The notes below the pieces were generated by a model. It searched no databases. It worked only from the letters and a program-made list of their open reading frames with translations, and was not told the DNA's origin. The translations under genes were made by a program, and so were the position numbers. A stretch of DNA of 64,000 nucleotides from the sequence record MN871447.1. The stretch is one strand, 5' to 3'. This document shows, one piece after another, positions 1 to 64,000 of this stretch (its first letter is position 1; the number at the start of each line of letters is the position of its first letter).

Positions 1-23
1 AAAGCTGCCGTACTTACTGTCAT
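1..23 (-). CDS. 5' end of a gene truncated by the window edge (MTVSTAA...)
   Basis: Minus-strand ATG at 21-23 preceded by GAGG SD (gcGAGGtttaaaATG), just downstream of the tail fibre stop. Confidence 0.5.
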
Positions 24-35
24 TTTAAACCTCGC

Positions 36-2267
36 TTAAAGGGAAGTCGGTGGATTCAGGACCGCAAATTGATTGTTGGGTAAAGGCATGAAAACTTCTT
101 TGGACCCTAAGTTACAAATAGTACGTCCTACGCGCAGATCGGTGTCCAACGTAGTCATGTCAGCGGTTTCGTCGATCGCCCAAGCGGAACCGGAATATTT
201 ATAACTTTGACGAGAGATCACATCGACAATACTATAAACCAAACCACCGAAGGTAGTAGGCGTAAAGATCAGCGAATCTTTACCATTGACGATAAACCCA
301 CCCATGTTCGCAAAAGCGGATGAACTGAAGGTCACCGAACTCACGTCAACCGTGACGGTCGTAGAGGCTACGGTCACGGACATACTGGTCCCGGATTTCG
401 TACAGGTAACCTGAATAGAGGAACCCGTTAACGCCGCGATTGCAACGTCACTTCCTTTGGTCCAAGTACCGGCGATATACGTACCGAGATAGACCGCACC
501 GTTTTTAAAGAAGATACCGGCGTAATTATCATTACCGCTAGTGTCTTGATAGTAACCGAAAATAAACCCAGGTACTGAAGTACCCGTCGCCACATCGACA
601 TACCCTTTCTGGGAGTAAGTAGAAGGCGCCGCAATCAACAATGCCGATACTTTATCCGCGGCCTGTAACGGAGAAGTCAACGTACGCAGGGTAGCATCCC
701 ACGTTTTGTTAATCCCCGTTGAATGCGTTACCGCCGCATCGAGTAGCCCGCCGGCCGGGAACCCGGCCGTGAGTTTAGCGATATAACTCGGCTGGCAGGA
801 ATAATCACGAACGATTACGTTGTTCTTAATAGCCGTCACCACACCTGCGGGATCGACGTATTTCTGAGTGACGGTACCGGCGGCGTTCTCTGCACTTGAG
901 GCAAAGCCGGCATTAACCACGTTTCCTAAGCCTACATCCGCTGCCGTTAAGTTAGTCCCTTGTTCAATCGCTTGGTCGACATAAATTTTCGCAGCATTGG
1001 TCCACCAATACGCAATTCCCGCTGGAGTGGTATAGAGGTTGGCGGCAGTCCCTAAAACGGTTTGGTCGTTCGTTGCCGTTCCGTAGTTCTGAACGTTACC
1101 TAACCCGACTTGCGCCGCGGTCACACTGTGCGGATTATTTTTATCCAGTAAGTGCGCTGCCAGCGGTTGGTCAGTTGAGTTTGTCAACATCAGGTTGGCC
1201 AGATACGGGGTCAGTAAAGTCGTTTTACTCACACCCGCTAACGCTTCTTCTTCCGTTGCTGTGGTGTAGTTAGGGACATTCCCCAAGCCCACTTGTGCTT
1301 TAGTGACGCCATGCGGGTTATTAGTGTTCGTGGTGTGGAACTCCATGATACCCGGAACCAGCGCGTTTGCCAGAATCCTGCCGCCCGACGGGGTCAGGTA
1401 CAGGTTATCCGCTACCCCTGCCGAAGATTCGAGGGTGTTCGCAACACGGTAGTTTTGTACCAGATCTAACCCAACTTGGGCTTTATTCACCTTGTGCGGG
1501 TTACTGTCGTCGTTCTCGTGCGCTTCCAGTAACGGCAAGTAAATTGCCTGGAATTGCTGAGACGTTCTTAAAGACGTCATGTAGTACGTATTATCTGTAC
1601 CGCCTTCTGCCTGCTCTTTATTCGCCGGAACCAGATTACCCAGATCGTCAATACCCAAATCGGCCAATGTGATTTTGTGTGGGTTGTTGTGGTCGGCAAT
1701 GTGTTCTAGCAAAGATTGCATGGCTTTATTAAAGCCGGCAGATTGTGCATCAGAAAGCGAATAGATCGCAGAAATCACTTCGCTGAAGCCCGTCATGTCA
1801 TCAACGTCATGACGGTGGGCGATAGTCGGGAATTCCGTTGGGAGATCAACCACGGCACCCCATTGCAAGGAACGCGGGTCTTGCGCTTTGTTCGCCATGA
1901 GCTGGAGAATTTTATTCTCGTCTAAACAGAATTCTCCCCCTAGGGTGTGGTATTCAATTTCGATATTGGCGCTGAGTGATTTATCGTTAAAGACAATCGC
2001 ACCGTAGACCGGTAACTGACTTCCAGAAACCGTAATTTGGTCGAAACGGAAACCAAAGAAATAATCGACGTCAGGACGTAAGGTGACGCCGGTGGTCGTA
2101 TTGCGGCAGACAAAGCCGCGACGGAAAAACGGCGCGTAACGCGGGACAATAAAGTTAAAGTCGGTTCCGTTAGCTGCTGTTATCGTATGAGCCTCACCTG
2201 AGATCTGGTTACTTTCATTCTCTTGGTAAGGATCGAAGTCATATGGGAATACAATTTCGTCGCTCAT
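36..2267 (-). CDS. Tail fibre / baseplate fibre protein with five HxxxxxNPHxVTxAQVGLGNVxNY-type repeats
   Basis: ORF 36..2279; better start MSDEIVF at 2267 with GAGGA SD. Repeat type is typical of phage tail fibres; beta-rich C-terminal domain. Confidence 0.75.
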   Translation of the reverse strand: MSDEIVFPYDFDPYQENESNQISGEAHTITAANGTDFNFIVPRYAPFFRRGFVCRNTTTGVTLRPDVDYFFGFRFDQITVSGSQLPVYGAIVFNDKSLSANIEIEYHTLGGEFCLDENKILQLMANKAQDPRSLQWGAVVDLPTEFPTIAHRHDVDDMTGFSEVISAIYSLSDAQSAGFNKAMQSLLEHIADHNNPHKITLADLGIDDLGNLVPANKEQAEGGTDNTYYMTSLRTSQQFQAIYLPLLEAHENDDSNPHKVNKAQVGLDLVQNYRVANTLESSAGVADNLYLTPSGGRILANALVPGIMEFHTTNTNNPHGVTKAQVGLGNVPNYTTATEEEALAGVSKTTLLTPYLANLMLTNSTDQPLAAHLLDKNNPHSVTAAQVGLGNVQNYGTATNDQTVLGTAANLYTTPAGIAYWWTNAAKIYVDQAIEQGTNLTAADVGLGNVVNAGFASSAENAAGTVTQKYVDPAGVVTAIKNNVIVRDYSCQPSYIAKLTAGFPAGGLLDAAVTHSTGINKTWDATLRTLTSPLQAADKVSALLIAAPSTYSQKGYVDVATGTSVPGFIFGYYQDTSGNDNYAGIFFKNGAVYLGTYIAGTWTKGSDVAIAALTGSSIQVTCTKSGTSMSVTVASTTVTVDVSSVTFSSSAFANMGGFIVNGKDSLIFTPTTFGGLVYSIVDVISRQSYKYSGSAWAIDETADMTTLDTDLRVGRTICNLGSKEVFMPLPNNQFAVLNPPTSL
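840..1705 (-). repeat. About 60-aa tandem protein repeats (NPH..VT.AQVGLGNV.NY...A......G......TP) x5
   Basis: HIADHNNPHKITLADLG, HENDDSNPHKVNKAQVGLDLVQNY, HTTNTNNPHGVTKAQVGLGNVPNY, HLLDKNNPHSVTAAQVGLGNVQNY, LTAADVGLGNVVNA. Confidence 0.9.
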
Positions 2268-2332
2268 GATTATCCTCAATGTACCATCGGCCGATGGATC
2301 AACATACCAATACTCATCAAAAAGGACCGGAC

Positions 2333-3577
2333 ATGTATCAGCTTATTCAGGCACAAACACGAACGAAAGGCAGTTTTAATGATTGGGAAGAAAAGGCACT
2401 GGGTGAAGTACGACTGATTACCATCTTCACTTTGTACAGCAATGTTCTGGTTTACCTCTTCGACGCGACTAACGAGAAGAACGGGTGGCTGGATCTCTAT
2501 AGTCTCCCGGTGTCGGTGCGCGATTCTGTCGCCACGTTAAATCAATACCTTGAATTAGCATCTGGTCTGACTTTGGTGGAAGACGACCCTCGTGGTCAAC
2601 GCGGTGACAGTTACGTTCGCTTTCTGAATGCAATGGCGTACAAGTTCACCTTTAAAGGGACTAACGCTAATTTCAGTACCGACGAAAACCTGTTACCAGA
2701 TCAACGTATTGACCTTCTGGTGCAACGGGACGGGATTACCGATTACAGTACCATTGTTGACCAATCTCTTTGGACAGTCAACGGACTCTGTTTCCGAGCA
2801 TGGCCGATTGATGGCGAAGGGATTACACTGAACCACGCTGGTAAGTTTGCGTCCAAGTTTAACGACTTACGTGTAGGGATTCTGGATTTTAGTTCAATTG
2901 GGAAAGTAGAGACTTACCCTATTTCGGCGAGTATGATTCAGGGCGGTGGGGAAGCGTTACCATTAGCTAAAGGGTTTTACTTACGTTCTCCGGTGGCGCT
3001 GACCGGGAAAACCGTTGGTCTGGTAGTAGCGGGGAAACTGTATCTTCTCGATAAAGAAGTCTCTGTTACTGGGGAAACCCGTATCCAAGTCCATATGCAG
3101 AATATCAACCTGATCAACCACTTTTTTGAAACGCACCAATATTTGGACTACAGTGACATTCCGCTTTCTAAAGATGAGAATGAAACAGAACAGGTGGTTG
3201 CAAATCAGTTCATCGCTGACGCAGTGATCAAAGCGTTTATGACTTCGGTTTATTCTTTCCTGGTGGTGATCGACAGCGTGAACCTCGAGAAAGAATACCT
3301 CAGTTTGAAACGGACATTGATTGACGGGACTTATCTCTCACCGGGCGAGACTTTACCTGACCTTCCGGCACAGATCGGTAACGGGTATCTGGCGGAGTAT
3401 ACCTTGTGGAAACAAGATGGGTTCTATGCACTTCGTCTCCCGCATTCGTTGGTCAGTCGTTGGTTTTACGAAACTATTCCGATGAATGAACGTCAATTGG
3501 TTCAGAACCAACGTTACGGGTATAGACCGACGTTCTCTTCTGAAGCGCGGTTTCTCTTGATTAAAAAGGTGGCCTGA
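2333..3577 (+). CDS. Probable virion structural protein (phiKZ-like core), function unknown
   Basis: ORF 2279..3577; better start MYQLIQ at 2333 with AAAGGA SD; beta-rich; divergent from the fibre gene. Confidence 0.6.
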   Translation: MYQLIQAQTRTKGSFNDWEEKALGEVRLITIFTLYSNVLVYLFDATNEKNGWLDLYSLPVSVRDSVATLNQYLELASGLTLVEDDPRGQRGDSYVRFLNAMAYKFTFKGTNANFSTDENLLPDQRIDLLVQRDGITDYSTIVDQSLWTVNGLCFRAWPIDGEGITLNHAGKFASKFNDLRVGILDFSSIGKVETYPISASMIQGGGEALPLAKGFYLRSPVALTGKTVGLVVAGKLYLLDKEVSVTGETRIQVHMQNINLINHFFETHQYLDYSDIPLSKDENETEQVVANQFIADAVIKAFMTSVYSFLVVIDSVNLEKEYLSLKRTLIDGTYLSPGETLPDLPAQIGNGYLAEYTLWKQDGFYALRLPHSLVSRWFYETIPMNERQLVQNQRYGYRPTFSSEARFLLIKKVA

Positions 3578-3579
3578 GT

Positions 3580-4179
3580 ATGTGGACTTCATTTTTCAAC
3601 AACAAGTTAGTTAGGTGGCTTCTGGTCATTCTCTCTATTTTGCTCTTTATCTACGGTGTATTTAAAGCCGGGGAATACGCACAGAAAAAGATCACTGAAA
3701 CAATCGCCGACGTCACGAACCAAATGACGCAAACCATCCAAAAGAATTTGCAACAGTCGCTTGATGAGCACATGGGCGTGTTACAAAACGAATTGGATAA
3801 TAACTTGTCTTCAATCAATGGTAAATTCGATGAACAACAAAAAGCGATTAAAAATACTCAGTCTAAGCTTGATGGTATTGGTGATGTGTGGTTGCGCGTC
3901 GAAAGAGTACGTACCGACCAAAAACACATCGGTAACGCTCAAGGTACCGGAAGTCAAACTCCCGGAAGTTCGGGAGGAAGTGATGGAACCTATTACGCCA
4001 AACTTCCAGCTGAGAATGTGCAATTTCTTAAAGGGGAAGCCTTTAGAGCAGATCAATGCGCCGTGCGATTAAACGCTGCGCAGCAGGTCATCGTTCAGTA
4101 TAAAGGGGCGTTTGTAAAATACCAGGAACTCGTGGAAGTTTACCTTAACGCCGGCCAACTTGATGGTAAGACAAAATAA
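3580..4179 (+). CDS. Inner-membrane spanin (Rz-like i-spanin)
   Basis: Single N-terminal TM (VRWLLVILSILLFIYGVF), long coiled-coil periplasmic region, Gly/Ser linker, C-terminal Cys; embeds a lipoprotein ORF in another frame. Confidence 0.8.
   Translation: MWTSFFNNKLVRWLLVILSILLFIYGVFKAGEYAQKKITETIADVTNQMTQTIQKNLQQSLDEHMGVLQNELDNNLSSINGKFDEQQKAIKNTQSKLDGIGDVWLRVERVRTDQKHIGNAQGTGSQTPGSSGGSDGTYYAKLPAENVQFLKGEAFRADQCAVRLNAAQQVIVQYKGAFVKYQELVEVYLNAGQLDGKTK
3830..4072 (+). CDS. Outer-membrane spanin lipoprotein (Rz1-like o-spanin), fully embedded in the i-spanin gene
   Basis: From ATG 3830: MNNKKRLKILSLSLMVLVMCG-CASK. Basic n-region, hydrophobic h-region, lipobox-like MCG/C with Cys22; Pro-containing mature part with two more Cys; 80 aa. 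Confidence 0.8.
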   Translation: MNNKKRLKILSLSLMVLVMCGCASKEYVPTKNTSVTLKVPEVKLPEVREEVMEPITPNFQLRMCNFLKGKPLEQINAPCD

Positions 4180-4182
4180 AAT

Positions 4183-4211
4183 AAAGGTAGAGGGTTTGAC
4201 CCTCTACCTTT
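4183..4211. terminator. Bidirectional intrinsic terminator between convergent genes
   Basis: aaaggtagaggg-tttga-ccctctaccttt, 12-bp stem with A/T tracts on both sides. Confidence 0.85.
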
Positions 4212-4217
4212 TATATT

Positions 4218-4814
4218 TTATCGTCTGCTACGTAACGCGGTGATAACGTCTGCTACTACACTGCTGTTGATCTTATCGCCTACCACTGCCGAAAGGATAT
4301 CTCGGCGCTCTCGGTTAATGATGCCCATGTAATACCACGTCACCATCATCGTCGGTAAGATAATGATCCCTGCTAACGTCGCCGAGGGGAGTTCTTTTCT
4401 ATCGATACACACCACGGCCACTACTGAGGTGAAGATCAAAATAGTGAAGGCCAGTACCATTGCGAACATAGCACCAACCAAACGCCGTGACCTGACTTCG
4501 TATTTATCCGGTTTAGCGATCGCACCAATCACTTCTGGATGAATACCGGGTACCGTCTTATCTGTTTGGTCATTAACAGGCTCTTCTTTTCCTTGTTCCG
4601 GTAAAGGTGCGATTTCCATTTCTAACCATATTGTCTTGTTATCGTCATCGGGATGACTGTCCAGGTATTCCCGCAGGTCTTTCACGGTGGCGGTTTCTGG
4701 GTGAATAGCGGGCGCAAAAAGATGCGCGCGATCCGCAAGCGAGATACCATCCTTATCAACGTAATTACCCAGGACGGTATCGTCAGGGAGTGACAAGAGT
4801 TCATTTAATGTCAT
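4218..4814 (-). CDS. Membrane protein with two C-terminal TM helices; holin/antiholin candidate
   Basis: TM1 LVGAMFAMVLAFTILIFTSVVAVVCI, TM2 LPSATLAGIIILPTMMVTWYYMGII; basic C-tail; adjacent to the spanins. Confidence 0.5.
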   Translation of the reverse strand: MTLNELLSLPDDTVLGNYVDKDGISLADRAHLFAPAIHPETATVKDLREYLDSHPDDDNKTIWLEMEIAPLPEQGKEEPVNDQTDKTVPGIHPEVIGAIAKPDKYEVRSRRLVGAMFAMVLAFTILIFTSVVAVVCIDRKELPSATLAGIIILPTMMVTWYYMGIINRERRDILSAVVGDKINSSVVADVITALRSRR

Positions 4815-5431
4815 TGATAGACCTCATCATAACTTGCCATCAGTTGAAGAAAGACCTCGGACAACGGACGGGTGGCATCAATGAGAGCGACCTTTCCGTT
4901 AGCCTCTGGCGCAAGGTCATTCAAAACCGTTAAGTAACGGTCACGGTAGAAATCAAATTGGGTCGCCAATTCTTCTTCGATGACATCTTTTTTGCGGCGC
5001 CCTAACCGAGCAACGTGGGTGGCGTAATCGATATCCAAGAAAAAGATTGAGTGGTGGTGATCGAAGAGTCCTAATCCTTCGTGGAGATTGAAAATCCAAT
5101 CCCATTCTTCTTTCGGGCTATAGGCGAAAGTCGAAGGCCATGAGCGGTCAAGAATAACGGTATGTCCACCCTCCAGAGCAAAGTTAACTTGACTGTCGAA
5201 GATCTCTTTACGTGCCGAGACGAACAACAGAGCACGAGCAGCGGGGGAAGACGGGCGATCTGACGACTGTGTTAATTCGCGGATTTTTTCTGCAGGGACA
5301 TTGCCGCCAGGCTCACGAAACACCACGACAGATTCACCACGTTCTTTCAACGCCTGTCGGAGTAATGAGACCGCTTCTGTTTTCCCTGCGCCATCGAGTC
5401 CTTCAATGATTAATAGTTTTGCTCTTGCCAT
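4811..5431 (-). CDS. tmk: Thymidylate kinase
   Basis: IIEGLDGAGKT P-loop, FREPGG, LLFVSAR, ILDRSWPSTFAY: the canonical TMPK motif series. Confidence 0.93.
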   Translation of the reverse strand: MARAKLLIIEGLDGAGKTEAVSLLRQALKERGESVVVFREPGGNVPAEKIRELTQSSDRPSSPAARALLFVSARKEIFDSQVNFALEGGHTVILDRSWPSTFAYSPKEEWDWIFNLHEGLGLFDHHHSIFFLDIDYATHVARLGRRKKDVIEEELATQFDFYRDRYLTVLNDLAPEANGKVALIDATRPLSEVFLQLMASYDEVYQ

Positions 5432-5441
5432 GTTTACCTTC

Positions 5442-6023
5442 TTAAATTATACCCGTTAATTCCCGTTTCCATTTAAGGAACAACCAATACCCGATGGCGA
5501 TTGAATCGATGCTGTGTTCATCGAGTTCATCGATATCTAATTCGCTATCAACATACAACGTCTTTTCTGTAATCAATTTTTTCACCGCTTTACGAACGGC
5601 TTCTTTGTCCCCACCTTTACCTGGCGCACCAACCGCCTTTTTTGCCGTGGGTGGATCAACTAAAAATAATGGTAATGTGTTTTTAAAATCCCAGACTGCC
5701 TCACGGGCCATCACAATCCCTTCTACCAGAGACTGGAAAGCGGAGACAAATTTCAATTTCATGAACGCCGATTCGCAAGAGACTAAGACAGGGTTAAAAT
5801 AATGCAAACGTTCGATAAGGAACTCTCTGCACTTTGCATGTCGCGCACCTCGGTCCCCTAAGACCAATTCCGGACTAACGTCAGTTAAGAAGCGATCAGC
5901 GTGGAAAGTCTCAGCGTGGCGGAGGTAAACTTTCCCGGTATCGAGATCGTAATCTAAAATCGAAATCCCAAAACAACGACTCCCTGGGTCAATACCCATG
6001 ATTCTAAAAAATTGGTCATTCAT
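5442..6023 (-). CDS. ruvC: RuvC-like Holliday junction resolvase
   Basis: IMGIDPGSRCFG (D1), CESAF (E), PPTAKKAVG..G.GDKEAV, DEHSIDSIAIG (D3/D4). Confidence 0.9.
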   Translation of the reverse strand: MNDQFFRIMGIDPGSRCFGISILDYDLDTGKVYLRHAETFHADRFLTDVSPELVLGDRGARHAKCREFLIERLHYFNPVLVSCESAFMKLKFVSAFQSLVEGIVMAREAVWDFKNTLPLFLVDPPTAKKAVGAPGKGGDKEAVRKAVKKLITEKTLYVDSELDIDELDEHSIDSIAIGYWLFLKWKRELTGII

Positions 6024-6070
6024 TGTCGTTCCTTAACACTATTTCAAAATAAATACATGGTCTATAAAAT

Positions 6071-6097
6071 AAGAAAGGGGACCGAAGCCCCCTTTCT
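6071..6097 (-). terminator. Intrinsic terminator hairpin
   Basis: aagaaagggg-accgaag-cccctttctt inverted repeat after the stop of 6106..7251. Confidence 0.7.
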
Positions 6098-6105
6098 TTT
6101 GTCTG

Positions 6106-7251
6106 TTATTCTTCGGTTTCGATATCGTAACGCAGTGAAGCCTGACCGACAACAAACGACACCGTAGACGGCGTCACGTTGACTGTCTCTGTCCATCCAT
6201 GAATAGACCGTTTACGCGTGATCGAGGTGACTCTGGCGTTAGTGAACGCGGTGGTCAATTTCGCTTTGTTCGCTTCGGTATTCATTGTAGCCCAGTTTGC
6301 GGCAATCATGTTCACAATTGCTTTAACCAGACTAGCGTCCGTGATTTCACTACCTACACGGAACTGCTGAATCGCATTCTGATAATCCGAGAAATCCAGA
6401 GGGCGAGTCAAGACCAAGGCCGAGTAACGATTGGTACCGACACCAGTCGGATAATCAAATCCTACCAACGCACCCGTGCGCAGGCTGCTCAGGTCAATCA
6501 CCGGCGGGTATTCCAAGCCATTGAGTTCGGAAGTGAAATTATTCAGGGCGATGTCACTTGGGTACTCAAGGCCATTAAGTTCTGTAACCGTGATTAATGT
6601 ATTGAGGTCCTGACTTCCTGGGTACTCCAGACCGTTCAGATCGGTTTCAACGATCACCTTGTCAAGATCAAAGATCGACGGGTAGTATAACCCTTCCATC
6701 GCCGTCTGACGAATTGACCACGTAATGCCCGAGAAACTATTGCCTTTGAAGGCATCCAGATTATCGGTAATAATGCTGCTGAGAGAAGTTTTCGTATTAC
6801 GGAGGTAAAACTCGACAGAGCCTGTCCAACTCCAGCTGGTTTCTGCAATCGGCCACGAGATAAAGATTTCTTCATCTCCGGCATCCGTGTTCAGATCCAA
6901 CAAGCCGGCGGCGAAATCGCTGTCCTCAAATGGTGGTAGACCATACGTTTCACAGAGCGACGCGAGGATTTTCCGGTTATTTAATCCTGAGCCTGCCTGA
7001 ACGTGTAATTCAATCCCTTTGAACAACGTTTGGAAGTTACGTTTAAACAACGAGATATCATCACGGACACCGTAATACTTGCCCGAGGTGTCTTTAACGA
7101 TGAACTTCTGACGTGCCTCGAAACTATCGTATTCGCCCCTTTCAATTGATAACGTATCAACTGTGAACGCTGCGCCGTGATCCGCGTTAGCTTTGTTGAT
7201 GAGACCAACAATTTCTGCTTCAATCGTAGGGTAACCAAAAACGGTACTCAT
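6106..7251 (-). CDS. Virion (baseplate-associated) protein with internal LNGLEYP repeats
   Basis: 381-aa ORF in structural operon; repeats TAMEGLYYP, TDLNGLEYP, TELNGLEYP, SELNGLEYP, GALVGFDYP; partly paralogous to 8855..9709. Confidence 0.65.
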   Translation of the reverse strand: MSTVFGYPTIEAEIVGLINKANADHGAAFTVDTLSIERGEYDSFEARQKFIVKDTSGKYYGVRDDISLFKRNFQTLFKGIELHVQAGSGLNNRKILASLCETYGLPPFEDSDFAAGLLDLNTDAGDEEIFISWPIAETSWSWTGSVEFYLRNTKTSLSSIITDNLDAFKGNSFSGITWSIRQTAMEGLYYPSIFDLDKVIVETDLNGLEYPGSQDLNTLITVTELNGLEYPSDIALNNFTSELNGLEYPPVIDLSSLRTGALVGFDYPTGVGTNRYSALVLTRPLDFSDYQNAIQQFRVGSEITDASLVKAIVNMIAANWATMNTEANKAKLTTAFTNARVTSITRKRSIHGWTETVNVTPSTVSFVVGQASLRYDIETEE

Positions 7252-7264
7252 TGGTCACCTCCTG

Positions 7265-8182
7265 TTAAGCCAGTGAACGGATGGTGGCCGTAATGCTGGA
7301 TGTTGTAGACAGGGTCGCTACGCTATTCGAGGTCAGCATCGGTTCGTTAGCGCCCATTTCCAGCGTGATAACAAAGCCTTGGTTATCGAAGGACAGCTGG
7401 CGATACGTCGACAGCCAGGTCAATACCTGGGCGTAGATCGCTTCATTCATGTTGATTTGCGCGCCGCCCGGACCCACCGCTTGTACAGTACGCTGGATAG
7501 CGGAAACCAAACCGATCTCCGAGATAATCGCACGCTTCTGTGAACCGTAGAGAATGCTGGCGACATTATTCAGTTCCGCAACATCGTTCTCGTCGAAAGG
7601 TACGTCAACTTCCATACTGGCAGTCAGGTACTCAGAGTTCGTTGTGGTCGCCTGGGCAGAGGTCAGCGTTGGGCGGGTCGGGAACAGGTTCGATGAGTTC
7701 GGGACAAATTCGGTAGTGGTTGCTTCCCCGTCCACTACAACGGTATGGCGCAAGGTCGGTTTCGCAGCAGAGAGATCAACCTTTTTCAAATAGTAAGAAA
7801 AATAGTTCACGCCGTTCAGATTCTCTAATTTACGGAGACCGTAGTTCGCCCGTTCAGCAACAGAGAGATCATTGGTTTCCAGACGCATGACAAACGGGAT
7901 CATGTTGAACGGCCCAAAGTCGGCGGCGGTGTGTTGCGCAGGTTCGATAATGATTTCGTTATCGGCGGTCGGGACGTTATAATGTCCTTTATCACCGATA
8001 CAGTAGTAAGCAAACGTAGGACGATCAGTGGTAGCAATTTGGGCATCGCTATTTACCGCGAGTCTTTCGTTTAGCGTGGTGTACTTTAATGCAGTCAACG
8101 GCAGGCCCGCTAACAGATGGGTCTGGAGCAGTCCGCTTAACGCCGTCCGGGCGATGAGATTCGTATTTGTGCTGGCACTCAT
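7265..8182 (-). CDS. Conserved phiKZ-like virion/baseplate structural protein
   Basis: 305-aa ORF with AGGA SD; YYCIGDKGH..., PFVMR..NDL, YYLK, ISEIGLVS pattern recalled from phiKZ-like baseplate proteins (inference). Confidence 0.6.
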   Translation of the reverse strand: MSASTNTNLIARTALSGLLQTHLLAGLPLTALKYTTLNERLAVNSDAQIATTDRPTFAYYCIGDKGHYNVPTADNEIIIEPAQHTAADFGPFNMIPFVMRLETNDLSVAERANYGLRKLENLNGVNYFSYYLKKVDLSAAKPTLRHTVVVDGEATTTEFVPNSSNLFPTRPTLTSAQATTTNSEYLTASMEVDVPFDENDVAELNNVASILYGSQKRAIISEIGLVSAIQRTVQAVGPGGAQINMNEAIYAQVLTWLSTYRQLSFDNQGFVITLEMGANEPMLTSNSVATLSTTSSITATIRSLA

Positions 8183-8255
8183 GTTTAAGTCCTATGCGAA
8201 AAATTCAATCGAGAAGAAGGTACGCCGACTCAGGACGGCGAATGTCATAAAAAGC

Positions 8256-8282
8256 GAAGGAGAGCGCTAAGCGCTCTCCTTC
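8256..8282. terminator. Intrinsic terminator hairpin (bidirectional geometry)
   Basis: gaaggagagcgc-taa-gcgctctccttc 12-bp stem; on minus strand followed by GCTTTT-TATG. Confidence 0.85.
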
Positions 8283-8298
8283 CGTATCTTTTTCTTAA

Positions 8299-8835
8299 TT
8301 AGCTACCAAAGCCATCCTGGGTACCAGGGATGTCGGTGGTGTTCATTCGCGTTTCAGCGGCGGTGATGGTCAGAGTGATCGTACCGAAAAGGGTCAGGTG
8401 GTTTTCAGCCATCGTCACTTTAACGGAAACGGTACTATCTTCATTGGTGACCGGCGCGTCGACGACAATGTCACTCGCTACCATTGAAGAGGAAAATTTA
8501 TCGACCAGGTACGCTAACGCACTGGCGGCGGCATCAGCTTCGTCCCAATTAGCCAGGTCATCAGTGATCGCCTTTTCAATAGCGTAACCCGCGATATCTT
8601 TACGGAGGTAATACACCGTTTTCGCTTCACCGTAAACCAGCGTTGAACTGGCCACCGGGGTTAACAGTACTGATGTGTTCGCGCCATCTTCACGTCCAGA
8701 AACGGCGGTGATATTGGACGCGGTCAAATCGGCGTCAGTGAATACTTCACCCTCAGGGAGAGCAGTGGTTGATTTAGTCAATAAATCATAGAAGGCCGCT
8801 TTGGGGGTTTTCGTTAAATCTAATGAGACCGCCAT
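8299..8835 (-). CDS. Virion structural protein (Ig-like/beta-rich)
   Basis: 178-aa ORF with GAGGA SD; shares N-terminal fold pattern (F.L.....; T.V.L......Y.G...VYY.R.DI) with 8855..9709 and 6106..7251. Confidence 0.6.
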   Translation of the reverse strand: MAVSLDLTKTPKAAFYDLLTKSTTALPEGEVFTDADLTASNITAVSGREDGANTSVLLTPVASSTLVYGEAKTVYYLRKDIAGYAIEKAITDDLANWDEADAAASALAYLVDKFSSSMVASDIVVDAPVTNEDSTVSVKVTMAENHLTLFGTITLTITAAETRMNTTDIPGTQDGFGS

Positions 8836-8854
8836 CGTTTATTTTCCTCTTTGA

Positions 8855-9709
8855 TCAACTTAAATTGTAGTGCAGAATTAAATGTCCTGCAACATTAGTA
8901 CATAAGGTACTGTCTAAATGGATCACGACGCAACGCTCGTAGTTAGTGTTGACGTAAACGGGAGCAGAGGTTGTTAGTCCGTTAAAGTACACGGTGGCGC
9001 CAGCCATGTTCCATGCGGCGGGGGTTGGAGTATTAATCCAGGCTTCTGGAGACTTACGGTTGAGGATAGTGAGGAGTTCCCCCTCGATCAAATCACCGTA
9101 GCCAAACCGCTGCATGTTATCGGCGTCGTAAGTGTAATCCTGAGCATAGAGGTAGAGCGGGCCCTGAATCTTCACCGACTGGTTTGTCGGGTAAGCTAAA
9201 CCGTCGAGGTCTTTGTTCCGAATAACCGTATCGATGGCCTTTTTCGGATCGCCGATGTTGACTTCCAGAATCCCCGTAAACGCCGGACAGGTTGGGCGAA
9301 TACGAATCTGGGTCACAGTCGGAACGATGCTGAGGTTGAGTACTTCGTCGTAAATGTCTTCTGCGGCTAATTGAAAACCAAAGTTAAGATTGATCTCCGC
9401 TAACAGATCGGATTTCTTAAACTTGTTGCTGGCAGAGACATAAACGTCAACTTCAGCAAAGATTTCAGCGATATCTGGACGGTTCCAGGTCAGGGCGATT
9501 TCCCCTTCGCGGCCCATCCCTAAGATCGCAACGAGTTTACCCGCGGTGTTGCGCTTGGGATCCCCGTTTGTATTTTCGGTAAAATTGGTCAGGCGCACCT
9601 GATCTTGCGTAAAGTCGCTTTCTGGGTTCGCTTCTTTGATCAAATCAAAGACGAGTTCGTCGGTGGGTTTATTGTAGTAACCGTTCGGTGTGGCCATTAT
9701 AGACTCCAA
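8855..9709 (-). CDS. Virion structural protein, paralog family of 6106..7251
   Basis: 284-aa ORF with GGAG SD; W.RPDIAEIF, LLAEINLNFG, KDLDGLAYP motifs. Confidence 0.6.
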   Translation of the reverse strand: MESIMATPNGYYNKPTDELVFDLIKEANPESDFTQDQVRLTNFTENTNGDPKRNTAGKLVAILGMGREGEIALTWNRPDIAEIFAEVDVYVSASNKFKKSDLLAEINLNFGFQLAAEDIYDEVLNLSIVPTVTQIRIRPTCPAFTGILEVNIGDPKKAIDTVIRNKDLDGLAYPTNQSVKIQGPLYLYAQDYTYDADNMQRFGYGDLIEGELLTILNRKSPEAWINTPTPAAWNMAGATVYFNGLTTSAPVYVNTNYERCVVIHLDSTLCTNVAGHLILHYNLS

Positions 9710-9733
9710 GTGAAAACTGTTATGTCATAACAA

Positions 9734-9755
9734 AAAAGGCGGTGACCCGCCTTTT
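9734..9755 (-). terminator. Intrinsic terminator hairpin
   Basis: aaaaggcgg-tgac-ccgcctttt; minus strand continues TTTTTTGT-TATG. Confidence 0.75.
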
Positions 9756-9771
9756 CCGTAACACAATCTTT

Positions 9772-12216
9772 TTATTCGAAAGGCAATAAAACCGACGTCG
9801 GGAAAAACTCATTAAGTAACAGCGGCTCAGTGAACCCCAAGAGTCTATCTGGCATAACTTGCCACAACTGAACACGCGGGATCTTCCTTACCCATATACC
9901 GTCGAGAGTCGTTTCCCCTAAAACAATCTCAGGATCACGTTCGATCTTTTTCACCCAGAGACCGTCCAGATTTCGAACGAGGACTTCCGTTTGAAGCAGG
10001 TCGTCGGCTTCTGGTGGGTAAACCCAAAGACCGGGGAGCGCCAATGTTTTAATGATGTCGTCAAGAGGACGGTAATCGACGTGGTACAGCCACAACCCAT
10101 TGAGTTCGGTGTTCTTCACGTCAATAGTGATATCTTCTGTCAGACTTCCTTTAAAGCGTACCTCGGCAATCGGGATTCGATGAATCGTTTTGATCGCTGT
10201 ATCGCAAAGTAATCCGATACCCCAATCCAGTCGGTAATAGTAGTTAGCGTAGATCTCTTTAACGTTGAGATCAACCGCTTTAAACGGCGGGAGCACCGTA
10301 CTACTTTTTCCTTTCTGTTTTTGGTCAATGACCTCTACACGCGAAGGCAGCTGAACTTTACCGTACCCCTTACTTTCCACTTTACCGTAACGGACCGCCA
10401 GGTTGTCTAAAACAATACCTGGAGCAGCGATCGTTTTGTGGACGTACTGAACGCCGTAAGAAGAAAGTTGAGTCATGATCCCGATCATTGCGCTGTGAAT
10501 ATCCGAGATACTGATTGTCGACCGGAGATCTGAACCTGTCGCAATAGTGAATATACTCAGTGCAAAATCTGACCATTCCTGCGGGGTTGACATGGACAAT
10601 GTCCAGTTCTTTTCTTTAAACCACGTCGCGTATGTTGTCGGTTGATCGACCAGTGTACAAGGTTCGTCACAATAGAATTTCCGACAGAGGACTTCCCACT
10701 CACCACGTTGGTAAAGATCTTCCATTGACGTATACATCATCCGGTGGGCTGACAAGTTCCCTTGTATAGCGACTGCCGTGGAATAAAAGGCTTCCGTAGA
10801 GATGATCGTACTTACTGAGGTCGTCTCTGTCATTGCCACTTGTATCCCGAGTTCTGTCACGTACGTTTTCTGCGTTGCTTTACGCAGCTCTGAGAACGTT
10901 GGACTTGGAATACGTTGCGCGAAGAAAGCGGTCAGTTTAGGAATGTCCGTGAGCGTTATTTCAAACTGCTGCATCACCGCGTAGACCCAAAGTACCAATG
11001 CCTCCTTCACTGACATTGACATCGCTTCCTGCGAAATAGGGTCAGTTAAGATAATATTGGCAGTGTACTTCCCGTGAGAGGCGAGGTAGATCCATTCCGT
11101 TAATAACGTATCGGTCAGCTTCCGCGGCATGGCATCAGACTGGTCGACCATAACCGATTCGAGTACTTTCGTGGGGAGTATGTTGGTGATCGCGTTTTTA
11201 ACCATATCCGGCACGGTAGATTTTTGCGTCTCAAGATAATCGGCATTATCTTTTGCAGAGTCGACTTCATTCTCTAACGCGTCTTCGATCGTGATATACT
11301 GAATACCGCTGACAGATTCAGCCAAGGTATTCTGCGGGATCTTAGCCACGGTACCAGTGCTGTAAATCCCTTCGCCGATACTTGACGTATCTTGTTGTAA
11401 TTCGTACGCGGTGAGCGGGATACGTCGCTCCGTCAGGATATTCGCGATAAGATCAACAAAGGTACTGGTTTTCCCGGCGTGCGCCTCGATGTATTCAATG
11501 TTACGGTACAGATACAGCGCCTGTTTGAGACTCGTGTAGTCTTTGAATTTATTGAGTCGGCCATGCGACCCCAGATAACACCAAAGATGATAACTGTGCA
11601 CTTGGGGCGTTCTTACGTACCGATTTCGGATATTAATAATTTCGCCAGGAAGGTGAGAAAACATTAAACCAAAAAAGGTCGCCGGATATTGCAGTTGTAC
11701 ACGAGCAGGGAGCGGCATGTACCAGCGGTTGGTAAAATTATTAATCCACTCTTGCAGGTCGCTGATTAAATACACCTCTTGTGACTCAACGTGCTCTGAA
11801 TCGTAATAGAGGATTTCCCAACTCTTCGCGCTCAGAATCGTCTCCATGGGAACCGGGTTGAGAATCCCACGTATCAGCGTTTCTTGATTAGGGTAACGGG
11901 AGAGCAGATTCTGATAATAACTTGTCCCGTACGCGTAGGCTTTACGCGTGGCGCGGTGTAATAGTAAGTTATCATATGTGAACTCGATCGTCTCGAGTGT
12001 ATCTAAAGAAACAACCGTCATTGGGGTATCGCTGGCATGGTATTGTCCTGCCAGATTCATATAGTACGCCCATGTGCTAGGTGCACTTGGGTCGACGTTA
12101 TACCCGATAAGTGAAAGGTATTCGTTACGCATCGTGGCGGCGGCAGGAAATTTAATCGTCAATGTCTGTGCCAATGCCATAACGCTATCTAAATATAACT
12201 TCTGCGTGGTATCCAC
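9772..12216 (-). CDS. Baseplate wedge-like virion protein
   Basis: 814-aa ORF divergent from portal (arrangement recalled for phiKZ-like phages); W.YYMNLAGQYH, LYLYRNIEYI...AGK motifs; C-terminal L[ND]GLW repeats. Confidence 0.6.
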   Translation of the reverse strand: MDTTQKLYLDSVMALAQTLTIKFPAAATMRNEYLSLIGYNVDPSAPSTWAYYMNLAGQYHASDTPMTVVSLDTLETIEFTYDNLLLHRATRKAYAYGTSYYQNLLSRYPNQETLIRGILNPVPMETILSAKSWEILYYDSEHVESQEVYLISDLQEWINNFTNRWYMPLPARVQLQYPATFFGLMFSHLPGEIINIRNRYVRTPQVHSYHLWCYLGSHGRLNKFKDYTSLKQALYLYRNIEYIEAHAGKTSTFVDLIANILTERRIPLTAYELQQDTSSIGEGIYSTGTVAKIPQNTLAESVSGIQYITIEDALENEVDSAKDNADYLETQKSTVPDMVKNAITNILPTKVLESVMVDQSDAMPRKLTDTLLTEWIYLASHGKYTANIILTDPISQEAMSMSVKEALVLWVYAVMQQFEITLTDIPKLTAFFAQRIPSPTFSELRKATQKTYVTELGIQVAMTETTSVSTIISTEAFYSTAVAIQGNLSAHRMMYTSMEDLYQRGEWEVLCRKFYCDEPCTLVDQPTTYATWFKEKNWTLSMSTPQEWSDFALSIFTIATGSDLRSTISISDIHSAMIGIMTQLSSYGVQYVHKTIAAPGIVLDNLAVRYGKVESKGYGKVQLPSRVEVIDQKQKGKSSTVLPPFKAVDLNVKEIYANYYYRLDWGIGLLCDTAIKTIHRIPIAEVRFKGSLTEDITIDVKNTELNGLWLYHVDYRPLDDIIKTLALPGLWVYPPEADDLLQTEVLVRNLDGLWVKKIERDPEIVLGETTLDGIWVRKIPRVQLWQVMPDRLLGFTEPLLLNEFFPTSVLLPFE

Positions 12217-12280
12217 CGAGCAGTCTCCTCAATAGAACAATCGATTCCCCTTTTCAGAGTGAGAGAAGGATTCTGAATTT

Positions 12281-15076
12281 ATGAATAGTTACGAAAAGAA
12301 AACGGTGAATCCTACCGGGATCAAAGTTTCCAGTCGTCCACAGGATTGGCTCCAACGCACCCCTTCGGCTACGGCAATTATGTCGAAACTGGTTCAGGAT
12401 GCGGTACATCGTACGACTACACCTGGAAATGGTGTCGATGTTCCCGACCCAACGATTTTCGACCGTCTCGTCAGTCGTCGCGCCAGAAAGAACCTGGACG
12501 CAGAAACAATCATCTCTTTAGCGCCCGACATTAAATTGATTAAACAGATGATTGTTTCCACTACCCTTTCTCCGGTCGATATGACCCAAGGAGAGTTAGG
12601 ATTTAAAACCGAGGCGTCAGAGATCCCGCCAAGCGTCCTCAATCAAGTCACAGAGGTCATACGGGATCATTTTGAGTCATACTACCCCTTACGCGATAAA
12701 CTCCCTGAGATCATCGGAGAGGCGTTATTTGAAACAGGTGCGTGGGTCGGTGTAATTGTCCCGGAAGCTGTTATCGATGACATCATCAACCTTCGCGAAG
12801 TCGGCAGTTATCTGGCCACGGAAAGTTTCAATGAGAAACTGAAAACGCATTTCGTTGACGGAACCTTAAAGTCTGTCGGGATCTTAGGTGACCCAGGAAT
12901 TACCGATCAGGAAATCCGTGATGCGAATAAAGGTAAAAAGAACATTCGCAGTAGTGCACCGGCACCGTCTTTAGAAAGCATGTTCTCCATGCCGGTTATG
13001 AACCCTAATCAGGTTCGTATTAATGACAGTGCCACCATCACCGATAACCTCGGAATTATGGGTTTGAGCCATATCCGTAACCAGATTAATGAAGAGCGTT
13101 TGAGAAACAAATACCGCTACGGACGTAGCGGAGCAGGGATGGAGGCGTACCGGTCAAGAAACGGTCATAACAACGTCTCGACGGTCGCGAGAACGCTTTA
13201 CAACTCACGGTCTGGTCAAACTAGCGTTAACCCTGTTAAAGTCATTCCTGCGGCCTCAGAAGCCAGCAGAAGCAGTATTGGTCATCCGCTGGTCATTAAG
13301 TGTCCCTCAGAATCGGTGATTCCGTGTTACCCGAAAGGCGATGAGCGAAACCACATCGGTTACGTCATTGTCCTGGATGAGCTGGGTAACCCGATCAACT
13401 TAACCGATGAACTGAACCAGGCAGCCACTAATGGTCAGATCGGTACAATGGGTGCTCAGCAACAACTGGACATGACCTCCAGTTTGATCCAGCAAACCCG
13501 CATTGCGCAGAACGGTATCTGTATGGATACCGACAAAATGGCGGCGGAAGAACGTATTCGCGTCTATAACCAGGTCTTAGAGGAAAACATCCTCAACCGT
13601 ATTAAAAACGGTTTGATCGGTCGTAACGTGAAGATGGCCTGGAACGAAGATATCATGCGTATCATGATGTTCCGTCAGTTTGCGAACCAACGTACTAACC
13701 TCGTCTTTGTCCCTGCTGAACAAGTCGCGTATTTCGCTTACGACTACGACAGTAACGGGATGGGGAAATCGTTGCTTGATGACATCAAACAGGTCTCTGC
13801 ACTGCGAGCCATGACCACCTTCGCTAACTTTATGGCGGGCGTGAAGAATGCGGTAGGACGAACCAAAGTAACGATGAACATCGACCCGCGTACACCTGAC
13901 CCCGAGAAAGCTTATGCGATCTTGATTGATGAGTATCAACGAATGACCAGCACCGTTACTCCTACGGATGTCAGTTCTTCGGCGGAAATGTTCCGCGTAC
14001 TCAGAATGATGGGGACGACGATTGAAGTACAGGGTAACCCACGTATCCCGAATACTACTGTGGACATTAATGAGTACCAATCTCAGAAACAGATCATTGA
14101 TGAGAACTTTACCAATGATCTTCGTCGTCAACAGTATATGGGTCTCTTTGTTACACCGGCGATGGTGGACATGACTGACGAGGCAGACTTTGCTATCACC
14201 CGTTGGACGTCTAACCAGCTCTACGCTAAACGTATCATGATGATTCAAGACGACACCTGTAAGCACGGGAAGAAGCTCGTCAGATCATACGTGAACTCGG
14301 ACGGTGTTTTAATCGGGCGTATTCAGAAGATCTTTGCCGAGAACAACGATAAACTCCCTGAAGAATATCGTCTCGATAAAGAAAGTCATATCCCGGAAGA
14401 TTTAAAATACCTCGATGCGATCGACGCTTATTTTGACGCATTCTACCTTGAGTTACCTCGTCCGGAAAATAACCGGATTGAGAAACAAAAAGAAGAATTC
14501 GACAAAGTGAAAGATATGATTGACGACATTGTCGACTGTTATATCTCAAGCGAACTTCTGGGGGCATTTGCACCGGAAGATCAATCTAAGATCGATATGC
14601 TCAGGGCACACATGACAGCGTACCTGAAACGCGACTGGTTACAGAGTCAAGGCTTCGATATGGGCTTTGTGAAAATCCTGTCGCCGGTCACGGAAGAAGA
14701 TCCGTCGCTGGATATGATCAAAGTCTTTACTACCGACATTGTCAATATGCTGCATAACTTTGGCGATTTCAGCTCGGCATTGGCGGCCACCCGTGACGCG
14801 TTACTGAAACGGATGGAAGTAGAGAACCCGAAACAGCATGAGATCCTTACAGCCAATAATGACGCTGGCGGCGGTTGGGACAATGGCAGTTCCGGAAACG
14901 ATTGGGACAACAACGATTCCGGTGGTGGCGACGCCTTTGGCGGTGGCGACTTCGGTTCCTTCGAAGATACCGAGGAAGATCCTTTCGCCACGGACGAGTT
15001 AGAAGGAGGAGAAACTTCCACTGAAGAGGAAGCAGATCCTTTCGCTACACCAGAAGAAACAAACGGACCTGAATAA
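12281..15076 (+). CDS. Portal protein (phiKZ gp129 / SPN3US gp81-like)
   Basis: 931 aa; size, position near the MCP and motifs (ALFETGA, IKCPSESVIP, IGYVIVLDELGNP, YFAYDY...G.GKSLL, acidic tail) match recalled family; [AS]xE maturation sites ATES, SLES, GMEA. Confidence 0.75.
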   Translation: MNSYEKKTVNPTGIKVSSRPQDWLQRTPSATAIMSKLVQDAVHRTTTPGNGVDVPDPTIFDRLVSRRARKNLDAETIISLAPDIKLIKQMIVSTTLSPVDMTQGELGFKTEASEIPPSVLNQVTEVIRDHFESYYPLRDKLPEIIGEALFETGAWVGVIVPEAVIDDIINLREVGSYLATESFNEKLKTHFVDGTLKSVGILGDPGITDQEIRDANKGKKNIRSSAPAPSLESMFSMPVMNPNQVRINDSATITDNLGIMGLSHIRNQINEERLRNKYRYGRSGAGMEAYRSRNGHNNVSTVARTLYNSRSGQTSVNPVKVIPAASEASRSSIGHPLVIKCPSESVIPCYPKGDERNHIGYVIVLDELGNPINLTDELNQAATNGQIGTMGAQQQLDMTSSLIQQTRIAQNGICMDTDKMAAEERIRVYNQVLEENILNRIKNGLIGRNVKMAWNEDIMRIMMFRQFANQRTNLVFVPAEQVAYFAYDYDSNGMGKSLLDDIKQVSALRAMTTFANFMAGVKNAVGRTKVTMNIDPRTPDPEKAYAILIDEYQRMTSTVTPTDVSSSAEMFRVLRMMGTTIEVQGNPRIPNTTVDINEYQSQKQIIDENFTNDLRRQQYMGLFVTPAMVDMTDEADFAITRWTSNQLYAKRIMMIQDDTCKHGKKLVRSYVNSDGVLIGRIQKIFAENNDKLPEEYRLDKESHIPEDLKYLDAIDAYFDAFYLELPRPENNRIEKQKEEFDKVKDMIDDIVDCYISSELLGAFAPEDQSKIDMLRAHMTAYLKRDWLQSQGFDMGFVKILSPVTEEDPSLDMIKVFTTDIVNMLHNFGDFSSALAATRDALLKRMEVENPKQHEILTANNDAGGGWDNGSSGNDWDNNDSGGGDAFGGGDFGSFEDTEEDPFATDELEGGETSTEEEADPFATPEETNGPE

Positions 15077-15136
15077 AAAAAGAGGGCACAAACCCTCTTC
15101 CCTCCCACAGAGAGCGAAAGCTCTCTGTGGGAGGGT
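15077..15136. terminator. Double hairpin, bidirectional terminator between convergent genes
   Basis: aagaggg-cacaaa-ccctctt preceded by an A-run, then ccctcccacagagagc-gaaa-gctctctgtgggaggg (16-bp stem). Confidence 0.85.
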
Positions 15137-15145
15137 TATTACCGA

Positions 15146-17365
15146 TTAGTCTTGACGACGCAGAGCCAGTACAAAGCTATCGGATTTAGCATCCTGATAA
15201 TCTTTGCGGACTTCTAACCAGCTGTTATCGGCGAACCAGATATAGTTCAGGCACGCGATATCGCTACCGGCATTAAAGTTCATGGCTTTCAGCGCGTTAT
15301 GCAGTTTAGGTGAGGTTTCTTGGGACACGAAGAAGATTTCACCCGGCTGAGCATCAGCACTGATTCTCAGTTTCAGGTCGTTAACCAGCATCGGGGCGAT
15401 AACCATATTGATACGTTTTACCACATAGATGGTACGCGCATCGGTGGTTTCGTTGACACCGGCACCAATAATCCCTGAACCCAATTTAAACATCTGGAAG
15501 TTAGCCAGGTGGAACGAGAACGCGCCAGCCAGTTTCTTCGCAAACTCAGCGCCACGTGCTTTAGTGACGTCATCCGCCAACGTCGCCAGATCTTCAAAGC
15601 TTTCAATGCGCAGACCGCAACCCATTTCCAGACGGAAGATAGAGTTCACCAGTTCGACGATATGGCGTTTCGCAGCCACTACCAGCGCAACAGGAACACG
15701 ATCGATGACACGCTTCAGGTTATCGTGGATATCCTGAATATAGCTCAGTTCAATATTGTCATTGAAGTTGAGACCCGTCATCTCCAGTTGACGCAGCGTG
15801 AACCGTGCTTCTTCCGGCGTAGCGCAAGTGTAAATCGGCTCGTAGGATTCCGCGGCGGTTTGGAACGCATTGAAGTTGGTGTGCAGGTGACCGTTCTGAT
15901 CGTTGGTCATTTCTTCGGTACGAGACATTTCCTGCATACGGATATGACCCAGACCGAACCCCTTCACCGTTTCATCTGAACGGAGAATATTCTCGAACGA
16001 GATTGTTCCCGCGTTCGGGGCTTCAGGAACCACTTTCTGTTCTTCCGGCGGCAGTGCGCTGTTTTCTTCCTTGATACTGGCAACCACGGCTTCGTACTCC
16101 TGACGGTCCTGGTCACGAAGTTCGCGGTTAGCTTTCACGTTAAAACGTGGGCCGGCGATCGCTTTACGGATCTCGGCGTTTTTCGGGTGATAACGATTAT
16201 CGGCTTCTTTTGCGCCGATGACGTTCAGTTCGTGAATTTTACGATCCACTTCTTTTACCTCTTCAGCGGTTAACGGTTCAAACGCCATGTAACGATAACC
16301 GTCACTGGTGATGTCCCATACAGGGCGAACAGAGTCCACTTCCCATGCGATTGGACGGTGGTTATTCACTTCGTTCGGATGGAGCGGGATAGACATGACC
16401 ACTTCGTAATCGTCTAATTTGATCAGACCCGATTCAATGTCTTCACGGGTAATAGGACGATTCGCTAAGCGGTTACCTTTTGACGAGTAACCCGGTGCAG
16501 GTTCAGCCGGCGCGGCTTTCTTTTTACTGAATGAAGCGGGACGAGTGACTTCATGCGGTTCTACTCGCTCGTACGCCGGCGCGGCGTTCGCGGTGCGTGG
16601 GTCTGGCATTTCGAAATCGTCACGTTCGTCACGATTCACTTCATTCCCGTTTGCTTGTTCGCGCATACGGGCGGTGGCGACATACGGGTTAACACGACGA
16701 CGATTGTTACGGGCAGCATTAATATCTACCGCAGGTTCCCGACGAGAGTCAGCACGACCACGAGTAGGGATAGCGCTTTCGTAACGGCCTGGACGAGAAC
16801 CGAAACCACCGGAATTCCGTCCACGATCATCGCGATCTTCGTAACGACCTCTGCGTTCATCACGACCACGGCCTTCATAACGCCCACGACGCTCTTCTTC
16901 GCGCCCACGGCCGAAGCCGCCACTGCTACGACCAAAACCACCACGGCGGTCGTCGCGTCCACGGTCACCAAAGCGGCGACCACGATCAGCTTCTTCCGCA
17001 TACTCTTCCAGTGCACGACGCAGTTTATTAGCATTGTCAGCCAAAAACAGCATGTCGTCTTCTGTACGGCGATCGGGGATATCGACACTACGGTCTTCTT
17101 TGATCAGCGCCCCGGCAAAAAATGAGGCGAGTTCAATTGCTCCTTCCCAAAGGTCATCTGGTTCTTTACGGAGGTCAACTAACATTTCCATGGAGTCGAA
17201 AACGAAGTTGATTAAGTTTTCACGGGTCTGACGACTGCGACGAATCGCATCGTCAAGGTATTCGAAGAACGGATCGTCACGGGACAGTTCGCTGATGCGT
17301 TCATCCAGGAAAGCAGCCAGGTTGCGATCGTTAAAATCCATCTCATTACGACGACGGTTATACAT
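15146..17365 (-). CDS. Hypothetical protein with RG/RGG-rich disordered region
   Basis: 739-aa ORF with AGGAG SD; residues about 125-210 are R/G/D/E/F/Y low complexity; same operon as the nvRNAP subunit. Confidence 0.7.
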   Translation of the reverse strand: MYNRRRNEMDFNDRNLAAFLDERISELSRDDPFFEYLDDAIRRSRQTRENLINFVFDSMEMLVDLRKEPDDLWEGAIELASFFAGALIKEDRSVDIPDRRTEDDMLFLADNANKLRRALEEYAEEADRGRRFGDRGRDDRRGGFGRSSGGFGRGREEERRGRYEGRGRDERRGRYEDRDDRGRNSGGFGSRPGRYESAIPTRGRADSRREPAVDINAARNNRRRVNPYVATARMREQANGNEVNRDERDDFEMPDPRTANAAPAYERVEPHEVTRPASFSKKKAAPAEPAPGYSSKGNRLANRPITREDIESGLIKLDDYEVVMSIPLHPNEVNNHRPIAWEVDSVRPVWDITSDGYRYMAFEPLTAEEVKEVDRKIHELNVIGAKEADNRYHPKNAEIRKAIAGPRFNVKANRELRDQDRQEYEAVVASIKEENSALPPEEQKVVPEAPNAGTISFENILRSDETVKGFGLGHIRMQEMSRTEEMTNDQNGHLHTNFNAFQTAAESYEPIYTCATPEEARFTLRQLEMTGLNFNDNIELSYIQDIHDNLKRVIDRVPVALVVAAKRHIVELVNSIFRLEMGCGLRIESFEDLATLADDVTKARGAEFAKKLAGAFSFHLANFQMFKLGSGIIGAGVNETTDARTIYVVKRINMVIAPMLVNDLKLRISADAQPGEIFFVSQETSPKLHNALKAMNFNAGSDIACLNYIWFADNSWLEVRKDYQDAKSDSFVLALRRQD

Positions 17366-17407
17366 GTAGAATTACTCCTGCGAGATTAGTTAATTATTTA
17401 AAATGGT

Positions 17408-19024
17408 TTATTCGGTAATTTCCCGCTGTACCATATCGAGGAGTTCAATGTTTTTCGGATTACGAATAAATTTCCCGGCGTCGTCGGTGTGGGCGTAAAC
17501 GTTTAGACGTCCACGGCCGTCGGGGATACCTTTCGCAAAGTTGCACACTGAACCACATTCCATGATACTTGAATGCAGGTGGTAAGCCGTTTCGTTAGGT
17601 TTGAAACTTTTTGTCTTACCTTTACCGATAACAGCATTGACTTGACGGATAGCGATACATGTATGTTTGAAAATCATGTTATCGCCTGGGTACTGAACAG
17701 AGTTAAGTTCGCCGTGTCCCCGTTGGATACCGAGGAATGCGTTAGTGGTTAGGAAACTGGACAGCTTCCATGTTAACCGCTTCAGTCGCAGCGTTTTCTG
17801 TTCTTTTTCTAACTGCCAGGTAAAGTTAAAGATACTCTCCGTGATGCCCGATAACGCATACCGTTTCACCAGGAGATATTTCCCCCACATGTTACCCGAA
17901 TTATCGTCTTTCAGTCGATCCTGGATTGTCTCAAGGATATGGATAAACAACTCGTAAAGGTCATTGGCCATGATCCCTTCTTGACGAAGGTTTTTCTTCG
18001 TCTCGCCATCAACGTAAGAGTCGAGCGACTTAAGATGGAGATCAACCTTGTTGAGCAGTTTCCCTTCGTTCTCGTTCCCCTGATGCAGAATAAAGCCCAT
18101 GATAATGCGCCACGTGTCTGGCATATCGATGTACTGCAAATTGAAGCGTTGCGGGTAACGATCGACGACGTAGAAGAAATGCGTCGCCAGTAACTGAACA
18201 CCGATATTGTTCAACACCGCTTCACGCGGAATGATCAACGCCAGGTTCGTGGGTTTCCAATCGCTGATAGCGCGGCGGCGTTCCGGCGGCGGTAACCCTT
18301 GCGTGGTAAAGATCACGTAGTCTTGTTCTGGGTAATCCTCACGTAAGTTGTGGCGGTTCTCTTCGATCACGACGTCAATGTCGTAGAAACGTTTAAAGGT
18401 TTCCGTTACGCCATACTTACAGAACAGGTAATGACCCAGCGTCGAGTTAAACGACGATTTCTTCCCTTCGTTCCCTGTTTTACCTTGATAGATATTTCCG
18501 TAGACTACAAAGGACGGGATTGATTCGCCGTCTTGTAGGACACTGTAAATACTCCGTTTCAAGGTGAACTTCGCTCGGAAGAGGATTGTGAACAAATCAT
18601 TCCCGGCGACCGAGAAAACCAAATCCGCCAGGATCGGATGAATTGTTGCACGTGAGCCGCCTAACCATAACGTCCCTGCTTCCCTGACAAACGGAATATT
18701 GATGTTCCGTGGTAGGATGTGGATTTTCTGAAAACGCAGTTTCATTTCCGACATCACCGCGTCAGTTTGCGCAATATCAACTTCCCCACGACGTTCCGCC
18801 TTTTCATTCCCTTTAATGATCGCCTGAGACTCTTCGTAGGGCGTCAGTCTACGCATCCCCAGGTATTCGACATCGGGAGGAAAGTCCTGTGCCGCACAAT
18901 GCGCAATTCGATCGATATACTGTTCGGCATCCTCTAAATCCTTAACAGCAAATCCACCGGCAATGTCTTTGTTGAACTTGGGTAACGGTTCAACAATGTC
19001 ATTAAACAATGCTATATCAGCCAC
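17408..19024 (-). CDS. Non-virion RNA polymerase beta N-terminal subunit (phiKZ gp123-like)
   Basis: GTG start with AAGGA SD; IPFV..AGTLWLGG (beta region A-like), HSSIMECGS...GRGRLNVY (GRICP-like); position next to MCP as recalled for the family. Confidence 0.75.
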   Translation of the reverse strand: MADIALFNDIVEPLPKFNKDIAGGFAVKDLEDAEQYIDRIAHCAAQDFPPDVEYLGMRRLTPYEESQAIIKGNEKAERRGEVDIAQTDAVMSEMKLRFQKIHILPRNINIPFVREAGTLWLGGSRATIHPILADLVFSVAGNDLFTILFRAKFTLKRSIYSVLQDGESIPSFVVYGNIYQGKTGNEGKKSSFNSTLGHYLFCKYGVTETFKRFYDIDVVIEENRHNLREDYPEQDYVIFTTQGLPPPERRRAISDWKPTNLALIIPREAVLNNIGVQLLATHFFYVVDRYPQRFNLQYIDMPDTWRIIMGFILHQGNENEGKLLNKVDLHLKSLDSYVDGETKKNLRQEGIMANDLYELFIHILETIQDRLKDDNSGNMWGKYLLVKRYALSGITESIFNFTWQLEKEQKTLRLKRLTWKLSSFLTTNAFLGIQRGHGELNSVQYPGDNMIFKHTCIAIRQVNAVIGKGKTKSFKPNETAYHLHSSIMECGSVCNFAKGIPDGRGRLNVYAHTDDAGKFIRNPKNIELLDMVQREITE

Positions 19025-19047
19025 ACATGCATCCTTATTTCAATCAA

Positions 19048-20046
19048 CTATAACACAACCGCGGCCGCGGTCGCACCCAACACCGCCTTCTTCGTCAAGA
19101 AAGACAGTAACCATTTTCCGGCTTTCATCATAGTCGGTAGAATGGATTTAATAAATTCTCCGCCGGCTTTAATCCAGGCTGAGACCACTTTCGCTTTCTT
19201 CTCTTTATCTTCGCTTTGCTTCCCTTCCTTTAACGACGCCTTTTCCATCTCAAGTTCTTTCAAAGCTGCTTCTCGGGACGTATGGAACTTAATCCCTAAC
19301 GGATTGTTTCCCGATATTGCATCTTCGAAAGAAAAGAAGCTTTTGGTCGCTAATAAGCGAAGTCCCTCCTTAATTTTGCCGTAGTTTTGAACAGTGACGC
19401 CATCGGGCTCGTTAGACGCACGAGAGATATTGACTTTCAATACCTGGTTACCGATGGTATAATAAAGCCCTTCGACAAATCGTTCTTTGTCGACAGCACT
19501 CACGACAATACCTGACACCTTACTGATTTTACACCCGATATCATCCTGGACAATATCGTGAATGGTTTCTTCACGATCAACCAATGACGCTTTAGAAATC
19601 CGCATCCCTAAACCCGGGACGCTAATCTCCGACCCTAACGTATCGAAATCGCTTTCGTCTATCAAGAACACCATACGGTATTTGTAATGGTTTCTCGAAC
19701 AACGTAGGTCCTCGTCAAAGTGCACCATGCAGTTACCTTTGACAGCATCATAAAGGCCGAAGCTCGCCTCAGCATAATTATTCTTCGGGTCGTCAATATT
19801 GACCGTATCAGTGCAATAGAGTACGGTAAGGTGGATGATCAAATACCCACGTAACTTTGCCGTTCCGTGAGAAAATACAACATTGTCAGTCCCATCGGAT
19901 TTCTGTACAGCAAGATCGTACCGATAGTTGTTAGTGATCTCCATGGTAACGGATAAATCACAATTCCCTGTACGGTAATCATTTGCCATCACTAGAAACT
20001 CATGGGGCATCTTTTCTTTTCGAGGATTATCTCTCTTATAGACCAT
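19048..20046 (-). CDS. Hypothetical protein, early-expressed
   Basis: 332-aa ORF directly downstream of TATATTAC; C-terminal amphipathic/hydrophobic tail. Confidence 0.65.
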   Translation of the reverse strand: MVYKRDNPRKEKMPHEFLVMANDYRTGNCDLSVTMEITNNYRYDLAVQKSDGTDNVVFSHGTAKLRGYLIIHLTVLYCTDTVNIDDPKNNYAEASFGLYDAVKGNCMVHFDEDLRCSRNHYKYRMVFLIDESDFDTLGSEISVPGLGMRISKASLVDREETIHDIVQDDIGCKISKVSGIVVSAVDKERFVEGLYYTIGNQVLKVNISRASNEPDGVTVQNYGKIKEGLRLLATKSFFSFEDAISGNNPLGIKFHTSREAALKELEMEKASLKEGKQSEDKEKKAKVVSAWIKAGGEFIKSILPTMMKAGKWLLSFLTKKAVLGATAAAVVL

Positions 20047-20135
20047 CCGTACTTCCTGTTAGTGAATTGAAATGGAACTTTCGTTCCGGTCAGTTTGGAT
20101 CTTTCTCAAGGATCCTTCTATACACTCTCAATAAG

Positions 20136-20143
20136 GTAATATA
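20136..20143 (-). promoter_or_regulatory. phiKZ-type early (vRNAP) promoter core TATATTAC
   Basis: Minus strand reads ...cagaccTATATTACcttatt..., an exact match to the published phiKZ early consensus core, upstream of the nvRNAP-subunit operon. Confidence 0.7.
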
Positions 20144-20176
20144 GGTCTGAACATTTTTCGATTTGACGGACATAGA

Positions 20177-20206
20177 CCCAGTCTCCCGCCGAAGCGGGAG
20201 ACTGGG
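20177..20206 (-). terminator. Stable C(UUCG)G hairpin after the MCP stop, without U-tract
   Basis: Minus strand cccagtctcccgc-TTCG-gcgggagactggg, 13-bp stem, followed by tc-TATG. Confidence 0.7.
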
Positions 20207-20240
20207 CTAAGAGTTAGTCAACTAACTTACGCGCGTTAAC

Positions 20241-22526
20241 TTAGGACGCAGGAACAACCTGAGTTTCGTTAACGTCGAGCGAGGTACGCTGTGCGATCGC
20301 TTCTTCCAGGTTGATCACGTTGATGACCAGCATGATCGGCAGGAAGTTGAAATAGCGGTAGCGCGGAGTCAGGCGGATTTCTTTACCGATACGTTGGTTA
20401 CGGATCATGTTGAAATCAACCAGGTATTCCGGGATGAAGCCCAGAACGCCGTGCTGCAGCGGATGCGGTTCAGACTCGTTCGGCAGGATGAAAGTCATGA
20501 CGATCTTGTCTTTCATACGCAGATCGGAGATACGCGCGATGGTGTAATCGTAACCGATACCCACGGTGCGGTCGTCGCCGTTGATCTGGATGTACTGCGG
20601 CAGACGCATGTCAGTACCGATAGCTACGTGCGGCTTCGGAGAACGGCCAGAGAAGGCAGCTTCCAGAGCAGCGGTGTAACCGGTCAGCTGATCTGCGGTG
20701 TAAACCATTTCGTTGATCTTGGACACGATCAGGCCCTGAATATCGCTCTGTTTTGCAGCAGAGGTCAGGCTGTTCAGATCGTTCAGAACATCGATGGTCG
20801 CTTCGTTGAAGTACGGACGCACGTAGTACTGACCAACACCTTCCAGACCCAGGTTGGACTCGATCGGGTGCGGAACGCCAACGCCCAGATAGGACTTCAG
20901 GGTGTCTGCGCGGTTCAGCAGGGTGGTTACGGCGTTGTTACGCATCTGGATACGATACGCGGTGGTCAGAGCTTCCAGGCGCGGATAGGTTTTGTCGTCT
21001 TCAACCATGGCCGGTTTAACGATAACCAGCGGCGGCAGAGTCGGGATCATGAAACCTTGTTTCTGTACGTCGGAGTCAATCAGCAGACCCATTTCCAGCT
21101 GGTTGATGTTGGTCAGACGAGCTTCCAGGCTATAGCCTTCGCCTTTCACTTCCAGACCGGACAGTACCGCAGCAACGCGCGAATCGGTCAGCGCGATTTC
21201 TTTACCGTCTTTGTCGAAGACGCGAGCAACGCGCAGAGAACGCAGAGAGGTGTCGCCGTTACCGTTTTCAACGTTCATTTCGCCGTCGATTTTCACGTCC
21301 AGCTCAACGCGATAACCCTGATCGAACAGAGAACCGAAGATTGTAGATTCAGCGCCGTTCACCAGACGAGTCTGATCGCCCAGACCGATAGCGGTATGGA
21401 ATTTCAGCTGCATCTGACGGAAGTTGTATTCGCGGGTCGCGGTGTACGCAGCGTACTGGTTCTGGTTAACGTCCAGCGCCAGCAGTTCAGTGGTGCCGCC
21501 TTTGGTGACGGAGACCAGCAGTTGTTTCAGGGCAATACGGCTGTCCAGGGAGTCGGTAAAGGTCATGGAACCTTTTTTCAGACGGGACGGCGTTTGCGCC
21601 AGCATCAGCAGGTTGAAGCCTTCGCCGTTTTCGCTGAATTTCAGGAAGTTGGTATCGAAGGTGTCTTTACCCTGTTTCACGGTCTGCGCAGCCAGAACCG
21701 ACGGGGCGATGAACTGGTCGTCGTTTTCGCCAGACTGGATAACCGGGATCAGCTCAGTGCTGTTGGTTTCCAGAGTGGTGTAATCCAGCAGGCCCTGCAG
21801 GATGTTACGCTTGATGATTTCTTGTTTCTCGCCGCCCAGACCTTCACCGGTCCAGCCTTCCCACACCATGTTACGACGGATAGACAGCTGGAAGCCAGCC
21901 TGGTCCGGGGTCACGATATAGGTGCGATAGAACAGTTCAGCGAACTCGTGCTGTTTCGCTACGATCATGTTGATCGCGTAGGAGTGTTCACGCCATTTTT
22001 CGGTTTCTTTCTCGTCGAAAGATTCCAGAGACGGCAGGGAACCGGCCGGCAGGGTCGCAATGGAACCGTTAGCACCCGCAGAAACGAATTCGTTAACACG
22101 AACGTCGTTTTCAAAGGACGGAATGCTGTAACCGTCACGGTAGTAAGCGCGCGGTGCGTTGTGAGACATCGCCAGGACAGCAGCTGCTTCAACCGCAACT
22201 TCTTTCTGGTGTTCACGCAGTTCTTCACCGCCGTCAACAAAGCCTTCGCCTTCGCCGTCTACTGCATCAGCAGATTCGGTGATGGAGCTGATCTGATCGA
22301 CCGCGTCGTTCAGGGACTCTTTGACCGCTTCCAGGGTGGATTCTACTTCTTCCGGGTTTACGCCCAGTTCACCGTAGCTTTCCAGCGCAACAGACATGAC
22401 ACCAGCGGCAGCGCCCTGCGGCAGCAGGGTGTGGTTCTTTTCAACGGACTGGCGAACGCTGTCGACCAGTGATTTAATAGCACCAGCAGCGCCGGCGCCC
22501 AGTAGACCTTTTTTAGGACGTGCCAT
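20241..22526 (-). CDS. Major capsid protein precursor (phiKZ gp120 / SPN3US gp75-like)
   Basis: 761 aa; strongly optimised codons; propeptide with ALES, AVEA, SFEN and SLES sites; A.KQHEFAELFYRT and PRYRYFNFLPIM motifs recalled from the family. Confidence 0.88.
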   Translation of the reverse strand: MARPKKGLLGAGAAGAIKSLVDSVRQSVEKNHTLLPQGAAAGVMSVALESYGELGVNPEEVESTLEAVKESLNDAVDQISSITESADAVDGEGEGFVDGGEELREHQKEVAVEAAAVLAMSHNAPRAYYRDGYSIPSFENDVRVNEFVSAGANGSIATLPAGSLPSLESFDEKETEKWREHSYAINMIVAKQHEFAELFYRTYIVTPDQAGFQLSIRRNMVWEGWTGEGLGGEKQEIIKRNILQGLLDYTTLETNSTELIPVIQSGENDDQFIAPSVLAAQTVKQGKDTFDTNFLKFSENGEGFNLLMLAQTPSRLKKGSMTFTDSLDSRIALKQLLVSVTKGGTTELLALDVNQNQYAAYTATREYNFRQMQLKFHTAIGLGDQTRLVNGAESTIFGSLFDQGYRVELDVKIDGEMNVENGNGDTSLRSLRVARVFDKDGKEIALTDSRVAAVLSGLEVKGEGYSLEARLTNINQLEMGLLIDSDVQKQGFMIPTLPPLVIVKPAMVEDDKTYPRLEALTTAYRIQMRNNAVTTLLNRADTLKSYLGVGVPHPIESNLGLEGVGQYYVRPYFNEATIDVLNDLNSLTSAAKQSDIQGLIVSKINEMVYTADQLTGYTAALEAAFSGRSPKPHVAIGTDMRLPQYIQINGDDRTVGIGYDYTIARISDLRMKDKIVMTFILPNESEPHPLQHGVLGFIPEYLVDFNMIRNQRIGKEIRLTPRYRYFNFLPIMLVINVINLEEAIAQRTSLDVNETQVVPAS

Positions 22527-22590
22527 TTTATTACGTTCCTTTAATAACGTTATTTTAGAAACTCTCTCGACAGCGCTGTCAAGAAATTGT

Positions 22591-22594
22591 CATA
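22591..22594 (-). promoter_or_regulatory. Late (nvRNAP) promoter core TATG upstream of MCP
   Basis: Minus strand ...gaatcaTATGacaatttc...; TATG is the established phiKZ late-promoter core; a second TATATTATG lies near 22626-22634. Confidence 0.5.
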
Positions 22595-22640
22595 TGATTC
22601 AATAAACACGAATGCAGTAATGTTTCATAATATACTACAA

Positions 22641-23201
22641 TTAGCCGGATACCGCTACACGAAGGTAACGTTTAAAGAATTCGTATTGTTTGAATTCCCC
22701 GTACTCCAATTTACCACCGACGGTTTCCAATAAAGCATTGAAGAAAGCACGCTCATCCTGAAAAACCGGGACACGGCTCCCTATAAGAACTAATGTATCG
22801 GAATCCACCAGTAACGGCAGGTAATACTCTTTCGCCATCAAACCCGTTGCCTGGAATGAGAGCGGCGATTCGTTCTTTTCGGCTAGAGCGTCTGACACAT
22901 TAACAGAGATACGCACGTTCTCAACCTTTTTACTGCGATCGGCGAGGAACAGTGCGTTGGCATCGGTCGAAGCAATAGAAGGAATATCTTCGAAAGCGCG
23001 ATCCGTGAAGGCATTCACGAAATTCTGCGTCAGCGCATAAATAATGACTTGCTCCTCTGATAATATAGAAGACTTCGTCTCCAACAATTTAGAAAAGCAA
23101 AGAAGATCTTGATAGCTGAGGTCCGGGGATGCGGTGACTACCTCATCCAACCAACTCGGAACCACCGCGACACGAAGACGTTTTATTGGTGTGATCTTCA
23201 T
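22641..23201 (-). CDS. Conserved hypothetical/virion protein upstream of MCP
   Basis: 186-aa ORF between helicase and MCP; TTTTATG promoter-like core upstream. Confidence 0.6.
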   Translation of the reverse strand: MKITPIKRLRVAVVPSWLDEVVTASPDLSYQDLLCFSKLLETKSSILSEEQVIIYALTQNFVNAFTDRAFEDIPSIASTDANALFLADRSKKVENVRISVNVSDALAEKNESPLSFQATGLMAKEYYLPLLVDSDTLVLIGSRVPVFQDERAFFNALLETVGGKLEYGEFKQYEFFKRYLRVAVSG

Positions 23202-23258
23202 AACGGCCCCTGTGGGTGAAAAATATTTTTTAACATAAAATTTGAGTGAGATGGAACC

Positions 23259-24818
23259 ATGAATTATAAAATGACGATTGTGAACGCCTTGGCGCTGTTG
23301 TTCTGGGAAAACCAGATTAGTTCAGGAAGCGATAGTAAGGCACTCGTCAAGAATATCATGCAGTATGCTAACCCCGGTAAAAACTCCACCGACAGTGACA
23401 GAGTAAAAGAAATTTACGAAGGGTTACAAGTTCTCATTCTTAAGATGACGTCACGTCAGGATCTTTGTAAGAATAGAGAACTCATTGTACAGAACGTCAG
23501 AATGATTGCAGCGGATGAACCTTACGTTGTCGACATTGTTGAAGGAGCACTCGATTTACACTTAGATGAAGCCGCCATCAAAAACCATTGTCGTCTCCTG
23601 ATTCAGGAGTTAAACGACGTCATACGTAAAGCAGAGTTTCGCAAACGCTTCCAGGAATTCAGTAAAGATGTGCTTTACGGCGACGGAGAATTTCAGCTGA
23701 ACGAAGTCGCCAGAAGCATGATCACACATTTTGAAGGTTATGCGCACGATAAAAGCGATAAGCCTGAACATACGCCAGGCGTTATGGATTTCGTTGACTT
23801 CAACGATGAAGAATCCCTGAAAGCAATCTTCACTCGAGCTCGTGATCAGATCTCTCCGGACGAGATTATCAAGTTTGGTCTTCAGGGACTCAATCGGATG
23901 TTTGGTGAGCAAATGGGTGGTCGTCGTGGTGAGATGGTTTTAGTCGGTGGTTTACAACACCATTTCAAATCGGGTCTGACAATGATGATGACTCGGGGCG
24001 CAGCACTTTATAATATCCCTAAATTAAAAGACCCGACGAAGAAACCGGCAATCGTACTGATATCGTCTGAGAACGACCTGCCGATCAACATGCAAACCAT
24101 GTATAAGCAATGTGTTGAACCGACGTTAGGACGTCAGATTAAGAAGAACGAAATTGATCCTAATATTGCAGCACAGTTCATGAAAGAGAAGTTTGCCGAG
24201 AATGGTTGGCATTTCTTGATGTTCCGCATTAACCCGGATGAATTCACTTTCTCTTCACTGCAATCGTTGACGTTAGGTCTCGAAGCAGACGGTTACGAAA
24301 TTGTCGTCATGACGTTCGACTATTTGGCGATGATGTCCAGTAAAGGTTTTGATAACGGTGGAATCACTGGACGTGAGAAACAAGCCATGTTTAAACGCAC
24401 CCGTAACTTTATGGTCATGCGTCATGTTCTGTTTATCACGCCTCACCAGTTGTCAACTGAAGCCTTGAGCATCGAACGTGATCGCCCTGGGCAGTTCCTT
24501 AATGAGATACTTAACCGAGCTTACTATAACGAATGTAAAACCATCGCTCAGGAAGTAGACTTTGAAGTCAATATCCAAAAACAAATTGTCGATGGCGTCG
24601 CGTATTTAAACTTGGGGCGCGGTAAACACCGTGGGGTAGATAACACACCAATTCAGGATCAACGTTGTACCTACCGCTTTACGGACATTGGGATTCCTGA
24701 TGACATTTACACCGAAGACCAATCGATGAAAAAACCAGGTGCCCAGACCGCAGGACAGGGTGGGGGTGCAGCTTGGTTCCAGACTAACGACCAACTCAAC
24801 GATTTCGTACTCAACTAA
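23259..24818 (+). CDS. dnaB: DnaB-like replicative helicase (phiKZ gp118-like)
   Basis: G.RRGEMVLVGGLQHHFKSG (variant Walker A), LISSEN, VMTFDYLAMM (Walker B), FITPHQLS, QEVDFEV, LGRGKHRG. Confidence 0.85.
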   Translation: MNYKMTIVNALALLFWENQISSGSDSKALVKNIMQYANPGKNSTDSDRVKEIYEGLQVLILKMTSRQDLCKNRELIVQNVRMIAADEPYVVDIVEGALDLHLDEAAIKNHCRLLIQELNDVIRKAEFRKRFQEFSKDVLYGDGEFQLNEVARSMITHFEGYAHDKSDKPEHTPGVMDFVDFNDEESLKAIFTRARDQISPDEIIKFGLQGLNRMFGEQMGGRRGEMVLVGGLQHHFKSGLTMMMTRGAALYNIPKLKDPTKKPAIVLISSENDLPINMQTMYKQCVEPTLGRQIKKNEIDPNIAAQFMKEKFAENGWHFLMFRINPDEFTFSSLQSLTLGLEADGYEIVVMTFDYLAMMSSKGFDNGGITGREKQAMFKRTRNFMVMRHVLFITPHQLSTEALSIERDRPGQFLNEILNRAYYNECKTIAQEVDFEVNIQKQIVDGVAYLNLGRGKHRGVDNTPIQDQRCTYRFTDIGIPDDIYTEDQSMKKPGAQTAGQGGGAAWFQTNDQLNDFVLN

Positions 24819-24858
24819 TTCATTCATAACCTTTTCACTCAATAACGGCATAGTGCCG

Positions 24859-24890
24859 CTCCCATGGATAGCGAAAGCTATCCATGGGAG
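24859..24890 (+). terminator. Intrinsic terminator after helicase
   Basis: ctcccatggatagc-gaaa-gctatccatgggag 14-bp stem followed by gcttttt. Confidence 0.85.
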
Positions 24891-24900
24891 GCTTTTTAGC

Positions 24901-25263
24901 TTATACGCTTTTTAGCGGATTCAGTTTGTCTACTTCGGGGTTACACGGGTACTGCTGTTTGAGCTTGCGGTAAAGACATCCTTTATACCGTGTCAGGTTA
25001 TCCTCCACCAACTTCAGTAATTCATCGCCGGTATAGTCCGCACCTTCGTCTCCCGTAAAGAAACCGACGTAGATCAGATGGAGACAGATAGCGGCGGTAC
25101 TGTCCTGCTGTTGATGTTTGTATTTGAGCAGTTCTAACATTTCACTGGCCGACTTGATCACGAAATGATCTATTTTATCGATGAGTCGGTAGACGTGTTC
25201 TATCTGTTCTGTTGTTGTCATACGTTCCATACGACGTTCGCCAAGATTAATCAAGTCAGCCAT
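24901..25263 (-). CDS. Hypothetical protein
   Basis: 120-aa ORF with AAGGA SD. Confidence 0.6.
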   Translation of the reverse strand: MADLINLGERRMERMTTTEQIEHVYRLIDKIDHFVIKSASEMLELLKYKHQQQDSTAAICLHLIYVGFFTGDEGADYTGDELLKLVEDNLTRYKGCLYRKLKQQYPCNPEVDKLNPLKSV

Positions 25264-25266
25264 AGA

Positions 25267-25440
25267 TTATCCTTCAGTTAGTTCTGCATACCGTTGTGCG
25301 ATTTGATTGTCAGACATATTGGCCAGTTGAGCTTCGGTATAACCGAAGCGATACTGTAACACGGTTTCCTGGTAGGCACGTGGAGAGAGTTCAACCTCAC
25401 CGCCAGCGTCGATATGGTAAGATACCTTATTATCGCTCAT
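25267..25440 (-). CDS. Small hypothetical protein (57 aa, MSDNKVSYHIDAGGEVELSPRAYQ...), not in the ORF track
   Basis: GAGGA SD 8 nt upstream of ATG 25440; open to TAA at 25267; fills the gap between terminator and next gene. Confidence 0.7.
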   Translation of the reverse strand: MSDNKVSYHIDAGGEVELSPRAYQETVLQYRFGYTEAQLANMSDNQIAQRYAELTEG

Positions 25441-25472
25441 TCTCGTGATTCCTCATTAAGAAATAAAAAGTC

Positions 25473-25498
25473 CACTGGTGAGGAAACCCTCACCAGTG
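25473..25498 (-). terminator. Intrinsic terminator hairpin
   Basis: cactggtgagg-aaac-cctcaccagtg; minus strand followed by gacttttta. Confidence 0.75.
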
Positions 25499-25521
25499 TA
25501 ACCAAATGGTTTCTAATCTCA

Positions 25522-26349
25522 TCAGAAGTCGAAACGTAGGATATACGACAGAACAGGATTGCAGTAAACTGCCGCATCGGTCAATACTGCTAAACGCCGT
25601 GACCAGAATTGCTTTGTCAATTTCGTTTTATCGGTTAAGGCTTTCGCCATTACCCCATAAAGCGAATAAGCGATGCCTCTGGCCTGCGACTGCATTTCAA
25701 ATGCAGCACGTTCTTTACCGAAACTATAACCTTGTCCTGGGAAGTAAAGACTGAAGCTTTCTTCCTGATACGGGAAACGATTGACGGCAAAAGCCGACCA
25801 ATCATCGATCTTCGTTAACCACGTTTCAATTTCATAATAATCCTTCCCGCGTAAAAAGAAATCCGGGGATTCATTATTCACTAACGCGGCACGTTCCGCG
25901 TAAGTGGGCGGATCGTTACCGAATAGCACTTTGACACAGATATCTTCCGGATGAACTTTGTCTACCCAGATCAACTCCGTATTCCACGCATAGAGCCATG
26001 AAAAGAGTTTTTGAATATGGGTACGAATGAGTTCATCGCTTTGATCGGTATCAAAACTGACGGTCTCCAAAAAGTTAACAATTTCTTGCGTGGCTTCGAT
26101 AGCCATAGGGTAACGATCAAGTAAAGGTTCGTAGACCCCGTCCTTTGGAAACTTCGGCATGATATAGCCATCGACTAATGAAATCGCGTAATTGATCGTG
26201 TTGTGTCCCCACGGGTCGCTAAAACACGGATTCAGTACTTCGTCGATAGTGAGAAGCTGGCGTTGATTGTACGTCTTGGTTCGGGCCAAGGAGTCAGTAA
26301 TCCATTCCTTGACCTTCGGTACCCATTTCTGGTTCTCGGGATAAAGCAT
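25522..26349 (-). CDS. Hypothetical protein
   Basis: 275-aa ORF with AGGAG SD. Confidence 0.65.
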   Translation of the reverse strand: MLYPENQKWVPKVKEWITDSLARTKTYNQRQLLTIDEVLNPCFSDPWGHNTINYAISLVDGYIMPKFPKDGVYEPLLDRYPMAIEATQEIVNFLETVSFDTDQSDELIRTHIQKLFSWLYAWNTELIWVDKVHPEDICVKVLFGNDPPTYAERAALVNNESPDFFLRGKDYYEIETWLTKIDDWSAFAVNRFPYQEESFSLYFPGQGYSFGKERAAFEMQSQARGIAYSLYGVMAKALTDKTKLTKQFWSRRLAVLTDAAVYCNPVLSYILRFDF

Positions 26350-26929
26350 AAAGACTCCTGTCTGACGACAAAGGCGGGAAAATGATTAAGTGCGTAAAAC
26401 GAGAAAGATGATCAAAGTCAACGAAGCCACCTTGGGCGAGATAGAACCCTAAAGCAACCTTGTCTTTGCGCACAACGATTAACTTGATTGCGTGATTCTT
26501 TTTCGCCGCTCGAATCGATTGGAGTAATTTAGTTCCTAATCCCTGTCCTCGATATTTTTGACCGATGATCAATGTGTCGATGACGGGGTGTTGATCAATC
26601 AAACTGACTGCATACCCGACGACTCTTCCGCCATCGCGCAGTAGCCATAATTCAACCGATTTCTGATGGACGTCCATCACCTCAAGTACGGCTTCAGTAA
26701 ACGTCTGGATTTGTAACCGATGACAATTGACTTTATTAAGATGCTGTTGTAGTTCCGACGTGAGTTTATTCAGCTGGGCGAGTTCACTCCCGTTTAAATT
26801 AAATTCTTCGTCTGGATTTATTACCCTGTGCTCTACCTGTAGTTCGGTTAAGGTTTCGCCAGGAAAAAGGTGAGTAAAGCGGCTGATACTTGTAATTTTT
26901 GCATCAGTCCTGGAGTTTCCGTGTTCCAC
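26294..26929 (-). CDS. GNAT-family acetyltransferase (start uncertain)
   Basis: WLLRDGGRVVGY, LIIGQKYRGQGLGTKLL (acetyl-CoA motif R/QxxGxG/A), ALGFYLAQGG; GTG start lies 82 nt inside the upstream gene with a weak SD. Confidence 0.75.
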   Translation of the reverse strand: MEHGNSRTDAKITSISRFTHLFPGETLTELQVEHRVINPDEEFNLNGSELAQLNKLTSELQQHLNKVNCHRLQIQTFTEAVLEVMDVHQKSVELWLLRDGGRVVGYAVSLIDQHPVIDTLIIGQKYRGQGLGTKLLQSIRAAKKNHAIKLIVVRKDKVALGFYLAQGGFVDFDHLSRFTHLIIFPPLSSDRSLYALSREPEMGTEGQGMDY

Positions 26930-28191
26930 TGTTCTTCTGCCCGTATAAGTGTACCTTCAAGGATCGTTGTCACTGACCCATTGTCGTAGTAAACGCGAAC
27001 TGGCATTCCGGGGGTAAGTAACCGGATGTCAGACCGCTCCCATTTCACTGCCATGATCAGCCCGTCGTACGCAGCGATACGCGATTGTTCTCTCGCCAGG
27101 TTATCCGTAATAGGATTATCTGAAACATGAGCAATTGTTAACCCGTCACTACGGGGCTTGCGCATGATATCGACAGAGACCGCTTCACGGTTGTAAACCG
27201 CGCGGTTATCGCCATCAACCACCACCGGACTCTCAAAGAAATTACTGGCTTTCTGGAAGTGAACACCGTTACCAGACGACACGTTACCGGAGACAGAGAT
27301 ATCTTGCGTCTTTGCGCCGCCGGTGGCGATGACCTTTAACGTTGACCCTTCCCACTTATACGTGCAATCTGCCGTGGGGAGTTTTAGCGAATCCGCCACA
27401 AAGACCGAGAGGCGTTTTTCGGTTTTAGTAAACCGTTGCGTGTTGTACAACGGGAAAATAAACCAGCGCTGATTCTCAATAAACGAACCGATACCGTGGT
27501 TATACAACCCGCCCTCTTTCGCCTGAAGATAATGCGGTAAACTCGTCATCTTCACTTGATGGTCAACAATAATCTGTTCACGGATCGCGCTTTCTCCGGT
27601 GACGTCAGCATCAACCATCTCCAGCCCTAAGAGCGGCGGAAGACCCGCTTGCTTGTCCTCGTTCGTTTTCGCAATGATATACGCCCGTAGAACGTCACTG
27701 GCGGTACTGAAGCGGAATACACCCTGTGCCGATTTAGCCGACATGCTCAATGCGATCGGGTCGACTAACTGCACATGAAAGATTCGGAGATCATCAGAAC
27801 CGTCTGTATAAGGCGTCGATTGTAATCCGGGTGTCCCGCCTAATGAGGCGATTTCGTTATTCGAAAAGAATGCCCGGTATGTCGTCTGAATAGTAAGGCC
27901 ATTACTGAACTTCACTTCGGACACCGCATCCACCTGTTCCTGGAACAGTGTCAGGTAGAGATTGTCTCTGACTGCAAAGAGCTGGTTAAAGTCTTTTGTA
28001 ATCATGGCAATCTCAAGGGTGATATTCGAACAAAAACGCTCACCGTACTCCGATCGGATTCGTTTCCCGATAACAGCCTTTACGGGGTACTGAACGCCTT
28101 GTACCGTAAAGATTGCCCGGAGTTGGTAACGAGGGTTGGCGCCACTCGCCGCCAATGTCATGATTTGCTGGCGAAGTAATTGGGTATTCAT
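26848..28191 (-). CDS. Virion structural protein, baseplate hub-like
   Basis: 447 aa; QLVD...L......G.F, IIV.HQVK...LP.YLQ...GGLY..GIG, LTPGMPVRVYY: hub/late-control-D-like architecture (inference). Confidence 0.55.
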   Translation of the reverse strand: MNTQLLRQQIMTLAASGANPRYQLRAIFTVQGVQYPVKAVIGKRIRSEYGERFCSNITLEIAMITKDFNQLFAVRDNLYLTLFQEQVDAVSEVKFSNGLTIQTTYRAFFSNNEIASLGGTPGLQSTPYTDGSDDLRIFHVQLVDPIALSMSAKSAQGVFRFSTASDVLRAYIIAKTNEDKQAGLPPLLGLEMVDADVTGESAIREQIIVDHQVKMTSLPHYLQAKEGGLYNHGIGSFIENQRWFIFPLYNTQRFTKTEKRLSVFVADSLKLPTADCTYKWEGSTLKVIATGGAKTQDISVSGNVSSGNGVHFQKASNFFESPVVVDGDNRAVYNREAVSVDIMRKPRSDGLTIAHVSDNPITDNLAREQSRIAAYDGLIMAVKWERSDIRLLTPGMPVRVYYDNGSVTTILEGTLIRAEEQWNTETPGLMQKLQVSAALLTFFLAKP

Positions 28192-28811
28192 GAACGGTAC
28201 CTCTTACGTTTCTTGAGGACGTCGTAATCGATACGTTCTTCGATAGGGATATAATCCGCCGCACTGCGTTTAGAGACCACCGCTTTTTGACCGAAAGGAT
28301 CGAGACCAATCGCGGGTGCAGCACTCTTGATAACCTTAGCCAATCCAGTGACGTTATCGTCTTTGCCGTGTTGACGGACTTTGTTGTAAATCTGGCGAGC
28401 GAATTCGTCCATCTTACGAAGATCTTCTAAACGCTGCTGTGTGACACTCGGGTCTTCTCTGCGAAGACCGTACTGCTGCGATTGGTGCCAACGCGTACAA
28501 TCCGCTAAATGTTCCTGTATGATTTTGTTGATCTTCTCGGCATCAACCATACCGTTGACCAACTCCATCGCCACGCCGTCATGCCATAACTCCACCATCT
28601 CCGCAATCGTTCGCCAGACCACGGTAGGACGTTTTGCTGCCTGTGCATCAATATCCGCATAACCGGTTGTAAACATCCCGCGTGAATGAACATCGTTTTC
28701 GTCCATGGCATCCACAACGGACATCCTCACGCTAAACATTTTGTCAAAAATAATTTGACCTGCAGTTTTTGGTTTGGTGCGTACGGTTTCAATGACCACG
28801 GTTGTCGTCAT
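28188..28811 (-). CDS. Conserved hypothetical protein
   Basis: Better start MTTTVV at 28811 (GAGGG SD; TAATG overlap with the upstream stop). Confidence 0.65.
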   Translation of the reverse strand: MTTTVVIETVRTKPKTAGQIIFDKMFSVRMSVVDAMDENDVHSRGMFTTGYADIDAQAAKRPTVVWRTIAEMVELWHDGVAMELVNGMVDAEKINKIIQEHLADCTRWHQSQQYGLRREDPSVTQQRLEDLRKMDEFARQIYNKVRQHGKDDNVTGLAKVIKSAAPAIGLDPFGQKAVVSKRSAADYIPIEERIDYDVLKKRKRYRS

Positions 28812-30184
28812 TACGATAACCCTCTTAAAGCGGCAGGGATCAACGCGTAAAGGATCGGCAAGTAATAGAACTGGTTCAAGTCGTCCCAATTGCGTGCGTC
28901 GTTAAACAACGCCATAACGTCCTGTGCCGATACTTGTCCTTTTTCGATGGCCTGCCAAACTAACGTTTCGAGAACGGAAAGTTCCCCTGTCCGACGTCCG
29001 TAGAAGTCTTCACTAAAAATGTAGTAATCGTCAATCGTAACGTCTTTGATCCCTTTGTTCCATCCCTGGGAATACGGAATGAGCACCCCTTCCGGGAAAT
29101 ACTGCTCAAGGGTATAACGTACTTTTGGTCGGGTACGGTAGCCTTGTTTCAACGAAACTGCTTTCGGTTTCACCTCCCAACTGTTCCGATACCGGTCAGA
29201 CCGATTAGGGAAACAGACATACGGGATACCCATGTACTGTGGGCCACGGAAGAACGGATCATTCAAAAAGAAGTTTGAAGCGACGGCAGGGATCTTCGTC
29301 TCGACGATATCCATCATGATATCTTCTTGATCTAATAGCGCATCGAATACGGTTTTGATCTCTCTGATAGTACCGTCCATCACGTTAAGGAAAGCCATCC
29401 CATGAAACGAGCCGATATTTTCATGGGACCAGAGCGCCGCTACAAAGGTGGTCAGGAAAGGATCGTAAATGATATTCCGTCCTTGACCCGGTAAGGTCAG
29501 CGTGGCGTATTCCTTATCGTAGAACTTACTGAGATGGAACATCGGGATCTTTTCTCGCCATTCCATCAGGTTTTGGTAGTCGCCATGCGCAGAATCTGAA
29601 ATAACGGGGTTAATCCCGGAATCCAGGAAGCCGGGAATAAAGAAGTATTCTTCTACCGTTTTGTCAGCGAGTTTCTTTGCGTAATCAGCGTTAAGGAAAT
29701 CCCGCATGACGTATTCGATGCGGTACGTGGACTGCATGTAGATAGAGCGTTGCTCCGGTGGCGCTGACACCTGGAAAATCCCTACACGCCCGTCCAACAG
29801 GGTTGCCGTGAAAAGGTCTCCCACGTTTGGCCGTACGCCCGGGTACATGTTCGCTCCACCACGAACAGTGAATTCCTGGATTTCTGGTCGGAATTCTGGA
29901 CTGACTTGAATAGGTTCTGTTACTTTCAGTTCAAGGTTATTGATCTTCTTGTACTGTTGGTTGATTTCAAGACGAGAAACCTGTAAGCCCGCTGGCGCGT
30001 TATCGCCGTTCAGAATTTGACTGTACCACGTCACCGGCCAACGTTTCCCTTCTATCGTCGTCAGGATTGTTCCTACGGGCGTATAGGCGGTATCGATGGC
30101 AATATCCCGATACGGGGTTTTGTTCGCTTTAAACTGGGGAAGGGGCTGTGACGGTGCATCGTCTTCTTCGTTAAACAAGGACAT
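28811..30184 (-). CDS. Virion structural protein (neck/head-completion-like)
   Basis: 457 aa; IEGKRWPV.WYSQ, G.ANMYPG.RPNVGDLF.A...DGR.GIF.V motif. Confidence 0.55.
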   Translation of the reverse strand: MSLFNEEDDAPSQPLPQFKANKTPYRDIAIDTAYTPVGTILTTIEGKRWPVTWYSQILNGDNAPAGLQVSRLEINQQYKKINNLELKVTEPIQVSPEFRPEIQEFTVRGGANMYPGVRPNVGDLFTATLLDGRVGIFQVSAPPEQRSIYMQSTYRIEYVMRDFLNADYAKKLADKTVEEYFFIPGFLDSGINPVISDSAHGDYQNLMEWREKIPMFHLSKFYDKEYATLTLPGQGRNIIYDPFLTTFVAALWSHENIGSFHGMAFLNVMDGTIREIKTVFDALLDQEDIMMDIVETKIPAVASNFFLNDPFFRGPQYMGIPYVCFPNRSDRYRNSWEVKPKAVSLKQGYRTRPKVRYTLEQYFPEGVLIPYSQGWNKGIKDVTIDDYYIFSEDFYGRRTGELSVLETLVWQAIEKGQVSAQDVMALFNDARNWDDLNQFYYLPILYALIPAALRGLS

Positions 30185-30195
30185 TTACCGTGCTC

Positions 30196-31737
30196 CTATT
30201 GAACTGTGAATAAAGTGTTGAGTTGAGTCGGGAGAAGAATGTACCGGTATTTTGGCGAGTAGAATCTTCTGGCGGTGACGGCCAAATTACGGGCGGCGTC
30301 AACGTAGTCCAGTTTCGATACCAATCTCCCCGGTTTTGCCGTCGGGTAGCTATATTTCTTACCGTACTCTGGGTCAAGGCCATCAATGGCCATTTTAAGG
30401 TACTCAGGACGTTTTCTAAGAAGATCTACAGCAAAAGGCTGTAATGACATCAACTGTGTAAATAAACCGATTCTGACGTGATACAGGGACCTTAAATCAA
30501 GGTCTGTGTCTACCCAGATAGTCAGGTCTTCATCAATCGTTATTGAACGAGGATCTAAAGGGCGGTCGTTTTGATAGACAGCGACATGGACCCAACTACC
30601 CGTACGTTTGGTTAAATACGCACGAGTTTCCTTCATGTATTCGACCAGTAGCGGATCAAAAGACATCTTAGGGAGATCTGTGAGTGACAAAACCTTCTTC
30701 CGATTCGTGGTATCGACTTGAATCAGGAACTGGGTCAGGTTCGCGGTATCGGCAGCCACCTGTGTCGGCATCCAGTCGTCAAACGAAGGGACAATGTTCC
30801 CTCTGTTTAAATTCTTGTAGAAATACTGCTCCTGGAACAATTTGCGGTAACGCGTCGAACTGATTGACCCGCGACCCGTTAGAGGATCTGCGTCATACCA
30901 CGAAGTTTGAGTCCGATGGGTTCTCGGAACAATTTGATTGTGGATAACTAACGGGTGTTTCATCATAAAGCCGATAGGGCGGTCAAAACCAAATCGATAA
31001 CTGAACTCGATTTCGTACGCGGTACCGTCATCGACCTTATCTTCAATGGGTGGGGTATCAAACTCAAAGTTCCCTAAGATATCGAGCTGGGTCTCACGGA
31101 AAACGAACTGAGGTTTTTCAGCCCCTTGCGTAACCAGTACGGTGTTGTCAGCCAGTAGTCCTTGTTTGAACCACTCGCTAAAGCTGTCGCCGTAACCTTC
31201 GACTCTTTCTCGCATTTTGTAAAAGAGATCGAAGAAGTCAAACAGTGTGTACGGTAATACGTAATTAAAATCGGCGTAGAACGATTGATCGATAAAATGG
31301 TTACGCATTAACTTACGCATTCTACTTTGCCAATTCTTGGCTTCGTTTTTATCTTTAGTTCGGTAAGTAAACGTCAGGCGTGCTTTAACCGGTTCACGGA
31401 AGGTGGTCAGGTACGTGTTGATTTTGGGATCCGCCCAAACAATGTTGTTGTCCGGGTAATAGTACGCACTGGTTAGAATGTTATCTGGTTCTGGTTCTTC
31501 GCTGTAGGCGACCTTTACCTTCCCGTAGAACCCAAACTTTGCAGTATCGGTAGGATCCCATTCTTGTTGGTTGAGCGTGGTTCGCCAAGTGGGGATTCCT
31601 CGCTCATCGCCCGCGTATTCGATAAAGGTGTCTTCGGGCATACCGGTTACACCGATGATCGAGCGAGTGACCGCCATCACGATTGGGCGGGTAATCATGA
31701 CGTCAACGTCAGGTAACTCATATGTGAAACGTGGCAT
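30196..31737 (-). CDS. Virion structural protein (tail completion-like)
   Basis: 513-aa ORF in structural operon, GAGGGAAG SD. Confidence 0.55.
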   Translation of the reverse strand: MPRFTYELPDVDVMITRPIVMAVTRSIIGVTGMPEDTFIEYAGDERGIPTWRTTLNQQEWDPTDTAKFGFYGKVKVAYSEEPEPDNILTSAYYYPDNNIVWADPKINTYLTTFREPVKARLTFTYRTKDKNEAKNWQSRMRKLMRNHFIDQSFYADFNYVLPYTLFDFFDLFYKMRERVEGYGDSFSEWFKQGLLADNTVLVTQGAEKPQFVFRETQLDILGNFEFDTPPIEDKVDDGTAYEIEFSYRFGFDRPIGFMMKHPLVIHNQIVPRTHRTQTSWYDADPLTGRGSISSTRYRKLFQEQYFYKNLNRGNIVPSFDDWMPTQVAADTANLTQFLIQVDTTNRKKVLSLTDLPKMSFDPLLVEYMKETRAYLTKRTGSWVHVAVYQNDRPLDPRSITIDEDLTIWVDTDLDLRSLYHVRIGLFTQLMSLQPFAVDLLRKRPEYLKMAIDGLDPEYGKKYSYPTAKPGRLVSKLDYVDAARNLAVTARRFYSPKYRYILLPTQLNTLFTVQ

Positions 31738-31805
31738 TATTCTTCCCTCTGGGGCCCGAAAAAGTCATAGGAATGCAAGGCCAGAAGCCTTGCATTCCGG
31801 GTTTC

Positions 31806-32705
31806 TTAGAGGTAGATACGGCCTGGGACTTCTTTTCCTGGGAGATATTCTTCCCGACCAAACTCGGTGCCTTCCAGCGCGTTGTGGTCCTGTACTGCGG
31901 AACGAATCAGGTCCTCGAAACGGGACGCTTGTGCCTCAGAGACTGCCAACAGACGACGTCCGTTATCGGCCGTGGTGAGAATACCGTTCTGATCGAGATA
32001 CCCTTTTAGTGTCTCAGCGAATGCAGTGGTCTGAAGACGATGTGCGATAGGGGAACGCAGCACAACTTCAATGATAGGGTTTCCGATCCGACAAACCAGA
32101 ATCCCTAATTCCTGCATTTTCTCTTCGCGTTGAGCGGCGACAACAGGGCGACCGTTTTTTACTTCCACCGGCACACGAGGTGCGACTTCAGTCTCAGGAA
32201 TGAAGAGAGGTTCTGCTGCCGGTGCTTCTTTTGGTGCCGGAACCACAGCGGTGTCCGCAGGGAAATCGTTACGAACGGAGATCAGGAATTGCTCGAAGAT
32301 CTCAAACATCGCTCGAGAACCTCTGATATAATTCAGGACATGATCGACAGAGTTCTGCGAATTGACTTGACAGGTAAATGAATCGATCCCGCCAACTTTG
32401 AACTGGTACGTATAAAGACCGTTATCTACGCTGGTGTTTCCTTCGAACTGGTCGTTCTTAATTCGAAGAAGACGAGGATCAGCTTTACTGACCAGGTCGA
32501 ACAGTTTCTTGTACAGCGCCGACCCACTCACACCAAACTCAGTGGAGATACCTGACGGAGTAACGTTAAAGATGTTTTCCCCGGCTTTGTCGACGTTGAC
32601 CAAATTACGGATAGTGTAAATCCCCCTTTGGAATTCCTCGATGGTACCTTCGTAGGAAAACGATTGCTCAAAGGGAGCGGCGATAAAGTGAATAACAATA
32701 GACAT
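31806..32705 (-). CDS. Hypothetical protein
   Basis: 299-aa ORF with AAGGA SD; Pro/Ala/Glu linker between two domains. Confidence 0.65.
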   Translation of the reverse strand: MSIVIHFIAAPFEQSFSYEGTIEEFQRGIYTIRNLVNVDKAGENIFNVTPSGISTEFGVSGSALYKKLFDLVSKADPRLLRIKNDQFEGNTSVDNGLYTYQFKVGGIDSFTCQVNSQNSVDHVLNYIRGSRAMFEIFEQFLISVRNDFPADTAVVPAPKEAPAAEPLFIPETEVAPRVPVEVKNGRPVVAAQREEKMQELGILVCRIGNPIIEVVLRSPIAHRLQTTAFAETLKGYLDQNGILTTADNGRRLLAVSEAQASRFEDLIRSAVQDHNALEGTEFGREEYLPGKEVPGRIYL

Positions 32706-32760
32706 AGTGTTTCCTTATTGAACGACGTGTCAAATTAAACTGATAAAAAGTCAAAAATAA

Positions 32761-32784
32761 CAGAAGGACCGTTAGGTCCTTCTG
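32761..32784 (-). terminator. Intrinsic terminator hairpin
   Basis: cagaaggacc-gtta-ggtccttctg; minus strand followed by ttatttttg. Confidence 0.8.
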
Positions 32785-32785
32785 C

Positions 32786-34018
32786 TTATGCTTTTAATAG
32801 TGACTCTTTTGCAAGCTGTTGCAAGGTGCGGGAAACATCGAGCAGTAAACTCGACAGTTCTACAGCCGGCGTTTTGACCCAGCGACTATAAGCGATCGGA
32901 TAATCGATCAGGGTACTTAGCCGAATGTTCCTCGGTTCCTGAAGACCGTCTAGTTTCCGGTACGCGTCTTTCGTGAATTGTTTCACGCGACGCTCTAACC
33001 CAGTGAAGTGTTGATCCTCGATAAAACCGAGTACCGATAACCCAACCGACTTCACGTCGTCCATCAAATCGATTACCTCTTGCGGCTGGAAAGGCGTAAA
33101 GGCGATCTTTTCTTTATCGATATAATCGGGGTCGGAGATCATGGTCACTTTTTGTCGTTGGAGTTCTTTTGCGAGTTCCAGCGTAGAGGCGGCCACAACA
33201 TCCGTTCGGTCTACGGCTAACGAAACACCCCCTAAGAGCGAGAGTGGCGTCTGGAGTTCACGTGGGAGTTTCTTCCAGAGTTCCTTAGCGAGTTCGTTCT
33301 GGTGCTCAATTGCGTTCAGTACGTTCTCGTGGCCTTCATTGGTGATTTTTTCAACAGACTTTTCACCTTGGTCAGCAACGTCCTTACACCACCCTTTGAG
33401 AATATCCAATACGGTTTTTTGGAGGGTACTATACTGCTTACGGACAGCACCGAAATCCTTAACCGTATTATTGCCAACAGAAAGGTGACGGATTGTTTTA
33501 CCGGAAACAATCGACAATTTCTTATTAGAGTAAGGTCGACCGATCTTCTCTTCCGCCATATTACGAATGGCGGTGGAGAGGTTAATCATACCGCGAATAC
33601 GAATACGGTGGTGTTCCCAATAGTCTGTGAGTTTCCCCCAGAGCGTATCGAGTAAAGCAGCAGCGGCTTTCAAGAGCTCCGAAAGCAATGAATTTAGTGA
33701 CTCTAATGCAGGGTGACCCGATAACGCCGATTCTGAAGAAGGCATCACGGCGGCGTACTGTGCACCGGTGCCTTCAGCAAGGGATTCAGTGAATGCGAGG
33801 ATAATATCCATTTCTTCTTGGGTAATTTCCTCAGGGGCGATTTGTAATCGCCCCTTCTGTTCTTCCTGGGTCAAATAACGTTGACCCAGTTCTTCGCGTT
33901 CACGGATTTCGCTTATTTCAGAATCAATCTCATCAAGATCACGGCGAGCTTCAACACTGCCTTCGGCAGCGGTGATCTCCTCCTCAAGAGAAGGAGCGCT
34001 AAATTGATCTTGCATCAT
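32786..34018 (-). CDS. Internal head (cargo/ejection) protein, paralog family
   Basis: 410 aa; acidic N-terminus with SLEE, SVEA, FTES and ALES sites; helical body. Confidence 0.7.
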   Translation of the reverse strand: MMQDQFSAPSLEEEITAAEGSVEARRDLDEIDSEISEIREREELGQRYLTQEEQKGRLQIAPEEITQEEMDIILAFTESLAEGTGAQYAAVMPSSESALSGHPALESLNSLLSELLKAAAALLDTLWGKLTDYWEHHRIRIRGMINLSTAIRNMAEEKIGRPYSNKKLSIVSGKTIRHLSVGNNTVKDFGAVRKQYSTLQKTVLDILKGWCKDVADQGEKSVEKITNEGHENVLNAIEHQNELAKELWKKLPRELQTPLSLLGGVSLAVDRTDVVAASTLELAKELQRQKVTMISDPDYIDKEKIAFTPFQPQEVIDLMDDVKSVGLSVLGFIEDQHFTGLERRVKQFTKDAYRKLDGLQEPRNIRLSTLIDYPIAYSRWVKTPAVELSSLLLDVSRTLQQLAKESLLKA

Positions 34019-34027
34019 ACCTCCCGA

Positions 34028-35287
34028 TTACGCTGGCGCGTTCAGACGCATCGAAGATGGGACCGCCTCTGGGGCAGTAGACTCAACAGAGGCAGAAATA
34101 TACCGGAGCGAAGCCCTTACTGTTTTAACAACGTAACGGTAGGTTTTAAAACGGTCGCCTTCGATCAGTTTCACCGAAGAACGCATTAAAGAACCCAGTC
34201 GAGAGATATTAATACTGGTTTGACTTTTCTTGTCTTCCAGAGTCTGAATAATAGCTTTAAACTGTTTTTCTACTTTATCGTAGCTACCTGAACTTTCGCG
34301 GCTGTTTTTTACGATATTGAGTAAATTTACCCCTTCGTCAATAATAATTTTTGCTTTGGCGGCGTTCAACGGTGCGCCGGAGAAAGTAATTCCACTTTGA
34401 TATACTTTCACAAGGTTAGGTGAGAGCCCATCGAGCATTTTTATTAATGTATCAACAGCATTAACGAAAGAGTCGTCCATGCCCATAAAACCTTGACCGT
34501 TGATCTTTTTAACTAAAATAGAAGTCACTGCATAACCACCCGGTAATGGGAGGGATGCGACGTCTTGTACTTTTTCAAAGTTTCTACCGCCGAAGATAGC
34601 TTCGTTATGTGCGCGATTAGGGCCCGAAAATGTTTTTGATTCATTAGGTTGAGTCAGCACTCTCGAAATAGGTTCAGCGACTTTGGCGTAGCTCTGAATG
34701 ACTGCGGCGGCTTCTTTCGATTCCTGGCCCGTGAAATGATCCTCTGCGTTAATCCATTTTTCAGCGACCGCCATCGCGTTCTCGGCCAAGTCGGACAAAC
34801 CATCGCGAACGTTAACCATCATTTCAAGTACGCCGCGAAGATTTACAAACTTATTCGGGAAGTTTTCATCTAAAGAGCCCTGCACAGCTAACGCCCCTGT
34901 CACTGTTGGCAATAACGTAATCTTTTCTGTTTTAAAGTTACGATGCTCTGACAGCAGACCTTTTGCGGCTTCAATTTCTTTTTCCGCCTGCTCTACGCCA
35001 ATCAGATACGTTCTGGCCCACTCTTTGAAATCACGGAAACGTTCCATGACCCATTCGATGAGGTTTTTGAGTGTTTCTTTGATTCTACTCGAAATTTTAC
35101 CAAGCGTGCTATTTTTATCCCCGTCGATTGTCACGGATTCACGGTCGGCTTCGACGGAAACCTCTGAGCGCTCACCCATGAAAATACCCAGAATTTTTTG
35201 GGCATCGGTAGGAATAACCTGACAGGATTCCAAAGAAGCCTTTACTTCGCTGTAAACCGCTAAGTCTTTTAAAAGTTGTTCGCTCAT
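34028..35287 (-). CDS. Internal head protein, paralog family
   Basis: 419 aa; ASLES, VSVEA; LKNLIEWVMERF amphipathic helix after the sites, shared with neighbours. Confidence 0.7.
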   Translation of the reverse strand: MSEQLLKDLAVYSEVKASLESCQVIPTDAQKILGIFMGERSEVSVEADRESVTIDGDKNSTLGKISSRIKETLKNLIEWVMERFRDFKEWARTYLIGVEQAEKEIEAAKGLLSEHRNFKTEKITLLPTVTGALAVQGSLDENFPNKFVNLRGVLEMMVNVRDGLSDLAENAMAVAEKWINAEDHFTGQESKEAAAVIQSYAKVAEPISRVLTQPNESKTFSGPNRAHNEAIFGGRNFEKVQDVASLPLPGGYAVTSILVKKINGQGFMGMDDSFVNAVDTLIKMLDGLSPNLVKVYQSGITFSGAPLNAAKAKIIIDEGVNLLNIVKNSRESSGSYDKVEKQFKAIIQTLEDKKSQTSINISRLGSLMRSSVKLIEGDRFKTYRYVVKTVRASLRYISASVESTAPEAVPSSMRLNAPA

Positions 35288-35304
35288 TTTTTCTACCTTA
35301 AGAA

Positions 35305-36744
35305 TTAATTTGGTTTCTGGCTATTTTCGTTTTCGTCTTGCTTCTCGCCTTCAAGGGAAGCTTTAGCGTATTTCAACGCAGCACGCGAAGTGGAGCCGAA
35401 GAAACTCACTAAGCTACTGGTCACTGAGGATGGCATACTTGCAACGGTAGAAACAATGGAACGTAACGCTGAGGAAATGCTGCCGCCGCCTTCGCTGGTT
35501 TCGTTAATGTTCATGTTAGCGATGTTCTGGCCAGCCTGATCAACAGCGCGATCGACTTGGGACTTCTTACTTCCCGAGTTCTTCAGTTTTAACATCGCGT
35601 TCGCTACCGCCAAGGCACCGTCTGCGATCTTCGCGGCGTCTGTCGGGGAACAGCGTGAGACTTCTTTGTCCTCAACCTGGTGGTTACGTGAATTCCAGAG
35701 TTTATTCTCTGCCGACAGATCGACTACGATAACCTTGGAGAACTTATACGCCTTTTCCAGCGCTCTGATTCCTTCGATCGGATTTTCTGTCGGGTTAACG
35801 GTGACCACAACTGCCGCTAATCGCGCATTACCTAAGAAAGGTTCGGACGCTTCAACGACGGCATTAACAGAATCGTCGCCTTTGAGTAACACTTCATTAG
35901 CGTCGCCCGGTAAACGAATGGTGAGTTCACCCGCAATCGCTTCGGACGGATGTTTTACGCTTTCGGCGAGCGTTTTAAACAGTTGATTGAACGAAGCTTC
36001 GCCGCCCGGCTGGTAGCTACCAATTGCGCTTGCTACCGCCTGTGCGTTGCTGTAGGTATCCTCGATGACATTGTTCAATACCATATCGGAGATACGACCC
36101 AGACGCATCATTTCATTCGGTACATTAGGCCAGTTGCCTTCAATGAGTAGTTTGCCTTTCTCCGAGAATTCAATGTCACCCGAGCCGGGCCTGGCGTGGG
36201 TGACTTCTTCTTTGAGTTGTTCAGCTAAACTCTTGAGCTGTTCAGCGCCGTTAAATGCGTTTTCAAGCCAGTGACCGAACCGACTGCGGGCTTCTTTCAA
36301 AAAGGCGGAGAATTTCTGCCACCATTCACGAAGGACTTCTTTAATCCCTTCTAGCGCAACTTTTGATTCGTACAGCGAGATATGCGACGCAGACTCATTG
36401 GCAACAAAGGCACGGGCAGTTTGAATACCAATGCTGTTCGAGAAAATATTCAGAATCACAGCGGCTTCGGTAGAGAGAGATTGTCCTGCATTGATCTCTG
36501 GCGCGATGGCGTCATAAACCGCCTGATATTTATTCGTGGTCTCAGTCAAAGACGTCAAACCCATGATGTCGGCATCTACCGGATCAAGGGCGTTATCAAT
36601 TTCGTCAGGTAGTTCGCTTTCATTGGAGTCGAAGCCAATAGGACGTTCGTCGAACGATTCGACGGATTGTTTTTCTGGTTCTACAACGGCGGACTCAATC
36701 GAGACCTGTGGACGTCGCGCGAGGACGTTTTTAATCTTGGTCAT
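35305..36744 (-). CDS. Internal head protein, paralog family
   Basis: Better start MTKIKN at 36744 (AAAGGA SD); VSIES, SVES, LSTEA, VALEG followed by IKEVLREWWQKF. Confidence 0.72.
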   Translation of the reverse strand: MTKIKNVLARRPQVSIESAVVEPEKQSVESFDERPIGFDSNESELPDEIDNALDPVDADIMGLTSLTETTNKYQAVYDAIAPEINAGQSLSTEAAVILNIFSNSIGIQTARAFVANESASHISLYESKVALEGIKEVLREWWQKFSAFLKEARSRFGHWLENAFNGAEQLKSLAEQLKEEVTHARPGSGDIEFSEKGKLLIEGNWPNVPNEMMRLGRISDMVLNNVIEDTYSNAQAVASAIGSYQPGGEASFNQLFKTLAESVKHPSEAIAGELTIRLPGDANEVLLKGDDSVNAVVEASEPFLGNARLAAVVVTVNPTENPIEGIRALEKAYKFSKVIVVDLSAENKLWNSRNHQVEDKEVSRCSPTDAAKIADGALAVANAMLKLKNSGSKKSQVDRAVDQAGQNIANMNINETSEGGGSISSALRSIVSTVASMPSSVTSSLVSFFGSTSRAALKYAKASLEGEKQDENENSQKPN

Positions 36745-36793
36745 TTTAAGTATTCCTTTCCCAGGAGAAGGCGTGTTAGGAAGAAAAGTCATA

Positions 36794-36826
36794 CAAACCT
36801 ACCGTCCACCAGGGACGGTAGGTTTG
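36794..36826 (-). terminator. Hairpin without U-tract abutting TATG
   Basis: caaacctaccgtcc-accag-ggacggtaggtttg 14-bp stem; minus strand continues directly into TATG (36790-36793). Confidence 0.7.
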
Positions 36827-36843
36827 GAAGTATGCATGTTTAA

Positions 36844-39102
36844 TTACGCAGCGGTTTTCGCTGAGGCTACAGCATAATTCAGTGCTGCATTCACAGTACG
36901 AATAGACAGAGAGACCGTACTAGAACTGAACGCGTTCAAGAAACTCACGGTGTTTTGGAAATATGCGCGCAGCGCAGTGATTTCCTGTTTAACGTTTTCA
37001 CCGGTGCCTTCAACGTTGTTCGACAGTTTCAGTAAACGATCGAGGTCGGGGAGCAGCGCACTCTCAGTTTTGCTGATATCGTCTGCCAGAGAAGAGTTTT
37101 TGATTTTCTTCAGAATCTCAATAGCGCTCTCGGCAACGGCGTTGATATCAGCCGCAGAAAGCGCTGGCGCTTCTTTGACTTCACTACTTTCAGTGGCGAC
37201 ACGGAAAGCAGGTTCTTTCGCCCACTCGTGACCGGTGACGATGACAGTAAACACGTTACCGCCTAACAGATTAGCGCTGTATTTAAACCCTTCGCCATCG
37301 ACATCAAACGGTCCGCGTTTAAGTACGTTGCTGTATTTCTCGTAAAGAGAGCTCAGGACTTCGCGTGTACCGCCATTACCACTGTAGTCTTCACCGTTCA
37401 TGACTTTATCAAGAACGTTCTGACGAACTGCTTTGTGGATTTCGTTCGATGCGTCAATAACAAACCCTACGGTATCGATCATCCCGGTTGATTTGTTTTT
37501 GAACTCATTGAACGCTTTAGCGAAGTTACCGTCGACTTTCCCGCCGGTAGTTAACTGAGAAAGGAACTCGCCTGAAACAGACCCGTTCGGTGTTTTACCC
37601 TGGTCGAGACCTTTCAGCGCTTCTGCCTTACGAATCAGGATGTCAGTCCGGCTAAAGGCGGAACGGATGAATTCTTTCCCTTTGGCCATTTTGTCTTTGA
37701 TGAACGCGATAATACGTTCGAACCACACTTTCATGTCTTCTTGAATCGACTCAACCGCTAAGCGAGTCTGGGTACGAGAAGTGAAGTTGTAGTTCTCCAG
37801 GGAGACATCAGACTGCAGCGGGTTACCGTCGCGTTTCATGAAGATGTTCAGAATCATCATGGCTTCAACAGAAACACCCTTACCGTCGAGGGATTTTTCC
37901 AGGACGTCAACCACCTGAGGATAGGTGTCCAGCGCTTCGGTCAGGATACTTTCTTCATCTTCGGTGCCGGTGGTGAAATCTTCAATCACCAGGTCGCCGT
38001 CGTCAGATTCCGGTGACAGATCAACGGGTTCTTCCGCAACCGCTTCGACAACACCTTCTGCTGGCGCTTCTGCTGCCGGTGCCTCTGCTTCCGGGGTCTC
38101 AGTGACGACTTCTTCAACTACCGGGACTTCGCCTTCCACAACAGCGGCAACTTCTTCTGGGGTGTTTTCAGACGGCGCGTCAACAACCTGCTCTTCCACA
38201 ACCTCAGCACTTTCAGCGGAAACAATTTCGCCATCGTGCGTGTTTTCGCCTTTACCTTCGTCCACCACTTCACTTTCGCACGGCAGAGTTTCTTCACCCT
38301 TACCTTCTGCGGCAGGTTTTTCCTGGTCGACTTCGATATCGGATTCGCCGGTGCCTTCGTCTACCGGTTTTTCCTGGACGGGTTTAACTTCTTCGCCTTT
38401 ACCTTCGTCGACTGCAACCTGTTCAGACGGGAGATGCTGTTCACCCGGACCGGTACCGCCTTCATTCGGCGGATTAGTGCCGTCAGATTCACACGCGCAA
38501 TCTTCAGAGGAAACTTCTTCCACAACTTCTTCGGTATCGCCAACCACTTCGTCACTTGAAGGGACTTCGCCTTCTGGAGTGACGTCAGCAACGTCAACTG
38601 GAGCTTCTTCGGTTTCGGTCAGTTCTTCGGTGGCTTCTGGGGTGACATCGACTTCGTCGGTTTCCGCCGGTGCTTCCGCTTCGACTTCTTCTGCTTCCTC
38701 GATCACTTCTTCAGCAGTGGTGTCACCACCTTCTGCGTTGTCGACTTCTGCAACAACTTCAGCAGCTGCTTCTGGGTCGCCTGCGGCGATGGCTTCAACC
38801 TGATCAACTGTGGCTTCGCCTGAGTCAGTTACCGGAACCACCTGCGGGGGTTCGATCGGCTCAATACCGTCTACCGGGACATCAGTCGCTACTGGCTCTT
38901 CTACGGTGGTTTCTTCCACAACTTCTTCGGCAGGGTCTTCGCTAACAACCGTTTCATCAACGGTGACGTCATCGGATACCGGAATATCTTCAGACGGCTG
39001 GGCATCGATAACTGCTTGATCGACGACTTCTTCCGTGTTCTCATTCTCAAGCGCTGGGCTTGCTTTACGTGAAAGAACACGTTGAGTGTAAGATAATTTC
39101 AT
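36844..39102 (-). CDS. Internal head protein with very long acidic propeptide
   Basis: 752 aa; about 450 N-terminal residues rich in E/V/A/P/D; PALEN, VSVEA, VSLEN, LAVES then IQEDMKVWFERII as in paralogs. Confidence 0.75.
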   Translation of the reverse strand: MKLSYTQRVLSRKASPALENENTEEVVDQAVIDAQPSEDIPVSDDVTVDETVVSEDPAEEVVEETTVEEPVATDVPVDGIEPIEPPQVVPVTDSGEATVDQVEAIAAGDPEAAAEVVAEVDNAEGGDTTAEEVIEEAEEVEAEAPAETDEVDVTPEATEELTETEEAPVDVADVTPEGEVPSSDEVVGDTEEVVEEVSSEDCACESDGTNPPNEGGTGPGEQHLPSEQVAVDEGKGEEVKPVQEKPVDEGTGESDIEVDQEKPAAEGKGEETLPCESEVVDEGKGENTHDGEIVSAESAEVVEEQVVDAPSENTPEEVAAVVEGEVPVVEEVVTETPEAEAPAAEAPAEGVVEAVAEEPVDLSPESDDGDLVIEDFTTGTEDEESILTEALDTYPQVVDVLEKSLDGKGVSVEAMMILNIFMKRDGNPLQSDVSLENYNFTSRTQTRLAVESIQEDMKVWFERIIAFIKDKMAKGKEFIRSAFSRTDILIRKAEALKGLDQGKTPNGSVSGEFLSQLTTGGKVDGNFAKAFNEFKNKSTGMIDTVGFVIDASNEIHKAVRQNVLDKVMNGEDYSGNGGTREVLSSLYEKYSNVLKRGPFDVDGEGFKYSANLLGGNVFTVIVTGHEWAKEPAFRVATESSEVKEAPALSAADINAVAESAIEILKKIKNSSLADDISKTESALLPDLDRLLKLSNNVEGTGENVKQEITALRAYFQNTVSFLNAFSSSTVSLSIRTVNAALNYAVASAKTAA
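38235..38425 (-). repeat. Four degenerate 16-17-aa repeats with DEG[KT]GE core
   Basis: VAVDEGKGEE, KPVDEGTGES, KPAAEGKGEE, VVDEGKGEN; DNA copies gacgaaggtaaaggcgaa. Confidence 0.8.
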
Positions 39103-39127
39103 TTACAAATTCTCCTGGAGAGGGGGT

Positions 39128-39655
39128 TTACCGGCTACTACCGGCGACGTGACTTATTTCGCCGAAGATGACGTTGACGGTCGCCAAGAGGTCTTCAAAG
39201 CCGTTATCGTGCTTCAACCAATGATACATATAATCTTTGCCGTCGATATTCAACATCATTTTAAGTTTTGGTGTTGAACGACCACGGCGGTATTTTGGTT
39301 TGTTCGGTAGCTCTCGTTCTGCCTGTAGACAGTAAGCGCGAGAGACGATTGCCATCCGGCGACGACCTGTATTAATAAAGGAAAGTGTATCCTCTAAAAA
39401 GGCGCGCATATGAGGCGTGAGTTTTGGGTTTTCTTCTTGCGCCTGTAACCACTCAGGGAAGAAGCGGAACAGATCCATCGCCCGGTTAATAACCTTACGG
39501 CGAAATTCCCAGGAATTGGCGTCACCTTTCGGGTCAGTCGTCAACTTTTCCCATGCGGCAGTAATCAGGTCATCCGGCTCCGGTTCGGTTTTACCCCCCT
39601 CATAGAGGGGGGAGCGGAAGCCAATCGGACTGAATTGGTAAGACTGAATGTTCAT
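39128..39655 (-). CDS. Conserved hypothetical protein
   Basis: Better start MNIQSY at 39655 with GGAG SD. Confidence 0.65.
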   Translation of the reverse strand: MNIQSYQFSPIGFRSPLYEGGKTEPEPDDLITAAWEKLTTDPKGDANSWEFRRKVINRAMDLFRFFPEWLQAQEENPKLTPHMRAFLEDTLSFINTGRRRMAIVSRAYCLQAERELPNKPKYRRGRSTPKLKMMLNIDGKDYMYHWLKHDNGFEDLLATVNVIFGEISHVAGSSR

Positions 39656-39660
39656 CGTAC

Positions 39661-40566
39661 TTACACTCCGTATTCGCGTTCCCATTTGGAAATCTTATAG
39701 TTAAGGTCACGGAGCCGTTGTTCGGTGACTTCAATGACTTTATCCTGTGCAGCGTCGCCTTGACCTTGTTTTGCCGCCATCATCTGTGCCAGACGAAGTT
39801 CCAGTGCTCGGCGTTCTTCTTTGGCACGTTTGAAGCTCTCGGCCTGGTACTCAACGTAATGGGAACCGATGAACCAGATGATGTCAGAGACAACAGGAAC
39901 GAATCCCATGCGCAGCGGGTCGACTTTCTGTTTCCCGACCATCGCATTCACGTCGTCTTCTTTACCCGGATCGTAAACGATATCAGGCACAGACTCAAGA
40001 GTGTTCAGAACCTGGCGCATAGGTTGCGCAAAGACTTTCGCACAACGGCAGAAGTTCACTAGGTGATCTTCGAGCCATTTCACTTCGCCTTTGGTAAACG
40101 GTTCAACGGTAGCGCCATAATCTTTACCCAACTCCGGAATCTCTTTACCGTAAGTGTACAGTAACACCCGGCGCGAGTAGAGACTGAAGAAATTGATCAG
40201 ACTGACAACGCGCATCAATGAGATTTTGTTGTACGTCAGACCATTTTTCATAATGGCTTCGGTTTTAAACGACGAATCTAAAGCGGCCTCTAAATTCGGC
40301 ATCCCCTCAGCCAGGTTACTGATAACCATCGCCAGTGAATTCACGAAATTAGAACGCGCGCCCGTTTCACGAACGTACAAAGCGTTGATACGTTTGATCG
40401 CTGGTGATTTAAACGGGTTGTTCCCGATGAAGAGTTTGTTCTCTGCGGCTGTTTTATACGGCGGCAGGGTTTCTTCGATAAGGCTCTTTCTGGCCAGCTC
40501 ATATTCTTCGATAATGCGCGAGCGCTCGAAGTTAGGGACCAGTGATCTGAAAAAATCTTTCAACAT
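39661..40566 (-). CDS. Internal head/inner-body protein (phiKZ gp90-like)
   Basis: 301 aa helical; GFVPVVSDIIWFIG then coiled-coil C-terminus; family recalled, not searched. Confidence 0.55.
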   Translation of the reverse strand: MLKDFFRSLVPNFERSRIIEEYELARKSLIEETLPPYKTAAENKLFIGNNPFKSPAIKRINALYVRETGARSNFVNSLAMVISNLAEGMPNLEAALDSSFKTEAIMKNGLTYNKISLMRVVSLINFFSLYSRRVLLYTYGKEIPELGKDYGATVEPFTKGEVKWLEDHLVNFCRCAKVFAQPMRQVLNTLESVPDIVYDPGKEDDVNAMVGKQKVDPLRMGFVPVVSDIIWFIGSHYVEYQAESFKRAKEERRALELRLAQMMAAKQGQGDAAQDKVIEVTEQRLRDLNYKISKWEREYGV

Positions 40567-40580
40567 GATTTTGCTCTCCC

Positions 40581-41831
40581 TTAGAAAGTAGGCGCTTTCA
40601 TTGATTTGTACATCTCGAAAATCTTCATGACGTCTGGCCCGGTATTCTTCGAGGCATTTTTCATGGCGTTGATTGACAGCTCGGTAGACCCTTCAATCCC
40701 GCGGTGGAAGATTTCAACTTGTTCGAAACTCCGATCAACGACGACCAATAACATAATACCGGAGTTACGTTCGAGCGTACGGCGACCTGCTAAAGTGGAG
40801 AGTTTAATGTTCAGTTCGCGTTCCAGGATTACGCGCTGTTCCTCTGTGATGACCACGATGTTTGAAGCGGAGGCAACGGACGGACGACCGGAGATCAGAC
40901 CAGCCAGGGTGTTCTTACGCTTCTGCTGAATCTGTTTCAGGTAAAGGCCGGTTTCATCTTTAATGATGTTTTTACGGTGCTCGTCTAACAGATCGCGGAC
41001 GCCAATCAGGTCAGCGAAGAAAGTCAGTTTATCCGCTTTGAATTCGTACCAGCGTTCTTTGAGGTTGCGGTTCTGAGCGCCAGCGGTCAGGAAGAGAGTC
41101 ATGCTGCGCGTGGGGACCGGGACAGTCTGCAGACGAACGTTGACCGGAACTTTTATTTGGCTCTCGTCAACTGCCACAGTGACTTCGAGCATTTTACCCA
41201 CTGCCAGGTTACTGTTGTCACGTAACGCCTGGAGAGTTTCTTTCGATACCAGTTCAGCGGAAATCGGTTTAGCGCCGCGGGCTGGTTTGTCGTTTTGTTC
41301 GTCGATACCCTCATTACTCATCGGATTAGGGTTGTGACCGACGCGCATTGCCTCGGTACTATGAACCGACCAGTTAATGGCCCCGACTTGATTGGCCTTA
41401 GCCAAGACATTCATGTTCTCTAAAGACGGCAAACCAAACTTGGTACCGTCCTCAAGCGCGACGGCACCGATGACGGCGTCAGCAAGGTTGTTCAACGGAT
41501 CACGTTTCGGATTAAAACGTTCTAAACGTTTAGTGACCGAGATCCCTTTGATTTCGGCAGCAAGGGCGACAGCCTGCATGTAATACCCAGAGAAGATGTT
41601 GAGCAGGGTCTGCATCAGATCTTCCATATACGGTTCACGCCATAGATTTTGTTCTACTAACGTGAGTGGCTCAATACGGGTCGGCTGAGTGTATTCAATG
41701 AGTGAATCAGAAAAAACATCACTGGCTCGGTTATTTTTGGCTTCTGCCTTCCAGTTACTACCCGCTGCACCCACTGCAGTCATCACCGCGGTCATAGTAG
41801 GAATGGCAATACTTTCTACTGACAGTTTCAT
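40581..41831 (-). CDS. Internal head/inner-body protein (phiKZ gp89-like)
   Basis: 416 aa; DSLIEYTQPTRIEPLTLV, LAVGKMLEV; sites VALED, PSLEN, STEA. Confidence 0.6.
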   Translation of the reverse strand: MKLSVESIAIPTMTAVMTAVGAAGSNWKAEAKNNRASDVFSDSLIEYTQPTRIEPLTLVEQNLWREPYMEDLMQTLLNIFSGYYMQAVALAAEIKGISVTKRLERFNPKRDPLNNLADAVIGAVALEDGTKFGLPSLENMNVLAKANQVGAINWSVHSTEAMRVGHNPNPMSNEGIDEQNDKPARGAKPISAELVSKETLQALRDNSNLAVGKMLEVTVAVDESQIKVPVNVRLQTVPVPTRSMTLFLTAGAQNRNLKERWYEFKADKLTFFADLIGVRDLLDEHRKNIIKDETGLYLKQIQQKRKNTLAGLISGRPSVASASNIVVITEEQRVILERELNIKLSTLAGRRTLERNSGIMLLVVVDRSFEQVEIFHRGIEGSTELSINAMKNASKNTGPDVMKIFEMYKSMKAPTF

Positions 41832-41866
41832 CTAGTTTCCTCTGTGTTAAATAAAGGAGTGGAGTA

Positions 41867-43042
41867 ATGGCTTCATATAACCAAATCATGCAAGACAACC
41901 TGGACCTCGTTTTTCGTGCGGGTGGTCTGGGTTCTCGTCGTGCTGCGGCCTATGAAATGTTGTTCGGGTTAAATTATCGAGCAAGAGGACAGGTCGTTCC
42001 GGCGCAACGAGATCAGGTAGGTCTCACATTTTTTACTCGTCCAGACCTGAACTTACACAGGGACAACGTTACACAAGATAGGACGCTGACCGATTTGATT
42101 TCCACTGACGAGATCACGTATCCTCGTGCGATTCGTGCGATTCTCGACCCCGTGGGCTCAAGTGATCCTAACTTTGATTACAGTTGTAAGTTGGTCAATC
42201 CACGTAACCCTTTCATGTGCGTTTTAACGAATACCTTAAAAAGCGTTTCAGGTTTCCCTGACAACGCCATTGGTAAATACACCAGTAATGAAGGGATTGC
42301 CGGTGAACAATGGGGGATGGCAGACGGCTATTACAACATCCGTGGTAACTATCAATTGACAGCTTCATTCGCTAACGTTGACGGTTCCCCGGTTCTCAGA
42401 CTCTTCGATGTCTGGGAACGCTATATGGAAAATATCCGCACCAAAAAGATGAAGCCGTGGAGCCGAAATATTTACCGTAATCGAATGGATTACACCACAC
42501 GTATTTATCGTCTGATATTGGACCCCGGTCGGCGCTTTGTTCAACAGATTGGAGCCACCGGTTATGCGTTCCCTATCACTAACCCACGTGGCGGTGTCAT
42601 GAACTTTGATGCGGACGATAACTACGACCGCAGTACGGATCTGATTTCCATTCAGTTTGACGCTTACGGTGCGATTTATGACGATCCGTTATTGATTCGT
42701 CAATTTAATAAAGTCGTGGCCATGTTTAACCCGGATCTGCGTATCATCAATGAAACCAGTTTAAACAAAAGTAATATCGCGGTGAAGAGTAACAACTATT
42801 ATCGTGTCACTCCCGATCAACGAGAATACCTGAACTATTATTGTTACCCTCTCATTCATCCGTATACTCGAGAACTCTGCTGGTTTATCGAGAAACCGAT
42901 TTACGACTTAATCATGGCGAACAATTACGCTGTTCCTAACTACGACTATAACGCACTCCCTAACGATACTGATGACACTTATACCGGTTATCAGTCTAAT
43001 GTTTGGGATACCCTTGACCTCACGAAATCAGGAGACAATTAA
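41867..43042 (+). CDS. Virion tail/baseplate protein (tube-initiator-like)
   Basis: 391 aa; GLTFFTRPDLNL, LTNTLKSVSGFPD, RMDYTTRIYRLILDP, AFPI..P.G tube-like motifs. Confidence 0.6.
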   Translation: MASYNQIMQDNLDLVFRAGGLGSRRAAAYEMLFGLNYRARGQVVPAQRDQVGLTFFTRPDLNLHRDNVTQDRTLTDLISTDEITYPRAIRAILDPVGSSDPNFDYSCKLVNPRNPFMCVLTNTLKSVSGFPDNAIGKYTSNEGIAGEQWGMADGYYNIRGNYQLTASFANVDGSPVLRLFDVWERYMENIRTKKMKPWSRNIYRNRMDYTTRIYRLILDPGRRFVQQIGATGYAFPITNPRGGVMNFDADDNYDRSTDLISIQFDAYGAIYDDPLLIRQFNKVVAMFNPDLRIINETSLNKSNIAVKSNNYYRVTPDQREYLNYYCYPLIHPYTRELCWFIEKPIYDLIMANNYAVPNYDYNALPNDTDDTYTGYQSNVWDTLDLTKSGDN

Positions 43043-45948
43043 TGTCTGATTACGACGTTAGTGCGGCGTTAGCGCGCGCACCGATTAACCCGGAATCCTT
43101 TCAGCGTGTAGGGATCGAATTCCTGACGAGCAAATTGAACGGTGACTCGTTAGTGGATGTAAATGCGCCCGCTATTCACTTGCTCGAAGCGAGCAGTTCG
43201 ATGGCGGCTTATCATATCCAAGAAAACTTTGCGTTAGACCGTCGCCATTATCGTTTACTTGCGCAGAACTACATGGACCTTTATGGCCATCTTTCTGACG
43301 TTGATTACCTCGGTCGTTTTAGTTCACCGGGGAAAGTCACCATGCGGTACACTGTGAGCTACGATGACATTATTGCCAGCATGATCGAGGTCCCTGACAC
43401 CAACCTGAAACGCGTGGTGATTCCGCGTTACACTGAAGTCAGACCAGGCGGTGATTACCCGTTAACGCTTCTCTACCCGATTGAGATTCGACAGCTCCCG
43501 CATGACGGTTTACAAGTGGTGTTCAACACCGACGAGACCAGTCCGATTCAAACTTTGACTGATAACGTTCTGAACTGGCAGTTCTTAAAAGACGCCACGA
43601 GCGATCAAGCAACTTATTTGCAGATTGAGATCCCCATGTTCCAGTTGGCCAGGAACAGTATCATCGAACAGATCTCCGACGGTAATTCTCGTTTCGCGGT
43701 ACCGTTCACTGACAAATATTACTACGCCCGTGTTTTCCAGGGAACAAGCGGAAATTGGAAAGAACTCGGTACTACGCACTCTCTTCAGGTTTACGACGCA
43801 TCGTCTCCCACGGCGGTATTGCAAGTAGGCGACGGGGTTCTTAACGTTACGATCCCGCCTATCTATTACACAGCGGGCTTAGTCTCTGGTAACCTTCGTA
43901 TCGACGTTTATACTACGCAAGGCGAGATCTACGAAGACCTGACTAACTTCGCAACCGAGAAGTTTCAGATCACCTGGGGAAAAGACGCCGAGATTCCTGA
44001 TCTCGACAACTACTCATCGAGTATTCCTAACCTCCCTTATGCGTGGACGTCGACAGAAGCGATCACTGGGGGATCAGACGGTTTGACGTTTGAGGAACTT
44101 CGTGAAAGAAGTATTTTTAACGTTTCTAATAGCGTAGATAATACTCCTATTACTCCGGCACAAATTTCTGCACGCTTGAATTTGTTAGGGTTTGATATTG
44201 TCAAATCCAGAGATGACATTGTTGATCGTCTTTATCTGGCGACCACGAATATGCCTACTGCACCGGAATCAATTCTCAATGCAGGGATTCCCGCAGCGAT
44301 GACGACGCTTCAAACCAGTATTGAAAAGTTAACGAAAGTCCAGGGTGTTTACGATAACGGTGATCGTATTACGTTATCGCCGGAAGTGCTCTTCTCGTTA
44401 ACTAACGGGGTGTTATCACTGGTCGATAATAACATGCGACCGGAAGTACTGTATAAAACCCCGGAAACATTTGTCAATGGAATCAACCAAGCGAACTACG
44501 CGTTTACTCCGTTCCATTACGTATTAGATACGAGTTCGAATGCGTTCTCATTACGACCGTATTACCTGCAAAACCCGGAACAAACCAAACGCCGTTTTAT
44601 CCGTGACAACGCCACGCTCCTGATTGACGTCAGTACAACCGGTTTCAACATCACCCGTACGACAACAGGCTACCGACTGACCATTGCTTGCACAGTGGGG
44701 CAGAGTTACTTAAACATCGAGGCAAGTAACCGTCATGTTCAGTTGGCCTTTATCCCTGCCGGGGAAAACGCTTATGCTTATCTGAACGGAACCTTTATGG
44801 GGATTACCGGGAAAACGGCAGTCTGGGCGTTTGACTTTAAAACCAACTTCGATCTGGACAGTGACAACAATCTCATTATCACCAACTTCAGTATCTTTGA
44901 GGAAGAGCCGCGTAAACTGGCATTACCGTTAGAAACGGAGTTTATGTTATTACATGCGGTCAGCGGTGATGTTGACGACGGTTATCAGTATTCGGCGATC
45001 GACGGATTGCTCGGTGAGTTTTTACTCCCTGACGACACGAAAGGGATCTCGCAAGAGTTTGTTACGCTGAAATTTGGTACAGCGTTAGAACGACTCTGGC
45101 ACGGTGCACGTAACGTAGCCGGTTCTTACGTTTATCAGACCTACGCAAGTGACGTCTACGATTATTACACCGCAGACATCCCGGAATACGATGCAAACGG
45201 TGTCCCGGTCTTTGTCATTGAAAATGGTCAACCGGTGATCTCTTATGCTCACAAATCAGGGGATCAAAAAGTGGATGGTTCGGGTAACCCGATTGTCTTA
45301 CATAAGGCAGGCGACCCTGTTTTAGACAGTGGCGGTAATCCGGTTCCCGTATCCGCAAGACCGGTACTTCGTCTCATCGATCTCTTGATCTTTGACGGTA
45401 ACTACGCCTACGTCTCTCAGGATACGGATTTAACAGATTTGAAATGGACAGCAAATAATCTGGCTAATACGCAACTCGAGAAATTAGCGGAATTAGGAAA
45501 CGCAGTCCTGGAGAAAACCAATATCTACCTCTACCCGAAACGCGGCTTCGGTCCAATTTCGGTTGTCGTTGATGACGGGGTGGAGAAAGTTATTGACTCG
45601 TCACTGACCTTTTCCGTGAAGTTCTATTTAACTGGGACGGCGTATCGTGATATGGACTATCGGGCTGCGTTGCAGACGTTGGCCGCGAAGATTCTGAACG
45701 ATGGTATCCGAAACGAAACCGTTTCTGTCTCAACACTGGTTACGTTGTTGAAACCACAGCTCGATGAGAACGTAGTCGGCTTTGATATCAACATGTACGC
45801 ACAAGGGACGGAGATGACCACCTTCACGCTTTCTGACGCATCGGTTCAACCTACCATTGATCGGGTGATTGAATACACCGAGGACGGTAAATACGCCGTG
45901 AAAGAAAACATTGAGTTTCTGTTTAAAAACCATACGGTAAGTAACTAA
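43042..45948 (+). CDS. Baseplate wedge protein (phiKZ gp87 / SPN3US gp48-like)
   Basis: 968 aa; TAATG coupling with upstream gene; ITGGSDGLTFEELRER resembles baseplate J / gp6-type wedge motif. Confidence 0.65.
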   Translation: MSDYDVSAALARAPINPESFQRVGIEFLTSKLNGDSLVDVNAPAIHLLEASSSMAAYHIQENFALDRRHYRLLAQNYMDLYGHLSDVDYLGRFSSPGKVTMRYTVSYDDIIASMIEVPDTNLKRVVIPRYTEVRPGGDYPLTLLYPIEIRQLPHDGLQVVFNTDETSPIQTLTDNVLNWQFLKDATSDQATYLQIEIPMFQLARNSIIEQISDGNSRFAVPFTDKYYYARVFQGTSGNWKELGTTHSLQVYDASSPTAVLQVGDGVLNVTIPPIYYTAGLVSGNLRIDVYTTQGEIYEDLTNFATEKFQITWGKDAEIPDLDNYSSSIPNLPYAWTSTEAITGGSDGLTFEELRERSIFNVSNSVDNTPITPAQISARLNLLGFDIVKSRDDIVDRLYLATTNMPTAPESILNAGIPAAMTTLQTSIEKLTKVQGVYDNGDRITLSPEVLFSLTNGVLSLVDNNMRPEVLYKTPETFVNGINQANYAFTPFHYVLDTSSNAFSLRPYYLQNPEQTKRRFIRDNATLLIDVSTTGFNITRTTTGYRLTIACTVGQSYLNIEASNRHVQLAFIPAGENAYAYLNGTFMGITGKTAVWAFDFKTNFDLDSDNNLIITNFSIFEEEPRKLALPLETEFMLLHAVSGDVDDGYQYSAIDGLLGEFLLPDDTKGISQEFVTLKFGTALERLWHGARNVAGSYVYQTYASDVYDYYTADIPEYDANGVPVFVIENGQPVISYAHKSGDQKVDGSGNPIVLHKAGDPVLDSGGNPVPVSARPVLRLIDLLIFDGNYAYVSQDTDLTDLKWTANNLANTQLEKLAELGNAVLEKTNIYLYPKRGFGPISVVVDDGVEKVIDSSLTFSVKFYLTGTAYRDMDYRAALQTLAAKILNDGIRNETVSVSTLVTLLKPQLDENVVGFDINMYAQGTEMTTFTLSDASVQPTIDRVIEYTEDGKYAVKENIEFLFKNHTVSN

Positions 45949-45953
45949 AGCAC

Positions 45954-45985
45954 ATAGACTGAGAGGCATTCGCCTCTCAGTCTAT
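45954..45985. terminator. Bidirectional hairpin between convergent genes
   Basis: atagactgagaggc-attc-gcctctcagtctat 14-bp stem. Confidence 0.8.
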
Positions 45986-45988
45986 TTA

Positions 45989-47224
45989 TCACGCATCGGT
46001 AGATTCGGGTTGTGCACTAACCATGTAGATGTAAAGTCGTTTCAACCAGCGGCGGTTGTCATCGTAAAAGTCCAGCGAGACGTCCGTCACAAATTGCAGA
46101 ATGGTCAAACATTCATGGACGTGTTCACTGACGTGACGGATCTGCTGAACAACGGTTTTATCACGGTCGTTATATTTCGACTGCTCAACTAACTTCTCGG
46201 TCGCTGACAATGAAGCATGTACCCGCTTTGAAACCGCAATGATTCGATCACCATCGGCATCGCTGAACAGTAACAGGGAGGTTTCGACTTTTAAGTTATC
46301 GTACGCATGTTTACAAAGGTCGGCGATCTTGGTGCTGTCAAAAGCAATATCATTATTGACGGCGACTTCTTTAAGATCGGCCAATGTTTGATAACCACTT
46401 TTGATTTTTTCCAGTGTGCTGTCGCCTTCTGCGTTCAACAACTTAAAGATCTTCTCGAGATCCGTTGACTTAAACCCGGTGCTCTCTGCGGAAGTGATCT
46501 CGTGACCCTCGTCCCACTTCCCAGTTACTACAGCCTTCACTAACGCTTCAAGGCGGTCCACGTTCGTCTCGAGATAGTCAACGATTTTACCCGGATGTCT
46601 AATAAAGGCACCGAGTGCTTTGTGCAAGTTTGTATCCGTGATCGCCCTGGCGCTATATTGGCTGTAGTTATCGTTGATGGCAGCAGCGATAGGGGAAAGC
46701 TTTTCGTCGTTAACGATTTCTTCTTTGCTGCGCATCTTAAATTGGAAGCCCAGTTCGTCAACCTTTTTCAGAAACGCATCAGTCTCTTCCCGTTTGACCT
46801 TCCCGATTGCCTTGTTAAAAAATTCACCAAAGGCTTTGATTTTCTCACCCACCCATTTTAACGCCCGTTTGATCATGCTTAAAATGGAATGACCGATCTG
46901 TTTAATGATCTCTTCACAGGCGACGTTCTGTTGTGTTTTGGAACGCTTCAGGGTATAAGAGTTAGTCGGGTAATGATCGGGGAAGGGGAGAATATTCAGA
47001 GCTTCCACTGCCGCCATACTGGCACGATCAACACCGTTCTTCTCCACATCTTCGAGTGTCTCTTCCAGTGCCTCAAGTTGCGCATCGTCACCCACACGTT
47101 TCACCATGTAAAACGACCACTGGTTATTTAACTCCATGACGATATCGCGGAGATTTTTACCGTCCTCACCGACAAACGTGAATACGCCGGGTACCGGCTT
47201 CACAATTTGATTATTCGTTTCCAT
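45989..47224 (-). CDS. Internal head protein, paralog family
   Basis: 411 aa; AAVEA, VACEE followed by ILSMIKRALKWVGEKI amphipathic helix. Confidence 0.65.
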   Translation of the reverse strand: METNNQIVKPVPGVFTFVGEDGKNLRDIVMELNNQWSFYMVKRVGDDAQLEALEETLEDVEKNGVDRASMAAVEALNILPFPDHYPTNSYTLKRSKTQQNVACEEIIKQIGHSILSMIKRALKWVGEKIKAFGEFFNKAIGKVKREETDAFLKKVDELGFQFKMRSKEEIVNDEKLSPIAAAINDNYSQYSARAITDTNLHKALGAFIRHPGKIVDYLETNVDRLEALVKAVVTGKWDEGHEITSAESTGFKSTDLEKIFKLLNAEGDSTLEKIKSGYQTLADLKEVAVNNDIAFDSTKIADLCKHAYDNLKVETSLLLFSDADGDRIIAVSKRVHASLSATEKLVEQSKYNDRDKTVVQQIRHVSEHVHECLTILQFVTDVSLDFYDDNRRWLKRLYIYMVSAQPESTDA

Positions 47225-48230
47225 TGTCTTGGTTCTCGCTTAAAATGGGTTTCAGCTTAATCATAATGACGGCTTTTAGAGCGGTATCTTTCTCTGCATC
47301 TAATTGTAATTTTAGATATTGACGCTGGATCGTTAGAGCGCTCTCTTGGACAGAAAGGTGCGTATCCAAAAGGAACATTAAAAGACGAATCTGTTCGGCT
47401 GTCCGTGTCCAAGCTTGGAGCAACGGTGTTTTCGCTTCGGCCAGTAAAGTTTTAATTAGCGTGTTTTTTACAATATTGAAACGAAGCGCCAAAACCTGGG
47501 ATTTAACTTCATCTACGCCTTCTCGAATAACTTCCGGGATAAACTCTCTGAGGTTCTGAATAGGGTCATTGGTCAAATAACTGTTTGGCCAACAGACTTC
47601 GTTACCTGAGGTTGGGATGAAGTTTTCTTCGATAGTAGGGAGAAGCGATTCGCTGACGTCACGGTTCCGTAATTGACGGCAATGTAAATCAAAATGTTTG
47701 TGGTAATTCTGGTCGCGGCATTTCTCTAAATTCGAGAAGGTTTCCGCAATGAGTTCTGGGTCGTTATCGAGTAACGGATGGATTACCCCGGAAGAAAAAC
47801 TTCGTGTTCCTTGAATAAGGTCAGGGAGATCCATGTAGATCGTTTTAACGGCCGAAAAATACTCTTCAACCAAAACACCGTTACGATAAAATTGATCAGT
47901 GAACCCAGTGCGTTTCGCATTGAGTGCCTGAATCGCAACTTTTAAACCCGGATCATCAATCGGCGTATGCGGGCGAACCGTTCGCATGTACACCAGACAA
48001 TCATTGATTAAGGTATTCTGTTCGATAAGATTATCGAGTGCTTTCTTGGCGCTAAAGAATAACGCAAGTCCCTCATCTACGTAATGTATCTTCGGTAAAA
48101 AGACATCGAGCACTGAAGCGCTCGATTGCGCTTCAGTATCCGTAGATTTATCACTGACCATCTCCGCGATTCGACAACGAAGACCAGGAGGGAAATGCGG
48201 GCGCTGATATTCCAACGTAGTGATGGTCAT
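47211..48230 (-). CDS. Hypothetical/virion protein
   Basis: 339-aa ORF in structural operon; overlaps the next gene by 14 nt. Confidence 0.6.
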   Translation of the reverse strand: MTITTLEYQRPHFPPGLRCRIAEMVSDKSTDTEAQSSASVLDVFLPKIHYVDEGLALFFSAKKALDNLIEQNTLINDCLVYMRTVRPHTPIDDPGLKVAIQALNAKRTGFTDQFYRNGVLVEEYFSAVKTIYMDLPDLIQGTRSFSSGVIHPLLDNDPELIAETFSNLEKCRDQNYHKHFDLHCRQLRNRDVSESLLPTIEENFIPTSGNEVCWPNSYLTNDPIQNLREFIPEVIREGVDEVKSQVLALRFNIVKNTLIKTLLAEAKTPLLQAWTRTAEQIRLLMFLLDTHLSVQESALTIQRQYLKLQLDAEKDTALKAVIMIKLKPILSENQDNGNE

Positions 48231-48242
48231 CTTTTTAAACCC

Positions 48243-48704
48243 TTATTTCACTGCCGCTCCCGGACGCGACATATCGAGAATAACCGGGGTGATCTTGTCC
48301 TTCAATAAGAAGGCGGCATTTGCAACAACCGAGTAGTCCATCCCGTCACCTGCGTATTGCGCCAGGAATACCGCAGCAGGCGTATTACCGGTCAGTACCG
48401 CTTCCACCTCGGCTTGGGTATGGACATGACAGGCACGGTAGCGTCCTAACCACACTTCGTGAACGCCGGCCTGTACCAGATTAATATCCACCAAGAAACG
48501 TTCGTTAAATTCAGAAACAAACTGGGTGACCTTCCAACGGTATTGTTCCTGGTACCAAACTGCCGGGTTTTCAACGGCGGCATTAGGTAAAGGTAAGGCG
48601 TACCCCAAACCGATAGCCAGTGCCAGAGAAAGTCTGACTTTGTCGACACCAACCACTTTAGTCAGCGGTTCAACGATGTCTTGGACGAATTGACGATTCA
48701 TCAT
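48243..48704 (-). CDS. Hypothetical/virion protein
   Basis: 153-aa ORF with AAGGA SD. Confidence 0.6.
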   Translation of the reverse strand: MMNRQFVQDIVEPLTKVVGVDKVRLSLALAIGLGYALPLPNAAVENPAVWYQEQYRWKVTQFVSEFNERFLVDINLVQAGVHEVWLGRYRACHVHTQAEVEAVLTGNTPAAVFLAQYAGDGMDYSVVANAAFLLKDKITPVILDMSRPGAAVK

Positions 48705-48710
48705 TAATCC

Positions 48711-50012
48711 TTATTTCAACGTGTTGAGTAAATTCGCAGCAGCGAAGAGATTGTTATTCGCCACGGCTTGGAGATCTTGCAGTAAGATACGTTTTTCTTT
48801 TTGGTCGCGTAACTTACTCGAGAAGAACAACCAGAGTTTTTCATAATAGCTTTCTTCATCGAGATTACTTTTCAGATTGGCAATAACATCGATATTCTGA
48901 CTCAGCTCCACACGTTCTTCAGGCAGAAGACCAGGTTCTTTCATCCGTTGGATAATATCCTGACGTAGCCTTTCTAAACGCTCGTCTGCTTTATCGTAAA
49001 CGCGATCTACGGGTTTGATTAAAAGTACCAGTAGTTCAATGTATTTACGGAAGTTAAAACCGAACTTGTTTACCGCAAAACCAAGAATGAAGAAGAACCG
49101 AATAATTTTCATTCCCCATAACTGGAAATGATCTTTGAGTGTTTTCTCGGTCATGTTCTTTTGGATTTTATCCAACCCAGTGGCCAGCGGTACGGTCAAA
49201 CCCATACGGGAAGAAAATTGGTCGGACAGACTCTCCCATGATCGCATGTCGTAAATGCTGGCACCGAATTCAGACTTCGTTTGGTCGTAAATATCAGAGA
49301 AAATCGAAATGGCCAATACGTCAGGATTGATGTCTTCCTCGGCGACGACATCAAGATTGCTGATTTTAATCCCGGAGAAGTTTTCCACGCTCATCAGAAT
49401 TTTGACTTTTTCTTCTGGTGAATTCGATTTCTCAAGACGTTTAACTGTATCAACAAGGATAAAGCAGGTACTGAAAGTATAAGCCAGGGTCTCGAGATAC
49501 GTAAAGATGTGACCGACTTCATGGAGAATGATAGCGACCACTTCGTCTGGGTTAACATCCGGGCTAGAGATTAACTCTTGGGTCACCATCACCGAACACG
49601 GCATTTCCTGGAAAAACCCGCCTACTGTCGCTGTGGCACGGTTCACCCAACCTACCCCATTATTGAGGTTCTTATCTATTGCGGCTTTACCGGCACCCGC
49701 GTGACCAAGTTGATTGCTGTACGTTCTGACCATCACGCTGTTTTTAACAATAGACGGGGTTTGGGCGATGGCGTTGAAACCTCTTTCCGGGATTATTTGG
49801 AACGTGAGTCCTTTCAGTTTGAAACGGTCTCTCAGGATTCGTTGAAAAATCGTGCAGAATGCTTTGTTTACTTTTTCATTTACCTCACCGTTACTCTCTG
49901 TACGGTAGTCTTCTATCGTAATGATCAGTTTCTTACAAACAGGGTCGTAGCCCTGAAAGTCAATTGACTCAAATGCAGGCAGTGAGAGTCGGGTAATTTT
50001 TTCATCTAACAT
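48711..50012 (-). CDS. Virion protein with M48-like zinc metalloprotease signature
   Basis: PDEVVAIILHEVGH (HExxH), ESLSDQFSSRMG (E..AD.fa...G-like third ligand), hydrophobic segment; N-terminal PAFES site. Confidence 0.65.
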   Translation of the reverse strand: MLDEKITRLSLPAFESIDFQGYDPVCKKLIITIEDYRTESNGEVNEKVNKAFCTIFQRILRDRFKLKGLTFQIIPERGFNAIAQTPSIVKNSVMVRTYSNQLGHAGAGKAAIDKNLNNGVGWVNRATATVGGFFQEMPCSVMVTQELISSPDVNPDEVVAIILHEVGHIFTYLETLAYTFSTCFILVDTVKRLEKSNSPEEKVKILMSVENFSGIKISNLDVVAEEDINPDVLAISIFSDIYDQTKSEFGASIYDMRSWESLSDQFSSRMGLTVPLATGLDKIQKNMTEKTLKDHFQLWGMKIIRFFFILGFAVNKFGFNFRKYIELLVLLIKPVDRVYDKADERLERLRQDIIQRMKEPGLLPEERVELSQNIDVIANLKSNLDEESYYEKLWLFFSSKLRDQKEKRILLQDLQAVANNNLFAAANLLNTLK

Positions 50013-50138
50013 TTCGTGGCTCCTCAGGGGAAAGCGCTACCATAAAGGAAGGGTTACACAAGAAAGCGACACGCTCCAAAAAGAAGACGCTATCTATTCC
50101 TGTAGACCTTGAAAGTTTGACTCAGGAACCAGCCCGTT

Positions 50139-51875
50139 ATGAAAAATATTAAGCGCGATGACATTGAAGGTTATGAGTTTAAAAACTCCTTTTTTGTTCA
50201 GTCTGCCAATACGCCTGGAAGCGACCTATTAGTCGTTAAAGAAATTATTCATCTTAAAAATAAAGAACAAGTCCCTAATCTTCGTTTTATCAAAGATTTT
50301 AAACGTCCTTATTACGTTACTCGTGAGAGCCAACGTAAGTACAAAGAAAAACGTGTTTGGGAAAGCCTTGATAATCTGCGCCGTTACGAGTGCACGCAAT
50401 CATCCTTAGCCTCTGATATTCAACGCAAATTAAAAACCGGTAGAGGCGGCGTAAAAACACTCAATCGCAACCCATATCTTTTTGGTACTGATATCACTAG
50501 TTCTGTTCTGATCAAACATCAGTACATGACGAAATTCCCGCACCTTAAAAGTTTATACCGTGTCGCGCATCTCGATATTGAATTTGACGTGGTCGACGGA
50601 ACGAACAGTATCAACATGATCTCGGTGTCCTGTGGTGACCGTGTCTTTCAAGCGATCACTAAAGCCTATATCGGAACGAGTATTGATTTCGTTGAGAAAG
50701 TCAAACAGTGCTACGAAAGGGAAGTTGTCCCTATCCTTCGCGAAGTCGATCAGAAGATAAAGCAGTTTAAAGATAAAAAGATTCATCACCATTTTGACCT
50801 CGAAATCTACGAAGCCGCTGACGAAGCTGATGCGGTACAATGGATCTTTAATATTCTCCACAATGTCTTAAAACCTGATATGCTATCGATTTGGAACCTA
50901 CCTTACGATACCAAAAAGATGATGCAGGCATTAGACCGGAGGAATATCCCACGTGAGTACGTTTTCAATGATCCTTCTATCCCTGACGAGTTTAAGTTCT
51001 TTAACCTCAAAGAAGGCGAAGCGAAGATCTTTGACGCGAACGGCGTAGGGGAATCAAAAGACCCATGTGACCGTTGGCACCGTGTTCAATCTCCAGGGCA
51101 CTTCTTCTGGGTTGACCAGATGTCTGTTCGTCGTGCTGTTCGTAAACACCTGAACAAAGAACCCTCTTATGCCTTAGGCGACATTCTGTACAAGGAATTG
51201 GGTTTTGGTAAGTTGAAAGGCGATAAGGGCGTTCGTTCCACCGGGATCGACTGGCACAAACACATGCAGCGCGAAGAAAAAGTTTTCTACTGCGTTTACA
51301 ACATGTTCGATAACATCGGTGCCCAACTCCTCGACGAGAAAACAGAAGACTTACGTTCTACGTTTCCTGCTCAATGCGGATTCAGTGAACTGCAGTCGTA
51401 CGGTTCTCAAGGTCGTAAACTTGCTGATGACTTTTACTTTGATCTCTTAGAGAAAGGGTACGTCTTAACGGGTACGTCCGATAAGATGGAGAAAGAGCTC
51501 GACAAGCATCTGGTTCCACTCGATGGTTGGATCTCTACGTTAGCAGCGCATCTTATCCACGAAGAGATGGGGAACAAAGTCCTTAAAGAGCACCCGGGTA
51601 CATTCACTAAGATCGTTAAGTGGGTATTGGACATCGACGTTAAGTCTTCCTATCCTTCTACTGGGGTATGGATGAACCTGTCGCAAGAAACCACGAAACG
51701 GGCGATGTGTAAAATCATTGGGGTCGATTTCGAGGAACAAAGACGGGCAGGGTTGAACTTGTGTGCAGGGAGGGTCAACTCCGTCGAAATTGTGACAAAG
51801 CTCTGTAAAGCGCCTACTCAATTACAGATGCTTCAGCGCTTCTGTAAGGCGAAGGGAATTAAACTTGAGGATTGA
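50139..51875 (+). CDS. Split family-B DNA polymerase, exonuclease + motif A subunit (phiKZ gp82-like)
   Basis: HLDIEFD (ExoI), SIWNLPYD (ExoII), YNMFD (ExoIII), LDIDVKSSYPS (motif A); motifs B and C absent. Confidence 0.85.
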   Translation: MKNIKRDDIEGYEFKNSFFVQSANTPGSDLLVVKEIIHLKNKEQVPNLRFIKDFKRPYYVTRESQRKYKEKRVWESLDNLRRYECTQSSLASDIQRKLKTGRGGVKTLNRNPYLFGTDITSSVLIKHQYMTKFPHLKSLYRVAHLDIEFDVVDGTNSINMISVSCGDRVFQAITKAYIGTSIDFVEKVKQCYEREVVPILREVDQKIKQFKDKKIHHHFDLEIYEAADEADAVQWIFNILHNVLKPDMLSIWNLPYDTKKMMQALDRRNIPREYVFNDPSIPDEFKFFNLKEGEAKIFDANGVGESKDPCDRWHRVQSPGHFFWVDQMSVRRAVRKHLNKEPSYALGDILYKELGFGKLKGDKGVRSTGIDWHKHMQREEKVFYCVYNMFDNIGAQLLDEKTEDLRSTFPAQCGFSELQSYGSQGRKLADDFYFDLLEKGYVLTGTSDKMEKELDKHLVPLDGWISTLAAHLIHEEMGNKVLKEHPGTFTKIVKWVLDIDVKSSYPSTGVWMNLSQETTKRAMCKIIGVDFEEQRRAGLNLCAGRVNSVEIVTKLCKAPTQLQMLQRFCKAKGIKLED

Positions 51876-51905
51876 TATCAAAAAAGAAAAGTAACGGCAC
51901 AGAGA

Positions 51906-51938
51906 GGCTACTGGAACCCTTAACGGGGTTCCAGTAGC
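51906..51938. terminator. Bidirectional hairpin between convergent genes
   Basis: gctactggaaccc-ttaacg-gggttccagtagc 13-bp stem. Confidence 0.8.
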
Positions 51939-51984
51939 GATTGTGTCTTTAGTATCGACAAAGAATCGTCTTTCTATTGCGGGT

Positions 51985-53358
51985 TTACTTCAATGCACTC
52001 TTCCAGTCAAACTTCTCCACTTTTAAAGATCGACCGTGCATCGCACTCATCTGGATACCCATTATTATCGATCCGACCTCCGTAGCCAATGCCCCTAAAG
52101 CGGTCTTCGTATTCTCGAAACGTTTCCCGATACACTTCACGCAGAAGTTACCGTCGGTCGTGTGGCAAAAAAGCGGTGAGCGGAACAAATAACGTTTCCC
52201 GTGTGAGGCAGCAGCGATCTCTGGCGTCATGAGAGTGAGTACGTTCTTCTCATCAAAGAAGTAAGACCAATGAAAACCTTCCTCATTCTCTTTCGTTACC
52301 GTGTGCTCCAGCCCAAGTCTGGAACCGCAATCGTCTTCTGCAATAGCCGTGTTCATGAAGAAGCGACCAATGAACTTAGCGGCCTCGCCCCCTAAGGCGG
52401 TCATAGCGCCTCGGTTGAAGGAACCGTCGATAAGGGAGTTCGCCATCTCCGGAAGTTTATTGATATCCCATTGCTCTGACAGCGGGTTTTGAATAACCGT
52501 GATTTTGTTTCGGTTTTCAAAGTCGTATTCGATAGCGTGGGAGATATAAGCCTTAGCACGGACGACATCGAAGTCTTTAGAACCGGGTCTCAGGAATCCT
52601 TTCTCGGGGTCTTGGGACTGGAATTCGATATCGTACTTGATCAGTTCGGACATGATTTTGGCGACAATCGCAGGATCGTCAAGTTGGTCCTTATACTGTT
52701 CGTACAGTGCCGTACGGCGTTTTGCCATGTCAGGGGCAGTAACGATCGTGTAGGGTGTTGCAGCGGGTGTTGCGAGCTGACACCAGCCCGTTAAAGAGAA
52801 AGCGGCCGGATAGTATTTACTTTCCAGTTCATCAGTATAGATCTTCTGTGGATCGCGTTCACTGGGGTCTTCCGGGGGTGTTTCTAACAGTTCAGCAATC
52901 TTATCTTCGATCTTGCCTATTTTGATCTCACCCGCTATAAAAGGAATACGGTCTTTGAAAGGGTAACAAAGTACCGTTTGGTTAACCATGACATTCCCTA
53001 CAAGCGTAGTGACTTTCTCTTTTACGTTGACGAGGTCGCCTGGTTCTAAATCAATTTTGTCTTTGAACCGGAAAGGGGCGATACCTGGTTCAGCACCTTG
53101 AAGAACTTCCCATTCTTTACTGAAGGGATTAAAGAAGACTACCTGACCGTCTTCCTGGAAAAGTTGAAAGGGGTATTCCTCGAAATCTTCGCGACGGGGT
53201 TCATCTTTAAAGTAAAGCGGGTACTTCCCGTTCGGTCTGCGCTCAGGGTCTTTCTCCGGGTAGTTGACGATACCAAAAGCATCGATGACCCATCCTTTAT
53301 AAAGGAAACTGCCGTAGTTCAGAGCAGTTAATAAATAATCGCGTTTAAGCATGGTCAA
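51985..53358 (-). CDS. Virion RNA polymerase beta' middle subunit (phiKZ gp80-like)
   Basis: NSLIDGSFNRGAMTALGG (bridge-helix region), EDDCGS, RSPLFC..TDGNFCVKCIG (beta' Zn site), GSIIMGIQMSAMHG (trigger loop). Confidence 0.85.
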   Translation of the reverse strand: MTMLKRDYLLTALNYGSFLYKGWVIDAFGIVNYPEKDPERRPNGKYPLYFKDEPRREDFEEYPFQLFQEDGQVVFFNPFSKEWEVLQGAEPGIAPFRFKDKIDLEPGDLVNVKEKVTTLVGNVMVNQTVLCYPFKDRIPFIAGEIKIGKIEDKIAELLETPPEDPSERDPQKIYTDELESKYYPAAFSLTGWCQLATPAATPYTIVTAPDMAKRRTALYEQYKDQLDDPAIVAKIMSELIKYDIEFQSQDPEKGFLRPGSKDFDVVRAKAYISHAIEYDFENRNKITVIQNPLSEQWDINKLPEMANSLIDGSFNRGAMTALGGEAAKFIGRFFMNTAIAEDDCGSRLGLEHTVTKENEEGFHWSYFFDEKNVLTLMTPEIAAASHGKRYLFRSPLFCHTTDGNFCVKCIGKRFENTKTALGALATEVGSIIMGIQMSAMHGRSLKVEKFDWKSALK

Positions 53359-54184
53359 ACTCCGGGAGTGGTAATTTAGTCACAATTCTTGAAATTGTTA
53401 ATAGCGTTTTTGGGTCGATGAAATAATGCGGCAGTTCTTCGCCAATACGCTCTTTGATTTTATCGTTCGGAATACCAGCAGCAATCGCAGAGAAAACCGC
53501 TAACTTACCGATAACCTCCGGTGTATTCTTTTCCTCTGAAAAGTAATAATCCAGGAAATTAGTTAATGGCTCACCTACACTACCGCCGTCTTTGAAGAAA
53601 CGCACTGCTCGTTCGATTCCGTAGAAATTCAGGGCGTTCTTTGTTCTTTCAACCAGAGCGGTGTCAATCGAATCGTCTTCGGGGAAGCGATAGGTCATTT
53701 CGTTGAGATAATCTCGGAGGCGATAAAGCAATGAAGGTGAGACTTCGGCGGTAAGTTCAAGAATCTGATTAGGATCAAGTGTATTATCCACCACGTGCAG
53801 TACTTCGGCGATTTTTTCTTTGGGGTCTTCAGCGATTTCTAATGCGTATTTAACCGACTGAAGATCCTCGTGTGAATCGACGTGGTATAACGCTTGACAA
53901 ATCTTTGCGAGGAGCTCGAGTTTACCGTAAAGCGGCTGGTCGTCGCTTAGATATAGACCGAACTCCTCAATGCCTTCTGCCAACAGGTCGGTGACGATCT
54001 GATCGAATTGCGCGACGTTGTCTACCGTCGTAAACTCATCGAGGTAGGTGGTAAACTGGTTAAATTGTAGCTCGAACGTACCCGGGTCTAAACGATACAA
54101 AAACGGCAGTACAACTTTATATGTTGAAACTCTGGCTTCTGACACCGTACGTGTCAGATAGTTGAGTAAATTGTCGATCAGCAT
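53345..54184 (-). CDS. Conserved hypothetical/virion protein
   Basis: 279-aa helical ORF overlapping the vRNAP subunit start. Confidence 0.6.
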   Translation of the reverse strand: MLIDNLLNYLTRTVSEARVSTYKVVLPFLYRLDPGTFELQFNQFTTYLDEFTTVDNVAQFDQIVTDLLAEGIEEFGLYLSDDQPLYGKLELLAKICQALYHVDSHEDLQSVKYALEIAEDPKEKIAEVLHVVDNTLDPNQILELTAEVSPSLLYRLRDYLNEMTYRFPEDDSIDTALVERTKNALNFYGIERAVRFFKDGGSVGEPLTNFLDYYFSEEKNTPEVIGKLAVFSAIAAGIPNDKIKERIGEELPHYFIDPKTLLTISRIVTKLPLPEFDHA

Positions 54185-54262
54185 TATTGAGCCCTTATGT
54201 AAATTTTAATTCACAGTAAGCGTAATTTGAATGAAAATCTTTTTCTAACTGAGGCAAATGAC

Positions 54263-54691
54263 ATGTCTAAAGCACGTAAGAAGAAACCCACTAAAAAGCC
54301 CGGTTACATGAAGTTACACGGGTTTCAATACATCAATGACATTATTCGGAAATCACCGAAGTTACTCTCCGAAGCCGCCACTATAGTAGTGCAGTTCGAC
54401 GCCTTAGATGAAAAAACTCTTTCTTTAGGGGAAATCCTGAAAGGGAAAGAAGAGATCAAGAAGATCGCAGAGAAAGCACCCTCTATTCGAACGACGCTCG
54501 AAGAACTGAAAACCGATTTCGAAACGCTGGTTGCGACACCGGGTAAAAAGGAAGAAGAGCACTTCGCCGATTTGGTTGGACGTGCTGCTGAATTTATTTC
54601 AATGATCACTGAAGACGTGATTGCGCCGATGGCAGAGATCGCGGAGATTGTAGAAAAACGCATTAACCAAAAGGAAACTGTCAATGTCTGA
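54263..54691 (+). CDS. Hypothetical protein with basic N-terminus and coiled coil
   Basis: Better start MSKARKKK at 54263 with GAGG SD. Confidence 0.65.
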   Translation: MSKARKKKPTKKPGYMKLHGFQYINDIIRKSPKLLSEAATIVVQFDALDEKTLSLGEILKGKEEIKKIAEKAPSIRTTLEELKTDFETLVATPGKKEEEHFADLVGRAAEFISMITEDVIAPMAEIAEIVEKRINQKETVNV

Positions 54692-56408
54692 TTTTGAAAA
54701 CGAACAGTCCGGTACTGAAGAAACCCCTACTATCCCTACCACGGGTGTAGGTATTCCGGTCACCAAACACGTTATCACTGACGACGTGTTTGAGGAAGCA
54801 CCGGTAGCAGTCTCCGATGAGACTGTTCAGGAAGACACTGTCACTCCGGCGGAAGAAGAAACCAAACCGGAAGAAGAGACGGAAGAGAAAGAAGAAGAAG
54901 AACATCTTCTCTTTGACGTCGAACCGAATAAAATCGTGATTGATCCGACTCGCCCTATCTTTGTCAGGATCGATCCTAATCAACGCGGCATTGCAGCGTT
55001 AAGTGTATTACCCACGACGCGTGCTGACGCAGAGACGTTTGAAGAAAGTTTGAATAACGTCACTAACGAAGACCTTGAATGGATTCTCTCGACTCGTAAC
55101 GCGACGGATTCAGCGTATCCCGGAAACGGTCTTCTGAAAGCGGCGATCCGTAACGGAGCAAAGTGGAAGACTCAGATCGAGAACCCGGCGACACCGATCC
55201 CGCTTTGTGATTACCGCAGTGCGTATAAGATCTTTGATCAACCGGCTACCAAAATTTCGGGTATTGATGCAATCGATATGTTCACGGCCGGGACTAACTT
55301 GGGTCGTCCTGTCACGGTACCGCTGTGGCACTCTGGTTTCTGGGTGAAACTCCGTGCACCGTCGGCTGCATTCTTAGCGGATATCGACCGTGCCTTAGCC
55401 TTTTCACGTGAAGAGCTCGGACTGGAAGTCTTCGGGGCGATCGGGGCCAATGACCGTTTGATCTTTGACGAGATTCTCGTTGACGCCGCGTTGAAACTCG
55501 TTGTAGAGGCCAACATTCCGATTGCGAAATCGCCGATGGAATTAAAAGAGGTTATTGACTTCTTCGATATCGACAGTCTGATCTGGGGAATGGCATTAGC
55601 AGCATTCCCGGACGGTTGTGAGATCGCCATTCCGTGCCCGAGCTGCCGTGGTGTGAGTCACGTCAAAGCAAACCTTCTCCGTATGCGTTTCGTTGATGAG
55701 TCGCGTTTGACACAAGTTCAAATCCGTCAGATGGCCAAAGGGATTAGCCATAAGACAACGCTGGAAGAATTGAAGAAATACAAAGAAGAGTTCCAAATCC
55801 TCAATACCCAGAAATGGGAATGGAACAAACGTACTTTCACCTTCCGTTCACCAACGATCGAAGAGTACTTAACTTCAGGTCGGGAATATATCACTTCGGT
55901 TTCCCGTGCGTTAACCGAAACGCTGCGTGACGACATTACTGACGACTACCGTCGTGGCCAGAGCATGAAGTCAATCCTTAACACGGAAGAGACAGCGCGG
56001 TTCATGCACTTCATTCGTGAGATTCGTATCCCGAACACCAATGAAAAAGGTAACCCTGATAACTACGGGATTGTTACCGATTCCCATGCTATCCTCGATA
56101 TCATGCGTTATATTTCGGGTGACTTCGAAGCCAGTGACGGTTTAATCGTGGCAATCAATGATTTCATCAATGACGCCATCTGCACTATCATTGGATTCCC
56201 TAACGTCAATTGCCCGGCTTGTGGCAAATTCTATCTCTCGAAGACCGGGGAAGCGACAATTATTGTTCCGTTTAACCCTGCTGTGGGTTTTTTTATCCTT
56301 GCGCAACACAAGATTACGGAAGCGGGGTCGGAGCCACTGACGAATTTAATGACGTTAGGTCTGACCGGTTTGCTATCCAAGGTATCGGCCAGCGAGGCTC
56401 AGGGTTAA
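54684..56408 (+). CDS. T4 gp26-like tail/baseplate assembly chaperone ('G' product)
   Basis: Acidic N-terminus; FFDIDSLIWGM...IPCPSCRG..HVKANL and TFTFRSPTIEEY resemble the gp26 family pattern; second CPACG near the C-terminus. Confidence 0.55.
   Translation: MSDFENEQSGTEETPTIPTTGVGIPVTKHVITDDVFEEAPVAVSDETVQEDTVTPAEEETKPEEETEEKEEEEHLLFDVEPNKIVIDPTRPIFVRIDPNQRGIAALSVLPTTRADAETFEESLNNVTNEDLEWILSTRNATDSAYPGNGLLKAAIRNGAKWKTQIENPATPIPLCDYRSAYKIFDQPATKISGIDAIDMFTAGTNLGRPVTVPLWHSGFWVKLRAPSAAFLADIDRALAFSREELGLEVFGAIGANDRLIFDEILVDAALKLVVEANIPIAKSPMELKEVIDFFDIDSLIWGMALAAFPDGCEIAIPCPSCRGVSHVKANLLRMRFVDESRLTQVQIRQMAKGISHKTTLEELKKYKEEFQILNTQKWEWNKRTFTFRSPTIEEYLTSGREYITSVSRALTETLRDDITDDYRRGQSMKSILNTEETARFMHFIREIRIPNTNEKGNPDNYGIVTDSHAILDIMRYISGDFEASDGLIVAINDFINDAICTIIGFPNVNCPACGKFYLSKTGEATIIVPFNPAVGFFILAQHKITEAGSEPLTNLMTLGLTGLLSKVSASEAQG
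56285..56294 (+). other. Slippery site for programmed -1 ribosomal frameshift (G GGT TTT / T TTT TTT)
   Basis: In-phase X XXY YYZ heptamers; the -1 frame opens just after TAA 56273-56275 and runs without stops into ORF 56426..56812. Confidence 0.75.
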
Positions 56409-56812
56409 TTGAGAAGACAGGCGGATTGGGGAACCTTTCCGCCAAAGTGGCGTTGCGCAGGGCGTACGACCTCGATAACGGGATTTACTCTGAAGCAGTA
56501 GATGCCAAAGTCCCATTCTCTCTTATTGCGATGCATGAACCCGAAGCGGCTGCAAACAAAGGGAAATGGGATGAGTTACTCGAAAAATATCACACGCACC
56601 AGATTAAAGATTACTTCAACTTTACGTTTACAGATTGGGTGAGTCAACCTAATGATATGGTTGAAAAGCAAATCAACACTTCTATTCGGTGGCGTGAACG
56701 AGAAGTCAATGCTAAATCGGAAGAAACGAAAGAGTTAGAGGCACAACTTTCCCAACAGGGTATTACGGTCCCTAACGTTCAAATGATGAAGGAAAAAGGC
56801 CATGGCCAATAA
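56291..56812 (+). CDS. -1-frame extension ('T' part) of the chaperone; track calls it as a TTG-start 128-aa ORF
   Basis: FYPCATQDYGSG...GGLGNLSAKVALRRAYD...; WDELLEKY...DYFNFTFTDWVSQP resembles gpT/gp51-type C-terminal chaperone domains. Confidence 0.7.
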   Translation, partial: FYPCATQDYGSGVGATDEFNDVRSDRFAIQGIGQRGSGLIEKTGGLGNLSAKVALRRAYDLDNGIYSEAVDAKVPFSLIAMHEPEAAANKGKWDELLEKYHTHQIKDYFNFTFTDWVSQPNDMVEKQINTSIRWREREVNAKSEETKELEAQLSQQGITVPNVQMMKEKGHGQ

Positions 56813-57440
56813 GTTTGATAAAATCCAAAAGAAATCTCAGGAACTCTCTGACGCAGCAGATGCGGTAGCAGAAACGGCTGCTTCGGGTGAGAACGACAAC
56901 GCTCCTGTTGCAGCAACCGTGGCAACCGAGTCTGCGGTAGGCGGCAGCGTGAAAGTAAGCACGGTCTCTGAAACTGCGGCTAAGACTTCAGCTGATGTTT
57001 ACGCTGGAGAAAGCGATGCGGTCAAATTGATCATTGCACACCTCGAAGACTACGTTCTGAAAATGGCGCCAGAAAAAGCGCAGACTGAATCTTCACTGAA
57101 AGAAAATCAGAGCGTGCTCTATCGGACACTGGAGCAACTGGTTAATCTGGACAATGTTGCGGATTTTGCGGTCTGCATGAAACGTCTGTTTGCGCTGGTT
57201 CGCAAATACGAAGACGGAGCCTTTGCGCCCAATATGCGTTTTCGTCGCCTGAGCCTTTTAGCGAAGGGTGATAAACAACTCGATAAATACATCGCGTTCG
57301 TCGACATGGTTTGCGCCTTTGCTACTCCCGCAGTGCGTAAAACTATCATTCAACGCTACAACCTGGCACGAGCGGCAGAATTCGCTAAACCGGAATATCG
57401 TGAGCGTCTGATTGAATTCGTGAAGGCGATCAGCGGTTAA
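56802..57440 (+). CDS. Conserved hypothetical protein
   Basis: 212 aa with AAGG SD; Ala/Ser/Thr-rich N-terminal linker and helical C-domain. Confidence 0.7.
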   Translation: MANKFDKIQKKSQELSDAADAVAETAASGENDNAPVAATVATESAVGGSVKVSTVSETAAKTSADVYAGESDAVKLIIAHLEDYVLKMAPEKAQTESSLKENQSVLYRTLEQLVNLDNVADFAVCMKRLFALVRKYEDGAFAPNMRFRRLSLLAKGDKQLDKYIAFVDMVCAFATPAVRKTIIQRYNLARAAEFAKPEYRERLIEFVKAISG

Positions 57441-57447
57441 GTTATAA

Positions 57448-57481
57448 CTCCCCTCTTCCCGTGTTTACGGGAAGAGGGGAG
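57448..57481. terminator. Hairpin between convergent genes
   Basis: ctcccctcttcccgt-gttt-acgggaagaggggag 15-bp stem. Confidence 0.8.
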
Positions 57482-57498
57482 AATATATGTTATTTCAA

Positions 57499-58455
57499 TT
57501 AATTCGTTTTATCCCATTCCAACAGAATAAGGTCTACCAACTTTTCTTTTTGGGTCTGGTTAAGACCATCTCCCAAAAAGAAATAAATAAGGTCTTTTAC
57601 GACGACTTCTTTTTTATTATCGTAATCAGGGGCGAGGAGAGCGACACGACGTTTTATCTCATCTGGATTAGTCAGAGAGAGGTCAATAAGAGGTGAATTG
57701 ATATTAATGAATTTTTCTGTCAAAAAATTCAGTTCAGCAGGGTCATTAAGATCTATCACATACTTATTTCGCGAGCTTTCATTTACTGGGGTGGGTGTAA
57801 AACTCGGATCAGGGCGGTCGTTTGGCATTAACCCAGTTACCGTGAATTGCGGTGTGCGATACGATGAAAGATCTGGGGATTTACATTTACCAAAAATATC
57901 ATTGATTTTTTCAGTAATATGTTCTTCATGGGTTGGCTGAGGGGCAATTTCCAATTGGTCGTTGATATATCCATTAAAAATAAGATCGAATCCGGTAATG
58001 TTAACATTACCATTATTTCCCTCGGCTTCTTTACTCGTGTCTAATGTAGGATAAATATAACGCCCATTGACGGATAAACGTGGATAAAAACTGAATTCAC
58101 CGTCACGTAATCCGTTTGCATACTGGAGGAAATGTTCGTGTGGGGTATTGGGGTTCAGTAATGTGATTTTGACCGAATAAATTGTTCCGGAAAGATCGCC
58201 CTGAAGCTGATGGGTATTTAGGGTGAATTTGGCTTCGGATAAAGAAGGGAAATAATCCATTTGGTTATTTTTATCTTTAGCTTCTTCACGAGACACAACG
58301 GAAACATAAGCCAAAATAGGCGGAGTAGTTTGTTTTACGGCGCTTATTACCTGGGCTACTTTATCAATGGGCAGCAGGCAGGCTTTAGCAACATCCTGCA
58401 ATGAGAAATAAACGATCATGGAGTCGTTACTTACAATTTTTACTTGATGGTTCAT
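57499..58455 (-). CDS. AT-rich hypothetical protein, possible NUMOD1-like DNA-binding N-terminus
   Basis: 318-aa ORF opposite to flanking genes; VYFSLQDVAKAC resembles NUMOD1/IENR1 helix; no nuclease motif seen. Confidence 0.55.
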   Translation of the reverse strand: MNHQVKIVSNDSMIVYFSLQDVAKACLLPIDKVAQVISAVKQTTPPILAYVSVVSREEAKDKNNQMDYFPSLSEAKFTLNTHQLQGDLSGTIYSVKITLLNPNTPHEHFLQYANGLRDGEFSFYPRLSVNGRYIYPTLDTSKEAEGNNGNVNITGFDLIFNGYINDQLEIAPQPTHEEHITEKINDIFGKCKSPDLSSYRTPQFTVTGLMPNDRPDPSFTPTPVNESSRNKYVIDLNDPAELNFLTEKFININSPLIDLSLTNPDEIKRRVALLAPDYDNKKEVVVKDLIYFFLGDGLNQTQKEKLVDLILLEWDKTN

Positions 58456-58557
58456 CTTGACCGTACCTTTTCTTTGTTAGAGCCTCCTAGCGGGCTCATA
58501 GTAGCTGTGGGTACGTATTTTTTGTTATGAGATCAATTTATCACGAAGGGTCAGATT

Positions 58558-60522
58558 ATGTTTAATTTTGCCAAAGCCGCATTTGGAATGGTTGAAGTAG
58601 AAGAAGCGAACGGAAAGATTAAGGTCACCGCTATTCGTTCTAAGGACGCTTTAGGGGAAATTTATAATACCTGGCGTACCTCTCGTATCGAACAAAGTAT
58701 GTTCACTAAGATTACGCCTTACAGTATCGAATTTTACAGTTTCTTCGCGGTAGAGTTTGTTTACATTCTCGATCAGATTATCGCCAAACAGGGGCGAAGT
58801 ATGATTGCGAAGAAAACATTGAAACAAGTGAAAGAAGGTATTCTCACTAATACTTGGATGCGGTCTACTCAGGTAGATCACGACCCTATTCTAGATCGTA
58901 GTAAACTGAGTCTGTTTACCAAAAGCCCGCTGCGCCATCAAATGGAATTCATCGATCATTACGATACTGTTGTTCCTAAATGGCAGCTCAGCGGTTACTG
59001 TATGGCTATGAATACTGGGTCCGGGAAAACCTTGTCTTCGTTAATGATCGCAGAAATGCTCAATGTTGATATCATTATCATGGTATCATTAAAAGCGTCT
59101 ATTTATCGTGTCTGGGAAGATGCGATGCAAAATGATTACAAAAAGACACCTGAGTACTGGGTTCAGGCACGAGATGGATCATTGCCCTCGGGAACTTTAC
59201 CGAAGTATTTAATCTACCATATGGAAGCCATTGGTAAATTACTGGAAGATTCCGGGCGATTCACTGGTAAGAAAATTGCATTAATCCTCGACGAATCTCA
59301 CAAACTGAATGAGCTTAGTTCTCAGCGCACTCAAGATATTTTACAATTTTGTAAGCGTATACAACCCGTTACAACGTTATGGGCTTCCGCAACACCGATC
59401 AAAGCGTATGGTTCAGAAGCTATCCCAATGCTGGCGACGTTTGATAAGATGATGACGTTAGAGGCCATGGAAGCCTTTAAGAAACTATACGGGAAGTCAA
59501 GTAAGAAATGTTTTGACATCATACGTCATCGTATGGGCAATGTCATGTTTAAAGTGGAAATTGTTAAAACCAACCCAATCATCGAGAATGTTCCGATCAA
59601 ACTGAAAGACCCGGATAGGTTTTTACTGTCTACGTTGAAAATGGACATGAAAGACTATATTCTGGAGCGGATTGAGTACTGGAAAAAACTTGAGCCGCAA
59701 GTTAAGTTAGGTTACTATTCTGGCGTAGACAAATATGCTCGTACTGTTAAGACTAAAGAACAAGAAGCTCAATTAAAACAATACCAACGTTTTGTTGAGC
59801 AAATCTCTAAAACCACCGATTACCAAATGGTGAAAGAAGAGATGATGTTCTGTAATAAGTTTGAAAAGAATTTAATCGAGCCTTTGCTGCGCGGGGAAGA
59901 GTTAAAGAATTTCCGCAGTTACAAATCAGTGATCAAATATTTACCGTTAAAAGTTCGTGGTGAGTGTTTAGGTAACGTCGTAGGGAAGCGCAGAGAAGAA
60001 GTTACACTTGCTTTAATCGCGGAGTGTGATCTTCCTAAATACATTAAAGCGGCAGAGAAGAAAACTATCATTTTTACTAGCTACGTGAAAGCGGTAGAAA
60101 TGACAGAAAACTATCTGGTGTCGAAAGGATTCAAACCTGTAACCGTTTACGGGGAAGGTGAGGATTTAACTAAACAAGTAAAACGGTTCTTTGATGACAG
60201 CGGCATCAACCCATTAATTGCAACCTATCAAAGTTTGTCTACTTCGGTCCCCTTGATCGCAGCGAACGTTATTTTAGCCATCAACGCGCCATTCCGCGAT
60301 TACATCATGGAACAGGCTATCGGTCGTATCGACCGTATTAACCAAAGCGCCCAAACTTATGTCTTTAAATTCTATTTGGAGACATCGGAACCTAACATCA
60401 GTAGTCGAACACTTGATATCTTAACCTGGTCGGAAGAACAAGTGAACCAAATACTTGGTGTGAAAGAGGAGGCGGTAGCCCTGGAAGCTTGGTCACTTGA
60501 AGCCATTCCGCAATACACGTAG
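58558..60522 (+). CDS. SF2 (SNF2/UvsW-like) DNA helicase (phiKZ gp75-like)
   Basis: MNTGSGKT (I), ILDESH (II), WASATP (III), IIFTSY (IV), QSLSTSVPL (V), QAIGRIDR (VI). Confidence 0.9.
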   Translation: MFNFAKAAFGMVEVEEANGKIKVTAIRSKDALGEIYNTWRTSRIEQSMFTKITPYSIEFYSFFAVEFVYILDQIIAKQGRSMIAKKTLKQVKEGILTNTWMRSTQVDHDPILDRSKLSLFTKSPLRHQMEFIDHYDTVVPKWQLSGYCMAMNTGSGKTLSSLMIAEMLNVDIIIMVSLKASIYRVWEDAMQNDYKKTPEYWVQARDGSLPSGTLPKYLIYHMEAIGKLLEDSGRFTGKKIALILDESHKLNELSSQRTQDILQFCKRIQPVTTLWASATPIKAYGSEAIPMLATFDKMMTLEAMEAFKKLYGKSSKKCFDIIRHRMGNVMFKVEIVKTNPIIENVPIKLKDPDRFLLSTLKMDMKDYILERIEYWKKLEPQVKLGYYSGVDKYARTVKTKEQEAQLKQYQRFVEQISKTTDYQMVKEEMMFCNKFEKNLIEPLLRGEELKNFRSYKSVIKYLPLKVRGECLGNVVGKRREEVTLALIAECDLPKYIKAAEKKTIIFTSYVKAVEMTENYLVSKGFKPVTVYGEGEDLTKQVKRFFDDSGINPLIATYQSLSTSVPLIAANVILAINAPFRDYIMEQAIGRIDRINQSAQTYVFKFYLETSEPNISSRTLDILTWSEEQVNQILGVKEEAVALEAWSLEAIPQYT

Positions 60523-60546
60523 CAAAAAAAAAGAATATAGCGGATA

Positions 60547-60580
60547 GTTTCCCTACTGCCACTAGGCAGTAGGGAAACTT
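60547..60580. terminator. Bidirectional terminator hairpin
   Basis: agtttccctactgcc-acta-ggcagtagggaaact 15-bp stem; T-run on the minus strand further downstream. Confidence 0.8.
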
Positions 60581-60583
60581 ATA

Positions 60584-60967
60584 TTAGTTTGCGTCTGTCA
60601 GATCAAGGAATTCAATTCCCATGAAAACACAGAGAGAAGGGTCAGTGGTCGAAGAGTTAGCGTACATGACCCGTATACGCGTATCATTGAATCGTGAGAC
60701 GGCCGCGGTAAACTCGATAGGGTGAATGTATTGCTCTGGACGAACCGGGTTCTTGAACGCTTTAGGGAACGCTGGGGGAAGGTTATCAACCTGATCGTAA
60801 TTCCATTCTCCCATCGCCGCGTATGTCTTGAGCATGATCGCCGCTTTTTGTTTGGCTTCCGCGACACACGGTTTAGCATATTTAACATCAGGCGATGCGT
60901 ATCCTTCTGCTGCAAAGGAGGTGGCGGAAATGACGGAGAGAATCAACGCGATAAAAATGTTTTTCAT
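60584..60967 (-). CDS. Secreted/periplasmic protein
   Basis: Sec signal MKNIFIALILSVISATSFA/AEG; two Cys in the mature part. Confidence 0.75.
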   Translation of the reverse strand: MKNIFIALILSVISATSFAAEGYASPDVKYAKPCVAEAKQKAAIMLKTYAAMGEWNYDQVDNLPPAFPKAFKNPVRPEQYIHPIEFTAAVSRFNDTRIRVMYANSSTTDPSLCVFMGIEFLDLTDAN

Positions 60968-61008
60968 TTATGAATTCCTTATTGACTGAAGTAAGTAGGA
61001 GGGGGTGT

Positions 61009-61554
61009 TTAAATACTAACGGCGAAATTAACCATGCCAAGTTCTAAAATTATTTCAGCCAACTTTTTACAGTTAGCGTAACTTGAATGTTCAAACGTAC
61101 GAACCATGTCGATGGTTAAACCATCAATGTTTTCATAGTCTTTCACGTTGAAGGTTTTAAAATTAACTTTACCTGCATCCGGGTCGTTAACGTAATCAGG
61201 TTTAAGGGGCAAAACAGAATCGATAATGTCGGAATAAAGTTCCTTAATTACACTCGCCGCCAGCGCGTCAGTATCGTAGCTACTAGTCTCAGTGATGATA
61301 GGTCCGACAAAATACAACGTTCCGTCATTGATGCCATAGCTAAAGGCTTGGACGCCAAGTGCTTCTAAAAATTTTAAGAAGTGACCCCAATGTTCATTTT
61401 CATTGTTTTCACGATACGTGTGCGTCGGACAAAATTTGTATTCAATACCCTTACTGTAAAGAAAGTTACAGTCTTTAATCTCTGACCCCAAAAATATTTT
61501 TGCACACGCTTCAACATATTTTTCGATTACGACTTCAGTTAATTTAATCCGCAT
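61009..61554 (-). CDS. Hypothetical protein, paralog of 61629..62165
   Basis: Alignable by eye: LTE...K.VE..AK.FL......CNF.Y....KF...W..FL..L...GV..FSY......LYF..PII.E. Confidence 0.75.
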   Translation of the reverse strand: MRIKLTEVVIEKYVEACAKIFLGSEIKDCNFLYSKGIEYKFCPTHTYRENNENEHWGHFLKFLEALGVQAFSYGINDGTLYFVGPIITETSSYDTDALAASVIKELYSDIIDSVLPLKPDYVNDPDAGKVNFKTFNVKDYENIDGLTIDMVRTFEHSSYANCKKLAEIILELGMVNFAVSI

Positions 61555-61628
61555 TTTAAATTCCTTAATATTAGTTTAGTTTGTTTATATTCACTAAATG
61601 AAAAATAAATTTCACTTTGACCGGAAAC

Positions 61629-62165
61629 TTAGCCATTGTACTCGATGGAAGTGATACCAAGATCACGATAGAGACTGGCCGCTTTAAGCGCTTCGAAATA
61701 TGTTAAAGTATCAAACCTTTCACCGAGAGCGTGAGCAAATTCGGTCGCAGAAGCGTAGCGCTGTGGACAGAACTCTTTGTAGAATAGCCGCTGCTGTTCT
61801 GTGATATCGAAATGACTCGCGGCACAATTACGAAGATATGGTTCGGTGAATAGTTCCCGTATCGTAATTATCGCGGTTGTATTAACTCGATGTGACGGAG
61901 CTTCGCTAATGATCGGGCTGATAAAGTAAAGTTCGTTGCGGTCAAAACAGTAACTGAAACCTTTGACGCCGATGAGATTAAGGTGGTAAAGAAAGTTTTC
62001 CCAAGGTGTCTTTTCACCTGGGGTTGGTACAGACGTCGATTGGAACTTAAAGTCGTACATGTCAGTGTAATAGAAATTACACGCTGTGACGTTCTCAGAT
62101 AAAAATCTTTTTGCGGCGAGTTCAACATGTTTCTTAACTTGGTCTTCTGTCAGGACAGTGTTCAT
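61629..62165 (-). CDS. Hypothetical protein, paralog of 61009..61554
   Basis: Same alignment; TAATG-type coupling with the upstream gene. Confidence 0.75.
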   Translation of the reverse strand: MNTVLTEDQVKKHVELAAKRFLSENVTACNFYYTDMYDFKFQSTSVPTPGEKTPWENFLYHLNLIGVKGFSYCFDRNELYFISPIISEAPSHRVNTTAIITIRELFTEPYLRNCAASHFDITEQQRLFYKEFCPQRYASATEFAHALGERFDTLTYFEALKAASLYRDLGITSIEYNG

Positions 62166-63043
62166 TATTTTACCTCATTTAATTTTTTGAAATAGCTCTT
62201 TATCAGGGCGCCTTCTTCGTTCAATTCAGTTTCGGAACATAAACTTTCTTTACGGTTCCGATTACTGACCTCATTAATTCTTCGTTCAATACCCTTCTCA
62301 TCGATATAATGCGGATATTTAAAATCTCGGTACCCGAATGCATCCAGTTGGCGAGCACGTTCATTAGTGATGTCTAAAGCCAATCCGATCTTTGCAAACG
62401 TTGCGCCTTTAGCTCTGGCCAGTGTAGCAAACATTCGACGTACTTTCGTAATATCTGATTTAACTTTATTTGTTATTTCGCCTTTCGCTATAGCTTTCTC
62501 AACAGCGCACTTTTTATCGTGATAAATTTTTTCCAATTCTTTCATCACAGTCGATTTATCCGATAAAATTTCTTTTGTTTTACTAAAAGTATTAGGGGCA
62601 TTATACATCGGCCAGATAGAGTAATAAGCTTCTTGGTAACCTTTTAACAGTTTCTGATCTTCATTAAACTGTTTTATTGCTGTTGGGATCTGGCTATCCT
62701 TGCAATAAGCTTGCCCATCGAGAAATGTAAAAAACTGATCTCTTTTTTCTCGGTTTCCCGGGAAACTTAAATTACAGAAGAATCGCGCTCCTTTCCTTGT
62801 GCGCTCTCTAACCGCCTGATGACCTACGCCCAGCAACGACCCGGTAAGTCCATAACTGAATCCTCGCAGTCTAACGAGTAATAAATAACACCATTCTGCT
62901 CTCCGTATCGTTATTTGTAATTGTTTCTTATTAACCGATTCTGTCGAATATATACGCGCTAATAAAAGCTGAGTTTCGATCTCATAGAGCAATTTACTGA
63001 ACTGCTTGACAAGTATTGTAACGAAATAAATTTTATCGTTCAA
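62165..63043 (-). CDS. Protein with two sigma70 region-4-like helix-turn-helix motifs
   Basis: RLRGFSYGLTGSLLGVGHQAVRERTRK and RAKGATFAKIGLALDITNERARQL; GGAGGA SD (ATG nearby not checked; track uses TTG). Confidence 0.65.
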   Translation of the reverse strand: MNDKIYFVTILVKQFSKLLYEIETQLLLARIYSTESVNKKQLQITIRRAEWCYLLLVRLRGFSYGLTGSLLGVGHQAVRERTRKGARFFCNLSFPGNREKRDQFFTFLDGQAYCKDSQIPTAIKQFNEDQKLLKGYQEAYYSIWPMYNAPNTFSKTKEILSDKSTVMKELEKIYHDKKCAVEKAIAKGEITNKVKSDITKVRRMFATLARAKGATFAKIGLALDITNERARQLDAFGYRDFKYPHYIDEKGIERRINEVSNRNRKESLCSETELNEEGALIKSYFKKLNEVK

Positions 63044-63076
63044 AATTTAATCCTCCGAATTATGTTATTCATTACA

Positions 63077-63084
63077 GTGATATA
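63077..63084 (-). promoter_or_regulatory. Early promoter-like core TATATCAC
   Basis: One mismatch to TATATTAC; directly after a terminator and upstream of the AT-rich island. Confidence 0.5.
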
Positions 63085-63093
63085 TACACAAAA

Positions 63094-63121
63094 CAGATTG
63101 GAGACTGATGTCTCCAATCTG
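63094..63121 (-). terminator. Intrinsic terminator
   Basis: cagattggagac-tgat-gtctccaatctg 12-bp stem; minus strand followed by TTTT. Confidence 0.85.
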
Positions 63122-63125
63122 TCAG

Positions 63126-63627
63126 TTATAAGTAAGGTTTTACTACCGCCCATCTTTCTTCTTCTGTTAGTTCGTCTAAATCACGACTAGTCGACCCTCT
63201 GCTGAAGTTACGACTAAACTTCTCACCTGCTTTATCATCGTCTCCCAAACAAACAAATTCGTAAGGAAGTAATAATAGTTGTTGTTTCAGTTGAGGGGAA
63301 AGGTCAGAACCTAATGCGCTCCAGCTATTTAAACCCAGGACATGGAGACTGGCTGATTTAAAGACAGACTCCGTTAAGAATACGGGACCGGGTTTCAGTT
63401 CTAATTTCTAAACCAAAAACACCGACGTTGCCGAGGAGTCTCGTGAAATAACGGGCCTCTTTTGGGTTCTTTGTTTTCTTGGGGGCGTCGGGTGTATAAA
63501 CCTGATAACCGCGCAGTTTATAATCGAAACCAAACAAAGGTACGGTAAGACTGGTTTCTGTTAACCAATTAGTCGGGTAGCGGTTTACGTCGTAATGACG
63601 TTCGAGCAAGTGTTCGGTTAAGTTCAT
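63126..63627 (-). pseudogene. TOPRIM (primase-like) gene split by one extra base near 63405-63407
   Basis: 5' frame ...GVFGLE; +1 frame continues KLELKPGPVFLTESVFKSASLH...VCLGDDDKAG...KPYL*; 502 nt total, one more than a 166-aa ORF. Confidence 0.75.
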
Positions 63628-63745
63628 GACTTGGTCTCTCTTTTATCTTGAGCTGAGTATTTTCATACGGGTTTGCAGTAACTGCGGAAAACAGATTTAA
63701 TCTTTGCATCCCGATAAAAATAGTAAGTGCGTTCTTAGCGAACAT
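63569..63745 (-). CDS. Possible small ORF (58 aa, MFAKNALTIF...)
   Basis: Strong AAGGAGG SD before ATG 63745, but overlaps the TOPRIM start by 59 nt. Confidence 0.35.
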   Translation of the reverse strand: MFAKNALTIFIGMQRLNLFSAVTANPYENTQLKIKERPSHELNRTLARTSLRRKPLPD

Positions 63746-63923
63746 GATTCCTCCTTTGGTTTAATTCTGATCTGGTCGGTTTTTCAGCATCGATAGGTTC
63801 TAGCCAAAAATGTTTACATTCCCTACATTCCCAAGTTATTTCATTGTCGTCCTCATCGTATACTTGAGAACAGTGCATAGCTTGGCACATAGGGCAATCC
63901 ATCCCGGTCCACTGGAACGTCAT
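63735..63923 (-). CDS. Small zinc-ribbon protein
   Basis: CPMC...WECRECKH; start at 63923 by ATGA overlap with the upstream GNAT stop. Confidence 0.7.
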   Translation of the reverse strand: MTFQWTGMDCPMCQAMHCSQVYDEDDNEITWECRECKHFWLEPIDAEKPTRSELNQRRNHVR

Positions 63924-64000
63924 GGTTTTACACACATGTATTTGGTTTGTTCCAGAAAACCCTGCGACTCATAGAATTTCTGGGCAATTACGTTAGAGAC
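63920..64000 (-). CDS. C-terminus of a second GNAT acetyltransferase (truncated by window edge)
   Basis: VSNVIAQKFYESQGFLEQTKYMCVKP*: the N..A..FY...GF GNAT motif. Confidence 0.7.
   Translation of the reverse strand, partial: VSNVIAQKFYESQGFLEQTKYMCVKP

Follow-up and report, generated by a model that had tools for sequence, protein, structure and literature searches.

Among described systems, the transcription signals of phiKZ are the closest to those considered here. The terminators of phiKZ and 201phi2-1 are GC-rich stem-loops lying just past genes, at co-directional as well as convergent ends, with a tail that reads YTTAT(G/T) and is often followed by YYGT (PMC10914365; PMC11512511); for phiKZ the motif was published as a stem-loop plus TTATK, on the basis of mapped 3' ends, in a study that lists 61 terminators with the motif and 149 start sites (Putzeys et al. 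2024, PMC10914365). The late promoter of the phiKZ non-virion RNA polymerase (nvRNAP) is 5'-TATG-3', with transcription starting at the G (Yakunina 2015, PMC4666361; structure PMC12809450), and in the published structure gp123 binds the non-template TATG at positions -3 to +1 (PMC12809450). Late promoters of phiKZ need features beyond TATG, and these are undefined. A different arrangement is found in phage N4, whose virion RNA polymerase is a single-subunit enzyme and whose promoters carry small conserved hairpins (5-7 bp stem, 3-nt loop) upstream of the start.

The window analysed here, a stretch of 64,000 nucleotides, is identical letter for letter to positions 186001-250000 of MN871447.1, the genome of Klebsiella jumbo phage KpLz_1_41. 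By its sequence this is a phiKZ-like, nucleus-forming phage: its 305-kb genome holds homologs of the shell protein and of the PhuZ tubulin, the counterparts of which have been described in the related phage FBKp24 (PMC8386662). It also holds homologs of subunits of the virion polymerase (gp149, gp178 and gp180) and of the non-virion polymerase (gp123), all of the split multisubunit type, and so shares the phiKZ-like clade's possession of its own multisubunit polymerases. The distance to phiKZ is considerable, with the capsid proteins only ~22% identical. The gene order around the gp123 ortholog is that of phiKZ gp118-124. Among the 14 side chains published as contacting TATG, six are identical in this ortholog (S144, F151, K158, H331, S334 and Q466), three are conservatively replaced (H185Y, N186Q and Y406W) and five are changed. 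An Rfam search of the window matched no family, and a sigma-70 scan picked up 23 promoter-like sites where 23.3 were expected, hence no excess.

Table 1. Hairpins, TATG words and associated features in the window. Energies are for RNA folding; distances past the stem are the gaps between stem and TATG.
Feature	Positions	Strand	Context	Remarks
TATG	8246..8249	-	GCTTTTTATGACATTCGCC	6 nt past stem; TATGAC class; ahead of virion gene 7265-8182
Putative terminator hairpin, 12-bp stem, 3-nt loop	8256..8282	-		After gene 8299-8835; -23.1 kcal/mol, z -5.4
TATG	9726..9729	-	TTTTTTGTTATGACATAA	4 nt past stem; TATGAC class; conserved in FBKp24
Putative terminator hairpin, 9-bp core extended by A/U pairs	9734..9755	-		After gene 9772-12216; -20.5 kcal/mol
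gp123 ortholog (polymerase subunit binding TATG)	17408..19024	-		phrog_2943; 27.5% identity over full length to phiKZ gp123, E 2e-65
Candidate promoter box	20136..20143	-	TATATTAC	~30 nt downstream of the 20171 tail
TATG	20171..20174	-	TCTATGTCCGT	2 nt past stem; phiKZ-type terminator tail
Putative terminator hairpin of major capsid gene, 13-bp stem, UUCG loop	20177..20206	-		-31.9 kcal/mol; compensatory changes in FBKp24
TATG without hairpin	22591..22594	-	TCATATGACAATTTC	65 nt upstream of capsid gene; TATGAC set
TATG without hairpin	23234..23237	-		Upstream of gene 22641-23201; positional counterpart of phiKZ P119L
TATG	24849..24852	-	CGGCACTATGCCGTT	6 nt past stem; conserved in FBKp24; points into 3' end of helicase gene
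Putative two-way terminator hairpin, 14-bp stem	24859..24890			Between genes 23259-24818 (+) and 24901-25263 (-); plus-strand tail GCTTTTTAGC; -32.9 kcal/mol including small second hairpin 24846-24858; compensatory change in FBKp24
TATG	31766..31769	-	TATGACTTTTTCGGG	0 nt past stem; TATGAC class; stretch from TATG to ribosome-binding site nearly identical in FBKp24
Putative terminator hairpin	31770..31798	-		-22.6 kcal/mol; compensatory A-U to G-C change in FBKp24
TATG	36790..36793	-	TTTGTATGACTTTTC	0 nt past stem; TATGAC class; conserved
Putative terminator hairpin, 14-bp stem	36794..36826	-		After gene 36844-39102; -24.7 kcal/mol; compensatory change in FBKp24
TATG	45953..45956	-		Overlaps last 3 stem bases; TATTG in FBKp24
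Putative two-way terminator hairpin	45954..45985			Between genes 43042-45948 (+) and 45989-47224 (-); -25.5 kcal/mol
Putative two-way terminator hairpin, 15-bp stem	57448..57481			Between genes 56802-57440 (+) and 57499-58455 (-); -31.3 kcal/mol
TATG	57486..57489	+		4 nt past stem; CTTTATAATTG in FBKp24

Hairpins at gene ends and their tails

A first-pass annotation of the window had listed seven sites at which TATG adjoins a strong stem. All seven are present on the named strand, each with a perfect stem of 9-15 bp and a loop of 3-5 nt and then TATG, and to these was added an eighth, at 31766, that the annotation did not contain (Table 1). It was also correct that no U-run adjoins the stems at 20177, 36794 and 57448, and that the TATGs at 24849, 45953 and 57486 lie antisense, at convergent gene ends. 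Folded as RNA, the eight hairpins reach -20.5 to -32.9 kcal/mol (z -5.4 to -7.6, with 0 of 200 shuffles folding as well), and none is more than 55 nt away from a stop codon. Genome-wide there are 155 perfect hairpins, 95 of them intergenic, against 23-34 in shuffles, and the strong intergenic ones mostly sit just 3' of stop codons. When TATG was counted within ~12 nt 3' of the stem of such strong intergenic hairpins, the enrichment foreseen by the annotation was borne out across the whole genome, with 36 of 190 flanks carrying the word vs 7.6 expected from intergenic DNA (p ~1e-14); FBKp24 has the same enrichment. The majority of hairpins carry no TATG.

The tails of these hairpins read YTATK (as TTATT, CTATG or TTATG), so that TATG would be one normal ending of a stop signal. 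Of 121 gene-end flanks, 81 have a TAT within ~10 nt; the base before it is Y in 76 of these, and the base after it is G or T in 60. YTATG fits all eight window sites except 36790 (GTATG) and 57486 (ATATG). Here as in phiKZ, then, a stable GC-rich stem-loop comes right after the gene and has a 3' tail of (Y)TTAT plus G or T; a scan of 100 kb of phiKZ gave a TATG tail in 23 of 37 GC-rich hairpins. The stems covary between KpLz_1_41 and FBKp24 and are diverse, many being of an AGAGAGG type or unique, whereas those of phiKZ share CCYCCCC ... GGGRRGG; that consensus, absent here, is a trait of the phiKZ copies and not of the mechanism. The CATAA mirror that phiKZ terminators commonly have on their 5' side is seldom seen in KpLz_1_41, and CTATG tails are as common as TTATG, unlike in phiKZ. 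The position after the capsid gene is shared more widely, as a hairpin stands at the same spot in phiKZ and six other relatives. In five of these phages, whose stems are unrelated, it has a TATG tail, placed directly behind the stem in phiKZ, Eowyn, RTH11 and Bosolaphorus and after a TTATT run in RP31.

TATG tails are about as frequent at convergent ends (15 of 54, 28%) as at co-directional ones (15 of 67, 22%), and likewise in FBKp24, as is to be expected because a hairpin with TTATK is the terminator motif of phiKZ, a motif already in print (PMC10914365) that the first-pass annotation overlooked. The hairpin-TATG sites would thus be mainly the KpLz_1_41 version of the phiKZ transcription stop signal, predicted here from sequence alone where the phiKZ terminators come from mapped 3' ends. 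Taken to its limit, this would mean that the TATGs beside hairpins belong only to the stop signal, that none starts a transcript, and that downstream genes are served by read-through or by other promoters. The equal frequency at both kinds of gene end and the derivation of the phiKZ motif from 3' ends speak for this, as does the absence of any TATG in 37 of the 60 intervals between a hairpin and the next start. We consider so strict a reading unlikely in view of how TATG itself behaves.

TATG as a promoter-like word

In the coding DNA of KpLz_1_41, TATG is the most depleted 4-mer (670 occurrences vs 1066 in synonymous shuffles, z -17), and its complement ranks fourth with the same fold-depletion of 0.63, so that the word is avoided on both strands. 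Between genes, TATG pointing at a gene is the most conserved of 215 4-mers (56 of 78 kept, or 72%, vs a 46% baseline, p 6e-6), and TATG pointing away from genes is conserved in 16 of 42 cases (38%), no better than the background of 43%. Avoided in genes and kept before them in the sense direction only, the word resembles the nvRNAP late promoter of phiKZ, and the comparison supports TATG as a real polymerase signal in KpLz_1_41. AC directly follows it in 14 of 83 sense intergenic occurrences vs 1 of 44 antisense, and the blocks conserved with FBKp24 reach 10-25 nt downstream of TATG but not upstream. The conservation in the sense direction, the AC preference and these downstream blocks count against the strict terminator reading.

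The best conserved TATGs in the window are those at 22591-22594 and 23234-23237, and neither has a hairpin. From the first of them through the start codon of the capsid gene the DNA is 100% identical in FBKp24, and upstream of it the two phages diverge; we regard it as the probable late promoter of the capsid gene. TATGAC was also considered as a diagnostic promoter word and was rejected, for it occurs inside genes too and is not kept before the capsid genes of more distant relatives, which have TATGTA; it would mark a local subset in KpLz_1_41 only.

The first-pass annotation had suggested that cruciform extrusion of the stem helps the polymerase to open a TATG promoter, by analogy with N4, and that the convergent copies start regulatory antisense RNAs. 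The stems are indeed long, perfect and abut TATG, and the undefined features that phiKZ late promoters need would leave room for a hairpin. However, phiKZ P119L is hairpin-less, as are its counterpart at 23234 and the conserved TATG before the capsid gene, and because such hairpin-less promoters exist the cruciform idea is not supported; most hairpins, moreover, have no TATG, and of the 29 TATGs in hairpin-to-start intervals only 12 abut the stem. The comparison with N4 goes no further than a DNA hairpin near a transcription start, as the polymerases of KpLz_1_41 are multisubunit enzymes and its stems are longer (9-16 bp), diverse and covarying, with loops mostly of 4-5 nt. As for antisense starts, two genomes show an excess of TATG at convergent tails, but away-pointing copies are conserved only at background level and two of the three sites named lose the word in FBKp24. 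Promoters of this hairpin-assisted or antisense kind are, taken together, very improbable.

The three convergent sites, where TATG does not point at a late gene, read instead as parts of the stop signal. At 24849 the context CGGCACTATGCCGTT matches the published phiKZ box TATKYYGT, and the word is taken to be the tail of a terminator between convergent genes. Those at 45953 and 57486 appear to be unconserved tail variants; an automatic alignment score that had called 45953 conserved is a gap artefact.

Sites with a gene downstream

On the non-template strand, TATG points at a downstream late gene at 8246, 9726, 20171, 31766 and 36790. Inside hairpin tails in general the word is conserved in 12 of 15 cases vs 58% for neighbouring words (p 0.11), which is the expected direction and not significant, and the contrast in conservation between co-directional and convergent ends largely mirrors the general evolution rate of such junctions. 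The lack of significance is a further point for the strict terminator reading, and because of it the case for promoter use of hairpin-adjacent TATGs rests on their resemblance to TATGAC and on orientation.

The strict reading is also favoured by 20171, where the TATG, as the tail of the capsid-gene terminator, would be a tail only. Some 30 nt downstream lies a separate box, TATATTAC, whose position is conserved in FBKp24, phiKZ, Eowyn and Moabite; the genome has four further intergenic sense copies, and other KpLz_1_41 terminators likewise have the box downstream. It is a candidate promoter of another class and probably serves the genes after the capsid gene, that of the gp123 ortholog included.

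The remaining four sites all read TATGAC, as does the hairpin-less conserved element before the capsid gene, and this match also counts against the strict terminator reading. At 8246 the stem is kept in FBKp24 with a changed loop, and a block of 25 nt around the TATG is identical in the two phages, the upstream flank having diverged; here TATG is probably both the tail word and the late start for virion gene 7265-8182. Similarly, the TATGs at 9726, 31766 and 36790 are probable late starts for virion gene 8855-9697, gene 30196-31737 and gene 35305-36744, respectively. In the last case a long open reading frame begins at the ATG of the TATG itself, which is most likely an over-extension because the start annotated in a relative falls at the equivalent of 36744. 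A late-type start placed directly behind a terminator accounts for all four most economically, and they are probably terminator-promoter tandems; the concentration of TATG tails in the virion-gene block points the same way. The relay units proposed in the first-pass annotation are thereby retained in part: the hairpins are of terminator type and the tandem is the simplest account at 8246, 9726 and 36790, but 20171 and the convergent TATGs read as tails only.

Such tandems resemble those of other compact phages in their order of stop codon, hairpin, short tail, start word and leader with a ribosome-binding site. They differ in that the terminator tail can itself supply the start word, as its final four letters, because the promoter core of the non-virion polymerase overlaps the start site. 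It may be asked, then, whether stop and start are functionally coupled, with the elongating non-virion polymerase reading the tail TATG in the gp123 promoter pocket and pausing, the hairpin releasing the RNA without a U-run, and transcription, where a gene follows, restarting in place from the still-open bubble. The G of the tails sits 3-11 nt past the stem, where hairpin-driven release is expected at intrinsic terminators. The K position favours G, a base unlike U, several TATG tails have no U-run, and the coupling would also suit the placement of gp123 on TATG in the published structure, the clustering of TATGs by stems (12 of 29 vs 17% expected, p 0.0015) and the concentration of TATG tails in the block of late virion genes, a split of the genome that was chosen after seeing the data. 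Against it, genes are depleted of TATG to the same degree on the two strands, a better match to avoidance of spurious initiation than to a pause that acts in sense only; many terminators function with TATT or plain T-rich tails, and adjacency to the stem could be mere compaction of short intergenic DNA; the scheme is, besides, conjectural throughout. That TATG does two jobs for one enzyme, as a pause for release without a U-run and then as an in-place restart where a gene follows, seems to us quite unlikely, and the full sequence of events through the gp123 pocket decidedly unlikely.

The explanation that we favour as a whole, with somewhat better than even confidence, is that the stems are phiKZ-like hairpin terminators whose 3' tails carry the clade's short YTATK box. 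Separately, TATG would be the start-site word of the non-virion polymerase, as in phiKZ, and at the four co-directional TATGAC sites the tail word most likely doubles as the start of a late gene, giving a compact tandem. The genes after 20171 would probably be transcribed from TATATTAC, the convergent TATGs would be tails or tail variants, and the hairpin would be no promoter element. Points against this explanation are that only six of the 14 contact residues of gp123 are identical, that the stems depart from the phiKZ consensus and that the conservation of TATG inside tails falls short of significance.

Proposed stop and start signals in KpLz_1_41 and phiKZ

The agreement with phiKZ extends to the same two polymerases, the same post-capsid terminator and TATG upstream of virion genes, the differences for the late promoter being that the starts in KpLz_1_41 are predictions and that the residues of the gp123 pocket are conserved in part. 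The pattern as it stands is mostly explained by known elements, and it carries the terminator box of phiKZ, together with TATG as start word, over to a distant Klebsiella lineage, with usable rules for annotating transcription units in such phages, which are candidates for phage therapy. No discussion of one word common to terminator tail and promoter core was found in the literature searched. This shared word bears on which features besides TATG make up a late promoter in phiKZ and, if the word did do both jobs for one enzyme, the result would be a stop-restart relay in a DNA phage, which would explain why the late promoters of phiKZ need so little sequence.

A direction-dependent TATG in a phiKZ-like phage

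MN871447.1 was deposited as Serratia phage KpLz_1_41, a phage of Klebsiella pneumoniae with a genome of 305,006 bp. The window is identical to bases 186001-250000 with zero mismatches, and genome-wide counts refer to the whole record. Collinear with the window are KpLz-2_45, an annotated relative of the genus Siatvirus, and FBKp24, which is ~76% identical. The tRNA cluster annotated in FBKp24 includes a suppressor tRNA with anticodon TTA (L009 46041-46120). KpLz_1_41 is phiKZ-like, with polymerase, shell and tubulin homologs. The genes at 15146-24818 follow the order of phiKZ gp118-124 (helicase, gp119-like, capsid, gp122-like, gp123 ortholog and gp124-like), with protein identities of only ~22-28%. 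Elsewhere the genome has homologs of the FBKp24 shell and tubulin (PMC8386662) and of three subunits of the phiKZ virion polymerase (gp149, gp178 and gp180).

The core of phiKZ late promoters is TATG, with the start at the G (PMC4666361), and this word sits in a pocket of gp123, a non-virion RNA polymerase subunit (PMC12809450). In the ortholog, 6 of the 14 side chains that reportedly contact this word are unchanged and 3 are conservatively replaced. When synonymous codons were shuffled over all 370 crude gene calls and the 256 four-letter words were ranked, TATG was the most depleted word on the coding strand (670 vs 1066, z -17.4) and its complement CATA the fourth (285 vs 455, z -11.9), with an equal fold-depletion of 0.63; TATC, TATT, GATA and AATA were enriched. 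Equal avoidance on two strands fits a word able to start transcription in either direction. Among 215 intergenic words aligned base by base with FBKp24, TATG toward a same-strand gene was the best conserved (56/78, 72%, vs a 46% baseline, p 6e-6), exceeding the ribosome-binding words, and TATG pointing away was kept in 16 of 42 cases (38%; baseline 43%), an odds ratio of 4.1 between sense and antisense (p 4e-4). The split was alike with and without a neighbouring hairpin, where, respectively, sense TATG was kept in 11/14 and 45/64 cases, and antisense TATG in 7/18 and 9/24. TATG is a genuine signal and depends on direction; the suggestion that antisense copies give rise to regulatory RNAs is contradicted by their background-level conservation.

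Hairpins and their tails

Seven hairpin-TATG sites had been proposed in the first-pass annotation, and the sequence at all of them reads as described. The stems are perfect and of 9-15 bp, fold energies run from -20.5 to -32.9 kcal/mol (z-scores -5.4 to -7.6), and the gaps from stem to TATG at 8246, 9726, 20171, 24849, 36790, 45953 (minus strand) and 57486 (plus strand) are 6, 4, 2, 6, 0, -3 and 4 nt; one more site of this kind had been overlooked (see table). A genome scan for perfect stems of at least 8 bp with loops of 3-8 found 155 hairpins, 95 of them intergenic, vs 23-34 in shuffled sequence. TATG lay within ~12 nt 3' of the stem at 36 of 190 flanks vs 7.6 expected from intergenic DNA (p ~1e-14).

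Flanks were sorted by gene context, with ~4% TATG expected in each class. TATG followed the stem in 15/67 cases between a same-strand gene ending upstream and one starting downstream, in 15/54 at convergent junctions and in 7/67 on the antisense side of co-directional junctions (FBKp24: 13/65, 11/52 and 8/65). If TATG acted for the following gene alone, it would be expected less often where genes converge, and it is not. Aligned on TAT, the tails (bases 3' of the stem) gave the consensus Y-T-A-T-K, with C or T before TAT in 76 of 81 and T (32), G (28), A (17) or C (4) after it. They resemble the terminator box published for phiKZ, in which TTAT comes after a stem-loop and the consensus is ...GGGRRGGBYTTATKYYGT (Putzeys et al., PMC10914365); in the 100 kb of phiKZ examined, 23 of 37 GC-rich hairpins carried a TATG tail, 10 of these on both sides. 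TATG tails clustered in the virion-gene block at 150-275 kb, with 17 TATG and 11 T-rich tails there vs 13 and 36 elsewhere (p 0.004); the block boundary was picked after the data were seen.

Why tail and promoter core share one word was not addressed in the literature searched on the subject. The gp123 pocket might catch the tail TATG, pausing the polymerase and perhaps restarting it, which would account for the preference for G in tails without U-runs and for its position 3-11 nt past the stem; the fact that genes avoid TATG equally on both strands points to initiation as the main selective force, and this coupling is considered rather improbable.

The capsid-gene hairpin and convergent ends

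Because such tails follow the capsid-gene hairpin in most of the relatives compared, on stems that share no sequence, hairpin plus YTATK would be an old, clade-wide stop signal, and site 20171 an orthologous copy of it, a tail. About 30 nt past this terminator lies a TATATTAC box, kept at the same place in FBKp24, phiKZ, Eowyn and Moabite. The form TATATTAC(Y)YTATTGA has five intergenic copies in the genome, every one sense. This box looks like the real promoter of the genes that follow; similar to AAanTTACc, the middle-promoter word of phiKZ, it is a candidate second-class promoter. The leader also holds a small conserved hairpin, GGATC-CTTGAGAAA-GATCC, which may be a protein-binding or regulatory element; FBKp24 has two stems, both with the CTTGAGAAA loop.

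Features of the window, of the genome and of capsid-gene hairpin tails
Feature	Position (strand)	Detail
Split RNA polymerase beta fragment	51985-53358	phrog_2962
phiKZ gp123 ortholog, full-length	17408-19024	27.5% identity, E 2e-65
Eighth hairpin-TATG site	hairpin 31770-31798, TATG 31766-31769 (-)	absent from first-pass annotation
TATATTAC box	20136-20143 (-)	
Other TATATTAC box copies	genome 113643, 268633, 280496, 296783	
Leader hairpin	20097-20115 (-), plus small stem immediately downstream	
Second small hairpin at 24849	24846-24858 (-)	CGGCA-CUA-UGCCG
Three near-identical modules	genome 132882, 135243, 137691 (+)	hairpin + TTGTTTCG + TATGACCA
Capsid-gene tail, KpLz_1_41		TCTATGTCCGT
Capsid-gene tail, FBKp24		TCTATGTTTG
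Capsid-gene tail, phiKZ		TTTATGTTGT
Capsid-gene tail, Eowyn		TTTATGCCGCC
Capsid-gene tail, Xanthomonas RTH11		GTTTATGCTGT
Capsid-gene tail, Erwinia Bosolaphorus		TATGCCGTG
Capsid-gene tail, Ralstonia RP31		TTATTTTGCTATTTATGCCGT
Capsid-gene tail, Moabite		TTTATTTTG
Capsid-gene tail, PCH45		plain T-run

Site 24849 (TATGCCGTT) matches the phiKZ terminator box letter for letter and is read as a tail kept between convergent genes. Its TATG lies partly within a second small hairpin, directly after the main stem and kept in FBKp24. The FBKp24 counterparts of 45953 and 57486 are TATTG and TTTATAAT, and these two sites are read as tail variants under turnover.

Co-directional TATGAC sites

Sites 8246, 9726, 31766 and 36790 read TATGAC and lie 17-64 nt upstream of virion-type genes. 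FBKp24 keeps the TATG and 10-25 nt downstream at all four, with altered loops, compensatory changes in the stems and diverged upstream flanks. A hairpin-free TATGAC also stands 65 nt ahead of the capsid gene, at 22591-22594, and the DNA from there to the start codon is perfectly conserved. Neither the phiKZ late promoter P119L nor its positional counterpart at 23234-23237 (minus strand) has a hairpin. Because the same conserved word precedes the capsid gene hairpin-free, and P119L and its counterpart likewise lack hairpins, we infer that the four sites are terminator-promoter tandems. The interpretation in the first-pass annotation is partly supported; its alternative, a cruciform that helps to open the promoter, is contradicted by the conserved promoters without hairpins, and hairpin-assisted or antisense promoters are together highly improbable. 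That TATG at the four sites is part of a stop signal only is unlikely.

In the FBKp24 comparison restricted to the tails, TATG was not significantly better kept than neighbouring words (12/15 vs 58%, p 0.11); convergent tails kept TATG in 7/14 vs 35%, and co-directional junctions in general evolve more slowly than convergent ones. Of 29 TATGs lying between a hairpin and the start that follows, 12 abut the stem, which is above the 17% expected (p 0.0015) but far from a rule; 37 of 60 such intervals have no TATG at all.

The longest ORF at 35305-36792 (minus strand) begins at the ATG of TATG 36790-36793; the likely true start, 36744, comes with a ribosome-binding site and matches the start annotated in KpLz-2_45. 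Three near-identical modules in a plus-strand gene cluster outside the window look like repeated terminator-promoter cassettes.

The hairpin-TATG elements belong to an already known kind of element, and the degree to which genes avoid TATG could be used to spot polymerases that read this word in other jumbo phages.

Follow-up and report, generated by a model that had tools for sequence, protein, structure and literature searches.

JADA has been described from Pseudomonas phages as a protein that is expressed early and abundantly and forms foci at early-infection (EPI) vesicles (PMC12931631). Its C-terminal domain assembles into a dimer shaped like a closed ring, having a strongly electronegative base and triggers Avs5, a bacterial Sir2 NADase defense, for which this domain alone suffices (PMC12931631). 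DNA binding by the C-domain is a proposal of its authors, and the linker is described in this published work as "disordered" and nothing else (PMC12931631). Knockdown of the phiKZ ortholog, PhiKZ124, results in fewer plaques, less ChmA, and strongly affected phage transcription at 30 min (PMC12571901). JADA matters for chimallivirus infection and also serves as a trigger of Avs5 defense. The vesicle location and the link to transcription fit a nucleic-acid-related role; RNA-binding data were not found in the literature on any JADA ortholog, which as we read it does not point to mRNA export.

The published mRNA-export candidate is ChmC (PhiPA3 gp61/phiKZ gp67), a nucleus-associated protein of chimalliviruses and the sole such protein for which phage mRNA binding and the formation of condensates with RNA have been shown (PMC11077065). 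Like the protein described here, ChmC is a conserved chimallivirus protein that combines a folded domain with a low-complexity disordered region. However, it is about 250 aa long, forms a tetramer of Whirly fold with an N/G-rich and S/D/E-rich C-terminal tail, and is related to the JADA-type protein neither in fold nor in sequence. Among eukaryotic proteins, the systems for comparison are the RGG/RG-box domains (FUS, LAF-1, Ddx4) and the RD/RE-type mixed-charge domains of nuclear speckles. Tracts that are disordered, rich in Arg, and interspersed with F/Y are able to bind RNA and to undergo phase separation.

A JADA-type protein in a Klebsiella jumbo phage

The window analyzed here, a 64,000-nucleotide stretch of sequence record MN871447.1, encodes a 739-aa protein at positions 15146 to 17365 on the minus strand, with an ATG start at 17365, an AGGAG motif 9 nt upstream, and a TAA stop. 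Based on the open reading frame with its translation and ribosome-binding site, together with the fold match, the profile match, and synteny, this protein is almost certainly orthologous to JADA. The sequence-only reading had called it an orphan, a description that is wrong in view of its fold, profile, and gene position (PMC12931631).

A Foldseek search with the C-domain model returned 9rp3 chains A and B on top (E = 1.2e-12, probability 1.00, TM score 0.60 normalized to the target), with the next match at E = 0.39. With VIA, 324 residues within model positions 328 to 737 were superposed on 9rp3_B (Z 22.9; rmsd, 4.1 Å; runner-up, Z 5.0), at approximately 15% identity within the structural alignment. 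9RP3 is the cryo-EM structure of JADA, Pa36 gp316. It was found by fold search alone; searching PDB sequences returned nothing, whether the query was the one protein or the profile, and scans against Pfam and PHROGs assigned the 739-aa protein to no family.

Sequence similarity to JADA emerges at the profile level, and there within the last 160 residues alone: hhalign of a 17-sequence family profile against phiKZ gp124 gave a probability of 96.2 (E = 2.3e-9) over 159 C-terminal columns, and pairwise BLASTP of the 739-aa protein by itself against phiKZ gp124 was not significant. The homolog of phage PCH45 is matched from both sides, by tblastn with the 739-aa protein (E = 2e-11) and in comparison with phiKZ gp124 (E = 3e-6), and appears under the name JADA in Fig. 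6A of the publication on that protein (PMC12931631). All 26 BFVD matches at E <= 1e-3 are viral, those with names being from jumbo phages or uncultured myoviruses, and the profile search returned jumbo-phage proteins only, of 690 to 960 aa. HMMER against 1.84 billion representatives gave 20 matches to the JADA-type protein, from which a 1,603-aa sequence (P0023) was discarded as a translated tandem repeat; a word-based protein search recovered just 5 near relatives, and a pattern scan of IMG/VR recovered 2 loci. The protein is a new member, from a nucleus-forming Klebsiella jumbo phage, of a known family, which by itself alters no general picture. The JADA annotation is also extended to the FBKp24/KpLz group of Klebsiella jumbo phages, whose copies of the gene continue to be labeled hypothetical.

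A three-part protein with a long disordered linker

The layout that had been proposed from the sequence, a helical N-domain, a disordered R-rich tract, and a globular C-domain, is also seen in the AlphaFold2 model. A six-helix N-terminal domain (residues 7 to 127; positions 16985 to 17347, minus strand) with a net charge of about -13 is predicted at a pLDDT of about 90 as part of the full model and of 91.5 as a domain folded by itself. It has no clear solved relative among 48,161 chains (best Z, 5.6). Residues 1 to 99 recurrently aligned to sigma-2 domains of ECF sigma factors, at Z scores of 4.3 to 5.3, which is noise level. The predicted linker (residues 129 to 286; positions 16508 to 16981, minus strand) has pLDDT values of 29 to 46 and is scored below 50 over residues 129 to 270 and 272 to 286. 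The C-terminal domain (residues 290 to 739; positions 15149 to 16498, minus strand), to which pLDDT (about 80 to 90) and the 9rp3 match assign the JADA fold, carries a net charge of about -18. Pfam/PHROGs-type scans and fold searches revealed an RNA-binding fold in neither the N- nor the C-domain, and fold searches gave no Whirly match for either.

This three-part build, the acidic C-domain, and a length of ~720 to 740 aa are shared with JADA of Pa36 and phiKZ. In place of the 170-residue N-domain of those proteins, there is one of about 127 residues here. The linkers differ as well, being Arg-rich and of mixed charge here and G/P/Q/M-rich and uncharged in Pa36 and phiKZ.

The low-complexity region lies at the start of the linker. 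Residues 127 to 196 (positions 16778 to 16987, minus strand) contain 42 R+G in 70 residues, and the richest 70-residue window (residues 125 to 194) has 23 R and 19 G. In 2,000 shuffles of the whole protein, the maximum of R+G per 70 residues averaged 19.5 and never exceeded 27, so the R/G-rich region, which had been placed at 16735 to 17000 (about residues 123 to 211), is real. Within it lies a tandem repeat with an 18-nt period (16837 to 16888). Its designation as RGG needs correcting, since the protein has a single true RGG triplet and, by the usual motif definitions (Thandapani et al., 2013), no tri-RGG and no di-RGG, next to one tri-RG and three di-RG motifs; RG motifs are thus present but weak. 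With 23 R and 15 D+E per 70 residues (net, +8), it is better labeled an arginine-rich mixed-charge tract. According to the model, it is merely the initial part of a predicted disordered linker of ~160 to 175 residues. Our main reading, to which we give a probability of roughly 80%, is that the tract makes up the beginning of the long, disordered linker in the JADA of this phage, the ortholog of Pa36 gp316/phiKZ gp124.

Disorder, a preference for Arg over Lys, interspersed G and D/E, some F/Y, and the one tri-RG are features that the linker shares with domains of the FUS/LAF-1/Ddx4 type. It differs from eukaryotic RGG/RG domains in being near neutral with well-mixed charges and in having neither RGG repeats nor an adjoining RNA-recognition fold; the likeness is one of composition only.

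Two linker compositions among JADA orthologs

Of 35 orthologs that were examined, 23 have an Arg-rich, near-neutral mixed-charge linker, at identities as low as about 20%, with R making up 16 to 32% of residues and a net charge per residue of 0 to +0.08. Inside the linkers of these 23 homologs R:K is 788:90 (8.8:1), versus 979:651 (1.5:1) outside. This composition is kept in phages of Klebsiella, Serratia, Erwinia, Ralstonia, and Vibrio although the linker sequences cannot be aligned. In the phiKZ/Pa36, Goslar, and RAY-type orthologs, the linker is of a polar Q/N/G/P kind, and those of Pa36 and phiKZ, the orthologs with experimental data, are G/P/Q-rich and nearly chargeless. Since the latter two do without it, Arg richness cannot be required for the core function of the family. 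That the JADA linker occurs in two sharply unlike, internally conserved compositions is new.

A near natural variant differs by 23 substitutions over the entire gene, of which 3 change an amino acid, and by 8 within the tract, of which 7 are synonymous, with no indels in either case. From these counts, we infer purifying selection on the amino acid sequence of the linker.

The linker might be a plain spacer that need only be long and disordered, giving the N-domains freedom of movement with respect to the ring dimer, with a composition that drifts by lineage between Arg-rich mixed charge and polar Q/N/G/P without functional meaning. Two very unlike compositions at one position of the family, and a length that varies widely among orthologs, are what such a spacer would show. 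In addition, the sole assayed activity, the triggering of Avs5, needs the C-domain alone, and charge patterning equals random (kappa, 0.14 versus a shuffle mean of 0.15), for which reason blocky patterning was rejected as a feature of the linker. However, an R:K ratio that changes from 1.5:1 to 8.8:1 at the linker in 23 homologs, a composition held from Klebsiella to Vibrio phages while the sequence becomes unalignable, and the 7 of 8 synonymous tract substitutions all speak against drift. We consider the spacer a possible reading, short of an even chance. The strong preference for Arg over Lys, together with the purifying selection suggested by the variant, indicates that the linkers are probably more than spacers. 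The two compositions, combined with these two signals, offer a concrete handle on JADA function.

In its strong form, the sequence-only reading would take RGG motifs with spaced aromatics for an RNA-binding domain behind both phase separation and the export of mRNA out of the phage nucleus. Disordered Arg-rich tracts with F/Y are capable of the first two, JADA foci sit at the early-infection vesicle, its knockdown disturbs phage transcript levels, and the polar linkers of other orthologs would likewise be prone to condensation, for which the N/G-rich tail of ChmC is a precedent. Yet RG/RGG motifs are not conserved in the Arg-rich clade, where the homologs of Moabite, RSF1, and pVa-21 have one di-RG each; nor is the F/Y count, which falls to 2 to 3 aromatics per linker in several homologs. 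What relatives keep is Arg-rich mixed charge alone, and the experimentally studied orthologs lack even that; the grammar of RGG plus aromatics is not supported as the functional unit. Moreover, the foci are reported at the vesicle stage, before a nucleus exists, the DNA binding proposed by the JADA authors is assigned to the C-domain (PMC12931631), and the published export candidate, ChmC, has a separate homolog (phiKZ gp67 type) elsewhere in a near-identical genome of this phage lineage. An RGG-type export factor is, on this balance, quite unlikely.

Charge provides another possible explanation. The wider linker segment (residues 127 to 303) has 40 R and 4 K and a net charge of +14, set between an N-domain of -13 and a C-domain of -18, and the basic tract could mask the acidic N-domain or the ring base until a partner arrives. 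The strongly electronegative base of the solved dimer would suit this idea, as would the more acidic N-domains of the Arg-rich class (-8.1 versus -2.1 in the polar class). The C-domains, however, carry the same charge in both classes (-16.8 Arg-rich versus -16.9 polar), which indicates that the ring does not need a basic linker, and AlphaFold2 places the linker nowhere with confidence. We regard an intramolecular charge partner as very unlikely in this protein; as a family rule, a basic linker offsetting an acidic ring was rejected on the equal C-domain charges. Taken over its full length, the protein has a charge of about -23 in either class.

A possible role at the early transcription site

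Returning to the linker as part of JADA, we tentatively suggest a role in nucleic-acid contact or clustering, drawing on linker composition and on functional statements transferred from orthologs at roughly 15 to 20% identity. Each JADA dimer in this clade would have two Arg-rich, near-neutral polyampholyte arms connecting the ring to two acidic N-domains. Most likely, the arms would engage nucleic acid, be it nascent phage RNA or incoming DNA, or acidic partners through many weak contacts, and these contacts may help JADA to gather where early transcription takes place. Taken as a whole, the linker is near neutral rather than a polycation, which goes against a nucleic-acid role. So do its shuffle-like charge patterning, the unconserved RG/RGG motifs and aromatics, the nearly chargeless linkers of Pa36 and phiKZ, and the searches that revealed an RNA-binding fold in neither domain.

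A bolder version, which we think unlikely, would see JADA scaffolding the site of early transcription, with the low-complexity linker driving a small condensate that catches phage RNA as it is made or the genome as it enters. Docking, either on the polymerase or on the vesicle, would fall to the ring dimer and the N-domains, and the Arg-rich mixed-charge linkers of this clade and the polar prion-like ones of phiKZ-type phages would represent alternative chemistries for one clustering function. The noise-level sigma-2 alignments of the N-domain offer a weak additional hint in this direction.

Gene neighborhood and putative transcription unit

The gene is found immediately behind an nvRNAP subunit on the same strand, as had been noted from the sequence and as is published for JADA, whose gene is directly downstream of a gp123-type nvRNAP subunit (PMC12931631, Mol Cell 2026). 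The subunit is a 538-aa beta-type protein, the phiKZ gp123 ortholog (positions 17408 to 19024, minus strand; phrog_2943 "polymerase," E = 1.7e-155), which tblastn recovered in 224 jumbo-phage records; phiKZ-type phages are among them, with 27.5% identity. A same-strand open reading frame of 516 to 852 aa follows the nvRNAP gene in the 18 other loci examined (FBKp24, Moabite, PCH45, phiKZ, Pa36, and 13 further phages). The first gene of the unit encodes a 332-aa protein (positions 19048 to 20046, minus strand; phrog_7727, E = 2.9e-7) whose position, that of phiKZ gp122, is kept in all relatives. In phiKZ, gp122 knockdown likewise strongly altered phage transcription (PMC12571901).

The gene also sits between capsid and portal-like genes, and Arg-rich proteins can condense DNA, two facts that would be in keeping with a DNA-condensing virion or inner-body protein. 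However, phiKZ gp124 and the FBKp24 homolog, unlike their neighbors, have no virion annotation, the entire protein is acidic (about -17), and JADA is reported to be early, cytoplasmic, and vesicle associated (PMC12931631). We therefore give a virion function hardly any credence.

Upstream of the unit, the promoter-like octamer TATATTAC (positions 20136 to 20143, minus strand) is located past the capsid-gene terminator and ahead of the first gene. We take it for the core element of phiKZ early promoters (Ceyssens et al., 2014). It is the single copy in the 64-kb window, and a single occurrence is by itself not above chance, but it is invariant in the aligned intergenic regions of five diverged relatives, out to Moabite, and occupies the equivalent syntenic spot in phiKZ, Pa36, and PhiEaH1, which supports a promoter-like element upstream, where the sequence-only reading had named a promoter. 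The phiKZ chimallin gene (gp54) likewise has the octamer, 73 nt upstream, an indirect hint that JADA may be expressed early here too; the public runs that contain this DNA consist of assembled contigs throughout and carry no expression signal. As with JADA of Pa36 and phiKZ, the phage comes from a chimallin-encoding lineage; a homolog is present in genome G001, which is 96% shared with this phage, in agreement with the nucleus-forming type that had been presumed.

Given short intergenic gaps of 42 nt (nvRNAP to JADA) and 23 nt, a start at TATATTAC, and hairpin terminators after the stop codon, the sequence is consistent with co-transcription of the JADA and nvRNAP genes. On the upstream side, a perfect GC-rich inverted repeat (positions 20177 to 20206, minus strand) would form the hairpin closing the major-capsid transcript, and a terminator is annotated at the equivalent spot in FBKp24. 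Downstream, two putative hairpins past the JADA stop codon (positions 15074 to 15134, minus strand), the second followed by a T-run, face the convergent portal-like gene.

Identity of the 739-aa protein

The arginine/glycine-rich peptide quoted in the sequence-only reading corresponds to residues 127 to 196 of a 739-aa ORF (15146-17365, minus strand); the window is a section of a roughly 300-kb Klebsiella jumbo phage. The DNA of this gene is 100% identical in the KpLz_1_41, KpXa_1, and KpYy_2_45 records, and the protein shares 68% identity with FBKp24 gp369. Family libraries (Pfam, PHROGs) and PDB sequence searches returned nothing for this protein. The nvRNAP gene is likewise followed by one for a protein of approximately 690 to 740 aa in FBKp24, Moabite, PCH45, and phiKZ, and this shared place pointed to phiKZ gp124 as a candidate relative. 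A profile search with the C-domain retrieved only 20 proteins from 1.84 billion representatives, nearly all of 690 to 960 aa with a C-terminal match; one was discarded as a junk repeat translation. Against the 17-sequence family profile, phiKZ gp124 matched over the last 160 residues (96.2% probability, E 2.3e-9).

Based on the 17-sequence alignment, AlphaFold2 confidently predicts a helical N-domain (residues 7 to 127) and a C-domain (residues 290 to 739), with residues 129 to 286 disordered (pLDDT 29 to 46), which agrees with the earlier placement of the tract between a helical and a globular domain. The sole clear Foldseek match in the PDB is 9RP3 (E 1.2e-12, probability 1.00; next match, E 0.39), titled "Avast type 5 activator (Gp316, JADA jumbophage protein)," to which VIA-align superimposes 324 residues with a Z score of 22.9 and an rmsd of 4.1 Å (next match, Z 5.0). 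All 26 BFVD matches at E <= 1e-3 are viral, every named one being a jumbo-phage or uncultured myovirus protein. A homolog is also present in PCH45 (E 2e-11), a phage that appears in the figure of the JADA paper. Taking fold, profile, architecture, and synteny together, we consider the 739-aa protein a JADA ortholog (probability roughly 0.95) rather than the orphan it had been called.

JADA (Pa36 gp316) was identified through proximity labeling as the activator of the Sir2-type bacterial defense Avs5 and is largely limited to Chimalliviridae, where its gene always comes next downstream of an nvRNAP subunit (Muralidharan et al., Mol Cell 2026; PMC12931631). Its N-domain (1-170) is joined through a long disordered linker to a C-domain (270-721), which is enough by itself to activate Avs5; fluorescently tagged JADA gathers in foci at early-infection vesicles, and the authors, who model DNA in the ring of the C-terminal dimer, propose a role in early transcription (PMC12931631). 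The 739-aa protein has in common with JADA both this three-part build and the place behind the nvRNAP gene. The same paper makes no mention of linker composition (PMC12931631). In an antisense-oligomer screen, silencing of PhiKZ124 reduced plaques weakly and ChmA more strongly (PMC12571901); a 2026 review lists JADA as a protein of unknown function.

Structural searches gave no clear solved relative for the N-domain (best Z 5.6), which reaches a pLDDT of 91.5 when folded alone. Among the top 50 rows, residues 1 to 99 (17069-17365) align to sigma-2 domains of about 10 ECF sigma factors, all at Z 4.3 to 5.3, the noise level for helical bundles; given the link of the JADA gene to transcription, this predicted likeness is only a lead.

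Transcription unit and phage type

On the minus strand, a phiKZ-type major capsid gene (20241-22526; Pfam PhiKZ_MCP, E 1.7e-218) is followed by a 332-aa gene (19048-20046; phrog_7727 its only match), the 538-aa nvRNAP beta-type subunit (17408-19024; phrog_2943, E 1.7e-155), and the 739-aa ORF, which is convergent with a portal-like gene on the plus strand. The 332-aa gene occupies the position of phiKZ gp122, a core gene whose silencing, like that of PhiKZ124, strongly changes phage transcription (PMC12571901).

The capsid gene is followed by a perfect, GC-rich hairpin (20177-20206), with the octamer TATATTAC (20136-20143) approximately 35 nt beyond it. When the intergenic regions of FBKp24, Moabite, and two metagenomic relatives are aligned with that of the window, the octamer is invariant, whereas the remainder has diverged. 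It recurs at the same syntenic spot in phiKZ (between gp120 and gp121), Pa36, and PhiEaH1. The three genes are separated by gaps of 23 and 42 nt, AGGAG stands 9 nt ahead of the ATG of the 739-aa ORF, and two hairpins, the second with a T-run, follow its stop. Because of the conserved octamer, the short gaps, and the flanking hairpins, co-transcription of the three genes from a conserved phage promoter, as claimed for the nvRNAP gene and this ORF, is well supported at the sequence level. We infer that this putative promoter is early, since TATATTAC has a second phiKZ site 73 nt upstream of the chimallin gene gp54 and matches the phiKZ early consensus. Some 20 to 50 nt downstream of the octamer, a short stem-loop (about 20085-20115, minus strand; GGATCC ... 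GATCC, loop GAGAAA) is kept across the aligned intergenic regions, and in one relative (L007) the stem is altered on both sides (GACC ... GGTC), a pattern suggestive of a 5' leader with structure or of a promoter-proximal element.

The near-identical genome G001 has 96% of the window's sampled words in common and encodes a 639-aa protein homologous to phiKZ chimallin (E 3.2e-11); the phage is of the nucleus-forming kind, as had been supposed. G001 also encodes a separate 285-aa homolog of ChmC/phiKZ gp67 (E 2.1e-8), which rules out the 739-aa protein as the ChmC of this phage. A role of the 739-aa protein in mRNA export, also suggested earlier, finds no specific support, ChmC being the better candidate.

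Composition of the linker

Arginine and glycine make up 42 of the 70 tract residues, with a maximum of 27 in shuffles of the whole protein, so the low-complexity R/G-rich tract described from the sequence is real. The RGG label, however, needs correction: only a single RGG triplet occurs, and the usual motif definitions give one tri-RG and three di-RG motifs for the protein but neither tri-RGG nor di-RGG. With 23 arginines accompanied by 15 D/E, it is an arginine-rich mixed-charge tract rather than an RGG box, and an 18-nt periodic repeat runs in its DNA. In a wastewater run (X7), assembled contigs break exactly here (16815-16910), probably reflecting repeat or strain variation, and metagenome assemblies of the JADA gene may thus be fragmented at the tract.

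We compared 35 orthologs: 16 representatives from the large search plus, from the window and 18 other phage loci, the ORF that comes next after the nvRNAP gene. The linker is arginine-rich in 23 (the window's clade, Moabite, PCH45, PhiEaH1, Ralstonia RSF1, Vibrio pVa-21, and all metagenomic representatives), with 16 to 32% arginine, almost no lysine, D/E nearly as numerous as R, a charged fraction of 0.34 to 0.64, and a net charge per residue of 0 to +0.08. In total, the 23 linkers have an R:K ratio of 788:90, versus 979:651 for the remainder of these proteins. In the other 12 (phiKZ/Pa36, 201phi2-1, a RAY-like Erwinia phage, Goslar, Miami, EL, CF8, RTH11, RP12, pEa_SNUABM_54, and EarlPhillipIV) it is polar, nearly uncharged, and rich in G, P, Q, N, S, and A. 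Conservation in homologs holds for arginine-rich composition in the larger class, but not for RG motifs and aromatics, both of which vary widely across orthologs. C-domain net charge (-16.8 in the arginine-rich versus -16.9 in the polar class) and whole-protein charge (about -23) are alike in both classes, and N-domains are more acidic in the arginine-rich class (-8.1 versus -2.1). Charge patterning of arginine-rich linkers equals that of shuffled sequences (window kappa, 0.14; shuffle mean, 0.15).

The polar linkers of the phiKZ type (gp124; L004, 8877-11039), Goslar (gp038; L019, 5308-7863), and the RAY type are Q/N/G/P/M-rich, a prion-like type of composition that the ChmC paper ties to the formation of condensates; the two linker types found in this family would thus both be of condensate-prone kinds.

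Selection on the tract and possible roles of the linker

Compared with one close natural variant (a metagenomic contig of run X4), the 5.1-kb unit shows 24 substitutions and no indels. Of these, 23 fall inside the JADA-like gene (15149-17365; 3 amino-acid changes, 20 synonymous) and one in the two upstream genes (17411-20046). The excess in this Avs5-sensed gene is suggestive of allele recombination or of a hotspot of local divergence. The tract itself carries eight substitutions with one amino-acid change (N184S). Such synonymous-dominated change without indels indicates that its amino-acid sequence is under purifying selection despite low complexity and the periodic repeat.

As a tentative best guess, the linker may bind nucleic acid or acidic partners weakly and multivalently, and such contacts would help to concentrate JADA where early transcription takes place. 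The uncharged linkers of the studied orthologs argue against a specific role, as do the near-neutral charge, the random arrangement of charges, and the absence of conserved motifs, and the same features disfavor RNA binding as the core activity of the family. That the linker is no more than a plain spacer is about as probable as this best guess, both being short of an even chance; the preference for arginine, a composition kept over deep divergence, and the predominance of synonymous change count against it.

Near-identical DNA of the unit was found in public runs (X1-X18) from 11 studies of food, food-fermentation, wastewater, plant, and fertilizer metagenomes, so this phage group is widespread outside clinical isolates.

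Follow-up and report, generated by a model that had tools for sequence, protein, structure and literature searches.

A conserved T-run slip site in nucleus-forming jumbo phages suggests a −1 frameshift joining two separately annotated genes

In the G/GT genes of phage lambda and the E/E′ genes of phage P2, a −1 shift at a simple heptamer late in the gene gives a short tail assembly chaperone and a C-terminally extended one from a single start. The shift site is conserved across a whole phage group without an evident strong stimulatory structure, and P2 uses the heptamer T TTT TTG. In E. coli dnaX, a non-structural gene, a programmed −1 shift yields the tau and gamma isoforms, which share the N-terminal core. 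There the shifted product is the shorter one, and the site A AAA AAG is accompanied by an upstream SD-like element and a downstream hairpin. A homopolymer run at the junction of two frames can also act through transcriptional slippage, as in Thermus dnaX and the transposases of IS elements, where the runs are longer and not phase-locked. T4, in turn, has two paralogues of one domain, gp26 and gp51 (Pfam PF12322, T4_baseplate), one of them with a longer C-terminus.

We examined a window of 64,000 nucleotides from sequence record MN871447.1, which is 100% identical to the 305-kb Klebsiella phage KpLz_1_41 and 77% identical to phiKp24. Since phiKp24 encodes chimallin and PhuZ, and gene order is shared with phiKZ, PhiPA3 and RAY, the genome belongs to the nucleus-forming phiKZ-like phages (Chimalliviridae), as an earlier note had proposed. 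That note had also proposed a programmed −1 frameshift near the end of a 574-codon gene, hereafter gene A, into the next reading frame, hereafter ORF B. The features of the locus are as follows.

54227..54691 (+), upstream gene of the same transcription direction, in the position that gp78 has in phiKZ; its end overlaps the start of A.
54684..56408 (+), gene A, zero-frame product of 574 aa, member of the phiKZ gp77 / PhiPA3 gp074 / RAY gp267 family (phrog_4585, phrog_8054); the first ~150 residues are acidic and modelled with low confidence, and the core is roughly residues 150-555.
55635..55646 (+), first CxxC pair (C318, C321) of a probable four-cysteine zinc site in A, nearly invariant in the family.
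56211..56222 (+), second CxxC pair (C510, C513) of the probable zinc site.
56276..56812 (+), open stretch of the −1 frame, from the codon after TAA (56273-56275) to the stop at 56810-56812; from 56294 it would supply 172 residues to the trans-frame product.
56285..56291 (+), heptamer G GGT TTT, overlapping the next.
56288..56294 (+), slippery heptamer T TTT TTT (zero-frame codons Phe536-Phe537), the family-wide conserved putative shift site.
56288..56408 (+), dual-coding overlap of the two frames.
56426..56812 (+), ORF B as gene callers list it (128 aa, TTG start), family of PHIKZ076.4 / PhiPA3 gp073 / RAY gp266 (phrog_12109).
56802..57440 (+), downstream gene (212 aa, phrog_18957), overlapping the end of the −1 frame by 11 bases.

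Inspection of the sequence confirmed what the note had observed. In the frame of gene A, positions 56283-56297 read GTG GGT TTT TTT ATC, so that both heptamers lie in X XXY YYZ phase, and they are the only two in-phase heptamers in the whole gene. The −1 frame contains no ATG, GTG or TTG between 56276 and 56426, and runs straight into ORF B. A shift at T TTT TTT would join 537 codons of frame 0 to 172 codons of frame −1, giving 709. A single heptamer in a gene of 574 codons is not remarkable, since about 2 are expected by our arithmetic. However, T7/A7 runs are strongly depleted in the window, with 5 overlapping matches at 3 places against 35 ± 8 expected. The other two places look like terminators between genes, so this is the only such run inside a coding sequence in 64 kb.

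To determine whether the slippery codons and the −1 frame are conserved across Chimalliviridae, a test that the note had proposed, we compared 61 non-identical homologous loci, from phiKp24-like phages to phiKZ, PhiPA3, RAY, SPN3US, RP12 and Aphrodite1, down to about 20% identity of A. The full family alignment was too divergent for locus searching, and a sub-alignment was used for this purpose. ORF B was in the −1 frame of A in all 61 loci, and an in-phase N TTT TTY was present at the aligned Phe-Phe in 61/61. Of these, 57 are perfect X XXY YYZ heptamers (T TTT TTT in 40, T TTT TTC in 16, and T TTT TTG, the P2 heptamer, in 1), whereas four lineages have an imperfect P-site pairing, with A or G before TTT TTY. 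The note had listed G GGT TTT beside T TTT TTT, but the conserved site is T TTT TTT/C. G GGT TTT is present only in part of the phiKp24-like clade and in Aphrodite1, and is lost in many lineages, where the preceding base is C or A. The first Phe codon at the site is TTT in all loci, although TTT is rare elsewhere in A in several lineages (1 of 21 Phe codons in Totoro, 0 of 14 in locus L012 of the set, 2 of 18 in RP12, and 2 of 21 in PhiPA3). By our arithmetic the joint chance is about 1e-11 if the 20 lineages were independent, which they are not fully. Homopolymers are error-prone on some sequencing platforms, and if the real genomes had one more T, A-B would be a plain single ORF. This possibility is all but excluded, since the same frame relation recurs in 61 different loci, comprising isolates deposited in GenBank under many separate records and metagenome assemblies, with run lengths of 5, 6, 7 and 8. 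Ten near-identical Klebsiella phage genomes cover the stretch at 97-100% identity, and the two whose run was read directly both have T7.

We then investigated whether the −1 frame is coding from the site onward. It stays open for 139-181 codons after the site in all 61 loci, and its translation matches a profile of B at E 1e-8 to 1e-68 in all but the most distant locus. Conservation of the −1 peptide starts at the site itself, with Phe at position 2 in 61/61, Tyr or His at position 3 in 53/61, and Pro at position 4 in 48/61, and it continues through the stretch before any start codon. Nucleotide identity to phiKp24 peaks at 85-100% over 56285-56476, against about 77% in the rest of the gene. 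In the overlap (56288-56408) substitutions are spread over the third positions of both frames, and along the locus the codon-position pattern of substitutions switches from frame 0 to mixed to frame −1. Suppressed synonymous change of this kind is the signature of dual coding.

The alternative that A and B are two ordinary genes, with B starting at its own weak or non-canonical codon and the T run kept only because A needs Phe-Phe, was assessed from the candidate start codons. Every public annotation read treats them as two genes, and phiKp24 has an ATG where the window has TTG. Nine of 61 loci have a possible start in the −1 frame upstream of the site, and RAY gp266 is annotated that way, so that independent translation of B cannot be excluded everywhere. 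In the other 52 loci, however, no ATG, GTG or TTG precedes the site in that frame. The first one downstream lies anywhere from 9 to 87 codons after it, and gene callers give B 80 to 182 aa. Candidate starts are not conserved in position. This alternative does not explain the 61 of 61 frame relation, the conserved peptide across stretches without any start codon, or the use of TTT against local codon bias, and we regard it as very unlikely. No lineage was found to have fused the two parts in frame: of 1,701 protein clusters of the family, the 150 best all end within about 25 residues of the end of the match.

Programmed transcriptional slippage is the main rival. In this case the phage-encoded multisubunit RNA polymerase, working inside the phage nucleus, would add one U to part of the transcripts, and standard translation would give the same protein products. 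The conserved element is a homopolymer of 7 T's in 38 loci or 8 in 16, and in L012 and SPN3US the run keeps its length of 7 although it starts one codon position earlier. U7 and A7 runs are under-represented in enterobacterial genes in all frames, which has been ascribed in part to transcriptional slippage (PMC4066793), and they are likewise depleted in the window. On the other hand, six loci have only T6 and one has T5, shorter than the runs of known programmed slippage sites. The run always covers the two zero-frame codons TTT TTY, and in the short-run lineages what survives is exactly the A-site/P-site codon pair. A ribosomal site needs this phase, whereas a polymerase slippage site does not, although the conserved phase could also be a by-product of both frames being protein-coding. 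We consider transcriptional slippage possible but the less likely of the two.

A search for stimulatory elements, which are common but not obligatory at ribosomal sites, gave nothing. With methods that do not cover pseudoknots, the RNAalifold consensus was −3.3 kcal/mol with no covariation term, the window's own fold at the site had z −0.74 against shuffled controls, and the mean z over 22 lineages was −0.57, with only 2 below −2. A 4-bp stem three bases after the heptamer is invariant in the window's clade, but it is too weak and too close to count, and its invariance is explained by dual coding. No SD-like element was identified at the usual distance upstream. That no stimulatory RNA structure was found counts in favour of slippage by the polymerase, and against the ribosomal version U UUU UUU is reported to be much less shift-prone than A AAA AAG in E. 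coli (PMC5009743).

On the basis of these comparisons, gene A and 'gene' B are probably one recoded gene. In this model most ribosomes read A in frame 0 and stop at 56406-56408, giving 574 aa, while a fraction slip back one base with two tRNA-Phe on TTT TTT within T TTT TTT and read the −1 frame to 56812, giving about 709 aa. In the long isoform the conserved core of A (probable zinc-binding alpha/beta core, residues ~150-537) would be followed by a linker of about 45 residues and the helical B domain. The analysis establishes the site, the frames, and their conservation in every relative examined. All of this evidence is comparative, and it is by inference that we propose the trans-frame protein itself, a slip on the ribosome, its minority status (U UUU UUU being a modest shifter in E. 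coli and no stimulator having been found), and a need for both isoforms. Recoding of some kind, ribosomal or transcriptional, is very likely, and the ribosomal version is more likely than not. Unlike dnaX, the shifted product here would be the longer one, and neither dnaX stimulator was found.

If the reading is correct, one conserved gene of nucleus-forming jumbo phages is mis-annotated as two. The family was found by tblastn in 212 phage records of the collection searched and forms about 1,700 protein clusters in metagenomes. In all 14 annotated records read, the small downstream "hypothetical protein" would be better read as the C-terminal domain of a longer isoform. It would also add a deeply conserved recoding signal, a U-rich heptamer with no evident stimulator, to a phage group for which we found none described. 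Like the earlier note, which was not aware of any description, we found nothing relevant in literature searches on phiKZ gp77 (PHIKZ077), PhiPA3 gp74, or frameshifting in jumbo or nucleus-forming phages, and we did not identify the family in published core-gene lists. As this phage group separates transcription from translation, the choice between ribosomal and transcriptional slippage is unusually interesting, and it is not excluded, though unlikely, that the extra base is added by the phage's own polymerase inside the phage nucleus. That no lineage has fused or separated the two parts would argue that the ratio of short to long form matters, and would give a handle on a protein of unknown function.

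The note's interpretation was only partly supported, in that the frameshift held up well whereas the reading of a G/GT-type tail chaperone pair did not. Three findings speak against the latter. First, in the window's clade and in phiKZ, PhiPA3, RAY and SPN3US the neighbours are RNA polymerase beta, DNA polymerase and SNF2-type helicase genes, not tail tube or tape measure genes. Second, no tail-assembly-chaperone or gpT family of Pfam or PHROGs matched A or B, and PDB searches by sequence and by fold gave nothing for either. Third, the predicted sizes are 574/709 aa, not roughly 140/280, the proteins being four to five times larger than those of lambda and P2. Two products sharing an N-terminus are predicted here from sequence and conservation alone, and a role in tail assembly is not supported by these data. 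The note's proposal that the extension is a gpT/gp51-like domain found no support, since B matched only its own family. The model of B is poor (pLDDT 53), so its Foldseek matches show only that it resembles its own family.

The note's further suggestion that A is T4 gp26-like is only weakly supported. In a Foldseek search of BFVD, the model of A (mean pLDDT 67) matched predicted structures named 'Baseplate hub assembly protein, T4-like' and a Campylobacter phage base plate hub subunit (E 4.8e-4, 3.9e-3 and 0.024, TM 0.45-0.50 on the target), the best at E 4.8e-4 with TM 0.50. This faint likeness is the only lead to function. CxxC motifs occur in both families, and the two T4 paralogues, one with a longer C-terminus, are a loose parallel to two isoforms. 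However, PF12322, which T4 gp26 and gp51 match at 8.8e-64 and 3.9e-52, matched none of 21 A-family members at E ≤ 1, and A is more than twice as long as either T4 protein. Comparison by hhalign of the A family with T4 gp26, gp51 and small alignments of their relatives aligned only 11-18 columns at 3-38% probability, the aligned parts being a CxxC and an FRxP stretch at 21-38%. The T4-side alignments were shallow (2 and 9 sequences), so this is not a strong negative. It remains conceivable, though unlikely, that the phiKZ gp77 family is a greatly enlarged relative of the hub-assembly proteins, of which Chimalliviridae would make a short and a long form by frameshift where T4 keeps two paralogous genes and lambda or P2 frameshift their tail chaperones. 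This would be a third way to the same two-isoform assembly logic, in a gene sited away from the tail module. A second word-indexed search with an alignment of A found no new proteins, and searching the full −1 frame extension against PHROGs added almost nothing beyond the annotated B, the score rising from 50.0 to 50.5 bits.

To verify the proposed recoding site, we first examined the sequence of the locus and its closest relatives. The source is a Klebsiella jumbo phage of about 300 kb. Positions 54684-57440 are 100% identical to phage KpLz_1_41, 97-99% identical to nine sister isolates, and 77% identical to vB_KpM_FBKp24 (phiKp24) and Centimanus. Since phiKp24 encodes chimallin and PhuZ, the designation "phiKZ-like" in the earlier note is right. 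The features relevant to the site are as follows.

54684-56408, ORF with an ATG start, referred to as gene A
56273-56275, stop codon in the -1 frame
56283-56297, GTG GGT TTT TTT ATC in the frame of A
56426-56812, the listed downstream ORF with a TTG start, referred to as B
56810-56812, stop codon that ends the open -1 frame

The sequence at 56283-56297 gives two overlapping in-phase heptamers, as the earlier note had named, and these are the only in-phase X XXY YYZ heptamers in the gene. The -1 frame is open from the stop at 56273-56275 to that at 56810-56812 and contains B. A shift on the second heptamer would give 537 + 172 = 709 residues. The observation made in the earlier note is therefore confirmed.

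We then asked whether the site is more than a chance occurrence. A heptamer alone is not significant, but three other lines of evidence are. First, runs of seven T or A are strongly avoided in this window, with 5 matches at 3 places against 35 +/- 8 matches expected from shuffles, an about seven-fold depletion of homopolymers of 7 or more. The other two places, at 15075-15081 and 60524-60532, sit at the ends of convergent genes next to GC-rich inverted repeats and look like intrinsic terminators, in line with the terminator annotated at the equivalent place in phiKp24. The run at 56288 is the only one inside a coding sequence. Second, identity to phiKp24, which is about 77% over the gene, rises to 85-100% exactly from the heptamer to about 56476, and is 100% over 56357-56416. 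The third line is the comparison of homologous loci, which had been set beforehand as a test of the proposal.

For this purpose, homologous loci at graded distance were collected from contigs encoding the protein hits of a homology search, from annotated phage records found by tblastn (212 records in all), from IMG/VR contigs, and from the window itself. The annotated records included phiKZ (gp77), PhiPA3 (gp074), RAY (gp267), SPN3US, LucasX, Psa21, Aphrodite1, RP12, RSF1 and phiHQ. After removal of identical copies, 61 loci remained, and each frame was translated and searched on its own. The downstream ORF was in the -1 frame of A in 61 of 61 loci. At the aligned Phe-Phe of A, the zero-frame codons were TTT TTY in 60 loci and TTT TTG in one, and the preceding base was T in 57, A in 2 and G in 2. 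The heptamers were T TTT TTT in 40 loci, T TTT TTC in 16, T TTT TTG in 1, G TTT TTT in 2, A TTT TTT in 1 and A TTT TTC in 1. In contrast, G GGT TTT, the other heptamer named in the earlier note, is not conserved, since within the window's own clade the base before GGT is C or A in five lineages.

The -1 frame stays open for 139-181 codons after the site in every locus, and its translation matched a profile of B at E 1e-8 to 1e-68. The exception was L013, the locus of the most distant relative found (P0014, 696 aa). In this locus (3670-4089), what is annotated as a 409-base intergenic gap after the gene is filled by an open -1 frame of 139 codons, which starts at a T8 run 27 bases before the stop and did not match the B profile. 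In 52 of 61 loci there is no ATG, GTG or TTG in the -1 frame between its upstream stop and the site, and in about 20 loci that stop lies only four codons before the heptamer. The first possible start after the site lies anywhere from 9 to 87 codons downstream. This is why gene callers give B lengths from 80 to 182 aa and leave gaps of 17-219 bases. Public annotations of the downstream ORF disagree widely. RAY gp266 (4101-4649 of the RAY locus, L016) is started 26 codons upstream of the T run and overlaps gp267 by 136 bases, while PHIKZ076.4 (4985-5227 of the phiKZ locus, L014) is started 87 codons after the T run, leaving 219 bases unannotated.

Protein conservation in the -1 frame begins at the site, with Phe at position 1 in 57/61 loci, Phe at position 2 in 61/61, Tyr in 40 and His in 13 at position 3, and Pro in 48 at position 4. 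An alignment showed that it continues through the stretch without start codons. TTT at the first Phe codon is universal, although several lineages strongly prefer TTC elsewhere in the same gene, with TTT/TTC counts of 1/20 in Totoro, 0/14 in the relative L012, 2/19 in PhiPA3, 2/16 in RP12, 2/14 in RSF1 and 2/20 in Aphrodite1. In eight lineages of the window's clade, pairwise differences fall mainly on zero-frame third positions upstream of the site (673/274/222), are fewer and split between the third positions of both frames in the overlap (411/198/316), and fall mainly on -1 frame third positions after the zero-frame stop (131/116/205). No natural fusion was found among the 150 best clusters of the family. 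A full profile search of 1.84 billion representative proteins returned 1,701 clusters of the family, of which all 150 best end within about 25 residues after the end of the match. Together, these results are hard to explain unless the -1 stretch is translated as a continuation of A.

The simplest mechanism is tandem -1 slippage of two tRNA-Phe on U UUU UUY. In favor of a ribosomal event, the phase of TTT TTY is kept while the run length varies, being 5 bases in 1 locus, 6 in 6, 7 in 38 and 8 in 16, and in the short-run lineages the part that survives is the codon pair itself. However, no conserved downstream structure was found, and U UUU UUU is reported as far less shift-prone than A AAA AAG in E. 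coli (PMC5009743). Both argue against a high efficiency, and we therefore expect a minority product, as for lambda G/GT. The main rival is transcriptional slippage on the T run, which would give the same proteins. U7 runs are avoided in enterobacterial genes partly for that reason (PMC4066793), and these phages transcribe with their own multisubunit polymerases. The two mechanisms cannot be separated with sequence alone. The site, the reading frames and their conservation in the loci examined are what the analysis demonstrates, whereas translation across the site, its ribosomal nature and the minority status of the long product are inferred.

In the window's clade, the zero-frame tail after the site is 38 residues long, of constant length and conserved, whereas it is 9-23 residues in other clades. 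The tblastn matches of A to those clades end within about ten residues of the Phe-Phe (query residues 536-537). In the predicted model of A, the Phe-Phe lies in the last helix of the core (H532-547). The -1 reading puts Tyr/His-Pro right after it, so that the two predicted isoforms would differ from that helix onward.

In giving two isoforms from one start, the proposed shift would work like the classical phage -1 frameshifts (lambda G/GT, P2 E/E') and like dnaX. What would be new is the place, which is deeply conserved, whereas the mechanism would be an ordinary one. We found no paper that mentions frameshifting together with Chimalliviridae, phiKZ gp77 or its homologues, including two recent reviews of jumbo phages, in which the terms do not occur, and the large 2016 recoding review (PMC5009743) in the part consulted. 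None of the 14 annotated public records that were read joins the two ORFs.

To find clues to the identity of the protein, we scrutinized the sequence and predicted structure of A. The first ~150 residues (54684-55130) are very acidic with a long Glu-rich run, are modelled with pLDDT below 50, and vary in length among relatives. They are followed by a well-modelled alpha/beta core. Four cysteines in two CxxC pairs, C318/C321 and C510/C513, are nearly invariant. No Pfam family matched A, the PHROGs that it matched have unknown function, and no PDB relative was found by sequence or fold. Against predicted viral structures, A matched its own family strongly. It matched more weakly proteins named "Baseplate hub assembly protein, bacteriophage T4-like" (E 4.8e-4 and 3.9e-3) and a Campylobacter phage base plate hub subunit (E 0.024), with TM about 0.5 on the target. 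This may be the source of the "baseplate hub" label in one public annotation.

Whether A is related to T4 gp26, as the earlier note had suggested, was examined with the T4 genome (NC_000866, accession shown in PMC5384007). T4 gp26 and gp51, which are adjacent and divergently transcribed (10803-12229), both match Pfam PF12322 over its full length (8.8e-64 and 3.9e-52) and are therefore paralogues, with gp51 carrying about 45 extra C-terminal residues. PF12322 does not match A, and profile comparison aligned only an FRxP stretch and a CxxC stretch at 3-38% probability. The gp26 likeness is therefore a lead, not a finding. B is predicted to be helical and is poorly modelled. It resembled only its own family, and nothing links it to gpT or gp51, in contrast to the suggestion that the extension is a gpT/gp51-like domain. 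The interpretation in the earlier note is thus supported only in part, in that the comparative evidence favors a -1 shift in a phiKZ-like phage, but the pair is not shown to belong to the tail-chaperone families.

The gene sits in a conserved block with a virion RNA polymerase beta-type subunit gene, a head-protein gene, and nearby DNA polymerase and helicase genes, and is not next to tail tube or tape measure genes. Genes of phiKZ-like phages are known to be scattered (PMC5105663), so position is weak evidence either way. In two related phages, GIY-YIG / I-TevI-type homing endonuclease genes lie next to the RNA polymerase beta-type gene (L007 47-1228 and L010 1-1212). The gene that follows B in the window (56802-57440, 212 aa, phrog_18957, with a weak match to a "virion structural protein" PHROG) overlaps the end of the -1 ORF by 11 bases, which suggests that the gp78-like gene, A/B and this gene are read as one operon.
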